A stretch of 64,000 nucleotides of DNA from Raillietiella orientalis (taxonomy: Eukaryota). The notes below the pieces were generated by a model. That model searched no databases. It saw only the letters and a list, made by a program, of their open reading frames with translations, and was not told where the DNA came from. Each line of letters starts with the position of its first letter. The first letter of the stretch is position 1. Below are positions 1 through 64,000 of this stretch, piece by piece. The DNA lies in contig JAYWIR010000049.1 in assembly GCA_036172245.1 (NCBI GenBank), positions 124,001 through 188,000 of the forward strand, in the 5' to 3' direction. The translations under genes and the position numbers were made by a program.

Positions 1-596
1 GCGTTCGGCCCGGCGTGGCCGGCTTGCCTGTCGCGGGCAAAGGGGCGCGCGACCCCTTTTTCGACGCTCCGGTGGTCTTCCCGGGCGTGCCACCGCTATT
101 TCGCTCCGGAGCGAGAGCAAACGGAAGCGGCGGTGGTTTTGCAGCCTGCCCGATGTTATCGGCGGGCTGGGTCGCTCGGGACTTCACTGAAGCAGCCTGG
201 AGAAGCTTCTTGTCCTTTCGCGCGGGTTTTTGTGGTGCATTGCTCCGAGAATCGCCCGCGCAAGCGGACTTTTCACTTCTCCGCTGAGAATGCTCGTTCG
301 CGCCTGATTTCTTCCCCGACGACGGGGCGGATGGAGTCGGCGCGGACGGCGCTGTTGCGGGAAGGTTTCTCGCCCTCCTCTTTCGTTTCAGCTCAGCGCA
401 CTCGTTAATCGAGAGGCCGAGCAGCTTATAGTATCGGCAACTGCGTGTTGGTTACTTCCGCGGACGGTGGCCCTCCTTCCCGCAGTTGCCGCAAGCGGCT
501 GTTTGCCCTGCAGACCGGAGATAGACGACGACGTCACCGAGGAGGATCTGCGAAGGCATGAGCCTCCGGTCGTCCATGGTTACGCGCGCCGTCGCA

Positions 597-2707
597 ATTC
601 ACACCCGGATGTGCCGGGGCATTTAATTCTTGGAAATGAAAATACATGAAATATCGCGTGGCGAACTCGAAGGTTCACCACTCCAAAACAGCTTGCTGGT
701 TACCGGCTCCATGCCGGAGAGGTCCTTCCGATGCGCGGGGATGCGAAATAAATAAAAACAAAAAGCTCAAATGTAAGGGGAGGGGAACAAATGTTGCAGG
801 GTGGGAGGGCGGGAAAGGGATCACAGTGCGCGCGGAAAGGTACTCTAGATCCTGTTCAGGATCCGCACAAGCTAAGTCCTTTCAGCGCCTTAGTGGCGCC
901 ACTTGCAGACATTGCGCGCGAAAAGGCGAGTCCAGTGTAAGGCGTTGCCGGTTGGCTGACGCCTCCTTCTGGTGGCTTTCGAAGCCGCCACTATTCCTCT
1001 GATGCAACAGAGGACTGCTACACTAGCGGGCGGGGACAAGGCTTCACTACAGAAGAGGCGCCTTAAAACGTCCTTTAGACAGCATCCGCGCAAGTCCAGG
1101 ATCGCCGCGAAACGATCCCACAAAGGGCGGACGACTCTGCACTCCAGGAGAAGGTGGGGGAATGTTTCTGTTCCCCCACACCGGTCACAATTAGGATCCA
1201 CAGCCCCCGGGTGGTGTGGTGCAGGCGTGCTTTGAATGGTTATCCCCAGAGGACCACAAGCAACGCCACATCCTGCCACTTCAGGGCTAGGGATCCACTG
1301 TTCCAGGACGCTGGGGGCCACTACATCTCCTCCGGAGAAAGTCCGAGTAGCTCTCCCCAGGGTCGAATTCCGTTGAGCGGGACACTCGGAGTAGCAGCAT
1401 CCGCTAGCTGCCGAGATGTCAACGCCTTTATCGATTGTGTCCTGCCGCCTATGGTGCAGGACACGGTCCATTTCCCCTGCTCGCTACTGTCCCTGGCATT
1501 CACAAGGAAGGGCAGCACTGGGGCGAGGGGGGTTATCAAGGCCCACAGAAGCTTGTCGTGAGACTGCACGATCTCCTGCAGCGTCCAGCGGGCGTGCCTT
1601 TTCATACAAGTGTTCCTTGTGCCCGCCGGAACGTGGATCTTTTCCCAGGTGGAGACTGACTTGTGCAACCAGGCGGAGTAGCTCCCTGGGAGGCAGGAGA
1701 TCGAGGCGTTGTCCAGAACCGCAACGAAGATGCGTCGCAGCATAGACCCACAGTATGGTCTCCTGCAGACGCGCCCAGACAGAAACGACAAAAGTCCGCT
1801 GATTGCGCAGGCTCGTTGGGCCAGGAGGCGTGCTGGAACGCACCAAGGCGTGTCCCACAATTCCGCCGCAAGGGCGAGAGTCCTGAATCCAAGTTGTAGT
1901 TCCATGCGCTCCAGAGTAAGTACGCCAAGTCCACCGTCCTTACGTGGAGCGCACAAGTCTTTGAGCCTCACACGGGACCTCCCTTTGCCCCAAAGGACTG
2001 TCCTCAGGAGGCCCGCTGCTCGTTTCCGAATAAAATAAGGGGCGGGGCAAACAAAAAGTAGGGGGCGAAGGAGGGGAGCCGCCAACGCGTTCCACACCGC
2101 GGTCCGTTCCTGCAAGTAAAACTTGCCTTCTTGGAACCGACCAATCGCCAACGCTGCCTTTTGGAGAAGGTCGGACCAGACTTCTGCTGTGCAGAAGTCC
2201 CGCAACGGTACGCCGAGGTACTTGAAGCACCTGCCCGTGGGGATCCCCAAGCGGATCCAGTCCAACCGTCCAGCCCACGCCGAACCGACGAAGACCATGG
2301 ACGACTTCGCCCTGTTCACCTCCAGACCCGTCCCGCGGCGCAGCAACTCGAAGAAGTCCTCGAGTGCACTCTCCGGGGTGGACCCGGGAAGCAGCAGCAT
2401 AAGATCGTCTGCATAGGCAGACACGGCAGGCGTGCCAACACACGAGCACGGCAGGGCTGCCAGAGTTACCCTGTATGCCCTCAGCAACAACTCGAAGTAG
2501 ATGCTGAAGAGCAAGGGGCTCAGGCTGTCACCCTGCCGGATGCCGCGGCGTACGGGCACGCCGTACACGTGCCGGCCGCTCAAACCAATATTGATTGACG
2601 CGTTACGCCAGCAGGAGCGCAGGTAGGACTGGCGCACGGCCGGGAAACCCATGCGTTCCAGGAGCTCCAGAAGGAGACCCTGAACGACGCGGTCGAATGC
2701 TTTGTGC
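597..2707 (-). mobile_element. L1/Tx1-like LINE 'H', 3' part (RT, C-terminal zinc finger, 3' UTR)
   Basis: Minus-strand translation HKAFD...GIRQGDSLSP...AYADD...FKYLGVP, then CDRCGGTETFPHLLLEC; 3' end aattaaatgccccggcacatccgggtgtgaa at ~628-597; frameshifts and stops near the C-terminus. Confidence 0.92.
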
Positions 2708-2800
2708 GCTCCAGGGTGGAAGTGTTTTCTCGGTGCTCCTCGTGGCAGGAAGTCTCCCACAGTGCAAGCGTCGTGTGGTTCGGTGGTCGATCAGGCAGCG

Positions 2801-4295
2801 ATGCCTGACGCGAACACCAGGGATGGCCAGGGGGCAGCGGAAACGCCGCCCCTAGAGGCGATGGAGAGCCAGAAGGCGACGTTGCCGCCGCCCCCAGAAG
2901 CGATGGAGGTGGGGGCATCCGCCCCCACAGAATCGGTCCCCGCTGCAGCGCGGGCGTGGAGCGCCGTTGTCGGCGCCATCGCCTGCAGCCGCGGCGGAAT
3001 TGTCGACCTATGTGGAGGAGGGGTACAACCCTTCATTGTTCTACAAAGTAGGCAATTTATATTCTTTAGAGAGCGCGCGCGCCTTCTCGAAGGGCATGCG
3101 CGCTCTCGACGTGAAAGAGGAGGAGCTTAGCGCTCTGACCATCCGCAGCGGGGGTCAGTACGTTGAGGTCATCTGCAAACATGCATAGCTGGCCCAACGA
3201 CTGCTTAAAACTCCCGTTGTGATGGGGAAGCGCAGGCTTCTCCCCACTACGGCGGACCGCAGTATGGTGGTCCACCTTTTAGGCGTGACCGCGCCAATGC
3301 GCAAAGAACAGGTTCGCGCCGCTTTGGAACAGTTCGGAACGGTCCACGCGCAGTGGACGAAAGTAAGTACTTTCGAGGACTACACGGGGCTGCAACACGG
3401 CCTCACTGCTGCGCGCGTGACCGTTCGGGAGGGCTGCACTCTTCCCCACAAACTGGTGGTCGAAGGCGAAACCGTCGACCTCTGGTATGTGGGGAAGCCG
3501 AAATACTGTGGCTTCTGCAATACGTCGGGCCACCTCAAAAAGAGGTGTCCCAATGTGCAGTGCCAAGTATGCGGCACAATGGGCCACACGAGGGAGGTGT
3601 GCCCAAAAGCAGCAGTGCGGGTGGTTTCCAAGAGAAACCTTAAAAAACGCGCCCGGCTTCTGCAGAAAAGGCTGGCGGCGAAAGCTGCCGCGAAGGCTGT
3701 GCCACCCGCGCCCAAGACCCAGGCCGCACCTGAGACCCCGGAGACCAACGCCGAAAAAGTTGAGGGAGCCGGCCAGGAGACTGGGTGGCAAGTGGCAACG
3801 GCCAAAAAATCAAAGAAGGGGAGGAGGATGGAAAAGAAAATCGCCTACCAACAGAAGAAGAAAGAACAGGGTAGCGCGATAATTAAAGAGTGCAGCGTCG
3901 TTGTCGAACGCGTTCTCGATGTTGCCGAACGCTGCCGGAAAGAATTTGCCGCTACCGACGACCTCCCCTCTGTTGACACAGTCAACAGCGAGGGGAGCGA
4001 GCCGGCGGCGGCGTCCGTCATCGACACCACCATCGATGACGTAGCCTTCGCGCGAGCCGCGGAGGAGCTGGCAGCCTCGTTGCAGCCAGAACCCTCCAAG
4101 GCTGGCAAGAAGGCCGTAAGGCGTCCGGCCTCCCCTCAGGAGTCCCCCACTTCCGACCCCGAGGTGGAGGCCGGAAGCGCAGCCTCCGTTTCCACGGCAC
4201 CGCGCAAGAAGGCTGGACGTAAGTCCACAAAGCCAAGGAAGCTCGTCTCCCCAGCGAAGGGGAAGAGATGGCTTCCGCAAGCGAGGGTGCCATGA
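2801..4295 (+). pseudogene. A1 ORF1, gag-like nucleic-acid-binding protein, disrupted
   Basis: CGFCNTSGHLKKRC and CQVCGTMGHTREVC knuckles; frameshift near 2968 and TAG at 3186-3188 relative to the open A2 copy. Confidence 0.9.
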
Positions 4296-4473
4296 GCGTG
4301 GGAAACTCTCGGGACCCGTCGCCCGAGAGACTCCCACGCACGGACACGGAGGGGATGGAGGGGGTGGAGGCCGAACAGGTGCCTCAGGTGCCTGAGAAGG
4401 CCGAAACCCCCATGGACATCCCGCCCGCCTCGCAAGAGGAGGGCTCCCCCACACCTTAATCTTCCCAGCAGTA

Positions 4474-7400
4474 ATGCCGGGAATCTCCTCCCGCCGTCGT
4501 CTGCGCATCGCCGTTTGGAACGTGAACGGCATGACAGACGCCGGCAGGAGACGAGACATGGCCGCCCTTCTGGAGTCCTACGACCTTGCGCTGCTGCAGG
4601 AGATCCACGTGATCTCTGCAGAACAAGCGCAAGAGATCGAACGGATCTCCGGAGGGCGGCTATGGTACAGGTGTGGGAGAGCGAAAAGTTGCGGTGTCGC
4701 CTACCTGCTTCGGCCAGCCGTCGAAGCCGCGGCTCGGGGCGTGCAGTATGACGATCACGGTCGTGTCGGCCAGCTGACTCTCAGGTGGTCCGACTCGATC
4801 GATCTGATCGTCACGAACGTGTACGCACCGAGCGGCAATGACCTGAGGAACAGGAGGGCGAGGAAAGAGTTTTCCTTGCCCTCCGGCGAGAGTTGCTGAC
4901 CGAAGCAGGCGTGCGGAGTGCCCATCTGCTTGCAGGCGATTTCAACGTTCGCCTGAAACCAGATGAGCAGAATCCCGAGCGTGACCTTGTCAACGAGGTG
5001 TGCATGGCGGTGCACACCTGTAGTCATTTGGCCAGTGCACCGGGGATGGAAGACAGCATTGACCACTTGTTTCTTTACGAGCACATGTGCCCTCGCGTGG
5101 GCAGGCGCGGCAAGTTACCGTGCGAGCTGTCCGACCATCGCCCGCTAGTCCTCGAGATCCATCCGCGCGACGGGGGCCCCCCTCGTCAGCGTGGCGTCTC
5201 CCAGGGAACTGGCTGAAGCTCCCGGACGCGGCGGAACATCTCCGCACGTTCATACGGAGCTTCAGGCTGCGGACACTCCAGGATTGGGATCGCTTCAAGC
5301 GGTCGGTCCAGGAGTTCTGCGACCAGTTTCCTCTGCGCCGCCTACCTACGGGTTTTGGGACCAAGGTCCGTAACGAACGAGCCTACCTGCAGGCCCGTCG
5401 TTACGCCAGGACCCCCGACATCTGCAGGCTGGCGGAATACAAAGCGGGAGCTGAGAGGCAAGCCTGGCAGTCCGGATCGTCCAGCTTACTGGACGATCAG
5501 GGCCAGGAGCACTCGGCACCTGCCCAAATGCGCTTCCTGCTTCGGAGTTACTACTCCTCCCTGTATGCCAGGGCACCTCCGGAGAGGAACGTCTCACGAC
5601 TCCTGCTTCCGGAAGGCGCTCGAGCGATCGGGGAGGAGCAGAGAAAGACCCTCGACGAGCCTACCACGATGGTCGAGATCCTCTCGGTCATCGGAAAGCT
5701 CAAGAGGCGAAAGGCTCCAGGATAGGACGGCCTGCCCGCGGAGTTTTATCAAACTTTCGCGTCTGACCTTACCCACCTGGTACAGCAACTCCCCTTGCTG
5801 ATATGCGAAACAGGTGACGTTCCCGCCTCGTTTCGTTCGGCAAAGGTGCGGCTCCTCCCTAAGGGAGGAGATCTGAGGAGCATGAACAACTGGCGTCCCA
5901 TCACAATAGTGAATGCAGACGTCAAGCTGCTGCCTAAGGTTTAAGCAGAGCGTCTGGGACGGGTTGCCAGCATCCTCTTCAGCCCGGAACAGACCTATGC
6001 TGCTCCCGGGCGAAGCATGGAGGCGAACCTGTTCCACGCTTCCACCTCGCTAGAGCTCCAACATGAAAGGAGCTTGGTGCGCAGCCGGAATTCCGGTGCG
6101 TGCGCCGGCAAGGGGTTGGATGGTCGGGTGGGGGAGGGAGCCCTTGCGGTCGCAATCGACTTGCAGAAAGCATTCGATTGCGTCGACCAGAATCTTTTTC
6201 TGGAGCTTCTGGAACGCTAGGGCTTCCCGGCTTCATTAATGGCCTATCTGCGCTCCTGCTGGCGCGACGCGCTCATCAATGTTACTTTCAGCGGGCAGAC
6301 CGTGCACGGCGTGCCGGTGCGGCGTGGGATCCGGCAGGGAGACAGCCTGAGCCCCTTGCTCTTCAGTACCTACTTTGAGTTGGTACTGAGAGCGTACAGG
6401 GAACTCTGGCGCACCTGCCGCACGACTGTGCCGGTACGCCGGCCGTTTCAGCATACGCGGACGACCTTCTGCTGCTGCTCCCTATGTCCAGCCCGGCTGC
6501 GGCGGTCGAGGAGTCCTTCGACCTGCTGTATCGGGGAACCGGACTTACGGTGAACAGGGCGAAGTCGTCCGTGATGCCAGTTTGTGCGGCGTGGGCAGGG
6601 CAGATGGACTGCGTCCGTTTGGGTATCCCCACGGTGAGGTACTCCAAGTACCTTGGTGTGCCGTTGGGGGACTACTCCCCTGCGGAAGCGTGGTCCGGCT
6701 GCCTTCAAGAAGTAGAGACGGCGATCTGCCCGTTCCGAGGCGGCAGGTTTTTCCTGCCTGAACGGGCCGCGGTCTGGAACACGTTCGCGGCTCCTCTCCT
6801 CCGCCCCCTGCTATTTGTTTTCCCCCCCACAGAGAGGATTAAAAAGCGGACAAAGGACCTCCTCCGTATCGCCCTTTGGGGCAACGGGAGGGCCCGAGTC
6901 CGCTTAAAGGACTTGTGCGCTCCTCGTCGGGATGGTGGTCTGGGCCTCCTGACGCTGGAGCGGCTGGAGCTTCAGCTCCAGTTCCGCTTGTCGGCACTCG
7001 TTCCAGAGTTGTGGTGCACCTGTTGGTACGTCCCTGCACGTCTCCTTCTCCAGCAAGCCACCGGCAAGACGGGACTGACGTCGTTTCTTCCACTTTGTCG
7101 CCGCGTCAACCGATGCGGATTCCAGCTACGGAGGATGGCTGCGCTGTATCGGAAAAACCCAGGATTGCTCACCTGTCGCCCGTTTAACGGAAGTGCCTGG
7201 TTGCAGGAAACCGTTCGAACGTGGGGACGGTTCGGCATGCAACGCTCCAAACAGGAACGAAGGTTCTTGTTTGGGGGTTACAGAAGCTGGACGCTCCGCG
7301 AGAACCTGGAGGATCCAAAGAAGAGAGCGTGGGCAGGAAGAACCCCCCTAGCTGCTGCGCTGCCCTCCCTGATGGAAGATCTGGACAGCGATGTTGCGGC

Positions 7401-8052
7401 GAAGTGGGTGGTTACAATAACAATCTCCGGAAAGGAGAAGAAGATAGGAGAGTGGAAGACGGGCCAGTTAACAGATGCTGCGACCCCGAGTACGCCTCCC
7501 AATGGACTTCTGCGCTGGGGCGCGCCGCTCGATGTTCCCATTGAACATCTGAAGTGGCCCCCGGTGCTCATGAACACTTCCTCCCTCCATTTAAAATGGC
7601 AGGAGTCGGCTCTCCTGTTGCAGCACTGGGGACTTTCCTGCAACGCCCGCCGACACCACTGTACCTGGGGTGCGGTGGACCCCAATTGCGTCAGGTGTGG
7701 GGAACGGGAGTCCCTCCCCCACCTTCTAGTGGATTGTGTTGCCCTTCGGCCCCTTTGGTTTCTCTTTGCCGCGGCCATCGGAATCTCCTGCGGCAACCCC
7801 AGGGACGCACTGAAAGCCCTCTTCGTTGCCGACGCCCTGCGGCCAGCGTCCTCGATAGCAGCTTTGTGCTGCCTACGCGGGATCGTCACTGCTTGGAGCA
7901 AGGCTACGAGAGCACAACGCGACCAGGGTGCTATCCAGCCAGCCTCCCAGTTCCTGAGGAGGGCGTCCCGATGTCACCACCTGGATCCAGGAATACAGAA
8001 GGAGCTTGCCGGCATCCTGCAAAGGATGCAACGGCCCCACCAGCAACTGTGA
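4474..8052 (+). pseudogene. A1 ORF2, APE endonuclease-reverse transcriptase, disrupted
   Basis: WNVNG, LQEIH, NVYAP, GDFN, SIDH, LSDH; KAPG, WRPI, DLQKAFD, QGDSLSP, YADD, KYLG; CVRC..ESLPHLLVDC; several stops and frameshifts. Confidence 0.93.
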
Positions 8053-8272
8053 TCCCTTCCCTTACCCTCCCAACTTTTCTTTTCTTTTTTGTTTTGTTTT
8101 TTTTGTTTTTCCCCCTTCCCCCTGCTGCCGTGGTGGACCGTACCGGTCTGCGAACCGGTGACCCGGCAGGCTCTGTGTATCTCCGTGCGTGGCTGGAGCA
8201 ATGTTCCAGCCACCGCACGTCTTTGTAAAAGTTTATTTTACAATAAACGCCCCGGCGAAATCCGGGTGAAAA

Positions 8273-9105
8273 TCGAATGCTTCGTGCAAATCGATTGCGA
8301 CGGCAAAGGCTCCCGCCGAGTCCATCCCACCCTCTGCCCGATCTTCTTGGTCGAAGGGGGGAGCGAGGCTCCCTTGACCGTCCTGTGCAACGCGTTGCCG
8401 CAACTGCCACTATGAGCTGGCGAGGAGCAGGTTGGCCTCCATTGTTCGTCCGGGAACAGCATAGGTCTGCTAGGGACTCACCACGGAAGCGGCCACCCGC
8501 CCCAAACGCTCAGCCCACAACTTGGCATACAAATTTGCGTCCGCATTCACTACTGTGATGGGACGCCAGTTGCCAATGTTGCGTAAGTCTCCTTACTTCG
8601 GCAGGAGACGTACTTTAGCTGAGCGGAACGAGGCGGGAACTTCGCCGTGTTCGCGGATCAGCGCACTTAACCTGAGCACCAGGGGGGCTAGCTCTGGTGC
8701 GAAGCGATGGTAAAACTCCGCGGGCAGGCCGTCCTCCCCTGGTGCCTTCCTTCTCTTGAGCCTGTTGATGGCGGAGATGATCTCCGCCATCGTGAACGGT
8801 TCCGCCAATCTGGAACGGTCCTCCTCCTTGAGCGCGGGAGCACCATCCGGCAACAGGCGCTGCGCGAAATGGCGCTCAGGTGTTAGTGGCGCGTACAAGG
8901 AGGAATAAAACTCCCGCACGATGCGGCTTACCTGGGCTGGGCTGGAGCGTACTTGGCCCTGATGATCCAGCAGGCAGGCCGAGCCTGACTGCCAGTCCTG
9001 CCTCTCCGCCTCAGCCTTGAATTCAGCCAGGCGACGGACGTCGGGACGCCGGGAATAACGGCGCGCCTGGAGGTACGCCCGCTCGTTCCTGACACCATCA
9101 CCGAA
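8273..9105 (-). mobile_element. LINE 'H', middle fragment (linker to RT N-terminus)
   Basis: GFGDGVRNERAYLQARRY...KRRKAPGEDGLPAEFY...AVAIDLHEAFD; joins 2707 across the A1 TSD. Confidence 0.9.
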
Positions 9106-9204
9106 TCCCTTGGCGAGTGGACGTGTGTTTCCTTCGCTCCCGAGTGAGTCGACAGGAAGCGGTTTTTTCTTGTGCTGTTTGGTGTGGAACATCGTTGGTG
9201 TCCG

Positions 9205-10963
9205 ATGGCAGCGATGCCTGAGGACACCACGATGGAGGTAGGTGTGGGAGAGGCGTTTCATCACCCCTACAGCCTACAGAATCAGGGGCGTCCGCCCCGG
9301 AATCGCCCTCGCCGCTCAAGGGGAGGAGCTGGAGCGCCATGGTGGCCGCGCCGAGCGCGGAAACCATGGCCGAGATGGCGGCCTACCGGGCAGGTGGGTA
9401 CAAGCCCAGCTTGGTTTACCAGGTAGGCAATCTCTTTGACGGGCGAACTGCACGCGCATTTTCGAAAGCGCTGCAGAACGCCAACGTGTTGGAAAAGGAC
9501 CTTGACGGTCTATCCGTGCTCAGCAGGGGTCAGGGCGTCGAGGTTGTCTGCAAGGACATCACCTTGGCGCAAAGCTTGATAACCACCCCGCTGAACGTGG
9601 ACGGACGCAAGATCCTACCAGTCACGATGGACCGCTCCGTAGTGGTCCATCTGACAGGGATCACCAGCCGCATGACGCGGTCTGCGGTTGGTGATCAGTT
9701 AAGCAAGTATGGAGATGTTCACGCGCTATGGCCATAGGCCACAATCTTCGATGGCTACGATAGCCTTTTCGGAGGGCAGGCCGCCGCGCGCGTGACGGTG
9801 AAGGAGAGTGGGCTTCCCCACAAACTAGAGGTCAATGGCGAAGTCGTAGACCTCTGGTACGTGGGGAAACCCCGCTTTTGTGGCTACTGCAATGCAGTAG
9901 GACACTTGCGCAAGCGGTGCCCGAACATTGTGTGCCACTTATGCGGGGAGAAGGCCACGTACTCTGCGTATGCCCTAAACGCCCCACTCCAGTGCCGCCT
10001 GCTGCAAAGAAAGCACAGTCAAAACGCGGTAAACTGGTCGAAAGACCAAAAAGAGATACTGGCCGGCAGCAGCCGCTAGCCCCTGTTCCTCCCACACAGG
10101 CGTCGGAAGAAAAACCCTCCGAAGACGCGGGAGTCCAAGACGGCTGGCAGCTGGTCAAGGCCAGGAAGGAGAAAAAGGTGCCCCCCGCGGAACCCGCGAA
10201 AGCGGTAAAAAAGACAGCCGGCAAGGCGAAAAGACCTGGGCCGCGCTCTAAGACCATGCGGGAGTGTACGGTAGCACTGGAGCGCATAGCCGTTCCCGAG
10301 ATTGCCACCCGGGGCGACGAGCCTTCCCTCGCCGTTTCCGCCGCGCCCGAGGTTGGCGACGGCGAACCCTCTGTTTACACAGATGGTGAGCCGCGCGAAA
10401 TAGCGACGGTCGAAACCGAGGACGCCGCGTTCACTCAGGCGGCGGAGGAGCTCGCGGCCACGCAGGCCGAACGTGGGAACCCCTCGCGCAAGGCCGTGCG
10501 AAGGCCGGCACCCGCGAAAAAGGCCCCCACAGGTGAGTCGGACCTGGGGGCCGGAAGTGCATCCTCCTCCTCGGAGGCACCCCCCAGGAAGTCGGGACGC
10601 AATTCCCAGAAACCCAGGAGGAGCCTCCCCTCCACCAGCGAGGAGGAGAAGGAGGAAGGTAGCGGTAGCGTGGGAATCCCGGAGGGGGAACTCCCACGCT
10701 CGGAAGCCGTCGAGCCGGCCACCCCCATGGAGGAGGGTGAGCAGGGGGGCGAAGTCCTCCCTGCAGTCGCCGAGCCTGAACAGCCCGCCCCCATGGAAGA
10801 GGGCCAACAGGTAGGCGCGACCCCACCTAAGGGTGACCCCCTCGACGCGTCGTTACCCATGGAGAAGGGGGACCAGGTGCACGCAGCGCCTGACCCTCCT
10901 CCTCCACCTAGCGTCCCGCCCCAACAGGTGGCGGACGCCGCATCGCCATCTTCCCAGGAATAA
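9205..10963 (+). pseudogene. B1 ORF1, disrupted
   Basis: CGYCNAVGHLRKRC and CHLCGE-GHVLCVC knuckles, acidic/Pro-rich tail ending SSQE*; stop at 9735-9737 and frameshifts. Confidence 0.88.
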
Positions 10964-13900
10964 CACCTGGGCTCGCCAGTCGCCGTCGGATTCCCGCCGC
11001 CTGTTATAACGTCAACGGGCTGCGTGACGACGGTAACAGGCGAGATACGGCCGACACCCTGCGTGAGCTCGACCTGGCCCTGCTGCAGGAGATCCACGTG
11101 ATCACCGCGGCAGACGCCCAGGAGATCGAGACGATCGCGGGGGGCCGGTTGTATTGGCGGTGCGGCCTCCGCAATACCTGAGGGGTCGCGTTCTTCGTGA
11201 AGCCGGCCATCGACGCGGCCGTGAAGGGCGTGCGCTTCGATGACGACGGTCGGGTCGGTCAGCTGATTCTCTGCTGGTCCGACTCGATCGAATTGATCGT
11301 CACGAATGTGTACGCCCCCAGCGGTAAACAGGGATACAGCAACCGTACCAGGCTGCTCGATTCCCTGAAGCGCGACTGGCTGGCGGACACGAACGTGCGG
11401 AAGGCTCACCTGATAGCGGAAGATTTCAATCTCCGTCTGCTAACAGGTGAGCCAGAAACACTAGAGAACGCGATGAACGTGTTGTGCGCCGCCATGCGTG
11501 CGCGCAACTTGTTCGCGGGTGAGAGGGGAATGGTCCGCAGCATCGACCACGTCTTCCTCGACGCTGACCTGTGTTCACGGGTCGGCAAACGGGGGAGGGT
11601 TGCGTCGACGTTGTCGGACCATTCCCGGTTAATTTTCGAGATGCGGCCTCGTGACAAGGGACCGCCATCCAGGGATTGGCGTCTGCCGGGGGAATGGACG
11701 CGACTCTCAGGTGCGAAGGAATACCTTCGCGAATACCTGAGAGGTTTCACGCTCCGGAATCTCCAGGACTGGGACCTTTTTAAGGAATCGGTCCTCGAGT
11801 TCTGTGAGCAGTTCCCCCTGGATCGTCTGCCCCCCGGATTCGACGAGGGTGCTCGCAACTATCAGGCCTATTTACAGGCTCGTAGGTACGAGAGAACACC
11901 TAATGTCCGTCGCCTGGCCGAGTACTGCGCCGGGGCCGAACGCCAAGCCTGGGAATCCGGGTCGGCCAGCTTGCTGGACGACCAGGGCCTGGAATGTTCT
12001 TCCCCGGCGTCGGTACGGCATCTCGTGCGGAGTTTCTATTCCTCCCTTTACGCCAGGGAGCCCCCAGATCGAAACGCCTCTCGGCGCTTGCTTCCGGATG
12101 GCGCCCCGGCAATAGAGGAGGAGGAGATGGAAAGCCTCGACGAGCCTTTTACCACCGGCGAAATTCTCGGCGGTATCAAACGGCTCAAGAGGCGTAAAGC
12201 TCCAGGGGAAGACGGCTTGCCCGCGGAGTTCTTTCAGAGCTTCGCGGAAGAGCTGGCACCGCTGCTGCTTAAGTTGATCAGGCTGATGCGAGACGAAGGC
12301 GATGTTCCCTTCTCGTTTCGGTCAGCCAGAGTGAGGCTCCAGCCGAAAGGGGGAGACCTCAGGGATTTAAAGAACTGGCGTCCGATCACGATCGTGAATA
12401 CGGACGCCAAGTTGATCGCAGGGCTATGAACTTCGCGTCTGGGGCAGGTGGCAGAATCCGTAATTAGCCCGGAGCAGACTTATGCTGTTCCCGGGCGAAG
12501 TATGGATGCCAACCTCTTCTTCGCAAGGACATGGGTGCACCTGCAGAGAAGAGAGAAGAAAGGGATAGGGAAAGTCGGCAACCCCACATTGGGGCCGCCA
12601 GCCGGGCTGGGAAGGGACCCCCGGGCGGGGAAGGGAACCCTAGCGCTCGCAGTCGATCTCCACAAGGCGTTCGACTGTGTAGACCAGGAACTTCTCTTGG
12701 AGCTCCAGGGTCGCATGGGCATTTTACCCTCCCTGATTTCCTACCTGTGCTCTTGCTGGCGGAATGCGATAATTACCGTCTCATTCAGCGGTCACAAGGT
12801 GCATGGCATGCCGGGGCGGCGGGGCATAAGGCAGGGCGATAGCCTCAGCCCCCTGCCCTTCAGCACCTTCTTTGAGTTGGTGCTGAGAGCGTACAGGGTG
12901 ACCCTGGCCCCATTGCCGAGCTTGTGCCCCGGCACGTCCGCCGTTGCAGCGTACGTCGATGATCTTCTGCTCTTGTTGCCAATGTCCTCCCCGGCTAAGG
13001 CGGTCGGAGACTTCTTCGATCTGCTCAGCCGCGGGACCGGACTGCAGGTTAACAGGGCGAAGTCGTCGGTTGTGCCAATAGGTGCGGCGTGGGCAGGACA
13101 GCAGGACTGGTTCCGTCTGGGGAACCCTCGGCGAGGTGCTTCAAGTACCTTGGTGTGCCGTTGGGGGTCTACTCCCCAGCGGAAGCGTGGTCCAGCTGCC
13201 TCCAAAAAGTCGAAACGGCGATCGGCCCGTTTCTGGAAGGCAAGTTTCACTTGCCGGAACGGGCCGCGGTTTGGAACGCCTTCGCGGCCCCCATCCTCCG
13301 CCCCTTGCTTTTTGTTTGCCCCCCCACCGTGGAATCCAAGAAGAGGACGAAGGACCTCCTCCGTATCGCCCTTTGGGGCAAGGGGAGGCCCTGAGTCCCA
13401 CTGAAGGACTTGTGCGCTCCGCGTCGGGACGGCGGTCTTGGCCTCCTGACGCTGGAGCGCGTGGAGAAGCAGCTGCGGTGGCGAACCCTCGCCATCGCAG
13501 CGAAGATGTGGAGCACCCCTTGGTGCACTCCGGCCCGCCTCCTGGCCAGCCGTGTGTCCCGGTGCGATGGACTCGCTTCTTTTCTTCTCAGCCGTGGCCG
13601 GAAGATGCGAAGATGCGGCCTACTGCTCGGGCGCATGGCAACATTGGCCAAGGAGAACAGCTGGATGGTTTGCTGCCCCGCCAACTCCCCCGCCAGGCTG
13701 GAGGAGAATATTCGAACGTGGGCAGTAGTTAACCAGAGAAGCCACGAGACCTGGACTCGTCTCCGATGCAGCCCCTACGCCCGCTGCACGCTGCGGAATC
13801 TCCTGGAGAGTCCAGCAACATGCACGTGGGCAGAGACGACCTGCCTAGTTACGGCGCTACCCTTCCTAAGGAGGGCACTTCACAGCACCCGGACGCCAAG

Positions 13901-14548
13901 GTGGCAAGTCTCCTGCTGCATCGAGGGACGCGAGAAGTTGATCAGCGGCTGCACCACAGCAGAACTGGCCGACGCCACGACCCCGAGCGTCCTGCCGCGA
14001 GGATTATTAAGATGGGGCGAGCTGCTCGCCATCCCCAGGGATGAGCTGAAGTGGCCTTCGGTGATGAAGGAATCCAGGATCCTGCCACTCAAGTGGCAAG
14101 AGTCGGCGTTGCTTTTGTTGCACTGGGGTCTACCCTGCAACACGCGCCGCTTCCACTGGACGAGGGGAGCTGTGGATCCTGCATGTGCCAGGTGCGGGGA
14201 GCGGGAGTCGCTTCCCCACCTTATTGTGGATTGTGCTGCCCTCCGACCCCTTTGGGAACGGTTCGGGACGACCCTCGGTCTCCCCACGGGCAGCACCCCC
14301 AGAGACGTTCTTCGGCCCCTCTTCCTGAAGGACGCACTGCAGCCATCGCAGCCTTGTGCTGCGTCCGTGGCATCGTGGGGACATGGAGCGACGCCAACTA
14401 CGAAGGAGTGGGTCCACAGGCGAGGGATGTCATCCCGTATGCCAAACGCTTCTTTCGAAGAGCTGCCGGATGGCCCCAGCTGGGGAATATGCAGACTGAC
14501 CTCGAGGGCTTTGTTCGACGGATGGGCCCTCCCCACAGCGACCAGTGA
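10963..14548 (+). pseudogene. B1 ORF2 (APE-RT), disrupted, no AUG at the expected start
   Basis: YNVNGL, LQEIH, NVYAP, EDFN, LSDH, WRPI, DLHKAFD, QGDSLSP, YVDD, CARCGERESLPHLIVDC. Confidence 0.9.
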
Positions 14549-14753
14549 TCCCTTCCCTGCCCTACAAATTCTTTTTGTTTGTTTCTTTTTATTTTACTTT
14601 TTGTCTTATCCCCATCCCCCTTCGCTGTCGGGGAGTGCCACGCCGGGCTGCGTCCCGGTGTCCCGACAGGTCCTGTGTTTACGGCCGTGGTGGGGCCTTG
14701 TACCACGCATGTAAAGTTTATTAATAAACGCCCCAGGCGTACCCGGGTGATAA

Positions 14754-14878
14754 CACCGAAGCCCGGAGGAAGACGTTCCAGGGGAAACTGGTCGCAAAAC
14801 TCACGGACTGAGCACTTCATTTCGTCCCAGTCCGCGAGCGTCTGAAGCTGGAATCCTCGCAGGAAACAGCGTAGGTGT
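14754..14878 (-). mobile_element. LINE 'H', short upstream fragment, cut at ~14878
   Basis: EHLRCFLRGFQLQTLADWDEMKCSVREFCDQFPLERLPPGFG on the minus strand. Confidence 0.85.
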
Positions 14879-15937
14879 TCCTGCAGGAGACAGCTGACAC
14901 GTGGGCGAAGATTAATGGAAAGAATGAAGAGCTGTGGAACTGCCTGCGACGCGGCGCCTATTCCCGCTGCACTCTGCGAAAGATACTCCAGTGTCCAGCG
15001 AGAAGCACGTGGGCAGAGACAACCCCCCTACCTACGGCGATGCCCTTCCTGAGGAGGGCGCTCTCCAGCAGCCGCAAGCCTAGGTGGCAAGTCTCCTGCC
15101 GCATCGCAGGCAAGGAGAAGTTGATCAGCGGCTGGTCCACGGGTAAACTGGCGGACGCCAGTACCCCTAGTGTCCAGCCGAGAGGACTGCAGAGATGGGG
15201 CAAGCTACTCGGCATCCAGCCGGATGACCTGAAGTGGCCCCCGGTATTAATTCGATCTAGGATCCTCCCCCTGAAGTGGCAGGAGTCGGCGCTTCTGTTG
15301 TTGCATTGGGGTCTACCCTGCAACGCACGCCGCCACTACTGAACCAGGGGCCGTGTAGATCCTACTTGCATCAGGTGTAAGGAACGGGAAACTCTCCCCC
15401 ACCTCCTTGTTGATTGTGCTGCCCTCCGACCCCTGTGGGAACGTCTTCGTGCCTCCCTACGTATCCTGGAGGGCAGCCAGCCCAGAGACGTTTTTCGGCT
15501 TCTGTTCTTGCATGATGCCCTGCGTCCAGCAGCTGCCCTGGCTGCACTTTGCTGCGTACGCGGGATTGTGACGCGCTGGAGCATCGTCGGAAGACCGAAT
15601 CACGACAGGGATGCCGTCGTACTTGCAGTCCGCTACTCGCGGATTGTGACCAGATGGCCCCACCTGGAGATTATATGGACGGACCTCAAGGGCATCCTGC
15701 GAAGGGTGGACCCTCCTCTCAGTAATCAGTGATCCCACCCCAACCCTCCCAAATCTTTTTGTTTTTATGTTTTATTTTTCTTTTTGTTTTTCCCCCACCC
15801 CCTTCCGCTGCCGAGGAGAGTCGCGCCGGTCTGCGTACCGGCGACCCGGCAGGTCCAGTTGAGTTGGCCGTAGTGGGGCCTCGTACCACGAATTATAGAG
15901 AATTTATAATAAACGCCCCGGCGTGACCGGGTGGCAA
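14879..15937 (+). mobile_element. LINE 'C', 3' fragment with complete 3' UTR
   Basis: LKWQESALLLLHWGLPCNARRH, CIRCKERETLPHLLVDC; ends aataaacgccccggcgtgaccgggtggcaa. Confidence 0.9.
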
Positions 15938-18900
15938 CAATCAACTTGGCGTCCGCATTCACTATTGCGATGGGACCCCAGTTGTTCATGCTCCTCAGAT
16001 CTCCTCCCATAGGGACGAGCCGCACCTTTGCCGAACGAAACCAGGCGGGAACGTCACCTGTTTCGCGTATCAGCAAGGGGAGTTGCTGTACCAGGTGGGT
16101 AAGCTCAGACGCGAAAGTTTGATAAAACTCATCGGGCAGGCCGTCCTATCCTGGAGCCTTTCGCCTCTTGAGCTTTCCGATGACCGAGAGGATCTCGTCC
16201 ATCGTAGAAGGCTCGTCGAAGGTCTTTCTCTGCTCCTCTTCGATCGCTGGAGCGCCTTCCGGAAGCAGGAGTCGTGAGACGTTCCTCTCCGGAGGTGCCC
16301 TGGCATTCAGGGAGGAGTAGTAACTCCGCAGCAGGCCGCGGATTTGGGCAGGTGCCGAGTGCTCCTGGCCCTGATCGTCCAGTAAGCTGGCCAATCCGGA
16401 CTGCCAGGCTTGCCTCTCTGCTCCCGCTTTGTATTCCGAAAGCCTGCGGATGTCGGGGGTCCTAACGTAACGACGGGCCTGCAGGTAGGCTCGTTCGTTA
16501 CGGACCCCGGTCCCAAAACCCGTAGGTAGGCGGTGCAGAGGAAACTGGTCGCAGAACTCCTGGACCGACCGCTTGAAGCGGTCCCAATCCTGGAGTGTCC
16601 GCAGCATGAAGCTCCGTATGAACGTGCGGAGATGTTCCGCCGCGTCCGGGAGCTTCAGTCAGTCCCCTGGGAGACGCCACGCTGACGAGGGGGGGCCCCT
16701 GTCGCGCGGATGGATCTCGAGGACTAGCGGGCGATGGTCGGACAGCTCGCACGGTAACTTGCCGCGCCTGCCCACGCGAAGGCACAGGTGCTCGTCAAGA
16801 AACACGTGGTCAATGCTGTCTTCCATCCCCGGTGCACTGGCCAACAAATTACAGGTGTGCACCGCCATGCACACCTCGTTGACCAGGTCACGCTCGGGAT
16901 TCTGCTCATCTGGTTTCAGGCGAACGTTGAAATCGCCTGCAACCAGATGGGCATTCCACACGCCTGCTTCGGTCAGCCAGTCTCGCCGGAGGGCAAGGAA
17001 AAACTCTTTCCTCGCCCTCCTGTTCATCAGGTCCTTGCCGCTCGGTGCGTACACGTTCGTGACGATCAGATCGATCGAGTCGGACCACCTGAGAGTCAGC
17101 TGGCCTACACGATCGTGATCGTCGAACCGTACGCCGTGAGCCGCGGCCCCGACGGCTGGCCGAAGCAGCTAGGCGACACCGCAACTTTTCGCTCTCCCAC
17201 ACCTGTACAATAGCCGCCCTCTGGAGATCCCGTCGATCTCTTGCGCTTGTTCTGCAGAGATCACGTGGATCTCCTGCAGCAGCGCAAGGTCGTAGGAATC
17301 CAGAAGGGCGGATATGTCTCGTCTTCTGCCGGCGTCTGTCATGCCGTTCACGTTTCAAACGGCGATGCGGAGACGACGGCGGGAGGAGATTCCCGGCATT
17401 ACTGCTGGGAAGATTAAGGTGTCGGGGAGCCCTCCTCTTGCGAGGCGGGCAAGATGTCCATGGGGGTTTCGGCCTTCTCAGGCACCTGAGGCACCTGTTC
17501 GGCCTCCACCCCCTCCATCTCCTCCGTGTCCGTGCGTGGGAGTCTCTCGGGCGACGGGTGCCGAGAGTTTCCCACGCTCATGGCACCCTCGCTTGCGGAA
17601 GCCATCTCTTCCCCTTCGCTGGGGAGACGAGCTTCCTTGGCTTTGTAGACTTACGTCCAGCCTTCTTGCAAGGTGCCGTGGAAACGGAGGCTGCGCTTCC
17701 GGCCTCCACCTCGGGGTCGGTAGTGGGGGACTCCTGAGGGAAGGCCGGAATCCTTACGGCCTTCTTGCCAGCCTTGGAGGGTTCTGGCTGCAACAAGGCT
17801 GCCAGCTCTTCCGCGGCTCGCGCGAAGGCTACGTGATCGATGGTGGTGTCGATGACGGACGCCGCCGCCGGCTCGCTCCCCTCGCTGTTGACTGTGTCAA
17901 CAGAGGGGAGGTCGTCGGTAGCGGCGAATTCTTTCCGGCAGCGTTCGGCAACATCGAGAACGCGTTCGACAACGACGCTGCACTCTTTAATTATCGCGCT
18001 ACTCTGCTCTTTCTTCTTCTGTTGGTAGGCGATTTTCGTTTCCATCCTTCTCTCCTTCTTTGATTTTTTGGCCGTTGCCACTTGCCACCCAGTCTCCTGG
18101 CCGGCTCCCTCAACTTTTTCGGCGTTGGTTGCCGGGGTCTCGGGTGCGACCTGGGTCTTGGGCGCGGGTGGCACAGCCTTCGCGGCAACTTTCGCCGTCA
18201 GTCTTATCTGCAGAAGCCGGGCGCGTTTTTTAAGGTTTCTCTTGGAAACCACCCGCACTGCTGCTTTTGGGCACACCTCCCTCGTGTGGCCCATTCTGCC
18301 GCATACTTGGCACTGCACATTGGGACACCTCTTTTTGAGGTGGCCCGACGTATTGCAGAAGCCACAGTATTTCGGCTTCCCCACATACCAGAGGTCGACG
18401 GTTTCGCCTTCGACCACCAGTTTGTGGGGAAGAGTGCAGCCTTCCCGAACGGTCACGCGCGCAGCAGTGAGGCCGTGTTGCAGCCCCGTGTAGTCGTCGA
18501 AAGGACTTACTTTCTTCCACTGCGCGTGGACCGTTCCGAACTGTTCCAAAGCGGCGCGAACCTGTTGTTTGCGCATTGGCGCGGTCACGCCTAACAGGTG
18601 GTCCACCATGCTGCGGTCCGCCGTACTGGGGAGAAGCCTGCGCGTCCCCATCACAACGGGGGTTTTAAGCAGTCGTTGGGCCAGCTCTGGATGTTTGCAG
18701 ATGACCTCAACGTACTGACCCCCGCTGCGGATGGTCAGAGCGCTAAGCTCCTCCTCTTTCACATCGAGAGCGCGCATGCCCTTCGAGAAGGCGCACGCGC
18801 TCTCTAAAAAATATAAATTGCCTACCTTGTAGAACAATGAAGGGTTGTACCCCTCTTCCACATAGGCCGACAATTCCGCCGCGGCTGCAGGCAATGGCGC

Positions 18901-19167
18901 CGACACAACGGCGTTCCACGCCCGCGCTGCAGCGGAGACCGATTCTGTGGGGGCGGATGCCCCCACCTCCATCGCCTCTGGGGGCGGCGGCAACGTCGCC
19001 CCCAGGCTCTCCATCGCCTCTAGGGGCGGCGTTGCCGCTGCCCCCTGGCCATCCCTGGTGGTCGCGTCAGGCATCGCTGCCTGATCGACCACCGAACCAC
19101 ACGACGCTTGCACTGGGGGAGATTTCCTGGCACGAGGAGCACCGAGAAAACACGTCCACCCTGGAGC
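15938..19167 (-). mobile_element. LINE 'A2', 5' 3.2 kb of a family A copy, interrupted by C
   Basis: Closely similar to A1 2708-~5930; same 5' start gctccagggtgg; contains ORF1, APE and the start of RT. Confidence 0.95.
17578..19074 (-). CDS. A2 ORF1, open (~498 aa), two CCHC knuckles
   Basis: Uninterrupted frame from MPDATTRD to LPQARVP*. Confidence 0.85.
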   Translation of the reverse strand: MPDATTRDGQGAAATPPLEAMESLGATLPPPPEAMEVGASAPTESVSAAARAWNAVVSAPLPAAAAELSAYVEEGYNPSLFYKVGNLYFLESACAFSKGMRALDVKEEELSALTIRSGGQYVEVICKHPELAQRLLKTPVVMGTRRLLPSTADRSMVDHLLGVTAPMRKQQVRAALEQFGTVHAQWKKVSPFDDYTGLQHGLTAARVTVREGCTLPHKLVVEGETVDLWYVGKPKYCGFCNTSGHLKKRCPNVQCQVCGRMGHTREVCPKAAVRVVSKRNLKKRARLLQIRLTAKVAAKAVPPAPKTQVAPETPATNAEKVEGAGQETGWQVATAKKSKKERRMETKIAYQQKKKEQSSAIIKECSVVVERVLDVAERCRKEFAATDDLPSVDTVNSEGSEPAAASVIDTTIDHVAFARAAEELAALLQPEPSKAGKKAVRIPAFPQESPTTDPEVEAGSAASVSTAPCKKAGRKSTKPRKLVSPAKGKRWLPQARVP

Positions 19168-21363
19168 GCACAAGGCGTCCTACTGCGTGAACCAGAAGCT
19201 GTTCTTGGAGCTTATGGAACGCCTTGGGTTTCCGGCGCAACTCCTGCTGTATTTGCGCGCGTGCTGGCGCCACGCGCTAACCTGCATTACTTGCAGCGGC
19301 TGCCGCGTGTACGGTATTCCCGTGCGTAGGGCATCCGACAGGGCGACAGCTTAAGCCCGTTGCTCTTTAGCATCTTCTTCAAGTTGGTGCTGAGAGCGTA
19401 CAGGCTGACCCTGTCTCACTTGCCTTGCTGCTCTCCTGGTACGCCTGCCATTGCCGCCTACGCTGATGACCTGCTTCTTCTGCTCCCCATGTCCACTCCG
19501 GCGTCCAGTTTCGAGGATTTCTTCGACCTGATTCGTCGGGGGGCGGGCGTGAGCCTGAACAGAGAGAAGAGCGTGTTCGCTCCTGTGGGTGCGTCGAGGG
19601 AGGGGCAGTCCGACTGGATCCGCCTGGTCATCCCCACGGGCGGGTACTTTAAGTACCTTGGCGTTCTGTTGGGCGCTGTCGGCGCAGCCGATCCTTGGGC
19701 GGACTGTCTTCAGAAAGCAGAGTTGGCCATCAGTCCGTTCATTAACGGCAAGTTTACCCCTTAGGAACGGGCGACTATTGGAAACCCCTTCGTGGCCCCC
19801 CTCCTCCGTATTCTGTTTTTTGTTTTGGACCCCCCCTATGCGGCAAAACAGCGGTCTAAACGCTTGCTCAGGAACGCTCTCTAGGGTCCGGCGAGATCCA
19901 CGATCCGCGATAAAGATTTGGTTGCTCCGCGTCGGGATGCTGGTTTGGGTATCCTGACAATGGAGTGAATCTGCCTTCAGCTGCAGTTCCGACTGCTGGC
20001 ACTGTGTGCCCAGCTATAGACATCTCTCCTGTGTGTGCCAGCACGCATTCTCCTGCGGAGATGCGCCGGCAGCGGAGGATTTCTCTCGCTTTTGCCGAGC
20101 ACCCAATACAGGAAGCGTTGTTTTGGGTTTCCATTGCGGCAGTTGACCGCACTTCTGGAAGTTCATTCGTGGATCTCCTGCCGCCCAATGAACTTTGAAG
20201 CTTGAAGGGAGGAGTCTGTTGAATGCTGGGCGGCGTTCCAAGGAATACGCCCTGAATATCTTCGCTGCCTGCGCCAATTTTTTCCACGATCCTCGGAAGA
20301 AGTACTGCAGGACGAGGTGAAGTTTTCTACCCTGGCTTCCACGCTTCTTTCCGCAGCGCTGTATGCCCTTAGTGCAGGAAACGGCAGTTGCCAACCTGCG
20401 AGGTGGGAGGTTTCCTGCACGATAGCAAAAAAAACCAAACTCATTGGCGCCTTTAAGACGAGCGAGTTGGCGGACCGCGCCACTCCTCGTGTTACTTCAA
20501 AGGGACTCCTCCGGAGGGCACAAGAACTTGGAGTCACCCCCGAAGAACTTGTAGTCCCCCCACAGTGTGTCGACAGTTCGCTGCTCCCCCTTGCTTGGAA
20601 ACAAGCCGTGTTGCTTTTCGTTCACTGGGGTTTTCAGTGCAAAGAGTGTTGGCATCGTGACTCCGGGGACTTGCTTCTGCGAACTGCGTTCGGTGCGGAT
20701 CGACGGAGTCGATTTCGAACCTACTTCTGGACTACGGTGTCTTACAAGGACCGTGGCGCAGACTGGCAACAGAACTCTTGCATCCCGTGGACACCGCAAG
20801 AGACTTGCGGCGACGATTCTTCACGCCGAGCGTTCTGTGTATAAGCGCAAGGATTGCAATCATCGGTTGCATACGCGCGATAGTTTCCGTCCGCCAGGCG
20901 CTGATAATCAACAAGCAGCACCATGAGGTGATCGGCAAAGCATCTTCCTATATTTAAGGAGCCGCCAGATGCCCTCAATTGACCGAGGATACAAAAAGGG
21001 ATCTCGCTAGCATACGCCGGCGGTTTACAGACGCTACCCAACAGCTCACCCGGTGAACCTTTCCCCTCGCCCCCTTCAAATGTTTTTTTTTTTCACTTCC
21101 GCCCTATTAGGCTCCGGAACATTCTAGGTGCTCTTTATTTGAATCCCCGTGAGTACGGAACTTCACCAAAAACTCGTTACCCCTCTTTCCAAATTTAGAT
21201 TTTTGTTTGTTATCCTCCTATTCCCTCAGTGTTGTTGGAAGCGGTTTGTTAACCAGGCCTGTGTGCCGGTAACCTCTCTTTGCTCCTTGTCGTTTCTTTG
21301 GTTGAAGACATCGTCTTTGAGCGGTCTATTTTTAATAAACGCCCCAGCGTGACCGGGTGAAAA
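19168..21363 (+). mobile_element. LINE 'X', 3' half of a divergent, degraded family
   Basis: HKASYCVNQKLFLELMERLG, AYADD, FKYLGV, LAWKQAVLLFVHWG; ends aataaacgccccagcgtgaccgggtgaaaa. Confidence 0.88.
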
Positions 21364-24300
21364 ATTTCAATCTCCGCCTTCTAACAGGTGAGCCGGAAAC
21401 ACAAGTGAACGCGATGAACGAGTTGTGCGCCGCCATGCGTGCGCGCAACTTGTTCGCAGGTTAGAGGGGAATGGACCGCAGCATCGACCACGTCTTTCTT
21501 GAAGCTGACCTGTGTTCACGGGTCGGCAAACGGGGGAGGGTTGCGTCGACGTTGTCGGACCATTCCCGGTTAATTTTCGAGATGTGGCCTCGTGACAAGG
21601 GACCGCCATCCAGGGATTTGGTGTCTGCCGGGGGACTGGACGGGACTCTCAGGTGCGAAGGAACACCTTCGCAAATTCCTAAGAGGCGTCACGCTCCAGA
21701 ACCTGTCCGATTGGGACCTTCTCAAGGCCTCGGTCCGGGAGTTCTGCGAGCAGATCTCCCTGGACCGCCTGCTCCCCGAATTCGGCGAGGGTCCCCGCAA
21801 CCATAGGGCCTATTTACAGGGCTGTAGTTACGAGAGAACTTCTAATGTCCGTTGCCTGGCCGAGGACCGCGCCGGGACCAAACAGCAAGCCTGGAAATCC
21901 GGGTCGGCCAGCTTGCTGGACGAGCAGGGCCGTGAATGTCCGTCCCCGGCGTCGGTACGGCATCTCGTGCGGAGTTATTATTCCTCCCTTAACGCCAGGG
22001 CGCCCCCGGATCAAGATGCTTCTCGGCTCTTTCTTCCGGATGGTGCGGCGGCAATAGGGAAGGAGGAGTCGTTAAGCCTCTATGAGCCTTTTTCTACCGG
22101 CGAAATTCTCGCCGGTATCAAAAGGCTGAAAAGGCGGAAAGCTCCAGGGGAAGACGGCTTGCCCGCGGAGTTCTATCAGAGCTTCGCGGAAGAGCAGGCG
22201 CTCCTGCGGCTTCAGCTGACAATGCTGATCCGTGACGGAGGCGGTGTTCCCGCCTCGTTTCGGTCAGCCAGAGTGAGGCTCCTTCCTAAAGGGGGAGACC
22301 TTAGGAATTTCAACAACTGGCGTCCGATCGCGATTGTAAATACGGACGCCAAGTTGGTTGCCAAGCTATGGGCTTCGCGTCTGGGGCAGGTGGCAGATTC
22401 CATAATTAGCCCGGAGCAGACATATGCTGTTCCCGGGCGATGTATGGATGCCAACCTCTTCTTCGCGAGCACATGGATGCACGCGCAGAGGTGTCAAAAG
22501 GAAGGGAAAGGAAAAATCGGCAACCCCACTTTGGGGCCGCCAGCATGGCAGGGAATGGACTCCCTGGTAGGAAAGGGGGCTTTAGCGCTCGCAGTCGATC
22601 TCCATCAGGCGTTCGACTGTATTGACCAGGCGCTTTTGTTGGAGCTCCTGGGTCGCATGGGCTTCCCACCCTCCTTGATTACATATTTGTGCTCTTGCTG
22701 GCGGAATACGATTATCTGCATCTTTTGCAGTAGTCAAAAGGTGTATGGCGTGCCAGTGCGGCGGGGCATACGGCAGGGAGATAGTCTCAGTCCCCTGCTC
22801 TTTAGCACCTACTTTGAGTTGGTGCTGAGAACGTACAGGGTGACTTTGGCCCCCTTGCCGAGCTCGTGCCCCGGCACGCCCGCCGTAAGTGTTTATGCCG
22901 ACGATCTTCTGCTCCTGTTACCTGAGTCCATCCCGGTGAAGGCGGTCGGAGTTTTTTTCGATTTCCTCAGCCGCGGGACCGGACTGCAGGATAACAGGGC
23001 AAAGTCGTCGGTGGTGCCCGTTGATGCGGCGTGGGCAGAACAGCAGGACTGAGTCTGTTTAGGGATTTCCACGGCGAGTTGCTTCAAGTACCTTGGTGTG
23101 CCGTTGGGGGACTTCTCCCCTGCGGAAGCGTGGTCCAGCTGCCTCCAAAAAGTCGAGACGGCGATGGGCCCGTTCCTGGAAGGCGAGTTTCACTTGCCGG
23201 AACGGGCCGCGGTTTGGAACGCCTTTGCGACCCATATCCTGCGCCCCTTTTTGTTTGCCCCGCCCCAGGAGTAGTTAAAAAGAGGACGAAGGACCTCCTC
23301 CGCATCGCACTTTGGGGCAAGTGGAGGCCCGAAGTCCCTTTGAAGGACCTTTGCGCTCCTTGTCGGGACGGCGGACTTAACCTCCTGACGCTGGAGCGCG
23401 TGAAGAAACAGCTGCGATGGCGTACCCTCGCAGCGAAGATGTGGAGCACCTCGTGGTGCATTCCGGCTCTCCTACTTGCCAGTCGTGTTTCCCGGTGCGA
23501 GGAACTCGCATCTTTTCTTCTGTGCCCCAGCAGGAAGATCAGAAGATGCGGCCTACAGCTGAAGCGCATGGCATCGTTAGCCACGGAGAACAGCTGGATG
23601 GTTTGCTGCCCCCCCAACTCCTCTGCCTGGCTGGAGGAGAACATCGGAACCTGGGCAGTGGTAAGCCAGAGAAGTCAGGTAACGTGGAATCGTCTCCGAT
23701 GCGGCCCCTATGCCTGCTGCACTCTGAGGAATCTCCTGGAGAATCAAGCTAGAAGCACGTAGGAAGAGACAACCTGCCTTGCTACGGCGCTGCCCTACCT
23801 GAGGAGGGCGCTTCACAGCAGTCGGACGCCATGGTGCAAGTCTCCTGCTGCATCGAGGGACGGGAGGAGAGAATGAGCGGCTGGACCATGGGTCAACTGG
23901 CGAACGCCACGACCCCTAGCGTGCATCCGCGAGAACTAAGAAGATGGGGCGAGCTGCTGGCCAACCCTACGGATGTGCTGAAGTGGCTCCCGGTAATGAA
24001 GGAATCCAGGATCCTGCCCCTTAAGTGGCAGGAGTCGGCGCTGCTACTGCTGCACTGGGGTTTACCCTGCAACGCACGCCGCTTCCACTGGACAAGAGGA
24101 GTTGTGGATCCTGCGCGTGTCAGGTGCGGAGAGCGGGAATCGCTCTCCCACCTTATTGTGGACTGTGCTGCCCTCCATCCCCTTTGGGAACGATTTCAGA
24201 CGACCCTCGGTCTTCCTACGGGCAGTTCCTCTAGAGACGTTCTTCGGCCCCTCTTCGTGAAGGACGCCCTGCAGCCAGCCGCAGCCCTCGCAGCCTTGTG

Positions 24301-24699
24301 CTGCGTCCGAGGCATCGTGGCGGCATGGAACGACACCAGCAAGTAAGGAGTGGGTCAACACGCGAGGGATGTCATCCCATATGCCCAACGCTTCTTGCGG
24401 AGAGCTGCTGGATGGCCCCAACTGGGGAATATACGGATGGACCTCGAGGGCTTCCTTCAACGGATGGGCCCTCCTCTCAGCGAACAGTGATCCCTTCCCT
24501 GCCCTCCAACCTCTTTTGTTTGTTTGTGTTTTTATTTTTACTTTTGTTTTTTCCCCATCCTTTTTCGCTGCCGGGGAATGCCACTCCGGGCAGCGTCCCT
24601 GCGTCCCGGTAGGTCCCGTGCATAAGGCCGTGAGCGGGGCCTGGTACCGCAATTGTAGAGTTTTTATTAATAAACGCATCGGGCGTACCCGGGTGGCAA
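21364..24699 (+). mobile_element. LINE 'B2', B-like ORF2 from the APE (G)DFN motif to the 3' end
   Basis: Colinear with B1 11423-14753; WRPI, DLHQAFD, QGDSLSP, YADD; ends aataaacgcatcgggcgtacccgggtggcaa. Confidence 0.92.
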
Positions 24700-27400
24700 C
24701 ACCAAATCCCCGAGGCAGGCGGTGCAAAGGGAAATCCTCGCAGAACTCTCAAACCGAGACCTTCATGCGGTCCCAGTCTTCGAGGTTGCGTAGGATGACG
24801 CCTCTCAGGAACTGACGGACATGTTCCGCCGCACCGGAGATGCGCGTCCAGTCCCCTGGCATACGCCACGCCCTGGATGGTGGTCCTTTGTCGCGTGGCA
24901 TAATCTCGATTATCAACCGGAAGTGGTCCGGTAGCGTCAACGGAAGTTTCCCTCGTCTGCCGACCCGTGGGCACAGGTCGGCGTCAAGGAAGACGTGGTC
25001 TACGCTTTGTTCAATTTCCGGTAGGTCCCCCAGGAAGTTGCGCGTAAGCATAGCGGCGAACAGCTCGTTGGTTGCGTCTTTTTGCCTGCAAGGCACACCT
25101 GAGAGCAGGCGAATGTTGAAATCTCCACCGATCAGATGTGCCTTGAGTACGTTTGTATCCGCCAGCCAGTCGCGCTTCACGGTTTCGAGGAACCGGGAAC
25201 GTTCCCCGTACCTGCGTCCTCCGCTTGGAGCGTACACATTAGTAACGACAAGTTCGAACGAGTCGGGCCACCTAAGGATAAGCTGGCCAACCCAACTGTT
25301 GTTGTCGAATCGTACGTCCTTGACGAAGGAAGCGACTGCTGGCCTCATAAAAAACGCGACGCCACAGGTGTTGCGAGCGCCGCATTGCCAAAACAGACGA
25401 CCCCCTGCGATCCTTTCGATCTCCTGGGCGTTCTCCGCGGTTATCACGTGGATCTCCTGCAGGAGTGCCAGGTCGAAGTCACGCAGGGTGTCGGCCGTGT
25501 CCCGCCTGTTGCCGTCATCGCGCAGCCCGTTGACGTTCCAGCAGGCTAAGCGTATCCTACGGCGACAGGCGAGTCCAGATGTTAATCCTGGGAAATTGGC
25601 AATGGGGCTCCCGCCACCTTGTCGGGCGGGACGCTAGGACGAGGGGGTGCGTCGCGCACCGCTTCTCCCTCCTCCATGGAGGGCGATTCGTCGTCGGGGC
25701 CTTGCAGAGGAAGTAGGGGTTCACCCACCTGCATATACTCCTCCAAGGGGGTCGCTAGCTGCACGGTGTCGGGGAATGAGATATTCCCACCCTCGCCTCC
25801 CACGCTGCCGGCTTCCCCCTCGGGGGCCGATTCATCCGCCTCCTTATTGATCCGGATGCGTTTCCTGGGATTCTGAGACTTACGTCCCCTCTTCTTTGGT
25901 GGCGCCTCCGCTGAAGAGGACGCACTTTCGACGTCCGGATCGGCCTCACCTGCCTCCGGAGCCTTCCTCGCGGCCGGCCTTTGCAAGGCTTTTCGCGAGT
26001 TCTTTTCACGGCCTTGCAGTTCAGCCGTGAGTTCTTCCACCGCCTGCTGGAAGGCGGCCTCCTCGATCGCGTCGAGCGCGTCGCGCGGTTCCCCCTGTGT
26101 TTCGCCAGAGGGTTCACCATCGACCGTCGCAACTTCGGCGAACGGAGGGGGGGGATTGCTCCCCCGGTGGCGGCATCGGGTGCCTCCACACGTTCTAATT
26201 TTACCGAACACGCGCGGAGCTTTTCGCGGCACGGTTTTTCGCGCTGCGTTTTTGTTTTCACCGCGTTTCGTTCGGGACTCCCGGGTTTTCTTCGTGGCTG
26301 TTCCGTCTGCCAGCCTCCGCCGTCACCAGCGTCGTCGGGAGTGTTCTCAACCGACGTTTGCTGTGAGGGCTTAGGGACTGGCATCTGGGTGTTTACAGCC
26401 TGTTTCTGTGTATGCGTCTCTCCCGTGCGTTTCCCCTTTGCCTTTTTGGCAGCGGATGGGGACGGGATTTCCCTTCTTAAGCACACCTTGCGGATGTGGC
26501 TCTTATTTCCACATAAGTGGCATTGGATGTTAGGGCACCGCTTTTTTAGATGCCCTGTAGCATCGCAATGGCCACAATACTTGGGCTTACCCACGTACCA
26601 AGCATCGACTTTTTCTTCGCCGATATTCAGTTTGTGGGGAAGCCCACCATTCTCTGGTAGGGTGACGCGGGCTGCGGCCATCCCACTGAATAGCCTTCCG
26701 TACGTTCGGAAGACATTGGGTTCGGCCCAATACGCGTGCACCCTACTATGCTTCGACAACTCCTCATGGACGTTAGTTTTGTCCATTCGGAGTGATACGC
26801 CTGTGAGGTGGACCACGACGGAGCGGTCCTCCGTCACAGGGAAGATCCTGCGGCCGTCCACTGTAATAGGGGTGTTCAGCAGTCGCTGCGCCAGACTCTC
26901 TTTGCATGTCAGCTCAACTCGCTGGCCCCTACTAAGGACGGATAGGCCTAAAAGGTCTTCCTCCCTCACGTTCAACCTTTGGAGCTCCATTTCGAAGGAG
27001 CGTGCAATTTTTTCATCAAACACACTGCCTACCTTATAGATCAGAAACGGCTTGTAGCCGCTGTCCTTGTATGCAGTCTGCTCCGCTACTGCAGCCGGGG
27101 ATGGTGCAGCAACGACGTCACTCCAACTCCTCGCCAATGGCGAAGAGGGTCGCGAAGAGGCGGTTGCCCTGATCCCGATGGGGCAAGTGCCCCGGATTCC
27201 GTGAGGGCGGATGCCCCCACTTTCATTGGTGGAGGTGAGCATGTCGCTTGTCCTCCTCCAACTTCCATTGCGGTGTCCTCAGGCATTTCTGCCATGGGAC
27301 ACCGGTGCTCCCACACACCAGACAACCAACGAAAAGCTTCCCACTAACCAGTCCGTGGAGCGATGCCAAACCACGTACGCTCCCTAGAACGCCACGGGGA
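24700..27400 (-). mobile_element. LINE 'D', 5' part (5' UTR, ORF1 ~27295-25582, APE), interrupted by B2
   Basis: CGHCDATGHLKKRC, CHLCGNKSHIRKVC; WNVNGL, NVYAP, GDFN, SVDH, LPDH; stops at LPRGFG. Confidence 0.92.
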
Positions 27401-27402
27401 AG

Positions 27403-28985
27403 TTTTCACCTGGTCACGCCGGGGCGTTTATTGCTAAACACTATGTTTTCGCGGTACGAGGCCCCGCTACGGCCAATAGTTCTTTGGACCTGCCGGGAAG
27501 CCGGCTCGCAGGCCGGCTTGACTCTCGTAGGCAGCGGAGGGGGTAGAGGGTAAAAACGAAAAGAAAAATAAAAGAAATAAACGAAAAGAAACTATTTGGA
27601 GGGCCGGGAAGGGATCACAGCCCGCTGGAGGAAGAAACCATCCTTTCGAGGATGCCCTCGAGGTCCCTCTTCATTGTTCCCAGATGGGACCAGCCGATCG
27701 CGCTTCGCAGGTATCGACCAGCGTTTACGATGGGATCCCTGTCGCTGCTTGCTCTGTTGGCTGCGCTCCACGCGGCCACAATCCCTCGGAGGCAGCAAAG
27801 TGCTGCCAGGGCTGAGGCTGGTGTAAGGGCGTGTCGCACGAAGAGGAGTCTCATAACGTCTCTGGGGGTGCTGCCTACCGGCATTGAAAGGTTCGTAGCA
27901 AAACGTTCCCACAAGGGCCGGAGGGCACCGCAGTCCACTAACAGATGGGGGATGGATTCCTTCTCCTTGCACACTGCACAGTTCTGTTTAACATTCCCCC
28001 ACGTCCAGTGGTGGCGGCGCGCGTTGCAGGGAAGACCCCAGTGCAACAACAACACCGCCGTTTCCTGCCACTTTAGGGGGAGGATTGATGAATCAATGAA
28101 CGACAGGGACCACTCTAGGTCATCCGTCGGGATGCCAAGCAGCTCGCCCCATCTCCGTAGTCCATGCGGGTGAATTCTTGGGGTCGCGGCGTCAGCCAGT
28201 TCCCTCATGGTCTACCCAGTCAGATCCTTCTCTTTGCCAGCTATCCGGCAGGAGACTTGCCATCTCGGCTTCCGAGTATTTTGCAGCGCCCTCCGTAGGA
28301 AGGGTAGCGCCGTGGCCAGTGGGGTCGTCTCCGCCCATGTGCTTCTGGCGGGACACACGATCATGTTCCGCAGCGTTTAGCGGGTGTAGATGTCGGTACG
28401 CAGGCCGTTGCAGGATTCTTCACTGATATTGTTTATCTTTGCCCACGTTCCAACTGTTTCTTCCAGCCATGCGCTGGAGTTGGCAGGGCTGCAGGTCATC
28501 CACGCGTTCTCCTTTGCCAGGGTGGCCATGCGTCCCAGGAGAAGTCCGCATCTTTTTTTTTTTCCGGCCGGGGAACAGAAGAAAAGACGCGAGTCCTTCA
28601 GTCCCGGACACACGTCTGGCGAGAAGGCGGGCCGGTACGCTCCACGGGGTGTTACACATTTTCGCTGCGATGGCTAGATTACGCCACCGCAGCTGTGTTT
28701 CCATTCGCTCCATCGTCAGTACGCTGAGACCTCCGTCCCGACGTGGAGCGCACAAGTCTTTTAGAGGCACACGAGGCCTCTCGCCTCCCCACAGGGCGAT
28801 ACGTAGGAGGTCCTTCGTTCTTTTTCTTAATTCACGGGGTACGGAGCAAACAAAAAGTAGGGGGCGAAGGAGGGGGGCCGCGAACGCGTTCCACACTGCG
28901 GTCCGTTCCGGCAAATGAAACTTGCTTTCCAGGAACGGGCCGATCGCTGACTCCACTTTTTGGAGACGACCTGACCAGGCTTCTG
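27403..28985 (-). mobile_element. LINE 'F', 3' fragment with complete 3' UTR
   Basis: ERTAVWNAFAAPLL, LKWQETAVLLLHWG, CAVCKEKESIPHLLVDC; ends aataaacgccccggcgtgaccaggtgaaaa. Confidence 0.9.
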
Positions 28986-29009
28986 ATGACAGAAGTCCCG
29001 GGGAAGTGT

Positions 29010-29611
29010 AAGGCCTGAGTGTGCGAGGTGTGACGAGCGGGAATCGCTCCCCCACCTACTTGTTGACAGTGCTGCCCTCCGAACCCTATGGGAACGGTTC
29101 GGGACGACCCTCGGACTCCCGGTAGGCAGCCAACCCAGAGACGTTTTCCGTCATCTCTCCGTGCGTGACGCCCTGCAGCCAGCCGCAGCCGTGGCAGCAC
29201 TCTGCTGCATCCGAGGCATCGTGGCAGCCTGGAGCGATGGACGCGACGGAGGATTGGACGCTATCGAGAGGGATGTCATCCCGTATGCGGTCTGCTTCAT
29301 GCGGAGAGCTACAGGATGGCCCCAGCTGGGTTCAATGCTGATGAACCTCGAGGGAATCCTGCGAAGGTTGCACCCTCCTCCCAGTGGAATGTGATCCCTT
29401 CCCCTCCCTTCAAACTCTTTTTGTTTTTTCTTTGTTTTTATTATATTTTTTGTTTTCTCCCACATCCCCCTCCACTGCCGAGGAGAGTCACGGCTGGCTG
29501 CGTCCCGGCGTCCCGGCAGGTCCGGTGTTGTTAGGGCGTTAGTGAGGCCTCGTACCAAGTCTTGTGAAGTTTTATTTTTTTAATAAACGCCCCGGTCATA
29601 CCCGGTTGAAA
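29010..29611 (+). mobile_element. LINE 'E', short 3' fragment
   Basis: CARCDERESLPHLLVD, ALCCIRGIV; ends aataaacgccccggtcatacccggttgaaa. Confidence 0.88.
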
Positions 29612-30509
29612 CCCACGGGAGTTGAAGAAACGAACGAAGGACCTCCTGAGAATTGCCCTCTGGGGAAGTGGGAGGCCCCGAATTCCGTTGAAGGACTTGT
29701 GTGCTCCATGTCGGGATGGCGGTCTCGGCCTCTTGTCGCTGGAGTGAGTAAAGGTTCAGCTGCCTTGGCGCACTCTGGCCATCGCAGCGATGTTATGGAG
29801 CGCCTCATGGTGCATTCCGGCCCGACTCCTTGCCAGCCGTGTATCTGGGACGGAGGGTCTCGCGTCTTATCTTCCGTGCAGTGGCTCGAAGATCAAGAGA
29901 TGCGAACTCCTCCTGGGACGCATGGCAACTCTGGCTGAGGAAAACGGCTTGATAGTATGCAGCCCGCCAACTCCTCCGCATAGGTGGAGAAGACAGCTGG
30001 TACGTGGGCGAGGATAAACGAGAAGAACGAAGAGATGTGGAACTGCCTGCGACGCGGCGCCTATTCCCGCTGCACTCTGCGGAGGATACTCCAGTGTCCC
30101 GCGAGAAGCACGTGTGCAGAGATAACCCCCCTAGCGACGGCGATGCCCTTCCTGAGGAGGGCGCTCTCCAGCAGCCACAAGCCTAGGTAGCAAATCTCCT
30201 GCCGTATCGCAGGCAAGGAGAAGCAGATGAGCGGCTGGTCCATGAGGGAACTGGCAGACTCCACGAGCCGAAGTGTCTTTTCTCGAGGATTAGTGAGATG
30301 GGGCGAGCTGCTCGGCATCCAGTGGGATGATTGGAAGTGGCCCCCGGTATTCATTGGTTCGAGGATCCTCCCCCTGAAGTGGCAGGAGTGGGCGCTTCTG
30401 TTGTTGCATTGAGGCTTACCCTGCAACGCACGCCGCCACCACTGGACCAGGGGTCGAGTGAATCCCGATTGCATCAGGTCTTGGGAGCGGGAAACCCTCC
30501 CCCACCTTG
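29612..30509 (+). mobile_element. LINE 'G', internal ORF2 fragment (C-like)
   Basis: PRELKKRTKDLLRIALWG...LKWQEWALLLLH...ERETLPHL. Confidence 0.85.
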
Positions 30510-31412
30510 CTTCGCTTTTCTGGCCGCAACAAGTTGCCAACCCTCTTCCCCTTCCATTACTTCGGAAGGTTTATTCTCCGGCTTTTGCGCCGGAGATTGA
30601 GGTGCTGGCAGCTTCTGCCTGACACTTTCCGCCTTAGGTCTTGCGATCTTCAAGCCACGTTTCCCCTGCGCTTTTTTGGCGGCAGGGGGAAGCGGAGTGG
30701 GGCGCTTATGGCACACACGCCGAACGTGGCCGTTCTCCCCGCACAGGTGGCACTGCATGTTAGAAAACCTCTTACGGAAGTGTCCCACGGCATCACAGTA
30801 GCTGCAATATCGTGGTTACCCCATGTACCAAAGGTCCACGCTTTCTTGCGCGAAATTCAGTTTGTGGGGAAGCCCATAATTCTCCTTTACGGTGACCTGC
30901 GCTGCAGCCTAACCACCAAAAACGCTATCGTAACCGTCGAAAATGGTGGGTTTGGACCACGGCGGCAGTCAGCGTTCAGCGGCATATGGATAAGGCCAAG
31001 GTGATATCTTTGCACACCCATACGACCCACTGCCCGCCGCTGAGGACGAAGAGGCCGTGAAGATCCTTCTCCAGTATGTCCGCCTCTAGCAGCGCCCTTC
31101 TAAAAACGCGTGCAGTCCGGCTGTCAAACAAGTAGCCTACCTGGTACACAAGCGATGGCTTGTACCCGGAGGCCTTGTATGCGGCCATCTCTGCCATGGC
31201 TTCCGCGCTGAGTGCGGCCACCATGGCGCTCCATGTCCTCGGAGAGGCCGGGGATGACTCCGGGGCGGATGCCCATTACGCAGTAGGCTGTAGGGGTGGA
31301 CATGCCTCCCCCACGCCTACTACCTTATCTGCAGCAAAGTGCGCAACCTGAAAAAAGAACAGGCTTCCACCTGGACATTTTGCTCCTAGGGGCACTGTGA
31401 GTGCCTTGCGGA
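30510..31412 (-). mobile_element. LINE 'I', internally deleted ORF1 fragment (B-like); 5' end approximate
   Basis: MAEMAAYKASGYKPSLVYQVG, CSYCDAVGHFRKRF, CHLCGENGHVRRVC. Confidence 0.82.
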
Positions 31413-34400
31413 TTCTTCGGTTTCCCTTGGATGTGCCGATTTCCCTTCAGGTCGATAGCTCACCTGAACTCCTTAACTAGCACTCCGGGTCTCCCGACAA
31501 AAAGCATTACAGGTGCCATGGAGATCAAAGGTAAATGCGCGAGCTCTGCTCTCGAGGAAGACGCGGCATGTAGAGTGGATCTACATGTAGTTCCCTGCGA
31601 ACAAAAAATGATCCCCCAAAGAAGAGGGAGAGTTCCTGGAACGGCTTTCCAAAGCTGAGAATGACCAAAAAGAGCGTCACCTATTCGGCAACTTGCTAGG
31701 AAAATTGACCCATCCAGAATACCTCACGAGCAACCGTGATCAATCCTGTCATAAGGCACTCAGCGGCTAGTTCGAATATGGCAAAGACGACAACGCAAAC
31801 AAACATCGGAAGGTGATTCTGAACTTAGCATGCTGGGAAATTCCGTCACAAATAAAATGGGAACCAGAGGCGCATGTCCGGGGAGGCTGGAAAACAGCGT
31901 CCCACCGCACGCGATTTCGACCCCGAGCTCGTAGCCGCTCCTTAAGGAACGCTTGGAATACTTTAAGTGAGATTTCTCGATTTCGAGAGGATGCATATTT
32001 GCGAAAATATTCGCCTAATATCCTGCTTTAACCTTAGGATTCTCAAAGAATACTGAAAGCTCGACTTATCAACTGCAAAGGATTTTGGGATGGAGTCCTT
32101 CCATCCTTCAAAATATCCTTCCCTTGCTATAAGGACCTTTCCACTCGTTCAGCTAGTATAAGAAAACAACTCCAGTCTGGTCACATTTACGCGCTTCCTT
32201 AGTTGAAAATACCGTATCCGTCCATGAGAACCGTCCATTTGCTTTTAAACCCGAAGATTCTCTTCCCGGTAGCTTGCGTGGACTCTGGCAGCGAGAAAGG
32301 GGAACCTGTACGAATCGCTGTCCCAACTCGGCATCCCGTGGAAAAAGAGTAACGCTAGGCCACATTTCAGTTTAGAGGGAAACAACTCAAAAATGGAAGG
32401 GGCAACTCACGTAGGAGAGCAGTGGATTGCCAGGGAGGGCGAACGAAAATTCCCAGTTCTACAGGGTACGCTGACAACGCAGAAGATGCGCAAAAGTCCA
32501 AACGGATTGCGGAAGAAACGAATCAGGGAACGAGACAAAACGAACAACCAAGCCAAAACCAAGGTAGAACATTCCCGAGCCTGCAACACGGTCCAGAGAA
32601 GGATGCCGAGTAGAGACAGCAATTCGCCCCACTGTAGGAAAATTCAAAATAAAGATTCCGCCAGTGTGGGTGACCGTTTGCAGCACCAAGGGCTGGGGGT
32701 TCAAATTACGCCAGGTAAAGGTGGATGTCGAAAACGGAGGAGTGCTGCGTCGGGAACTTAAAGTCTCTTGCAAGATGATGCAGATTGTCCTTGCTTGACT
32801 TCAAATGCGGCACTGGTATTAACCAGGTGTCCCTGTCGACTGGCAGGGATCGGAAGTAGAATTCCGGAGTTCAGCCAGCAATCAAAAAGACGGTTCCCTT
32901 CGAGGTTGTTCGTGTCCTGTTGTGAGAGTAAAGCCGAACATAGAGCTGGTGAATTCTCCTACTCGGCGGGTTGCCTATTCAGCGTGTGAAGCGCTCTGCT
33001 CCTTTCGGTGAGTGGGTCTTCAGATAAATTTAGGAGCGCTCCTTCGGGGTTCTCTTGAAAGTAGAATACAAGGAGAGATTCCTTTGCAGAATGCCTTCGG
33101 AGAAGAAACGAGAACTATCTTCCCATTGAGGACCGATTCAGAGAGATTAAGGAAGAAGGTTCCCTTAAAAGACAACCAGAGTAAAAGTTTTCCCTTCCGG
33201 ATTTCCCCCATGCGGCTATCCAAAAAAGTAGTAGCAGGAGGGAGGAAGTAGAAATAAAGTAAAACAAGACGAGAGGATAGAGGCGAAGGACTCTCTCTTT
33301 TAGTGGAGCTGGCGCTAAATGCTGGAGACCCCACTCCACCTCGAACGAGGCTTCGTCACGTAGTGCAGCATCTCCAGGCGATCACAGCGGCAGGCGTACG
33401 CCCGCCTGGCGTGAAGCGTTGTAGCAAATCGGCAGCAATTCACTCCGGGTGACGGAGTGCCCACTGGAGTCTCCACCAAAGGACTCCCAGGGCATCGCAG
33501 TCCAACAAGGGGTGGGGGCACCATTCGTTCGCCCTGCACCTCAAGCAGTTGGGCCCGGAAACCAAGTGCCTCGACTGAGTGCACTGGAATCCGCAGTGCA
33601 GTAGAGCAGCAGGACCGAAAGTAGCAGGACGATAATTTGCAAAGCCAACTGTTCTAATAACTCATGTAAACACACAAGTCCCCTTTCCATCTGTTTTCTA
33701 TCCGTTACCTATACTATAATGTCTCATTCTATGTTAAAAAAATAAATTAGAAGTTTATCAAAAATTAATCCTGGTATGATTCGTGGAATAACGCGAATTC
33801 AACTCTTCCGTTCAACCGCAACTGCTGGCAGCCAATTTGCAAAGTTTTCAGGCAACTACCAATACAGATTTTCCTTTGGAAATCGAAATTAAAAGCCACA
33901 CATTCATATATTTCTTTTTGGGGGGGAAAAATAATCGTATGCCTTTCATTACGCAACTACGTGACAAATCCTACCACGTAGAAGAAATGATGTAAATCCT
34001 TTTCGGTTCTTCTGCCTACCAGCTTTTCGTTTTCTCCTTTCTTGCCACCCAAAGAGTGCTGTAAAACCGTTCTCCTGTTTGCTAAAGCCTTGCAAATCAC
34101 TTCAAAGACTGTCCACACCTCCCGAGGGTATGTGACTCTCCAAGTTACAGGGTATCCTGTTAGGACCACCGCATGAATTTAAGAAGGCACCGCAGGAAGC
34201 AAACTCCATTCCTCTTACGCTTGAGATAGAAACCTTTACCCTGGTTGTCTGCGGAGGGAACTCGGGAGTGGGTGACTCCTCGTCTCTTCTCTGAAGGTGA
34301 CCCGGAGAAAAACTTAAAAGAAAGCAAGAACAAGAATTCGACTGGCTTCCAGTTGGGTCGTTTCTCTATGGAGAGACAGAGAACTATCCCGGTTAATTCA

Positions 34401-35482
34401 GGCGCTAATATGAAGAAGAAATTTGTGCGTGATGCCCAGGGTATCGAGAATCCATTCTTCTCCTGCTATTTTTCCCCCGGTGGCACCTCCTCCCAGGGAA
34501 GCGTTCCTTGTTCCTCTTCCTCCGAAGAGAACCCAAAAACACCTTCCCGATTTCTCCGAACGGCGCTCCTTGAAGAGACATCGAGCTTATAGACACTCTG
34601 GAGAGGCAAACTCCAGAGGCGAGCATCCGCCAGCTTCATGCAACAGCCCCATTATTTTTTTACCACCGGAGGGAATCCATCTCTTTGATTGCTGGAAGGA
34701 TTCCGGAGTGTCGAATTCCGATCCCGGCCAGTCCACGGAGTCACCCGGATTCCAACAGTGGCCGATTCGACGCCAAGAAGGGACAACCGGCGTCATCATG
34801 TAGGGGGGAATCGAACGCATCCTCCCGGTTCACGGCGGCCATCCTTCCGCGTGCGGAATTCGATGCGGGTACGCTCGGGGTCGCTCAAGCAGACCGTCAC
34901 CGCAGGGCCACCAGAGTGGGCCACAATCATCAATGCACAACCGAATAAATCAGAAAAACCGAATCATTATGCAATCCTGAATTTAGTACATTGCTTTCTG
35001 TCGTATCAGCAAAAAACAAAAGAAAGGGCGTTGGGCGAGAGGTATTGCACTCTCAATTCCCGCTGTCTCAACTCTGCGAAAGAGCAGTGCCTCTCTCAGA
35101 AGAACTCGGTTTAATGCCCGAACGGGCAGAGATTCCTACAGACTCATGGAAATATGGGGAGGTTCGCCGCACTGGGAGGGGAGGGGGGGTGACAAAAAAA
35201 ATCGTTATCATTCATCCATCAATTTTTTGAATTTTCCCCCTCTTTTTGATGTTTCTTGCTTGCAAGGTTTTGCTTGTGGCTCGCGTGCTCGTCCGTGTGG
35301 CTTGCGTGGACGCGCGATGGGGTTATTGGATTTTTGAAACCAATTACCAACGAGTACCGAGGAACTACTACATATATATACTACTATATATGTAAAAGTA
35401 ATGTATGTTACTAAATGCTAAATAAACTGCAGAAAACCTTCGGCTTCTTAAAAACTGAGCTCCATGTTTTCGCTTTCACCAG

Positions 35483-35915
35483 AGCAGAGAGTCAGCAGCT
35501 TCCTCATCAGCGTTCTCTTGGGAATATCTGTGCTCATGAGTCCCATCCTGAAAAGGATCCCTACTTCCGTGGTGTTTGGGATCTTCCTCTACCTTGGTGT
35601 GATCAACATGCAGGGAACTCAATTGTACGATCGCCTGAAACTTTTGCTCATCCCCATGGAGCACCACCCCAATGTTCAATACGTGCAGAAGGTAACGAAT
35701 GTCCATCACGGTCGCTCCCGCTCACTGTTCCCTTGCTCCAGATAAAAACCTGGAGGATGCACCTGTACACCTTCATTCAGCTGGCAGGCTTCGCGCTGTT
35801 GTGGATCGCCAAGTCCATCACCATTCTGGCACTCGCGCTGCCCTTGTTGCTCATCTTCCTGGTCGGGCTGAGGTTCTCGCTCGTGTACATATTCAGCAAG
35901 GAGGAGCTCGAAATA
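35483..35915 (+). CDS. SLC4-family bicarbonate/anion transporter, two C-terminal exons (35483-35691, 35742-35915); partial
   Basis: EQRVSSFLISVLLGISVLMSPILKRIPTSVVFGIFLYLGV..QLYDRLKLLLIPMEHHP / IKTWRMHLYTFIQL..PLLLIFLVGLR..FSKEELEI; 50-nt GT-AG intron. Confidence 0.88.
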
Positions 35916-38900
35916 GTAATGCGCTACTTTTCATGTTTCGCGTTCGCTTGGCATCCCGCTGGCCAGGGGCCAGAGTTCACACCTTCCTTGGTCGGTGTGC
36001 AAAGCGAGATGCCAAGTTCTGCGCCCGTTCCCACAGGCGTCCTGGCCATTTCAGGAGATGCGAAACGCCAGTGCCGTTGGCGCAGAGCCTCGCCTGCACC
36101 TTGGAGTGGTGCCCTCCCTCTCCAAGGGGCACTCCTATTGAAACACCCTTAGGGCTTAACAGTGGTTACGAGGAACACCCGAAGGGTTCCGTCCACTTGC
36201 AATTGCGTCGATAGGGTTCGGTTCAAAACCCGAGAAGGATCAAAATCCAGAATGTCGCCTCCGCGAAAGACCATATGAAGTACATAAACATGATTAGTAT
36301 TTATATAAATATATGCAATTCCATATAGACTAATAGATATTCTAAACATTGTAAAAGCATCAACTTTTGTAGACTTAAATACGTATTCGAAGGTTTCTAC
36401 AGAATAAATACACATGTTTGTTATATATATATCTGGATGAACATGTACTATGAAATTAGAGAATGTGAACACATGTGCTCAGTATGTGTACTAAAATGCA
36501 TATCTAAATATAGGTTCATATGAAAATACATTTTAAAATACATATTTTGCAAATATTGATGAACACACACGTTCTGATTAGGAGAATTATCATTTTTTAT
36601 TTGTTTGCCTATTCATTGATTTTAACTATTTTTAATGGTCACGATTATTTTTTAGTTTATACTTCCATAATCTCATATTCATTGGATAAGCAATTCTTAC
36701 AAATATATGAATGCATATTGATGCACATCAGAAACAGTTGCTTTTATTTTTACGATTTGTTGGTTCGGCATTCGGAGTTTTGATCGTTTGGCAATTCTGT
36801 CGGCCCAGGAATTTCTAGCATTTTCTAGCGGCTTCAGTGACTCATTCAGTGACCAACTAAGCGTGCCTGGTAGTAGCAGTGGAATTAAGCACAGCTTCTT
36901 AATGATTACTCTTTCCAAATTTCTATTACTTCCATTTGTTCGTTTTCCAAGAAGATGAGGTTCCCCGGTGCCCAGAGAGCATATGAAGACTCCAGGAGCC
37001 ATTGTGTCCTTGTGTACGCATGCACCAAGTACACAAGATTATGTACTTCTGCACAAGATTATGTACGAGATTCTTCTGCGTGTGTATGGTTATGAAGAGA
37101 ATGTGTGTATGCATGCATGCACGGAATAATAGCGGCACACGCAAACTCTCCACGTATATCCCGACCTCGTCTGTCGTTGTCCTAGATGGAACGCAAATGT
37201 ACACCAATGCCCACACGCACAAATGTACACTTGTATGATACTCGCGAATGGGTCCGAGCAAGTACTACTGAAAAGAACTGACATAATTCCGACAAATCCA
37301 TGTCTGGATGCTCTTTTTTTCATGCGACCAAAGTTTCCAAAGAAAAAACTTCCATTAATCTCTTTCCTCAGTCGATTGCGTGGACAAGGAGCCTCTGCAA
37401 AACGAAGGCACGTTTTGGTTTCCTATTTCTTAGATCCAGGCAGTTCCCCACCACCCTTCCCCCTCCGAAGAACTTTTGCGCCTCCTTCGGTTTCCGGAGC
37501 CGTGATCTCATGTGATTTCTGCTGGTTCAACAGAGTATGCGTTTCCATCTAACCCGGAATTCAGGGACTCCCTTGCCGCCCTACCTTCCTGTACGCGACT
37601 GAGGACTTGCTCCGGGCTCTTGACGAGCGGCGCAAGCGTGACCATCCTGCGGAGTGACTCCCTGACACTGCGCGAGAGGTCGGCGACGACAAAACAGTGA
37701 ATCTCAGATCCCGCGAACCCAAGCGCCAGCGGACGTGTGGGTGAAGCGTGGATCTTCAGATGTTTCCTGGTGCTAGGAATTTCTCTCGTGACCTTGTGGG
37801 GTGCATGGGGCGAGCAACCGGCAGAAATAGGATAAGAACGGCTCCTAGACGCTTCCTTCCGCAGTTTCTATTCGCTTGTGATTTAACGCAAGGCTGCTAG
37901 TCCAGGGAGCTTTCTAATACAAGAAGGCTGCCATTTGTCATAGTCAACTTGGATTTGCTGTTTCCAGTTCTGCATCCTCTAGGAAGGATGCAGAACTGGA
38001 GTGCCACCCCCTGGGAAGAGGTGGGGATACAGAAAGACAGATCTCTTTTTACCATCGTCGTGAAGATGGTATTAATAGTTTGCACGTTTGCTGTATAAAA
38101 ACAACACAAACAAAAGCCGAAACAAGCAAAGATGCACAAGTCTACTTGTGCAGAAGAGATAGATCTCAGACATCGGGGTGTCTACTTTTTGCACGCTGGG
38201 TCTGTTGCACGTTGAAAAGGAATTTCTATTGGTTGAGTTGCAAGCATCTTGCAGCTGTGATGCGCTCGTCAACAGGAACTGACCAAATCTGTGTTTCTAG
38301 CTGGACTCCGACGTGTAGGAGACTGCGACATGCGGACCGTTTCGGGGCACATCCAAGAGTACCTCAAGGGAAGTGAACCCAAGAATTCCAAATTGTCATT
38401 CGGTGACGTAGCGACTTTCATTTTGGATACATGAATATAACGTAGAAATAAATAAACAAACGAGTTGAGAGAGAGGGAGGTTCCTGAGAGAAAACCAAAA
38501 GAAAAGAAGTCAGGTCGAAAACACATGAAGTGTAGAAATAAAGAGGTATCGATATGTTGGTATGTGACTTCAAAGTCACACCGCCCTTTGGAGGGTCAAG
38601 AGAAAGGGACAACGCCGCATCTGCTTATGGATTGCCAGGAATCCTTCCTCTCTTCATGCTTCTTCATATCCTTGCGGAAGATTATCCCTCCTCGGCCATC
38701 TTCAGCTCAGTTCGTGAGACCGAAGATGCTCAGCAAACGCGCGTTTTGGATCGAAAGGCATAATGCCGAGCGGACTCTGTTTCTCCGCATCTCCCTTTCT
38801 ATGTGCAGCAGCTTTTCGTCTTGCGCTCTAGCGAGAAGGACTTGTCATCCCAGCGGGAATCGCAGGTCGGCTGCCTTTATCCTAACTGGACGTCCCCGGC

Positions 38901-41833
38901 AGGACAAAACGGTCATGCAGTCTTCGAATGAGTGCTTCCCTTGCTTGCTGGTCAAGAGCGGGTTCCAAACAAGTCCACGGGTTTCCTGGAGCACCCATTC
39001 AATTGGTCATCCGAGAGGGGCAGTGGCTGCGGGGATATCTGAGCGCGCGAACGCCGAGAACGGTGCTCGTCAGCAGCTAATCAAAGAGCGGTAATCGGTA
39101 AGTCACAGTTAATCATTAAAAGTTTCCTTGGAGTTCAATTCTCTCTCCTTTGTCATGGTAATTCGGAACACTGCGTAGCTGCCCCAGCGCTAGGCGGACA
39201 TGCAGACCGACTGCTTCCCACCCTAAGAGATCCAAAATTCTGAATCGAAGTTTTTCCTTCTGTGCTTTCTCTCCTTCTTCCGGTACGGCTGAATCATATT
39301 CATGCCCTCTACGTTTAATCAATGTAGAACGTCCGTTTCGTGAACGCTGATTCCTGTTGAGAAGTTCGCTTTCTTCTCGTTATTCCAGGAGAACTTCCAT
39401 CTCTGAAGGGCACTCATAGAAAGATGCGTTGCATCTGTGCGCTCCTTAGTTGAAGGGATGAATCCGCTCACGGATAGAAAATGCGCAGCTGATTTGTTCA
39501 AGTGATGAGTCCGCAACAACTGGGTGCAGCCCAGGATAATCTTCGGTTTTCGTAGCAGCGGAGTGTGAAATTGGAGCATTTTATGCGGATGATCAAGACA
39601 GTCTGACTGATTGCGCAGCACTCAGCTGAAGAATTTGCACTGACATCTCAGAAAACATGACGCAATTCCTTCAGTAAAGCAGAATCAGTGGATGGTGCAC
39701 ACAGCAACGACGGCGCACTCGAAGGATTAAGTGGTGGAGGTGCGTTGGGAATTCCTGGAACGGGCTGACAGTATTCGTAGTTTCCCAGAATGATCTGCGA
39801 TGGAAGATCACTGATAATTGCTTCAGAATTTACGCTGTACCGAATGACAATATGAGAACGAACTTTCATTTGCTATGTCCGAATTTCGTGGATGCTGCGC
39901 TTCGGGCATGAAAAATTTACTCCAGAAAAATCGAAGAAAGTTGAAATCTGTGTCCCACGCACCCATCCACATGAGCTGTGCGTTTATAAAAGGACCTCTG
40001 GAAAGTCGAGGATCCTAAACTTCTTCGCTGCGTTGCTGGCTGTGGTTCCCGTGGATACGGAAAGAGAGCTTCATAGAAGAAGCATGAGGCTTCAGTTGAA
40101 TTTTGTGTCTTCGGTTCTGTTTTTTCGGCTTCTTATTGTGTTTCCTGTTTTCCTTGTCTTAATTCGCCAAATACCTCAAAAAGCGGAGTCTGCCTGACGG
40201 CTCGCGCAGCTCATTATGAGGCTGCACGCCTTTTGCTGGGTGTGTGTAAATGTTGGAAATAGTGGGATCCCGTGGAGGAGCCACTTCCTGACTCCAGGAA
40301 GAGCGCCACTGATCAGTCCGTTTCTGCGAGGTGTTTCGAAGGATTTCTAAAAGGATGTTTTTCCTCATCTTCTCGTAATGGACTTTAAGGAAAAGCAGCA
40401 TACCATTTCCCCTCGGGATGGAAGTTTGAAAGGAACCTCTTATTGTTCCCTCCAATCAGGAGGATCACTCCACGAGCAGCGTTCACCTTCAACCGACGGA
40501 AACGCAACTCTTTAACAGGGGTATCAACCGGCGCCATGGCACGCGTTGGTAGGTTCTCTGACCATCGGTCCTAATGTTTGATTTTCGCATTTGGATGTGA
40601 ACACAGAGGAATTTCTTGATTTCCGGAGTTTGATTCCCCGAGTAAGTTCGGACAATTAATCTGGTACAGATGTCTCCTCTCGTTGGAACTTACGAGTACG
40701 TCGACCCACTTATTTGGGGTTTTCAACCAAATAGGAAACTTCATGGACGAACTATTTGTGTTGCCGTCGACCGTTCCCCGTGTGGGAATCGAAGAAGCGG
40801 CTCTTGGTGCTGAGCGCGGTGGTCTCCCTCCACACGGTCTTCGACGATGACTCACACCATTCCTTTGGAGCAAACGACACTGTGCATTCACCTTCAGCTG
40901 ACCCACATACAAAAAGGGTCAATGTTGATGGGAGTTTCAAAAGCATCAAAGAGAAAATGATCAGAAAGGACCGACCGTCTTCGTGGTTTTTGTCCGACAC
41001 CTAACACGAACCGTTGTGCAGGTCACGGTGCGGTCGCTTCCACCCTTCCGTGGTGGCGCCCGAGGTGGAATCTCTGAGGCTGATGGGAGTGGCTGACACG
41101 AGCAAATTCCCCAGCAACGTGAAGATGTCTCGTCGGCCTCCCCGTCGAACCCGTTGTAGTCACCAATGTCAGCAGTTATATCAGAAAACCCCACCGCTTC
41201 CGCTCAACTTTCACACCTTCAGACTTTACGGTTGTCCGTGCCGCTGCTGGCATGGAGGGGATGCACCAAAACAAAATTTGAACACAGCAATGCTCAATTA
41301 AATGTAAAAAACGCTTTGCAGTTCGATCACATGAGAGTGGGAGGGGACACAGTTTCGAGAAAACTTCACAGATTTCGAATCCAACTCTGTCGGTGAACGT
41401 CGGATTTGTTTTCCACCCATGCTGGCTGTAAAGGGGGGAAACGGCGAAAGTGTTGCTCAGATGGTGCGTCCATAACGTTCGCCCTCTCATCTCGAACAGG
41501 CTCGAAAACTCCATCGAACACACGGATATCTTCTGAAGCACGAAGAACGCATGACAGCTAGAGAGTACGCAGGGGGAATTCGTCTCGCTCGCTCATTCGT
41601 AAACACTAGCAAGCGTTCCAGGAAGCTCCTTGAGGTTCCTGAAAATACTTCGAGGGCTATTTTGTGGGTATAGAAAAAATAAAAGAGTACACAGTCGGGG
41701 AACAGACGAGAGTGGGGCAGATCAACGATAATGTGCTCCTGAACTTTCAGACGACTCGGAGTGTCGCAGTCCACAAGGAAAACATGGGCCACCAATAGTT
41801 CTTCCACAGAGATGGAAGCGTCCACGTTCAAGA

Positions 41834-44556
41834 TTATAACTGCGAGAAGATCAAGTTGAATCCACGGTTGTTGGCAGCGCTGGCAACAGCGTTGTCGGTA
41901 CGAATTCGCAGCATGAACGGCAGGATACGCGCTGGAAAGCATATGGGATAGAAAGCCGTGGGAGGATATTGGAACTTACTGCAAACTGGCATGGAAGGCG
42001 GCATCATGGCGGTCACTGGATGGAGAACGCCAGCGCAGAAGCGATTCTGGATGCAAGGAGCGGTTGGAAGCAATGCGTTCGCCATAGAGGCACCGCAGCT
42101 GATTTGGAGGAAGTCAGTCCTGCAGTTAACTCCAGCGCTGTTCGTCAAGGACGTGGCTGCAGCATTGTCTATTGAGAACCCCGTGTGCGCAGCCACAGGC
42201 ATAGGAATTAAACACAGCACTCTGCGTCCCATTTCCTGTCGAATGCAGATTTGGTAATCCAGATTAGTCACGAGAACGGAACCAGCAACTCCCGTCCACG
42301 CAAAAGATGTCAAAGTCCCAATGATTCCCGTGAAGAACTGCAAGCATCCATTGGGTGCTAGAAACCAAATTAAGCACAAGACTTGGAAGAGTCTCGGATG
42401 GCATACGAATTCACAAGGCACAAATATATACGTGTGGAGAATTGCTGCAACTCACCCGTGCATTCATCCACAGAGAGACCTCACCCAAATATAGGTAGAT
42501 TGCCACGTTTTAAATAACATCCCCATATGAGAAAACGAGCTCGCTTCTTACCTGCGTAGTCCCCAGTTGGAATCTGCATCAAGACCAGCGTCCACGTACG
42601 TGGAGCAGCCATAGCAGGAGGTGCGACAAGTGTGAAACTTAGCATGATGTCGCCACCCGTTTGAGGGAACTGCACGTAGACTGAAAAGAAAACATCTCTT
42701 CGAAGACAGCTCACTCGTATGCAGAGATCCCCGAAACTCGGGAAGCCCAATAGTCAGAAAGAGACGCGTCTCCGGCGGCAGATCTGCTTGCATGCCGAAG
42801 TTGCTTCCAGGCGGGCAAGCAGATGCTGCATCTGGAAGACCACGCTTCATACGAATGTCGAGGCGAATGAACTGCTTGTAATACAGCTTGACGTAGAAAA
42901 TAGTCCAAAGAAGGAAGCAATTAACGCCAGCGATGTCGGTCGTATGCGACACTCCCTCTCGAAGAGTGTAAAAACCGGCAGTGTTTTGGGATATAAACAA
43001 TCGATATATCCGAGGGATACTCACTGTGGTTGTTATTATTGGCTCCACAAATCGGTGGCAAAATCGCGCGTGGCGATCCAGCCACCGAGATTGTGAACAT
43101 ATCCATACTACATAATGCAGTTGCCATAGTTGGAGGCATAATGTTCAGGGGCGCCAAGTTGATTCTGAAAAAAAAATGCTTCATGCAAAAAGAGCTCTGC
43201 ATTCCACGCAACCACGTTCCATCTTTTCAGACTTTCGCGTACACTTTCATTCCAGAAGGGAACGTTTTCCTCATTTCGGTTTGCGGACGGAAAATAGAGA
43301 AACGCACTTAGGTGACTCTCGATAAGAGGGAGCGAGATTTTTTGACAACGGAATCGAGTGCACCTCGGCCTGAGAAACGACACTGGTTATCTCTTCCGGA
43401 ACTGCAGTTCGAGAGCAACCTACTTTCCATGGTTACTAACCTATACAGAACCGCCCTGTACGGAACGCTCTTCAGAAGAAGAGGATTTGGGTTACTCGTA
43501 TTTCTTTCCATTTATTCACTATCAGGAACTAAGCCAGAAGAACACTTACCGAAGCTGACTAACAGAGGGCCTTTGACGAGTAACCGTTAGTTGGCACTGA
43601 CCACCAGTCATGAGTATATTGCCCGATGGCATGAAGCTGGTGTTGTTCGAGTTTGTTCTTCCAGCGCACCCCAATCGCACTGAAACGCGAGAACCCCTCA
43701 TCATTCTTTTACAGGATTTCAATTCTTCCAATTTTACCCATGCAGCACACTCCAATTCCCAAAGCGCACGCTCCTACAGAGGTGCCATTCTCCCTTGTAC
43801 ACTCCCTTGCGGACAGACAGGTGCCATGGTTTCCTCCGATCTGACAGCCAGTATGTTGTATCCTGACGAGAAGCCATTGGCCCACTGAAACGACAGAAGC
43901 TGCGTGATGCAAACATACAGCTGATGCATTGACAAGGGTGAAAGCCATCTCCACGGGCAGATGGGCCGCACAGTCTTCGCAAACCAACGCGCAACACCGT
44001 AGGACCGTCCTTCTAAAAGAGAAAGATATTGAAGATGCTTTGAAGTCTTGTTACGAACAGAAAGAAAAATGATGGACGAATTGGTATATGCTTAATGGTG
44101 TGAGCACGGTAATTGCATGCACAGTATGCAGACGTTTCCAAGGGCTATGATGCCTATGACCTTAAAGAAGAGTCTACAGTTCAATCGAAGAGAACGAAGC
44201 AGATGCAAGTGAAAAGACGGCTCTCAGTGCAGTAAGCTGATCTCGGAGACCCTACGCAGGGTTCCCAGCAGTCAACTCAATCCTTCCCTCTCTACTGAAC
44301 GGCCCCTGAACACGACATCATGGGCGAACCGAATTTCCGTTGCCCATGCGTGAGGACGTCGGCCACTCATCCTTATGCTGGATGACCGTTCACATCAATG
44401 CAATACAGTCACAAAGAACAACAGCAACGCATTACTTCATTCTTTCGTTTCCGACTTACGCGATCTGCTGGTTTTCGTTTCATTTCCTGAGCCGAAGGCA
44501 GCTGCTGCTAAAGGTGCACAGAGAAGGAGTATCTTCCAGAAGTTGTTGGGGAACAT
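41834..44556 (-). CDS. Mirror copy of the 7-exon CUB-like gene
   Basis: Reverse complement of 50521-53243. Confidence 0.85.
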
Positions 44557-45249
44557 CTTTGTGGGTTTCACGATGGGGAGCAAGCAAATGACTCCGCAGT
44601 TGTTGTAGGCAAAGTATTTATAGAGACGAGTTCTGGTGGGTAAAGAAGGCGAATTACCAAATGGAACAAAAAAGGACGAATGTTCTTCCTCTGAGCTATT
44701 GCCAAGGCTCATCTTGATTGCTTAGTTTTTTTCCCTAGAACGGGAGTTTTCAAAAACATGCAATTCCTATTCGAGAACCTATAAAAGAAAAAAGTAGAAA
44801 CTGAGTATTGCTGTTGGGCGAGTCACTATTGGTGGTACAGTGTACAGCAGCCTATGACGTGGTGCCCCCTTCATATTCTTGGTGAATGAAGGAACTGTAA
44901 GACGAAAGCACTGCCGGAAAAGATAACTTGGGATTAGAAGCGTCTGAAGATGCTAAAAAATAAATGAATGTGCCTTCTGAACGTTCATAGAGTGGTTTTG
45001 AATATACGCATTTATTAGCATACATACTCTTTACACTGATAGTGGAGGAGCACGTACGTTGATGAATGTATACTGGCATAATTGGTGTCAATATAGTTCC
45101 TAACTAGTAGTCCACATGGCGGATGGAGACATAAATCAATATCACCACATGAGTTATGTTACTTACATATCTCTACAAATTCAAATCAATGCTTTATGAA
45201 ATCAATGGAAACCCTGGCGTGGCTGGACCGCTGGTCGTACCGCAATCCT

Positions 45250-45941
45250 TGTTATGTCCTTTTTTATTTGATAAACGCTCCGATGCACTCGCGAGAGAAT
45301 CGTTCCTGACGCAGCAACGCAGACGCAGCGTGTCCTGGTGCTGACCCTAGCGCAGCAGAGTGAGCAAACTGACCAGGAGAACACCTGGATTTCCTGCCAT
45401 TCCACGAACGGTAGTGCCTGCAGGAAAATCTTCGCACATTTGCCCAAAAGAAGGAAGAAGGCACGGAGTTGGGGTAGCGAATGCTGCACTTTTATTACAA
45501 CAGGCGGCAAAATGGTAGGTTCTATGCACTTGATCAAGAAGAGAGAACGGAAAGTTGAGTTGGACCATGGGCCAGTTAACTGACGTTGAGATCATACGCG
45601 CCCCACCGCAGGGACTATTGAGCGGGGAAGAGCTTCTCAGCATCCCGTTGGAAGGACTCGTGTGTTCCCCAGTACTGCAGAATACCCGGTTCCCTCCCCA
45701 GAGTAGGAGTTTCTGGTGGCGAACTGGCGACACCTCAGGAACGCTCGCCGATCTCACTGGACAAGTGGGGTAGTGGACCCAAAATCGTCAGGTGCGAGTA
45801 CAAGGATTCTCCCCCGAACCTATTTATTGAATGCGTTGCCGTCCAGCTACTGTGGTCGCGTTTTGCAGCGGCCCTAGGAGCACCTTAGAACGCTCCCACA
45901 GACGTCTACAAGCACCTGTTTGTTCTCGACGAACTTTCGCC
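45250..45941 (+). mobile_element. Degraded LINE ORF2 3' fragment, truncated at the arm end
   Basis: TWISCHSTNGSA, SWTMGQL, PPQGLL.GEELLSIP are homologous to the nest ORF2 C-terminus. Confidence 0.7.
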
Positions 45942-46569
45942 GGGAAAGCGGGTTGTTTTCCTTTTCAGACCTCCCGGTTGAGGGTCCGCAGTGCACCAGA
46001 GCGAAGTGCTGCCGACCACGATGTGCAACCGGCTGTGGCTTCGAGACTGGCCACCTGGGGAGAACCCTCGGCACGAGTAGGTTACGCACGTCACATCTTC
46101 GAAGGAGATGGACACCAGGACTCTGCCGTTTCCTATTCGCGCGCGCTTCCTGCGGACCGTTTTGCGTCGTTCGAGCGGTCAGATATTCCTGCAGCCACTG
46201 CCCCTCTCGGAAGACCAAAGGATTAGGTGCTCCAAGGGACGCGTGGACTTATTTGGTACCCGCTTTGCTCCAGAAACCAAGGCAAACACTCTTTTGACGA
46301 CAGCGCGATCGTGTTTCCCTGCCGGGGACGTCCTCTGAGGAAGATGTCAGCCGTCCATTAGAGCTTTGTGACCCATTGTAGGGTTCTCTGTATTTACGAT
46401 GACGCTGGGGATTCCTTTTGTTTTCAGTTTCTTTTGTTCACAACCAAAGCCAAATACCGAAGCACAACATAAAAATAGGAGAATGGAAAGAAAAAGAAGC
46501 ATTAGTGGTAATCGATCCGTGGATCGCTTATTAAAATCGGACACTCACGAAAATCCGCCAATAGATCTT

Positions 46570-47723
46570 ACACGACGACGTGTAAATCCTACTGATAGCG
46601 ACGATAATTTGAGTGAGGAATCGTGAAGAGATGACGAAAGTTTGAAATAACAAGAAATATCTTGGCAACCAGTATCTTATCCGAAAAAGAGCCTTCATCG
46701 TCCTCGGAAAGGAAACTGTCCCTTAGATCCCGAAGCACCCCAATCCGCTACGGCCTATTTGCGATAACTATCTCATGACGAAATCAGAAGTAATACGGTC
46801 GAGTGTACCCATACTTATGCCCTGCAACGCTCGTGATCCTGCGAAATCCACAGCTGTTTCATATTATGGAGTACAAGGACTGTTTGGTTTTGCATTCTGA
46901 TGTCAGTTTAAGGGTTACCAAGGTCTCGGATGTGTTGGAGATCAGAGGAGAGAGATCAGCCGTTGAGAATACGGTGAGTCGTGCTCGATTCGAAAAAATT
47001 GAATCCAAAATACATTTTAGCACAAATTAGGAGGCTAATACGAATGATTCAGAGGGAATGGACAAAGCACAAGAAATGGGACCTATTTTCGACAAATTGG
47101 TTCGAAACTTCAGTCCTATTTCGATGGATGAGCACCTGTGTGTTGATGAACAAATACTACCATTGAAAGGTAAACGTAGGTTTGGTGCAGAAGAAAACTA
47201 CGAAATGGGGCTACAAAGCGCTTTTATTGTGCTAATCGCCTGGAATCATTTACAATTTCAAAATTTACACCGGCAAAGTGTTACATGATCAGCACTTATC
47301 CGATGTAAGAAATAGTGGAAATGTAGTGATACGATGATGAAGAATCGACGCAGGCAATTGCTTCACAAAGAGTACTCCCACGATTAGTTTTCAGGCATAC
47401 TCCCTGCAGGTCGAATTAGAAAAAAAGGGGAATTTTAGGGTCTTGGTCAAACCAAGGCTAAAAACTTGAGAGTTTTCTTCAGGTAAAGCCATGAAAAAAA
47501 AAGGCAGAGGAAGTAACGGACAACTCGCAACGTCCATAAGTTGCATGGTTGTAAATGGAATTAACTCAATTAACGCCAAGCACGAGCTGTTTTATGCAGT
47601 TGCATACTCGAGATTTCATGCGTACAACAGCAAACGTTGGAATCCCAAATGCACGAAGCATATTCGGCATAAATAAATCGTTAAAACCGCTGTGTTCATC
47701 ATTATTTTGTATTTAAAGGTTAA
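46570..47723 (+). mobile_element. piggyBac-like transposase remnant; left end not identified
   Basis: SRARFEKIESKIHF, LCVDEQILPLKG, KKTTKWGYK, GIIYNFKIYTGK, MKKKGRGS; candidate right end aaagg|TTAA at 47720-47723. Confidence 0.8.
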
Positions 47724-47879
47724 TGGCTGTAGATTCCACAGCACGTAAATTTTTTTATAGAGCCAAACCAATTGTGACTATAGAGAGTTCAAAGAGTCGC
47801 AGGCGCTGCATACTTGGCGAGCCGCGCCAGCCTATAACATATATAAATGCAACCCTTCAACGCCTCCGAACACAAGGAA

Positions 47880-48712
47880 CGCACTTCCGCACTTCGTGAG
47901 CCCTCCCAACGGCTTCCACGAACAGTTGGCGTGCGCCAAAGCAGAGCTCGGATCACCGTTTGTCGCATCACCTCGCCGGGAGCTCCTTCCGAGCACTCTT
48001 CTGTGCCCGGTGGAAGTTCCTGAAACCAGCGGCGCCACAACGCTTACGTTAGGGGCGCCCAGTTCAAAACGCACGCACCACGACGGATTGAGGTCTCGGC
48101 TACTGACTCTGGAGCCCCTGGAGCAGCAGCCCCAGCGAACGGCACTGGCCCTAGTGGCGAAGTTGTGGAGCGCCAACTGGTGCGAGCTCGCACGGTACCT
48201 GATCAAGCGAGCCATCGGCTACGCGGAACTGTCTTGGTTCCTGTCGTGGCGCCGCCACATCTGCCAACGTGGATTGCAGGTTCGGCGGGTGACAACGCTG
48301 ACGAGCAAGAAAACGGGACGGATCTCTTGCCGCCCCGAGAACGGTAGTGCCTGGCTACAGGAAACTGTTCCCATGTGGATGGGGAGCCAGGACAAATGCA
48401 CGGAACAGGTACGGCCGTTTCCCGTTCGCGCGCAAGAAGCGATGCGGGCTTCGAGGTATCCTGGTGGATCCCGGGGAAAAAGAGTGGGCTGGAAGAACTT
48501 TCCTCGCCGCAGCGTGGCTTCCCCTCAGGGAGCAGCTGAACAGCCGCATCACAGCTAAATAGGAAGTTGAGGTGACTAGCTCCGGAAGGGAGAAAAGGCT
48601 GGGCGAGTGGAAGACGGGTTTGCTCACCATCGCTGCGACACCGAGTACTCCACCCAATAGACTCTTGCGTTGTGGAGAGCTACTGAATGTCCCGGTAGAA
48701 CACCTGAAGTGG
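47880..48712 (+). mobile_element. Degraded LINE ORF2 fragment (A-like)
   Basis: LLTLE, ISCRPENGSAWLQETV, GREKRLGEWKTG, TPSTPPNRLLRCGELLNVPVEHLKW. Confidence 0.8.
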
Positions 48713-48849
48713 ACTTTGTGCGCCAGAGTTCGTCGTGGCGCTCATTTTAAGAAACAAACGAGCATGCGTAGGGACATGAGCCCTACAGCGTTCGAAAGAG
48801 TTCGCAACTTGTTGAGTCTACGGCAGGCAGGCCGGCGAGGGTCGACTCG

Positions 48850-49830
48850 GAAGTAAAGGAAGAAGGGGCAAACAAAAAGAAAAACAAAAAAGACGCTGAC
48901 AAAAGAAAGGGTGGGCTGTAGAAGGGATCACCGTTGCAATGCAGGCCGTCCTGCATATCGTTTCCAATATGCTGGCAAGCCGTATCCGTAAGCGTTCCAG
49001 ATGAGGCCACCTGGCTGCGGGACTAGGGAAGTGCAGGGCGGAGAGATGGCGTCCCTATCGTTCTGTCGAAAACTGGTGCTGCTCCAGGCCGCCACAATCC
49101 CACGTAGGCAGCACGGGGCTTCTAGGACTGCGGCAGGCGAAAGTTCGTCGAGAACAAACAGGTGCTTGTACACGTCTGTGGGAGCGTTCTAAGGTGCTCC
49201 TAGGGCCGCTGCAAAACGCGACCACAGTAGCTGGACGGCAACGCATTCAATAAATAGGTTCGGGGGAGAATCCTTGTACTCGCACCTGACGATTTTGGGT
49301 CCACTACCCCACTTGTCCAGTGAGATCGGCGAGCGTTCCTGAGGTGTCGCCAGTTCGCCACCAGAAACTCCTACTCTGGGGAGGGAACCGGGTATTCTGC
49401 AGTACTGGGGAACACACGAGTCCTTCCAACGGGATGCTGAGAAGCTCTTCCCCGCTCAATAGTCCCTGCGGTGGGGCGCGTATGATCTCAACGTCAGTTA
49501 ACTGGCCCATGGTCCAACTCAACTTTCCGTTCTCTCTTCTTGATCAAGTGCATAGAACCTACCATTTTGCCGCCTGTTGTAATAAAAGTGCAGCATTCGC
49601 TACCCCAACTCCGTGCCTTCTTCCTTCTTTTGGGCAAATGTGCGAAGATTTTCCTGCAGGCACTACCGTTCGTGGAATGGCAGGAAATCCAGGTGTTCTC
49701 CTGGTCAGTTTGCTCACTCTGCTGCGCTAGGGTCAGCACCAGGACACGCTGCGTCTGCGTTGCTGCGTCAGGAACGATTCTCTCGCGAGTGCATCGGAGC
49801 GTTTATCAAATAAAAAAGGACATAACAAGG
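48850..49830 (-). mobile_element. Degraded LINE 3' fragment with the start of the 3' UTR
   Basis: CCLRGIVAAWS, then gtgatccctt and a pyrimidine tract; spans the inner boundary of the right arm. Confidence 0.78.
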
Positions 49831-50520
49831 ATTGCGGTACGACCAGCGGTCCAGCCACGCCAGGGTTTCCATTGATTTCATAAAGCATTGATTTGAATTT
49901 GTAGAGATATGTAAGTAACATAACTCATGTGGTGATATTGATTTATGTCTCCATCCGCCATGTGGACTACTAGTTAGGAACTATATTGACACCAATTATG
50001 CCAGTATACATTCATCAACGTACGTGCTCCTCCACTATCAGTGTAAAGAGTATGTATGCTAATAAATGCGTATATTCAAAACCACTCTATGAACGTTCAG
50101 AAGGCACATTCATTTATTTTTTAGCATCTTCAGACGCTTCTAATCCCAAGTTATCTTTTCCGGCAGTGCTTTCGTCTTACAGTTCCTTCATTCACCAAGA
50201 ATATGAAGGGGGCACCACGTCATAGGCTGCTGTACACTGTACCACCAATAGTGACTCGCCCAACAACAATACTCAGTTTCTACTTTTTTCTTTTATAGGT
50301 TCTCGAATAGGAATTGCATGTTTTTGAAAACTCCCGTTCTAGGGAAAAAAACTAAGCAATCAAGATGAGCCTTGGCAATAGCTCAGAGGAAGAACATTCG
50401 TCCTTTTTTGTTCCATTTGGTAATTCGCCTTCTTTACCCACCAGAACTCGTCTCTATAAATACTTTGCCTACAACAACTGCGGAGTCATTTGCTTGCTCC
50501 CCATCGTGAAACCCACAAAG

Positions 50521-53243
50521 ATGTTCCCCAACAACTTCTGGAAGATACTCCTTCTCTGTGCACCTTTAGCAGCAGCTGCCTTCGGCTCAGGAAATGAAAC
50601 GAAAACCAGCAGATCGCGTAAGTCGGAAACGAAAGAATGAAGTAATGCGTTGCTGTTGTTCTTTGTGACTGTATTGCATTGATGTGAACGGTCATCCAGC
50701 ATAAGGATGAGTGGCCGACGTCCTCACGCATGGGCAACGGAAATTCGGTTCGCCCATGATGTCGTGTTCAGGGGCCGTTCAGTAGAGAGGGAAGGATTGA
50801 GTTGACTGCTGGGAACCCTGCGTAGGGTCTCCGAGATCAGCTTACTGCACTGAGAGCCGTCTTTTCACTTGCATCTGCTTCGTTCTCTTCGATTGAACTG
50901 TAGACTCTTCTTTAAGGTCATAGGCATCATAGCCCTTGGAAACGTCTGCATACTGTGCATGCAATTACCGTGCTCACACCATTAAGCATATACCAATTCG
51001 TCCATCATTTTTCTTTCTGTTCGTAACAAGACTTCAAAGCATCTTCAATATCTTTCTCTTTTAGAAGGACGGTCCTACGGTGTTGCGCGTTGGTTTGCGA
51101 AGACTGTGCGGCCCATCTGCCCGTGGAGATGGCTTTCACCCTTGTCAATGCATCAGCTGTATGTTTGCATCACGCAGCTTCTGTCGTTTCAGTGGGCCAA
51201 TGGCTTCTCGTCAGGATACAACATACTGGCTGTCAGATCGGAGGAAACCATGGCACCTGTCTGTCCGCAAGGGAGTGTACAAGGGAGAATGGCACCTCTG
51301 TAGGAGCGTGCGCTTTGGGAATTGGAGTGTGCTGCATGGGTAAAATTGGAAGAATTGAAATCCTGTAAAAGAATGATGAGGGGTTCTCGCGTTTCAGTGC
51401 GATTGGGGTGCGCTGGAAGAACAAACTCGAACAACACCAGCTTCATGCCATCGGGCAATATACTCATGACTGGTGGTCAGTGCCAACTAACGGTTACTCG
51501 TCAAAGGCCCTCTGTTAGTCAGCTTCGGTAAGTGTTCTTCTGGCTTAGTTCCTGATAGTGAATAAATGGAAAGAAATACGAGTAACCCAAATCCTCTTCT
51601 TCTGAAGAGCGTTCCGTACAGGGCGGTTCTGTATAGGTTAGTAACCATGGAAAGTAGGTTGCTCTCGAACTGCAGTTCCGGAAGAGATAACCAGTGTCGT
51701 TTCTCAGGCCGAGGTGCACTCGATTCCGTTGTCAAAAAATCTCGCTCCCTCTTATCGAGAGTCACCTAAGTGCGTTTCTCTATTTTCCGTCCGCAAACCG
51801 AAATGAGGAAAACGTTCCCTTCTGGAATGAAAGTGTACGCGAAAGTCTGAAAAGATGGAACGTGGTTGCGTGGAATGCAGAGCTCTTTTTGCATGAAGCA
51901 TTTTTTTTTCAGAATCAACTTGGCGCCCCTGAACATTATGCCTCCAACTATGGCAACTGCATTATGTAGTATGGATATGTTCACAATCTCGGTGGCTGGA
52001 TCGCCACGCGCGATTTTGCCACCGATTTGTGGAGCCAATAATAACAACCACAGTGAGTATCCCTCGGATATATCGATTGTTTATATCCCAAAACACTGCC
52101 GGTTTTTACACTCTTCGAGAGGGAGTGTCGCATACGACCGACATCGCTGGCGTTAATTGCTTCCTTCTTTGGACTATTTTCTACGTCAAGCTGTATTACA
52201 AGCAGTTCATTCGCCTCGACATTCGTATGAAGCGTGGTCTTCCAGATGCAGCATCTGCTTGCCCGCCTGGAAGCAACTTCGGCATGCAAGCAGATCTGCC
52301 GCCGGAGACGCGTCTCTTTCTGACTATTGGGCTTCCCGAGTTTCGGGGATCTCTGCATACGAGTGAGCTGTCTTCGAAGAGATGTTTTCTTTTCAGTCTA
52401 CGTGCAGTTCCCTCAAACGGGTGGCGACATCATGCTAAGTTTCACACTTGTCGCACCTCCTGCTATGGCTGCTCCACGTACGTGGACGCTGGTCTTGATG
52501 CAGATTCCAACTGGGGACTACGCAGGTAAGAAGCGAGCTCGTTTTCTCATATGGGGATGTTATTTAAAACGTGGCAATCTACCTATATTTGGGTGAGGTC
52601 TCTCTGTGGATGAATGCACGGGTGAGTTGCAGCAATTCTCCACACGTATATATTTGTGCCTTGTGAATTCGTATGCCATCCGAGACTCTTCCAAGTCTTG
52701 TGCTTAATTTGGTTTCTAGCACCCAATGGATGCTTGCAGTTCTTCACGGGAATCATTGGGACTTTGACATCTTTTGCGTGGACGGGAGTTGCTGGTTCCG
52801 TTCTCGTGACTAATCTGGATTACCAAATCTGCATTCGACAGGAAATGGGACGCAGAGTGCTGTGTTTAATTCCTATGCCTGTGGCTGCGCACACGGGGTT
52901 CTCAATAGACAATGCTGCAGCCACGTCCTTGACGAACAGCGCTGGAGTTAACTGCAGGACTGACTTCCTCCAAATCAGCTGCGGTGCCTCTATGGCGAAC
53001 GCATTGCTTCCAACCGCTCCTTGCATCCAGAATCGCTTCTGCGCTGGCGTTCTCCATCCAGTGACCGCCATGATGCCGCCTTCCATGCCAGTTTGCAGTA
53101 AGTTCCAATATCCTCCCACGGCTTTCTATCCCATATGCTTTCCAGCGCGTATCCTGCCGTTCATGCTGCGAATTCGTACCGACAACGCTGTTGCCAGCGC
53201 TGCCAACAACCGTGGATTCAACTTGATCTTCTCGCAGTTATAA
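50521..53243 (+). CDS. Secreted Cys-rich CUB-like protein, 7 exons (50521-50617, 51193-51339, 51398-51527, 51913-52052, 52397-52525, 52720-53097, 53146-53243), ~372 aa
   Basis: Signal-peptide-like MFPNNFWKILLLCAPLAAA; GTCLSAREC..GACALGIGVCC, PPICG.N, APNGCLQFFTG, DYQICIRQE, RFC, RGFNLIFSQ match an arthropod CUB-like family as I recall it; all introns GT-AG with consistent phases, total 1119 nt. Confidence 0.85.
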
Positions 53244-56200
53244 TCTTGAACGTGGACGCTTCCATCTCTGTGGAAGAACTATTGGTGGCCCATGTTTTCC
53301 TTGTGGACTGCGACACTCCGAGTCGTCTGAAAGTTCAGGAGCACATTATCGTTGATCTGCCCCACTCTCGTCTGTTCCCCGACTGTGTACTCTTTTATTT
53401 TTTCTATACCCACAAAATAGCCCTCGAAGTATTTTCAGGAACCTCAAGGAGCTTCCTGGAACGCTTGCTAGTGTTTACGAATGAGCGAGCGAGACGAATT
53501 CCCCCTGCGTACTCTCTAGCTGTCATGCGTTCTTCGTGCTTCAGAAGATATCCGTGTGTTCGATGGAGTTTTCGAGCCTGTTCGAGATGAGAGGGCGAAC
53601 GTTATGGACGCACCATCTGAGCAACACTTTCGCCGTTTCCCCCCTTTACAGCCAGCATGGGTGGAAAACAAATCCGACGTTCACCGACAGAGTTGGATTC
53701 GAAATCTGTGAAGTTTTCTCGAAACTGTGTCCCCTCCCACTCTCATGTGATCGAACTGCAAAGCGTTTTTTACATTTAATTGAGCATTGCTGTGTTCAAA
53801 TTTTGTTTTGGTGCATCCCCTCCATGCCAGCAGCGGCACGGACAACCGTAAAGTCTGAAGGTGTGAAAGTTGAGCGGAAGCGGTGGGGTTTTCTGATATA
53901 ACTGCTGACATTGGTGACTACAACGGGTTCGACGGGGAGGCCGACGAGACATCTTCACGTTGCTGGGGAATTTGCTCGTGTCAGCCACTCCCATCAGCCT
54001 CAGAGATTCCACCTCGGGCGCCACCACGGAAGGGTGGAAGCGACCGCACCGTGACCTGCACAACGGTTCGTGTTAGGTGTCGGACAAAAACCACGAAGAC
54101 GGTCGGTCCTTTCTGATCATTTTCTCTTTGATGCTTTTGAAACTCCCATCAACATTGACCCTTTTTGTATGTGGGTCAGCTGAAGGTGAATGCACAGTGT
54201 CGTTTGCTCCAAAGGAATGGTGTGAGTCATCGTCGAAGACCGTGTGGAGGGAGACCACCGCGCTCAGCACCAAGAGCCGCTTCTTCGATTCCCACACGGG
54301 GAACGGTCGACGGCAACACAAATAGTTCGTCCATGAAGTTTCCTATTTGGTTGAAAACCCCAAATAAGTGGGTCGACGTACTCGTAAGTTCCAACGAGAG
54401 GAGACATCTGTACCAGATTAATTGTCCGAACTTACTCGGGGAATCAAACTCCGGAAATCAAGAAATTCCTCTGTGTTCACATCCAAATGCGAAAATCAAA
54501 CATTAGGACCGATGGTCAGAGAACCTACCAACGCGTGCCATGGCGCCGGTTGATACCCCTGTTAAAGAGTTGCGTTTCCGTCGGTTGAAGGTGAACGCTG
54601 CTCGTGGAGTGATCCTCCTGATTGGAGGGAACAATAAGAGGTTCCTTTCAAACTTCCATCCCGAGGGGAAATGGTATGCTGCTTTTCCTTAAAGTCCATT
54701 ACGAGAAGATGAGGAAAAACATCCTTTTAGAAATCCTTCGAAACACCTCGCAGAAACGGACTGATCAGTGGCGCTCTTCCTGGAGTCAGGAAGTGGCTCC
54801 TCCACGGGATCCCACTATTTCCAACATTTACACACACCCAGCAAAAGGCGTGCAGCCTCATAATGAGCTGCGCGAGCCGTCAGGCAGACTCCGCTTTTTG
54901 AGGTATTTGGCGAATTAAGACAAGGAAAACAGGAAACACAATAAGAAGCCGAAAAAACAGAACCGAAGACACAAAATTCAACTGAAGCCTCATGCTTCTT
55001 CTATGAAGCTCTCTTTCCGTATCCACGGGAACCACAGCCAGCAACGCAGCGAAGAAGTTTAGGATCCTCGACTTTCCAGAGGTCCTTTTATAAACGCACA
55101 GCTCATGTGGATGGGTGCGTGGGACACAGATTTCAACTTTCTTCGATTTTTCTGGAGTAAATTTTTCATGCCCGAAGCGCAGCATCCACGAAATTCGGAC
55201 ATAGCAAATGAAAGTTCGTTCTCATATTGTCATTCGGTACAGCGTAAATTCTGAAGCAATTATCAGTGATCTTCCATCGCAGATCATTCTGGGAAACTAC
55301 GAATACTGTCAGCCCGTTCCAGGAATTCCCAACGCACCTCCACCACTTAATCCTTCGAGTGCGCCGTCGTTGCTGTGTGCACCATCCACTGATTCTGCTT
55401 TACTGAAGGAATTGCGTCATGTTTTCTGAGATGTCAGTGCAAATTCTTCAGCTGAGTGCTGCGCAATCAGTCAGACTGTCTTGATCATCCGCATAAAATG
55501 CTCCAATTTCACACTCCGCTGCTACGAAAACCGAAGATTATCCTGGGCTGCACCCAGTTGTTGCGGACTCATCACTTGAACAAATCAGCTGCGCATTTTC
55601 TATCCGTGAGCGGATTCATCCCTTCAACTAAGGAGCGCACAGATGCAACGCATCTTTCTATGAGTGCCCTTCAGAGATGGAAGTTCTCCTGGAATAACGA
55701 GAAGAAAGCGAACTTCTCAACAGGAATCAGCGTTCACGAAACGGACGTTCTACATTGATTAAACGTAGAGGGCATGAATATGATTCAGCCGTACCGGAAG
55801 AAGGAGAGAAAGCACAGAAGGAAAAACTTCGATTCAGAATTTTGGATCTCTTAGGGTGGGAAGCAGTCGGTCTGCATGTCCGCCTAGCGCTGGGGCAGCT
55901 ACGCAGTGTTCCGAATTACCATGACAAAGGAGAGAGAATTGAACTCCAAGGAAACTTTTAATGATTAACTGTGACTTACCGATTACCGCTCTTTGATTAG
56001 CTGCTGACGAGCACCGTTCTCGGCGTTCGCGCGCTCAGATATCCCCGCAGCCACTGCCCCTCTCGGATGACCAATTGAATGGGTGCTCCAGGAAACCCGT
56101 GGACTTGTTTGGAACCCGCTCTTGACCAGCAAGCAAGGGAAGCACTCATTCGAAGACTGCATGACCGTTTTGTCCTGCCGGGGACGTCCAGTTAGGATAA

Positions 56201-59161
56201 AGGCAGCCGACCTGCGATTCCCGCTGGGATGACAAGTCCTTCTCGCTAGAGCGCAAGACGAAAAGCTGCTGCACATAGAAAGGGAGATGCGGAGAAACAG
56301 AGTCCGCTCGGCATTATGCCTTTCGATCCAAAACGCGCGTTTGCTGAGCATCTTCGGTCTCACGAACTGAGCTGAAGATGGCCGAGGAGGGATAATCTTC
56401 CGCAAGGATATGAAGAAGCATGAAGAGAGGAAGGATTCCTGGCAATCCATAAGCAGATGCGGCGTTGTCCCTTTCTCTTGACCCTCCAAAGGGCGGTGTG
56501 ACTTTGAAGTCACATACCAACATATCGATACCTCTTTATTTCTACACTTCATGTGTTTTCGACCTGACTTCTTTTCTTTTGGTTTTCTCTCAGGAACCTC
56601 CCTCTCTCTCAACTCGTTTGTTTATTTATTTCTACGTTATATTCATGTATCCAAAATGAAAGTCGCTACGTCACCGAATGACAATTTGGAATTCTTGGGT
56701 TCACTTCCCTTGAGGTACTCTTGGATGTGCCCCGAAACGGTCCGCATGTCGCAGTCTCCTACACGTCGGAGTCCAGCTAGAAACACAGATTTGGTCAGTT
56801 CCTGTTGACGAGCGCATCACAGCTGCAAGATGCTTGCAACTCAACCAATAGAAATTCCTTTTCAACGTGCAACAGACCCAGCGTGCAAAAAGTAGACACC
56901 CCGATGTCTGAGATCTATCTCTTCTGCACAAGTAGACTTGTGCATCTTTGCTTGTTTCGGCTTTTGTTTGTGTTGTTTTTATACAGCAAACGTGCAAACT
57001 ATTAATACCATCTTCACGACGATGGTAAAAAGAGATCTGTCTTTCTGTATCCCCACCTCTTCCCAGGGGGTGGCACTCCAGTTCTGCATCCTTCCTAGAG
57101 GATGCAGAACTGGAAACAGCAAATCCAAGTTGACTATGACAAATGGCAGCCTTCTTGTATTAGAAAGCTCCCTGGACTAGCAGCCTTGCGTTAAATCACA
57201 AGCGAATAGAAACTGCGGAAGGAAGCGTCTAGGAGCCGTTCTTATCCTATTTCTGCCGGTTGCTCGCCCCATGCACCCCACAAGGTCACGAGAGAAATTC
57301 CTAGCACCAGGAAACATCTGAAGATCCACGCTTCACCCACACGTCCGCTGGCGCTTGGGTTCGCGGGATCTGAGATTCACTGTTTTGTCGTCGCCGACCT
57401 CTCGCGCAGTGTCAGGGAGTCACTCCGCAGGATGGTCACGCTTGCGCCGCTCGTCAAGAGCCCGGAGCAAGTCCTCAGTCGCGTACAGGAAGGTAGGGCG
57501 GCAAGGGAGTCCCTGAATTCCGGGTTAGATGGAAACGCATACTCTGTTGAACCAGCAGAAATCACATGAGATCACGGCTCCGGAAACCGAAGGAGGCGCA
57601 AAAGTTCTTCGGAGGGGGAAGGGTGGTGGGGAACTGCCTGGATCTAAGAAATAGGAAACCAAAACGTGCCTTCGTTTTGCAGAGGCTCCTTGTCCACGCA
57701 ATCGACTGAGGAAAGAGATTAATGGAAGTTTTTTCTTTGGAAACTTTGGTCGCATGAAAAAAAGAGCATCCAGACATGGATTTGTCGGAATTATGTCAGT
57801 TCTTTTCAGTAGTACTTGCTCGGACCCATTCGCGAGTATCATACAAGTGTACATTTGTGCGTGTGGGCATTGGTGTACATTTGCGTTCCATCTAGGACAA
57901 CGACAGACGAGGTCGGGATATACGTGGAGAGTTTGCGTGTGCCGCTATTATTCCGTGCATGCATGCATACACACATTCTCTTCATAACCATACACACGCA
58001 GAAGAATCTCGTACATAATCTTGTGCAGAAGTACATAATCTTGTGTACTTGGTGCATGCGTACACAAGGACACAATGGCTCCTGGAGTCTTCATATGCTC
58101 TCTGGGCACCGGGGAACCTCATCTTCTTGGAAAACGAACAAATGGAAGTAATAGAAATTTGGAAAGAGTAATCATTAAGAAGCTGTGCTTAATTCCACTG
58201 CTACTACCAGGCACGCTTAGTTGGTCACTGAATGAGTCACTGAAGCCGCTAGAAAATGCTAGAAATTCCTGGGCCGACAGAATTGCCAAACGATCAAAAC
58301 TCCGAATGCCGAACCAACAAATCGTAAAAATAAAAGCAACTGTTTCTGATGTGCATCAATATGCATTCATATATTTGTAAGAATTGCTTATCCAATGAAT
58401 ATGAGATTATGGAAGTATAAACTAAAAAATAATCGTGACCATTAAAAATAGTTAAAATCAATGAATAGGCAAACAAATAAAAAATGATAATTCTCCTAAT
58501 CAGAACGTGTGTGTTCATCAATATTTGCAAAATATGTATTTTAAAATGTATTTTCATATGAACCTATATTTAGATATGCATTTTAGTACACATACTGAGC
58601 ACATGTGTTCACATTCTCTAATTTCATAGTACATGTTCATCCAGATATATATATAACAAACATGTGTATTTATTCTGTAGAAACCTTCGAATACGTATTT
58701 AAGTCTACAAAAGTTGATGCTTTTACAATGTTTAGAATATCTATTAGTCTATATGGAATTGCATATATTTATATAAATACTAATCATGTTTATGTACTTC
58801 ATATGGTCTTTCGCGGAGGCGACATTCTGGATTTTGATCCTTCTCGGGTTTTGAACCGAACCCTATCGACGCAATTGCAAGTGGACGGAACCCTTCGGGT
58901 GTTCCTCGTAACCACTGTTAAGCCCTAAGGGTGTTTCAATAGGAGTGCCCCTTGGAGAGGGAGGGCACCACTCCAAGGTGCAGGCGAGGCTCTGCGCCAA
59001 CGGCACTGGCGTTTCGCATCTCCTGAAATGGCCAGGACGCCTGTGGGAACGGGCGCAGAACTTGGCATCTCGCTTTGCACACCGACCCAGGAAGGTGTGA
59101 ACTCTGGCCCCTGGCCAGCGGGATGCCAAGCGAACGCGAAACATGAAAAGTAGCGCATTAC

Positions 59162-59594
59162 TATTTCGAGCTCCTCCTTGCTGAATATGTACACGAGCGA
59201 GAACCTCAGCCCGACCAGGAAGATGAGCAACAAGGGCAGCGCGAGTGCCAGAATGGTGATGGACTTGGCGATCCACAACAGCGCGAAGCCTGCCAGCTGA
59301 ATGAAGGTGTACAGGTGCATCCTCCAGGTTTTTATCTGGAGCAAGGGAACAGTGAGCGGGAGCGACCGTGATGGACATTCGTTACCTTCTGCACGTATTG
59401 AACATTGGGGTGGTGCTCCATGGGGATGAGCAAAAGTTTCAGGCGATCGTACAATTGAGTTCCCTGCATGTTGATCACACCAAGGTAGAGGAAGATCCCA
59501 AACACCACGGAAGTAGGGATCCTTTTCAGGATGGGACTCATGAGCACAGATATTCCCAAGAGAACGCTGATGAGGAAGCTGCTGACTCTCTGCT
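59162..59594 (-). CDS. Mirror copy of the SLC4 C-terminal exons; partial
   Basis: Identical translation on the minus strand. Confidence 0.88.
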
Positions 59595-62500
59595 CTGGTG
59601 AAAGCGAAAACATGGAGCTCAGTTTTTAAGAAGCCGAAGGTTTTCTGCAGTTTATTTAGCATTTAGTAACATACATTACTTTTACATATATAGTAGTATA
59701 TATATGTAGTAGTTCCTCGGTACTCGTTGGTAATTGGTTTCAAAAATCCAATAACCCCATCGCGCGTCCACGCAAGCCACACGGACGAGCACGCGAGCCA
59801 CAAGCAAAACCTTGCAAGCAAGAAACATCAAAAAGAGGGGGAAAATTCAAAAAATTGATGGATGAATGATAACGATTTTTTTTGTCACCCCCCCTCCCCT
59901 CCCAGTGCGGCGAACCTCCCCATATTTCCATGAGTCTGTAGGAATCTCTGCCCGTTCGGGCATTAAACCGAGTTCTTCTGAGAGAGGCACTGCTCTTTCG
60001 CAGAGTTGAGACAGCGGGAATTGAGAGTGCAATACCTCTCGCCCAACGCCCTTTCTTTTGTTTTTTGCTGATACGACAGAAAGCAATGTACTAAATTCAG
60101 GATTGCATAATGATTCGGTTTTTCTGATTTATTCGGTTGTGCATTGATGATTGTGGCCCACTCTGGTGGCCCTGCGGTGGCGGTCTGCTTGAGCGACCCC
60201 GAGCGTACCCGCATCGAATTCCGCACGCGGAAGGATGGCCGCCGTGAACCGGGAGGATGCGTTCGATTCCCCCCTACATGATGACGCCGGTTGTCCCTTC
60301 TTGGCGTCGAATCGGCCACTGTTGGAATCCGGGTGACTCCGTGGACTGGCCGGGATCGGAAGTCGACACTCCGGAATCCTTCCAGCAATCAAAGAGATGA
60401 ATTCCCTCCGGTGGTAAAAAAATAATGGGGCTGTTGCATGAAGCTGGCGGATGCTCACCTCTGGAGTTCGCCTCTCCAGAGTGTCTAGAAGCTCGATGTC
60501 CCTTCAAGGAGCGCCGTTCGGAGAAATCGGGAAGGGTGTTTTTGGGTTCTCTTCGGAGGAAGAGGAACAAGGAACGCTTCCCTGGGAGGAGGTGCCACCG
60601 GGGGAAAAATAGCAGGAGAAGAATGGATTCTCGATACCCTGAGCATCACGCACGTATTTCCCCTTTATATTACCGCCTGCATCGACCGTGAAAGTTCTCT
60701 TTGTCTCCATAGAGAAACGACCCAACTGGAAGCCAGTCGAATTCTTGTTCTTGCTTTCTTTAAAGTTTTTCTGGGGGTCGCCTTCAGAGAAGAGACGAGG
60801 AGTCACCCTCTCCGGAGTTCCCTCCGCAGGCAACCAGGGTGGAGGGTTCCATCTCAAGCGTAAGAGGAATGGAGTCTGCTTCCTGCGGTGCCTTCCTAAA
60901 TAAATACGGTGGTCATAACGGGATACCCCCTAACTTGGAGAGTCACGTACCCTCGGGAGGTGTGGACAGTCTTTAAAGTGCTTTGCAAGCCCGTCGTAAA
61001 GAGGAGAACGGTTCTTCAGCACTCTTTGGGTAGTAAAAAAGGAAAAAAGAAAAAGCTGGAAGTCAGGCAGCGACAACAAGAGAACCGAAAAGGATTAACA
61101 TCATTTCTTCTAAGTGGTAGGATTTGTGACGTAGTTGCGTAATGAAAGACATACGATTTTTTCTCCCCCCAAAAAAAGAAATATATGGGTGTATGGCAGT
61201 TAATTCCGATTTGTAAAGGAAAATCTGTCTTGGTAGTTGAAAGAAAACTTTGCAAATTGGCTGCCAGCAGTTGCGGTTGAACGGAAGAGTTGAATTCGCG
61301 TTATTCTAAGATTCATACCAGGATTAATTTTTTGATAAAATTCTAATTCATTTTTTAAAGATAGAATCAGGCATTCCAGTATCGGTAACGGATAGAAAAC
61401 AGATAGGAAGCGGACTTGTGTGATTACATGAGTTATTAAAAGAGTTGGCTTTTCAAATTATCGTTTACTAAGGACTTTAGTTAATGGCAATCCGCTAAGG
61501 AGTAATCTCTTCCGTGCTCGAGTGAAAAAACTATATGCCAGGAGCATATGTGCGCCCACCGTCCACTCCCGCGATTGACGCCGAACCAACTCGTGCGTCC
61601 TCAGCACTCATTGGATCAATAAATTTTCTTGGCCATGAGGAATCCAGAGCTTTAACCGGAACACTGGGTGCAAACGAGAAAGACTGAACGACGGTACACT
61701 AAATTTGGATATGCGAATGTAATTCATATCGGAGTGGGTTTCGATTACTACAAATAATTGCCTTTGGTCATGCACCGCCATCTCAACGTGCCACCCACCC
61801 TCAACCACCTGCGACTTCTCGGTGATTTGCAAGTGTTTGAAGATAAACATCGTAGGTGTTTTTGTGGTTATGGGAAACGATGAAAGAAATGGAATAAAAG
61901 AACGTTGAAAATGCGTGACTGCCCAATCCGAGCAATTTCTTGAGGTGCTGACGGATCCGTGCTCACGGAGATGAGGGAACAAACAAAACAAGTGGCAGAA
62001 CGTGTTATTGACGTACGAAAGGCGAAGAAGGCAAAGAAAACCCTTTTTGCTTTCCGTATCGAGTGGGATCCAACCGTTCCTTTAGAGAGGCGGACTATAC
62101 AAAAACAGAAAAGGTGTCTGAAACCAGCTGATGGCATGGTCGCCGAATACTTCAGGAATGCAGCGTACAAGGATGTGCTTCTGCGGACTATATGAGCGGT
62201 ATTCTGCCCCATATTTGTTTCCCAAACCACGCTCTTCCCTGTGCCTTTTGCCATCAACTTCTCCATGAGCGCTGAACTAGAAACTTGAATCTCCTGCCAC
62301 CTCCGAAACTGGGATGCCTGGATTCAGCACAGCAGTCCTGGGTAGCAACTTTGGAATTGCGCCTGGAAGAATCTTCAAGGCAAACTGTTGGGCGAAAGTT
62401 TTCGGGACTGAGAGCAATAGTCCTAAATACTCGTCTCGCTTCTTGACTCGACGCTGCACGTCCTCAGGGCAAACGGTGACTGCAGCCTACATGAGGAGTG

Positions 62501-64000
62501 GGAGTAACCCTGCAGCATAGCGGCAGTCTCGACGGCTGCACGACGAGAGCGTTTTCGGACGGCTCCACTATCGTATCCGGACCAAAGGAACCCTTCAGTG
62601 ATGATCGATCTGCTCGCCGTTAACCCTCGGAGAACTCGCGGTCCCTCTCCTACGCGCACATTCCCGTGGTTCCCGTTGAAATAGAAACGGCATGTCCTGC
62701 TGCTCTTCTGCACTGCGGATTCCAGTGCACGCAATGAAGGCACTTGGTTTCCGGGCCCAGCTGCTTGAGGTGCAGGGCGAACGAATGGTGCCCGCACCTC
62801 TTGTTGGACTGCGATGCCCTGGGAGTCCTTTGGTGGAGACTCCAGTGGGCATTCCGTCACCCGGAGTGAACTGTTGCCGATTTCCTACAGCGCTTCACGC
62901 CAGGCGGACGTACGCCAGCCGCCGTGATCGCCTGGAGATGCTGCACTACGTGACGGAGCCCCGTCGAGGTGGAGGGGGGCCTCCAGCATTCAGCGCCAGC
63001 TGCAGGAAGAGAGAGAGTCCTTCGCCCCTATCCTCTCTTCTTGTTTCACTTTATTTCTACTTCCTCCCTCCTGCTACGACTCCTTTAGATAGCCGCACGG
63101 GAGGAAATCCGGAAGGGAAACCTTCCACTCTGGTTGTCTCCAAAGGGAACCTCCTTCCTTAATCTCTCTGAATTGGTCCTCAAAGGGGAATCAGTTCTCG
63201 TTTCTTCTCCGGAGGCATCCCCGCAAAGGAATCCCTCCTTGTTTTCTACTCTGAAGAGAACCCCGATAGAAGGCTCCCAAATTTATCTGAAGAGTCGATC
63301 ACCGAAAGGAGCAGCGCGCTTCTTCACACGCTGGATAGACAACCCCTCGAGTAGGAGCCTTCACCAGCTTTATGATCGGCTTTACTCTCACAAGAAGACA
63401 GGAACAACCTCGAAGGGAACCATCTCTTTGATTGCTGGATGGACTCCGGAGTTCTACTTCCGATCCCGTCCAGTCGACAGGGACACCTGGCTTCCACCAG
63501 TGCCGCATTTGAAGCTCACCAAGGCCAACCAGCACCATCTTGCAGGGGACTCCAAACCCCCGACGCACCACTCCTCCGTTTTCGACATCCACCTTTCCCT
63601 GGCGTGATTCGAACCCGCAACCCTTGGTGCTGCAAACGGTCACCAACGCTGGCGGAATCTTTATTTTTAATTTTGCTACTGTTGGGCGAATTGCTGTCCC
63701 CACTCGGCATCCTTCGTTGGACCGTGTTGCAGGCTCGGGCATTTTCTTCCTTGGTTTTGGCTTTGTTGTTCGTTTTATCGCGTTCCCTGATTCGTTTCTT
63801 CCGCAATCCTTTTGGACTTTCTCGCATCAGCTGCGTTGTCCGCGGTACCCTGCAGAACTGGTCGCAGAACTGGGAATTATCGTTCGCCCTCCCTGGCAAT
63901 CCACTGCTCTCCTCCTACGTGAGGTGCCCCTTCCATTTTTCAGTTGTGACCCTCTGAACTGAAATGGAGCCTAGCGCTACTCGTTTTCCACGGAATGCCG

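Follow-up and report, generated by a model that had tools for sequence, protein, structure and literature searches.

Two copies of one LINE family interrupt two diverged host LINEs, in antisense, within the codons of a catalytic motif of the reverse transcriptase (RT); did each copy arrive by an insertion of its own, and does the family aim at that position? The locus lies in a 64,000-nt stretch of Raillietiella orientalis DNA (contig JAYWIR010000049.1; the window, to which positions refer), of which positions 1-31.4 kb form a GC-rich nest (~60% GC vs. 47% GC in adjacent DNA) made almost only of L1/Tx1-like LINEs with an APE endonuclease and an RT. At least 12 LINE copies or fragments occupy 602-31,375, with no other recognisable DNA in between. 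New copies entered pre-existing ones in this LINE-only cluster, with two nested insertions flanked by target site duplications (TSDs), and the nest includes tandem 3' ends. 5' truncation with the 3' end intact is seen in the copies labelled T2, E3, J, M1 and H, and 3 of 8 LINE 3' ends in the nest adjoin LINE sequence in sense, not antisense, orientation. Junctions H/T2, J/M1 and M2/N are rearranged, the first two being head-to-head joins of 5'-truncated copies; these three, together with X/E3, do not resolve into simple insertions. We propose that the 31-kb nest was built by repeated insertions of the kind described below. More distant LINE fragments are present in the window outside the nest, and the same contig carries a 100%-identical inverted repeat of 11,410 nt, which may indicate assembly problems.

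Judged from its predicted features, family A belongs to the autonomous-type LINEs of the L1/Tx1 kind, with CCHC knuckles in ORF1, an APE endonuclease, an RT, a conserved 3' hairpin and a short A-rich tail. Its full-length copy A1 (2708..8272, + strand; 5,565 nt) has a 5' UTR, two CCHC knuckles in ORF1, both enzymatic domains, the 3' hairpin and the tail GAAAA, along with two private deletions (one of 2 nt, one of 1 nt). The Pfam domain Exo_endo_phos was found in A1 (4396-4899, E = 9.8e-8), N-terminal in ORF2, and a WNVNG motif marks the start of the endonuclease domain in both A1 and G. The RT domain of such elements is marked by motif A (..D.HKAFD) and YADD; RVT_1 was matched by H, E2 and E3 with E-values from 1e-14 to 1.5e-18. 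The RT ORF of A1 (6379-8052) gave no Pfam match at E <= 0.01; its motif A reads AVAIDLQKAFD, and its pre-RT and RT region shares 65-74% amino-acid identity with that of E2 (tblastx). The best protein database matches of these LINEs are only 31-35% identical and carry no family name. TSDs of 15 bp (A1) and 11 bp (E2), together with the 5' truncations, are hallmarks of target-primed reverse transcription.

A1 is a clean insertion, antisense in LINE H, directly after the HKAFD codons. The left TSD copy, TCGAATGCTTTGTGC (2693..2707, + strand), corresponds in reverse complement to the H-K-A-F-D codons of the host (RT motif A), and the right copy (8273..8287, + strand) is identical to it at 14/15 positions, with one mismatch; the 15-bp duplication and the junctions quoted in the preliminary description are present. 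Allowing up to two mismatches, the 15-mer has three matches in the window (0.16 expected by chance; three reached in 0 of 100 shuffles), the third, on the minus strand, being the unoccupied motif-A site of A1 itself (6163..6177 in + strand positions; 14/15 as reverse complement). Host H survives on the minus strand in three parts: a downstream part (602..2707) running from motif A through the RT to a 3' hairpin and a tail at ~602; a middle part between A1 and E2 (8273..9109), which ends with the motif-A codons; and the most upstream part kept (14754..14881), whose truncated 5' end meets the truncated 5' end of T2 head to head. The sequence of H runs on across A1, with 8271-8317 (-) corresponding to A1 coordinates 3426-3472 and 1781-2707 (-) to 3456-4381, and removal of A1 restores the host reading frame (...AVAIDLH(E/K)AFDRVVQG). 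An origin of A1 and H as one element with a 5' inversion made by twin priming was rejected, as A1 extends in full length, flanked by a TSD, as far as 8272 and as the inverted parts are not equally diverged. At 602, the 3' end of H adjoins unclassified DNA; a placement of this end inside the 'AVA' codons of another RT was dropped, the left edge (1-601) giving only weak and inconsistent tblastx matches.

The second copy, A2 (15942..19167, - strand), corresponds to A1 positions 1-3222 with 95.6% identity over 3,226 columns, and its 5' terminus is identical to that of A1. The 3' tail of T2, a 5'-truncated LINE (14882..15941, + strand), adjoins the antisense A2 at A1 coordinate ~3222 and cuts it short, leaving A2 in the window without its 3' half and 3' junction; the 5' junction is kept. 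There A2 abuts host X (19168..21364, + strand), a diverged LINE RT decayed by a frameshift and stops, which begins at a motif-A base (the motif now reads HKASY), terminates with a 3' hairpin and a tail of its own, and adjoins E3 at 21364. The first base of X (19168) corresponds to A1 coordinate 3456, the homologous base at the H junction, which bears out the earlier claim that A1 and A2 sit at one nucleotide of the HKAFD motif in two hosts. No second TSD copy for A2 was found in the window, where the only other match to the X 15-mer (3 mismatches) is E2's own uninterrupted site. Two A2 TGA codons at conserved Trp positions might suggest a code in which TGA is read as Trp, but TGG stands at these positions in A1 and G, which makes the TGAs private mutations of A2.

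An independent public sequencing run (0.26 of sampled words shared) gave 336 short contigs on positions 1-20000. Relatives of X in this run read TTCGAC (AFD) where X has TCCTAC; on this ground, the X site was probably 13/15 like that of H, as counted by eye, when it was entered. Joints in the contigs are mostly switches between homologous LINE copies, and the 336 contigs afforded no usable view of other family-A junctions and no verifiable bridging of A2/X. In one contig, A1 position 5931 is followed by an A-rich stretch resembling T2 from the opposite strand, the short side having only 36 letters.

Inserts and hosts have different histories. Across the junction, flanks are identical at 11/15, 65/100 and 98/150 positions over spans of 15, 100 and 150 nt, against 14/15, 96/100 and 144/150 for the inserts. 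The H and X flanks align in register over ~590 nt with one gap. Overall, H and X share 63-70% identity, against 95.6% for A1 and A2, so that the comparison proposed in the preliminary description came out as it had anticipated, with flanks strongly different and inserts very similar. H vs. X gives a dN/dS of 0.26 (303 codons) or 0.30 (195 codons) with dS ~1; the two were therefore functional LINE lineages when they parted, and not copies that family A had already disrupted. Their 3' flanks are unrelated (unclassified DNA vs. E3). A simple segmental duplication is therefore rejected, and independent A1 and A2 events, as first suggested, are supported, for a family-A sample of two copies in the window with A2 represented by its 5' junction alone.

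The same behaviour is replicated by a second family at another site. E2, a full-length family-B LINE (9110..14753, + strand), lies antisense in H within an 11-bp TSD (CACCGAATCCC, 9099-9109; CACCGAAGCCC, 14754-14764). E3, a 5'-truncated copy (21361..24699, + strand) that is 84.7% identical to E2, adjoins with its 3' tail the 5' 2.7 kb of LINE G (24700..27390, - strand), which is cut at CACCAAATCCC by the E3 3' end, at the base homologous to the E2 site in H. This common site (S2) lies ~820 nt upstream of the family-A site (S1). Given the 84.7% identity and an omega of 0.36-0.48, E2 and E3 derive from distinct active sub-lineages; their flanks are ~71% identical. In the window, then, both family-A copies lie at S1 and both family-B copies at S2, with identical 5' junctions for A1/A2 and identical 3' junctions for E2/E3, and with both ends kept in only one member of each pair. 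Under uniform insertion, the probability of at least two exact coincidences among seven LINE-in-LINE junctions is 1.8e-6; two were observed. This suggests that the LINEs of the nest target set positions in each other and do not land at random.

We lean, with somewhat less than even confidence, towards a site-recognising family A that produced A1 and A2 in two separate target-primed reverse transcription events. The anatomy of the locus, its two TSDs, its identical junction bases and its differing insert and host histories are observed, whereas the order in which the strands are nicked, how long the recognised site is and whether RNA takes part are inferences. In each event, the element would have inserted antisense into a diverged LINE copy that was already in place. 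The host sense strand would be nicked right after ...GCATTCGA (the A-F-D codons of RT motif A), priming cDNA synthesis, and the other strand cut 15 nt upstream, which would account for a TSD of 15 bp and for 5' junctions that are identical. Recognition of the motif-A sequence may be through the endonuclease, perhaps helped by target-derived read-through sequence on the RNA; in R1 and R2, such sequence on the element RNA assists targeting. Family B would do likewise ~820 nt further upstream, at a site of its own and with a TSD of 11 bp. The target sequence would persist in rival LINEs because it encodes a catalytic motif there.

The alternative that survives best, which we regard as possible but doubtful, also has independent insertions, with a specificity that is only weak: the endonuclease would prefer a short motif, ~YCRAAT by the insert 3' end (ATTYGR on the nicked strand, cut after the R), and since such sites are few in 60%-GC LINEs and new copies land regionally in the nest (through chromatin or retention), repeated insertions at one base would be expected without true specificity. 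In insert orientation, the motif fits S1 in H (TCGAAT) and S2 in both H (CCGAAT) and G (CCAAAT), and it occurs three times each in A1 and E2, one of the three in each being the used site. It is commoner antisense than sense in LINEs (14 vs. 6 over six copies), matching the antisense bias, and more frequent in the AT-richer half of the window (80 vs. 30 occurrences); the distant LINE fragments outside the nest also suit this reading. Of the 5 copies with a motif-A site, 3 have it unoccupied (A1 itself, E2 and E3), which, like the moderate conservation of its 15-mer (below), counts against the site-recognising reading. However, YCRAAT was derived post hoc from the sites to be explained, the present X site (TAGGAC) does not fit and X relatives read TCGAAC, and the fit is poor at the T2, M1, H and J junctions. 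It leaves unexplained the identical second-strand cut at the 5' junctions of A1 and A2, as well as the use of S1 by both A copies and of S2 by both B copies; even with a relaxed motif, having 8 candidate sites in X and 12 in G, the joint chance is only a few percent (rough estimate). If a short nick motif is all there is, the locus is an ordinary nested LINE cluster showing target-site scarcity in GC-rich DNA. Guidance of insertions by RNA-DNA homology (R-loops) to the most conserved stretches was rejected: the motif-A 15-mer is only moderately conserved between families, S1 and S3 ranking only 872 and 727 of 4,711 windows, with S2 unscored. A metagenome scan with the conserved 3' motif returned 13 loci, all chance matches, none of which aligned to the nest.

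An origin of A2 at the DNA level appears unlikely. Here, instead of being freshly retrotransposed, A2 would have taken its sequence from A1 through gene conversion, template switching or ectopic recombination, with an older insert in X as the recipient or with an H/X crossover at the junction. A1 and A2 share an in-frame TAG in ORF2, where H, E2 and E3 have Glu, and A2 has three further, private nonsense mutations. Because of the shared TAG, a caveat for the preferred reading too, the source of A1 and A2 was probably already ORF2-defective, so that the copies may have arisen by trans-mobilisation or by gene conversion onto an older insertion. Their divergence looks neutral (omega 0.66 in ORF1 and 1.09 in the ORF2 part), they lie close together (~10 kb) and inverted, A2 is 3'-truncated, which retrotransposition does not give, and other nest junctions (H/T2, J/M1 and M2/N) are rearranged. 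Yet if conversion acted on an older A-like insert in X, that insert must itself have entered independently at this base. For a crossover between H and X, the breakpoint would need to lie in the 6 identical bases beside the junction, out of ~590 nt at 65-70% identity, and sequences this diverged recombine poorly. Nor is the E2/E3 pair explained, as its omega of 0.36-0.48 points to separate active sources. Least credible of all, X may be a 5'-truncated LINE that landed head to head on the 5' end of A2, or the A2/X join an assembly chimera; the nest has two other such head-to-head joins and the contig its long inverted repeat, but truncation exactly at the A1 TSD-boundary base would occur ~1 time in 5,565 (an estimate assuming uniformity), and an assembler has no reason to make a base-exact join of segments that are 96% and 65% identical.

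The preferred reading, two separate insertions by a site-recognising family, can be extended to a bolder one, which we offer tentatively and judge rather improbable. These LINEs would be truly sequence-specific for coding motifs of other LINEs, in antisense, family A at the RT motif-A codons and family B at its own upstream site. Each insertion would then secure a safe harbour while disabling the polymerase of a competitor, at a site that could not mutate away in active rivals because the active site is encoded there; the site fidelity of each family might be inherited as a 'site memory', in RNA templates that read through into the 3' flank, which would let even ORF2-defective copies such as those of family A home in trans. 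If the specificity is real, the range of LINE targets would reach beyond host multicopy genes and take in the codons of the active site in rival LINEs, with one parasite targeting another. Such specificity would further account mechanistically for the growth of GC-rich, LINE-only nests like those of Zepp, and would offer APE-type endonucleases with defined targets of 11-15 bp to study.

The nearest known systems are the self-nesting Zepp/ZeppL and Cnl1 elements and the site-specific R1/R2/Tx1L elements, on which this nest is probably a variant. Tx1L targets another transposon. Zepp and ZeppL of green algae are described as L1-type LINEs that enter existing copies and form nested clusters with many 5'-truncated 3' ends (PMC8226300), the Zepp clusters spanning 1.5-42.3 kb with local GC peaks of 61% vs. 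53% (PMC3446292). The nest described here, >31 kb, LINE-only, ~60% GC beside DNA of 47% GC and with tandem 3' ends, resembles them in architecture. In contrast to Zepp/ZeppL as described (nesting and tandem arrays), its sites are base-exact, family-specific and antisense, that of family A lying in RT coding sequence. Cnl1 of Cryptococcus is reported to prefer insertion within itself and to form nested arrays (PMC9942834); those nests are tandem (sense) and subtelomeric in that account, whereas the clean cases here are antisense, cross-family and inside coding motifs. R1, R2, Tx1L, Utopia, Keno and others target a conserved multicopy sequence, with base-exact junctions and a fixed target duplication or deletion; the families here may resemble them in this, with only two of two copies per family at one site. 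The R1Bm endonuclease is reported to cut both target strands specifically (PMC1919474). A non-exhaustive literature search brought up no report of a LINE that targets the RT motif in other LINEs. In the published descriptions drawn on here, site-specific LINEs target rRNA, snRNA and tRNA genes, microsatellites, telomeres and a DNA transposon; unlike such R1/R2/Tx1L-type systems, the candidate target in this nest is the catalytic motif codons of rival LINEs, those of its own family included.

A1, a complete family-A LINE of 5,565 nt (2708-8272), lies between two direct copies of a 15-mer (2693-2707 and 8273-8287) that differ by one mismatch, which bears out the 15-bp target-site duplication (TSD) described for it; the A1 and A2 junction strings quoted in the preliminary description are also both present on re-reading of the sequence. 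A window search with the 15-mer gave a further match with one mismatch on the opposite strand (6163-6177); three matches at ≤2 mismatches compare with 0.16 expected, and three were reached in 0 of 100 shuffles. The minus-strand host LINE, H, runs on across A1. With A1 as BLAST query, host segments 8271-8317 and 1781-2707 correspond to A1 coordinates 3426-3472 and 3456-4381, respectively, overlapping by the duplicated 15 bp. Joined across A1, the frame of H is restored as ...AVAIDLH(E/K)AFDRVVQG, which is RT motif A (HKAFD; site S1).

The second family-A copy, A2 (15942-19167, minus strand), is 95.6% identical to A1 positions 1-3222 over 3,226 columns and opens with the same bases as A1. Its plus-strand host LINE, X, begins at 19168, equivalent to A1 coordinate 3456 (BLAST, A1 query for both); H and X thus break at the same coordinate, and family A does occupy one homologous base of two hosts, as previously proposed. 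A2 lacks its 3' half and 3' junction, and the 15-mer of X was not found a second time within the window; the part of the insertion that is documented is the second-strand cut. A2 is cut short by another LINE copy, T2, at a third antisense junction (A1 coordinate ~3222), the position of which differs from both same-site pairs. The present site in X is identical to the TSD of H at 11/15 positions. Since contigs of X relatives from an independent public sequencing run (X1) read T at 19179 and G at 19181, restoring AFD, the site was probably 13/15 identical when hit (count by eye).

Identity changes sharply at the junction between insert and host. For spans of 15, 100 and 150 nt it is 14/15, 96/100 and 144/150 in the insert vs. 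11/15, 65/100 and 98/150 in the flank, consistent with the earlier observation that A1 and A2 are very similar and their flanks strongly different. H and X align in register for ~590 nt with one gap, and their dN/dS (Nei-Gojobori; dS near 1) is 0.26 over 303 codons and 0.30 when restricted to the first 195. Most of this divergence therefore built up under purifying selection, both hosts being lineages of working elements, and did not follow the duplication of a host that A had already disrupted. The 3' ends of H and X sit in unrelated contexts. The identity step, purifying selection on the hosts and these unrelated contexts together rule out a simple segmental duplication of A plus host; comparison of A1/A2 with the far more diverged H/X instead supports the independent antisense events that had been suggested.

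The same-site behavior of family A recurs in family B at a second site (S2), ~820 nt upstream in element coordinates. E2 (9110-14753) is a full-length family-B LINE, antisense in H, with an 11-bp TSD (CACCGAATCCC and CACCGAAGCCC; 9099-14764 including both copies). E3 (21361-24699) is another family-B copy, 84.7% identical to E2 over 3,347 columns, and its 3' tail adjoins a different host LINE, G, at exactly the homologous base used by E2 in H (junction within 24690-24710); in host sense, the sequence leading up to the junction is GGGATTTGGTG in G vs. GGG(A/C)TTCGGTG in H. The flanks of E2 and E3 are ~71% identical. Omega for E2 vs. E3 is 0.36-0.48, and they therefore derive from distinct active sub-lineages. 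The first 258 nt of E3 (21361-21618) are 95% identical to E2 11420-11677 and the remainder 82-87%, which suggests that the 5' end of E3 is a mosaic or conversion tract. Assuming uniform insertion, two base-exact coincidences among 7 LINE-in-LINE junctions have P = 1.8e-6. Coincidence or mis-assembly is a very unlikely explanation.

Alignment of A1 with A2 shows 140 substitutions and 5 indel columns, with omega values of 0.66 (ORF1) and 1.09 (part of ORF2). Their disabling changes are mostly private to one copy, including deletions at 2967, 4869 and 5176 in A1 and three nonsense codons in A2. An in-frame ORF2 TAG is nevertheless common to A1 (5723-5725) and A2 (16146-16148), giving KAPG*DGLP, where H, E2 and E3 carry GAG (Glu) in KAPGEDGLP. 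ORF2 was probably defective already in the source common to both copies, and for this reason A2 would have arisen by trans mobilization, which the 3' hairpin common to all families would permit, or by gene conversion. That the similarity of A1 and A2 has a DNA-level origin such as gene conversion is improbable; conversion would still presuppose that this base of X had already received an insert.

H carries two clean TPRT insertions in antisense orientation (15-bp and 11-bp TSDs), and two more, half-documented, lie in other hosts at the homologous bases. That a short, degenerate nick motif combined with regional nesting explains these same-base inserts is somewhat unlikely, although such a motif could contribute in part. 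The motif YCRAAT, read beside the 3' end of the insert, matches S1 in H and S2 in both H and G, and it occurs only three times in A1 and three times in E2, one occurrence in each being the site concerned. However, YCRAAT was derived from the very sites that it would explain, is a poor match at X, T2, H and the LINE copies M1 and J, and leaves unexplained both the identical 5' junctions and the split between families (both A copies at S1, both B copies at S2). We tentatively attribute the same-site inserts to family-specific, sequence-directed targeting. In family A, the host sense strand would be nicked after ...GCATTCGA, priming cDNA synthesis on the hairpin and tail of the element, and the opposite strand would be cut 15 nt upstream; the recognized sequence would be longer than a hexamer and different in each family. 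Target-derived read-through sequence on the RNA, which reportedly aids targeting in R1 and R2, may strengthen recognition. This reading is tempered by occupancy and conservation: of five copies with a motif-A site, three carry no insert there, and the 15-mer ranks 872 of 4,711 for between-family conservation, and so is not among the most conserved.

In Pfam searches, A1 matched an APE-type endonuclease and H, E2 and E3 matched RVT_1, with a sub-threshold zf-RVT match in the C-terminal part of E2. The RT ORF of A1 itself (6379-8052) had no Pfam match at E ≤ 0.01; it contains AVAIDLQKAFD and is 65-74% identical in amino acid sequence to the pre-RT and RT region of E2 (tblastx). A2 has an uninterrupted ORF1 of 533 codons, which encodes two CCHC knuckles. 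A search of 5.8 billion proteins yielded 122 relatives at E ≤ 1e-3 among 8,000 scored candidates, all distant (best matches about 26-35% identical), with RVT_1 and Exo_endo_phos domains, with or without zf-RVT. Family A is an L1/Tx1-like LINE with no close described kin in that protein collection.

Positions 602-31,375 are entirely LINE-derived, with at least 12 copies or fragments distributed over the two strands (BLASTN and tblastx, queries A1 and E2) and a GC content of ~60% vs. 44-50% in adjoining DNA. CpG observed/expected is 0.84-0.99 across positions 1-64000, in nest and flanks alike, and is depleted nowhere; the window bears no sign of methylation-driven CpG decay. Eight 3' ends in the nest, seven located by pattern and that of J read separately, have in common AATAAACGCCCCGG...CCGGGTG and a short tail that is A-rich but not poly(A) (plus strand, 8242-8272, 14723-14753, 15908-15940, 21334-21364, 24669-24699 and 29582-29611; minus strand, 602-627 and 27402-27433). 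These ends fold into a conserved hairpin of 7 pairs that lacks covariation. Three of the eight meet another LINE in sense orientation: the tail of X adjoins the 5'-truncated E3 (21355-21370), that of M1 adjoins M2 (29605-29625), and that of J lies ~12 nt upstream of G, whose 5' end is full-length (27380-27410, minus strand). These head-to-tail joins represent either template jumps or tandem arrangements of the kind described for Zepp and Cnl1. Several joins are rearranged: H to T2, J to M1, and M2 to another LINE copy, N. At the first two (14875-14890 and 28980-29000), 5'-truncated LINEs meet head-to-head with their 3' ends facing outward, which fits no simple insertion history and may reflect deletions or double priming at a single break.

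Beyond the nest, an 11,410-nt inverted repeat (34532-45941 and 49136-60545; 100% identity, 3,194-nt spacer) is either a palindrome that formed very recently or an assembly artefact of the fold-back type; its arms extend outward at 84-93% identity (32469-34548 vs. 60530-63844) and contain an exon of an HCO3- transporter (Pfam E = 5.6e-14) at 35415-36152. Fragments of more distant LINE relatives, 32-54% identical to E2 in amino acid sequence, occur in the AT-richer DNA outside the nest, partly within the palindrome (plus strand, 45486-45885, 48100-48763 and 62756-62839; minus strand, 48871-49591 and 33446-33553).

Known site-specific LINEs with base-exact junctions target rRNA, snRNA and tRNA genes, microsatellites and telomeres. 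Tx1L targets a DNA transposon. A non-exhaustive literature search, which did not take in the original Zepp description, returned no LINEs aimed, in antisense orientation, at fixed bases of the RT-coding region in other LINEs. Excerpts of two reports state that Zepp/ZeppL 'targets existing copies' and describe its nested clusters as GC-rich and 1.5-42.3 kb in length (PMC8226300, PMC3446292). The nest described here is like a Zepp-type nest in appearance, and families A and B are like the site-specific LINEs in their working; any membership in either group is putative.

Follow-up and report, generated by a model that had tools for sequence, protein, structure and literature searches.

In a window of 64,000 nt from the Raillietiella orientalis contig JAYWIR010000049.1, we found a nest of LINEs in which at least two families are probably sequence-specific retrotransposons, with target sites that appear to lie inside ORF2 of sibling LINE families. 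For family B and family E1/F, the junctions (n=2 each) give good support to sequence-specific targeting of LINEs of one family by LINEs of another. For both pairs of copies (B/B' and E1/F) we observed what marks a sequence-specific LINE, namely independent copies at the same nucleotide, in a fixed orientation and with a TSD, in what is a small sample: all insertions come from one 31-kb region, with two per family for B and E1/F. Nest positions are given as window coordinates.

Positions 254 to ~31400 consist almost purely of L1-superfamily LINE sequence from at least eight related families, which are 54-75% identical to one another. When one nearly intact element, E1 (ORF1 9764-10960, ORF2 11182-14711), was used as the tblastn query, ORF1 and ORF2 pieces on both strands tiled 959-30891, bearing out the sequence-only reading of ~31 kb of nearly pure LINE; the right edge which that reading placed at 31412 is approximate, since the 5' end of the last element lies between 31375 and ~31440. 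The GC content was 55-63% at positions 1-32 kb vs 44-55% across the remaining window. Six elements are without their 5' parts, and all eight LINE 3' ends adjoin LINE coding sequence. A 12.3-kb inverted repeat, 99% identical, neighbours the nest and makes the locus structurally unusual.

A Pfam scan of 16 ORFs detected RVT_1 in three, Exo_endo_phos in one and, at a score below the Pfam cut-off, zf-RVT in one. The Exo_endo_phos domain (PF03372, E=3.6e-10, 40.4 bits, cut-off 24.5) lies in ORF2 of element G (24749-25633, - strand); the motif G-D-F-N is present in B, B' and G, and E-D-F-N in E1. The best solved-structure match of the RT was human LINE-1 ORF2p (E=3.9e-34; R2, 1e-12). The closest database proteins were only ~31% identical, and the named matches, which came from frog, fish, lizard and plants, were “reverse transcriptase” proteins of a generic kind. 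By their sequence features (an APE-like endonuclease domain N-terminal in ORF2, an RT closest to L1 ORF2p, and missing 5' parts or TSDs, of 15 bp for B and ~9 bp for E1), the nest elements, whose host is an animal, are L1-superfamily LINEs; besides their APE endonuclease and RT they have an ORF1 in which there are two CCHC knuckles.

A conserved 3' box of ~32 nt is common to all families and present on all eight ends. In the form AATAAAYGC..CCGGGTG it occurred in seven copies, all within the nest (0 expected, 100 shuffles), at 8242, 14723, 15908, 21334, 24669 and 29582 on the + strand and at 27407-27432 on the - strand; an eighth, variant box forms the end of element A at 598. This agrees with the seven complete 3' ends and the eighth (H) read earlier from the letters. 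The flank of that eighth end, at 597, had been called unidentified; the end itself stands, and its flank proved to be a divergent LINE ORF1. The 3' ends finish in ..CCGGGTG and then 4-6 nt, and poly(A) tails were absent, with no A or T run >=7 at any nest 3' end. A conserved 3' box without poly(A) is as expected if the RT recognises a specific 3' end.

The insertions of B and E1 were both found in one element, AC, which survives on the - strand as A, its 3' part (598-2707, ORF2 aa ~494 to end, variant 3' box 598-630), C1, its middle part (8273-9109, ORF2 aa ~216-498), and C2, its 5'-most surviving part (14756-14881, ORF2 aa ~179-220, ..FPLERLPPGFG). Full-length B (2708-8272, + strand) stands antisense in RT motif A of AC and has a 5' end GCTCCAGGG.., ORF1 at ~3189-4295, ORF2 at 4693-7863 with frameshifts, and a 3' box at 8242-8268. 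Full-length E1 (9110-14755, + strand) stands antisense after G-F-G(GG^) of AC, with its 5' end at 9110-9115, its 3' box at 14723-14749, and in its ORF2 a single in-frame TGA and a single frameshift. The flanks of B, TCGAATGCTTTGTGC within A (2693-2707) and TCGAATGCTTCGTGC within C1 (8273-8287), match at 14/15 positions (TCGAATGCTT[T/C]GTGC), giving a 15-bp TSD in RT motif A (D-x-H-K-A-F-D). Those of E1, CCGAATCCC within C1 (9101-9109) and CCGAAGCCC within C2 (14756-14764), form a TSD of ~9 bp with one mismatch (CCGAA[T/G]CCC), and five extra nucleotides (TTGGC) stand at the E1 5' end. Without B, AC reads ..AFD followed by RVVQGLLLELLERMGFP, and without E1 it reads ..LPPGFG followed by DGV..; with both elements and one TSD each removed, the AC frame is continuous and colinear with E1 ORF2.

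A second copy of each family meets a different target. B' (15940-19168, - strand; 5' end, ORF1 open over 533 aa, ORF2 aa 1-414) adjoins A', the 3' part of a LINE from a different family (19169-21364, + strand; aa ~494 to end, 54-68% identical to A). The B 3' end abuts antisense D-L-H-E-A-F-D at 8272/8273 and the B' 5' end meets H-K-A of A', also in antisense, at 19168/19169, the same nucleotide as B in AC; both copies begin GCTCCAGGG right after antisense ..GTGC of the His codon. F, the second E1/F copy (21365-24701, + strand; aa ~79 to end), has its 3' end antisense after G-F-G(GG^) of G, a LINE 5' part (24702-27390, - strand) with 5' UTR, ORF1, and ORF2 aa 1-225 including Exo_endo_phos. Family E1/F enters P-x-G-F-G in antisense, between the second and third bases of the final Gly codon; the E1 junction (14755/14756, L-P-P-G-F-G), ..ATAACA/CCGAAGCCCGG, and the F junction (24701/24702, L-P-R-G-F-G), ..GCAACA/CCAAATCCCCG, agree to the nucleotide. 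Site identity rests on one junction type per pair, because the window lacks the 3' junction of B' and the 5' junction of F. Uninterrupted versions of motif A are present in E1, F and B, all of which read through it. In one contig of run X1, 2705 is connected with 12663 on the opposite strand, which by our own interpretation would be an uninterrupted RT through motif A.

The element's own APE endonuclease would set the site, and the element would insert through target-primed reverse transcription, as in Tx1L, R1Bm and TRAS1. For family B, the nick would fall on the target sense strand after ..GCA TTC GA^ in RT motif A, and second-strand cleavage 15 bp away would produce the TSD, leaving the element antisense to its target. 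For E1/F, the nick would fall after ..GG(C/A) TT(C/T) GG^ in P-x-G-F-G, a stretch that separates the APE domain from the RT domain, giving the ~9-bp TSD and an element likewise antisense. Since each insertion brings a new copy of the target motifs, the nests would be self-feeding, and they would keep insertions off host genes and disable the LINEs struck.

The fifth antisense junction is the 3' end of D (14882-15939, + strand; aa ~842 to end), which cuts B' within N-A-D-A-K-L-I of RT motif 1 at 15939/15940; family D may likewise target this motif (one case). The uninterrupted site is seen in B, which reads through N-A-D-V-K-L, split by D in the 96%-identical B'. In 5/5 antisense cases the element came from one family and its target from another. 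The five antisense junctions reported from the letters were confirmed, and each junction named there was located at its motif. The broader proposal made there, that each family has its own target, is well supported for B and E1/F (n=2 each); D, A, A', I and J are single cases. In another X1 contig a 3' box (15933) is linked with E1-like sequence in antisense at ~11152, a site without counterpart in the window, so that either more targets exist or the specificity is not absolute.

Four further 3' ends meet their neighbours in sense. The end of A is flanked by U (254-597, - strand), a divergent ORF1 fragment that extends from (T)AARVT through a CCHC knuckle; it is 27% identical to B ORF1 over 127 aa, with 598->254 (-) aligning without gaps (E 1e-6 searching a 700-nt stretch alone, 2.5e-4 searching the whole window). 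A' ends at (D)F-N of F (~21364/21365). J (29014-29612, + strand; aa ~1002 to end) ends at P-R-E-L-K-K of K (29612/29613), an internal fragment (29613-30507, + strand; aa ~722-1016) that is 85.7% identical to D, of the same family, and ends within a C-terminal ..E-T-L-P-H-L motif. I (27402-29013, - strand; aa ~655 to end) lies head-to-tail upstream of G on the - strand, its 3' end (27401/27402) separated from the G 5' end by an 11-nt spacer, GCCACGGGGAA (27391-27401). The junction of K with L at 30507/30508 cannot be a simple insertion; L is a LINE 5' part (30508-31412, - strand; 5' UTR, ORF1 to aa ~138) ~75% identical to the E1 5' region.

Template switching between LINE RNAs explains the sense junctions equally well, and these four (A to U ORF1, A' to F DFN, J to K PRELKK, I to the G 5' end) could quite plausibly be chimeras, not targets, made when an RT switched from the LINE RNA it was copying to the 3' end of a second LINE RNA with the common 3' box. 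Jumps of this kind underlie U6-L1 chimeras and the template jumping of R2. In 4/4 cases a complete 3' end immediately precedes, on its own strand, a 5'-truncated or full-length element, in 0/4 does the upstream element have a 5' flank continuing the supposed target, and the 3' box shared by all families is what an RT would recognise. Against this, each of the three internal junctions lies at a recognisable motif (AARVT, (G)DFN or PRELKK), in a sample too small to decide the matter; PRELKK lies beside a highly conserved block. In D, F, J, I and AC the 5' flank is no continuation of the 3' flank, and the nest therefore needs parts beyond the left edge of the window, or rearrangements.

It is improbable that chromatin or a loose nick consensus like that of mammalian L1 drew LINEs to this region and that the coincident sites arose by chance. 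Within a dense nest any insertion adjoins a LINE, and the nick sites of B, E1 and F have only a loose common core, (A/C)TT(C/T)G(A/G)^. However, 2/2 comparable same-family pairs share their site to the nucleotide and in the same orientation, for which P is ~9e-5 per pair under uniform insertion (5.6-kb element, either strand) and ~0.025 per pair assuming only a loose TTYGR nick consensus; for both pairs jointly it is ~8e-9 under uniform insertion and still ~6e-4 when all TTYGR sites (39-41 per element) are equally likely. Chance would also be compatible with targets outside unusually conserved stretches, and 20-nt windows centred on the five sites ranked at the 10th-47th regional percentile of cross-family identity. 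The earlier suggestion that the targets are partly motifs hard to change thus found no support at the nucleotide level; among proteins, three sites do lie in universal LINE motifs (GDFN, N-x-D-A-K and K-A-F-D), and human L1 ORF2p can be aligned with the last two as well. Between the two B targets only 10/15 TSD-region positions match, indicating that recognition is tolerant or uses other positions.

Duplication of one composite, which the sequence-only reading had named as the outcome that would overturn it, was rejected at both repeated junctions. B and B' are 95.7% identical (3083/3222) and the adjoining A and A' 68.2% (449/658; Fisher p=4e-83), a step within ~10 nt of the junction; E1 and F are 85.2% identical (2833/3324) and their 3' flanks 65.6% (82/125; p=9e-8). 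As identity falls sharply exactly at each junction, two target families were entered at the same nucleotide: AC and A' in RT motif A for family B, and AC and G in P-x-G-F-G for E1/F. These profiles indicate that both repeated junctions are independent insertions, not copied composites. A segmental duplication (of A/B or E1/C) followed by one-sided gene conversion or uneven divergence is thus highly unlikely: self-blastn did join 2049-5929 with 19825-15942 (91%) and 11420-14838 with 21361-24784 (84%) as single matches crossing the junctions, but they cross for the simple reason that homologous LINE coding sequence makes up the flanks, identity drops from ~96% to ~68% and from 85% to 66% exactly there, and the identity of A and A' along their entire length is only 54%. 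Misjoins from assembling a repeat-rich region are scarcely credible, for although the whole region consists of repeats, the inverted repeat is adjacent and the sole sequencing run with the region gave short contigs (30% of sampled words covered), the junctions link non-homologous sequence (3' box to antisense coding motif), unlike overlap errors, and B and E1 have TSDs and restore the target frame on removal.

Beyond independent insertion by these two families, a guild of sibling LINEs might partition the coding sequence of relatives into family-specific, codon-precise landing sites, a tentative reading that we consider rather unlikely. The sites would be RT motif A, the P-x-G-F-G linker and RT motif 1, and possibly also APE G-D-F-N, ORF1 A-A-R-V-T and P-R-E-L-K-K. 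If true, this would be a retrotransposon-on-retrotransposon network in which each insertion kills a competitor and adds targets, nests grow by themselves, and endonuclease specificity would diversify among close relatives.

Target-sequence preference is a property of many Tx1 families, not all. Tx1-type LINEs with specificity for other transposons, attributed to the element's endonuclease, are established and, like the nest elements, insert by preference at defined positions within their targets, often in a fixed orientation (PMC4494074, PMC6719617); Tx1L/Tx2L (Xenopus laevis), crocodilian Tx1-Mar, Tx1-8_Crp, Tx1-4_AMi and Tx1-9_AMi are likewise animal APE-type LINEs. The targets given for them include piggyBac-type Tx1D, Mariner-N4_AMi, Harbinger, LTR retrotransposons, snRNA/rRNA genes and microsatellites. 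In the nest, unlike in these families, sibling-LINE coding motifs are hit, and several families use different motifs. Kojima's criterion for a target preference is >20% of genome-wide flanks (PMC4494074), and the preference seen here concerns two nest families, n=2 each, within one window. The earlier statement that no description was known must be narrowed, since Tx1 families targeting DNA transposons and LTR retrotransposons are in print (PMC4494074). A comparable case is CNL1 of Cryptococcus neoformans, a non-LTR retrotransposon reported to favour its own copies as insertion sites and to form arrays; unlike the nest elements it is R2/MoTeR-related, lies near telomeres and is one family, with undefined sequence specificity and no coding-motif target in its description (PMC12810828). 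Tx1-type LINEs that target transposable elements are already known, and the nest is a new form in which sibling LINE coding motifs are the probable targets.

R1/R2 LINEs have a fixed nick site, a fixed TSD length and precise 5' junctions in full-length copies, and their target is a conserved multicopy host gene, 28S rDNA; the R2 endonuclease is restriction-like. The nest resembles them in its putative fixed nick, its TSDs, the precise 5' junctions of full-length copies and a conserved multicopy target, and differs in that theirs is a host gene and they belong to other clades.

Zepp inserts into its own copies, and a poly(A) tail at the 3' end is one of its features; a tail of this type was ruled out by the lack of A/T runs >=7 at the nest 3' ends. 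Zepp (Chlorella/Coccomyxa) and ZeppL-1_cRei (Chlamydomonas) are L1-type and, like the nest, form highly localised clusters largely of themselves; in Chlamydomonas each genome has just one such family, “the only ZeppL family”, and ZeppL marks putative green algal centromeres (PMC9940879). Self-nesting of this kind by one family was ruled out by the presence of at least eight families and by the 5/5 cross-family antisense cases. Unlike Zepp and ZeppL, the nest lies in an animal, is without poly(A) and has nucleotide-precise cross-family sites.

GC content was 55–63% up to ~31.4 kb (the left half of the window) versus 44–55% in the right half, and a tblastn map with the element E1 as the query showed that positions 959–30891 are covered on both strands by fragments of ORF1 and ORF2. 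E1 is the least damaged element of this nest of LINEs, with ORF1 at 9764–10960 and ORF2 at 11182–14711, the latter carrying one in-frame TGA and one frameshift. Among 16 long ORFs, Pfam detected RVT_1 in 3, Exo_endo_phos in 1 and a sub-threshold zf-RVT in 1, and translations of ORF1 revealed two CCHC knuckles. Human LINE-1 ORF2p was the top solved-structure match of the RT region (E=3.9e-34), with an alignment spanning the N-x-D-A-K and K/Q-A-F-D motifs; the nearest proteins in a 5.8-billion-protein collection were only ~31% identical. An exon at 35452–35745 matched human band 3 / SLC4 (82 bits), indicating that the host is an animal.

The order of the elements was established from self-blastn, the protein map and junction alignments. 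From the left, the nest comprises U (254–597, −), A (598–2707, −), B (2708–8272, +), C1 (8273–9109, −), E1 (9110–14755, +), C2 (14756–14881, −), D (14882–15939, +), B' (15940–19168, −), A' (19169–21364, +), F (21365–24701, +), G (24702–27390, −), I (27402–29013, −), J (29014–29612, +), K (29613–30507, +) and L (30508 to ~31412, −), where A, C1 and C2 are parts of a single LINE, AC, that is split by B and again by E1. Same-family pairs were 95.7% (B/B'), 85.2% (E1/F) and 85.7% (D/K) identical, and all other element comparisons fell at 54–75%, so that the nest holds at least eight families. B' has an ORF1 that is uninterrupted for 533 aa (17578–19179, −) and is only 4.3% diverged from B; from these two features, family B may have been active recently. 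To the right of L, relaxed tblastn of 31300–32500 gave no significant LINE similarity, and an 'RFPLD' resemblance noted there by eye was dropped.

All of the junctions named in the sequence-only reading were found, each at the motif claimed for it, and the count of five antisense junctions was borne out; the observation itself is confirmed. The flank at 597, which had been called unidentified, likewise proved to be LINE sequence: the minus strand from 598 to 254 (U) aligned gap-free to the ORF1 of B, B' and G, beginning at the (T)AARVT motif and including the first CCHC knuckle (E=1e-6 in a local search, 2.5e-4 window-wide). Consequently, all eight 3' ends adjoin LINE coding sequence, and the nest probably extends past the left window edge.

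The LINE ends share a box, AATAAACGCCCCGG....CCGGGTG, followed by 4–6 nt. The box occurred seven times, every copy within the nest, with 0 expected by chance, and a variant eighth copy lies at 598–630. In other collections, 15 metagenome loci and 1 viral locus matched the box; none of the 16 had tblastn or blastn similarity to the LINEs of the nest, and they were therefore set aside as chance matches. No poly(A) tails were found at the LINE ends of the nest, and RNAalifold of the eight 3' ends gave 4 pairs only (−2.96 kcal/mol), with no convincing conserved hairpin. T-rich (TTTTTA/TTTTG)n tracts at 8075–8110, 15756–15791 and 24519–24551 precede the 3' ends of B, D and F by ~150–200 nt. The tract of D drew very high-depth low-complexity contigs from the public sequencing runs X2 and X3, whose only match was this low-complexity region (15754–15802). 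A third run, X1, contained 30% of the sampled words of the window as short Logan contigs, and among its contigs listed one carried another antisense junction of a 3' box with a LINE, at a site absent from the window.

Both flanks are present for B and E1 only. A 15-bp duplication, TCGAATGCTT[T/C]GTGC, lies on either side of B, and CCGAA[T/G]CCC on either side of E1; when B and E1 are removed, the AC frame becomes continuous again and colinear with E1's own ORF2. Uninterrupted sites were also seen in sister copies, B being intact where D splits B', and motif A of the RT (D-x-H-K-A-F-D) is uninterrupted in E1, F and B.

In the truncated elements, the 5' side is not a continuation of the 3' target. 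Much of this mismatch is accounted for by a strictly nested arrangement whose missing halves lie beyond the left edge of the window; D and J would then be interrupted by antisense insertions and not truncated. The junction of K with L requires a rearrangement even so. The four sense-strand junctions (A to U, A' to F, J to K and I to G) may have arisen as template-switch chimeras and need not mark targets. Two further breakpoints, at 29014 (the start of J beside the 5' side of I) and 30507 (the end of K beside L), both fall in the C-terminal Cys/His motif (C-x2-C..E-S/T-L-P-H-L) of ORF2, ≤45 nt apart in its coordinates. The 5' end of G is separated from the 3' end of I by an 11-nt spacer (27391–27401), GCCACGGGGAA, in which 8 of 10 positions agree with CCACGGGAGT, the P-R-E-L-K-K site adjoining the 3' end of J. 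We speculate from these sequences that I and J might have entered one PRELKK site together, head-to-head, primed from both nicks and sharing a TSD; part of the spacer may belong to the 5' end of G.

The sequence-only reading had named as its own refutation that the repeated junctions might be copies of one composite, and this was tested and rejected: in self-blastn, A–B and A'–B' were indeed linked in one hit, as were E1–C2 and F–G, but identity shifted abruptly at each of the two repeated junctions. In 150-nt windows, B and B' were 93–99% identical, versus 47–72% for A and A'. Over the aligned lengths, 3083 of 3222 positions were identical between B and B' and 449 of 658 between A and A' (p=4e-83); for E1 and F the count was 2833 of 3324, and for their flanks 82 of 125 (p=9e-8). 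These steps indicate that family B inserted at one identical nucleotide in two distinct LINE families, and that family E1/F did likewise. Only two same-family pairs (B/B' and E1/F) were open to comparison, and the site coincided in both; the probability of coincidence per pair is ~9e-5 under uniform insertion and ~0.025 under a loose TTYGR consensus alone. A protein search with a 160-aa ORF across the AC–E1 junction returned 26 candidates for further copies of that junction, none of which matched. Antisense open frames at 14401–15027 (−, 209 aa) and 24065–24748 (−, 228 aa) cross the C-terminal region and 3' UTR of E1 and F, respectively, and run on in frame into the interrupted target ORF2 (..PPGFG/VITRV.. 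and ..PRGFG/VATRV..); they may simply be due to GC-rich sequence, and the first of them had no match in a database search.

The elements of the nest are most likely sequence-specific LINEs resembling the Tx1, R1 and TRAS elements. By analogy with established work on such elements, a defined sequence would be nicked by the element's own APE endonuclease and the nick would prime reverse transcription. For family B, the predicted nick falls in RT motif A of the target, after ..GCA TTC GA^ of the sense strand; for family E1/F it follows ..TT(C/T) GG^ of P-x-G-F-G, in the linker between the APE and RT domains, and for D it follows ..AAG TTG AT^ of N-A-D-A-K-L-I. The second strand would be cleaved 9–15 bp away, and the precise 5' junction common to B and B' is consistent with a fixed second-strand cut. 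The proposal that each family has its own target within its relatives' coding sequence is partly supported, strongly for two families and by single cases for the others. The accompanying suggestion that the targets lie partly at motifs the host cannot easily mutate held at the level of protein motifs only, as cross-family nucleotide conservation was not raised at the five ORF2 sites (10th–47th regional percentile).

Site-specific LINEs serve as natural models both of programmable insertion templated by RNA and of the ways in which selfish elements keep harm to the host low; those known so far target multicopy host genes, microsatellites, telomeres, DNA transposons and LTR elements. Tx1-clade LINEs aimed at other transposons are already in print, with Tx1D, Mariner-N4_AMi, Harbinger elements and particular LTR retrotransposons among the targets and the specificity ascribed to the endonuclease (PMC4494074). 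A 2019 review gives Tx1 into Tx1d and Tourist into Tourist as its examples of insertion of one transposable element into another (PMC6719617), and ZeppL clusters (PMC9940879) and CNL1 (PMC12810828) are known self-nesting single families. A search of full-text literature, with few subscription journals and no Repbase Reports in it, turned up no LINE families described as targeting coding motifs of sibling LINE families. If true, defined sequences in sibling-LINE ORF2 would form a new target class, provide a simple mechanism for self-growing LINE-only nests, and represent a case in which transposable elements compete directly at the level of DNA. The nest would further supply closely related APE endonucleases that differ in their specificities, each of roughly 10–15 bp, useful for learning how endonucleases of this type read sequence.

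The nest lies directly outside the left arm of a large inverted repeat (32329–64000), in which 33629–45941 matches 61464–49136 at 99.0% over 12.3 kb around a spacer of ~3.2 kb; the outer arms, 32329–33615 and 64000–62694, are only 87.6% identical. Part of the SLC4/band-3-like gene lies in the arms, the exon at 35452–35745 (+) being mirrored in an ORF at 58925–59662 (−). The repeat arose either by recent palindromic duplication or as a fold-back artefact of the assembly. Four fragments of much more distantly related LINEs lie outside the nest (45486–45948, 48100–48763, 49132–49415 and 62528–62842), with 31–40% amino acid identity to E1 ORF2 and no 3' box; the inner ends of the inverted-repeat arms hold two of them, and the spacer one.
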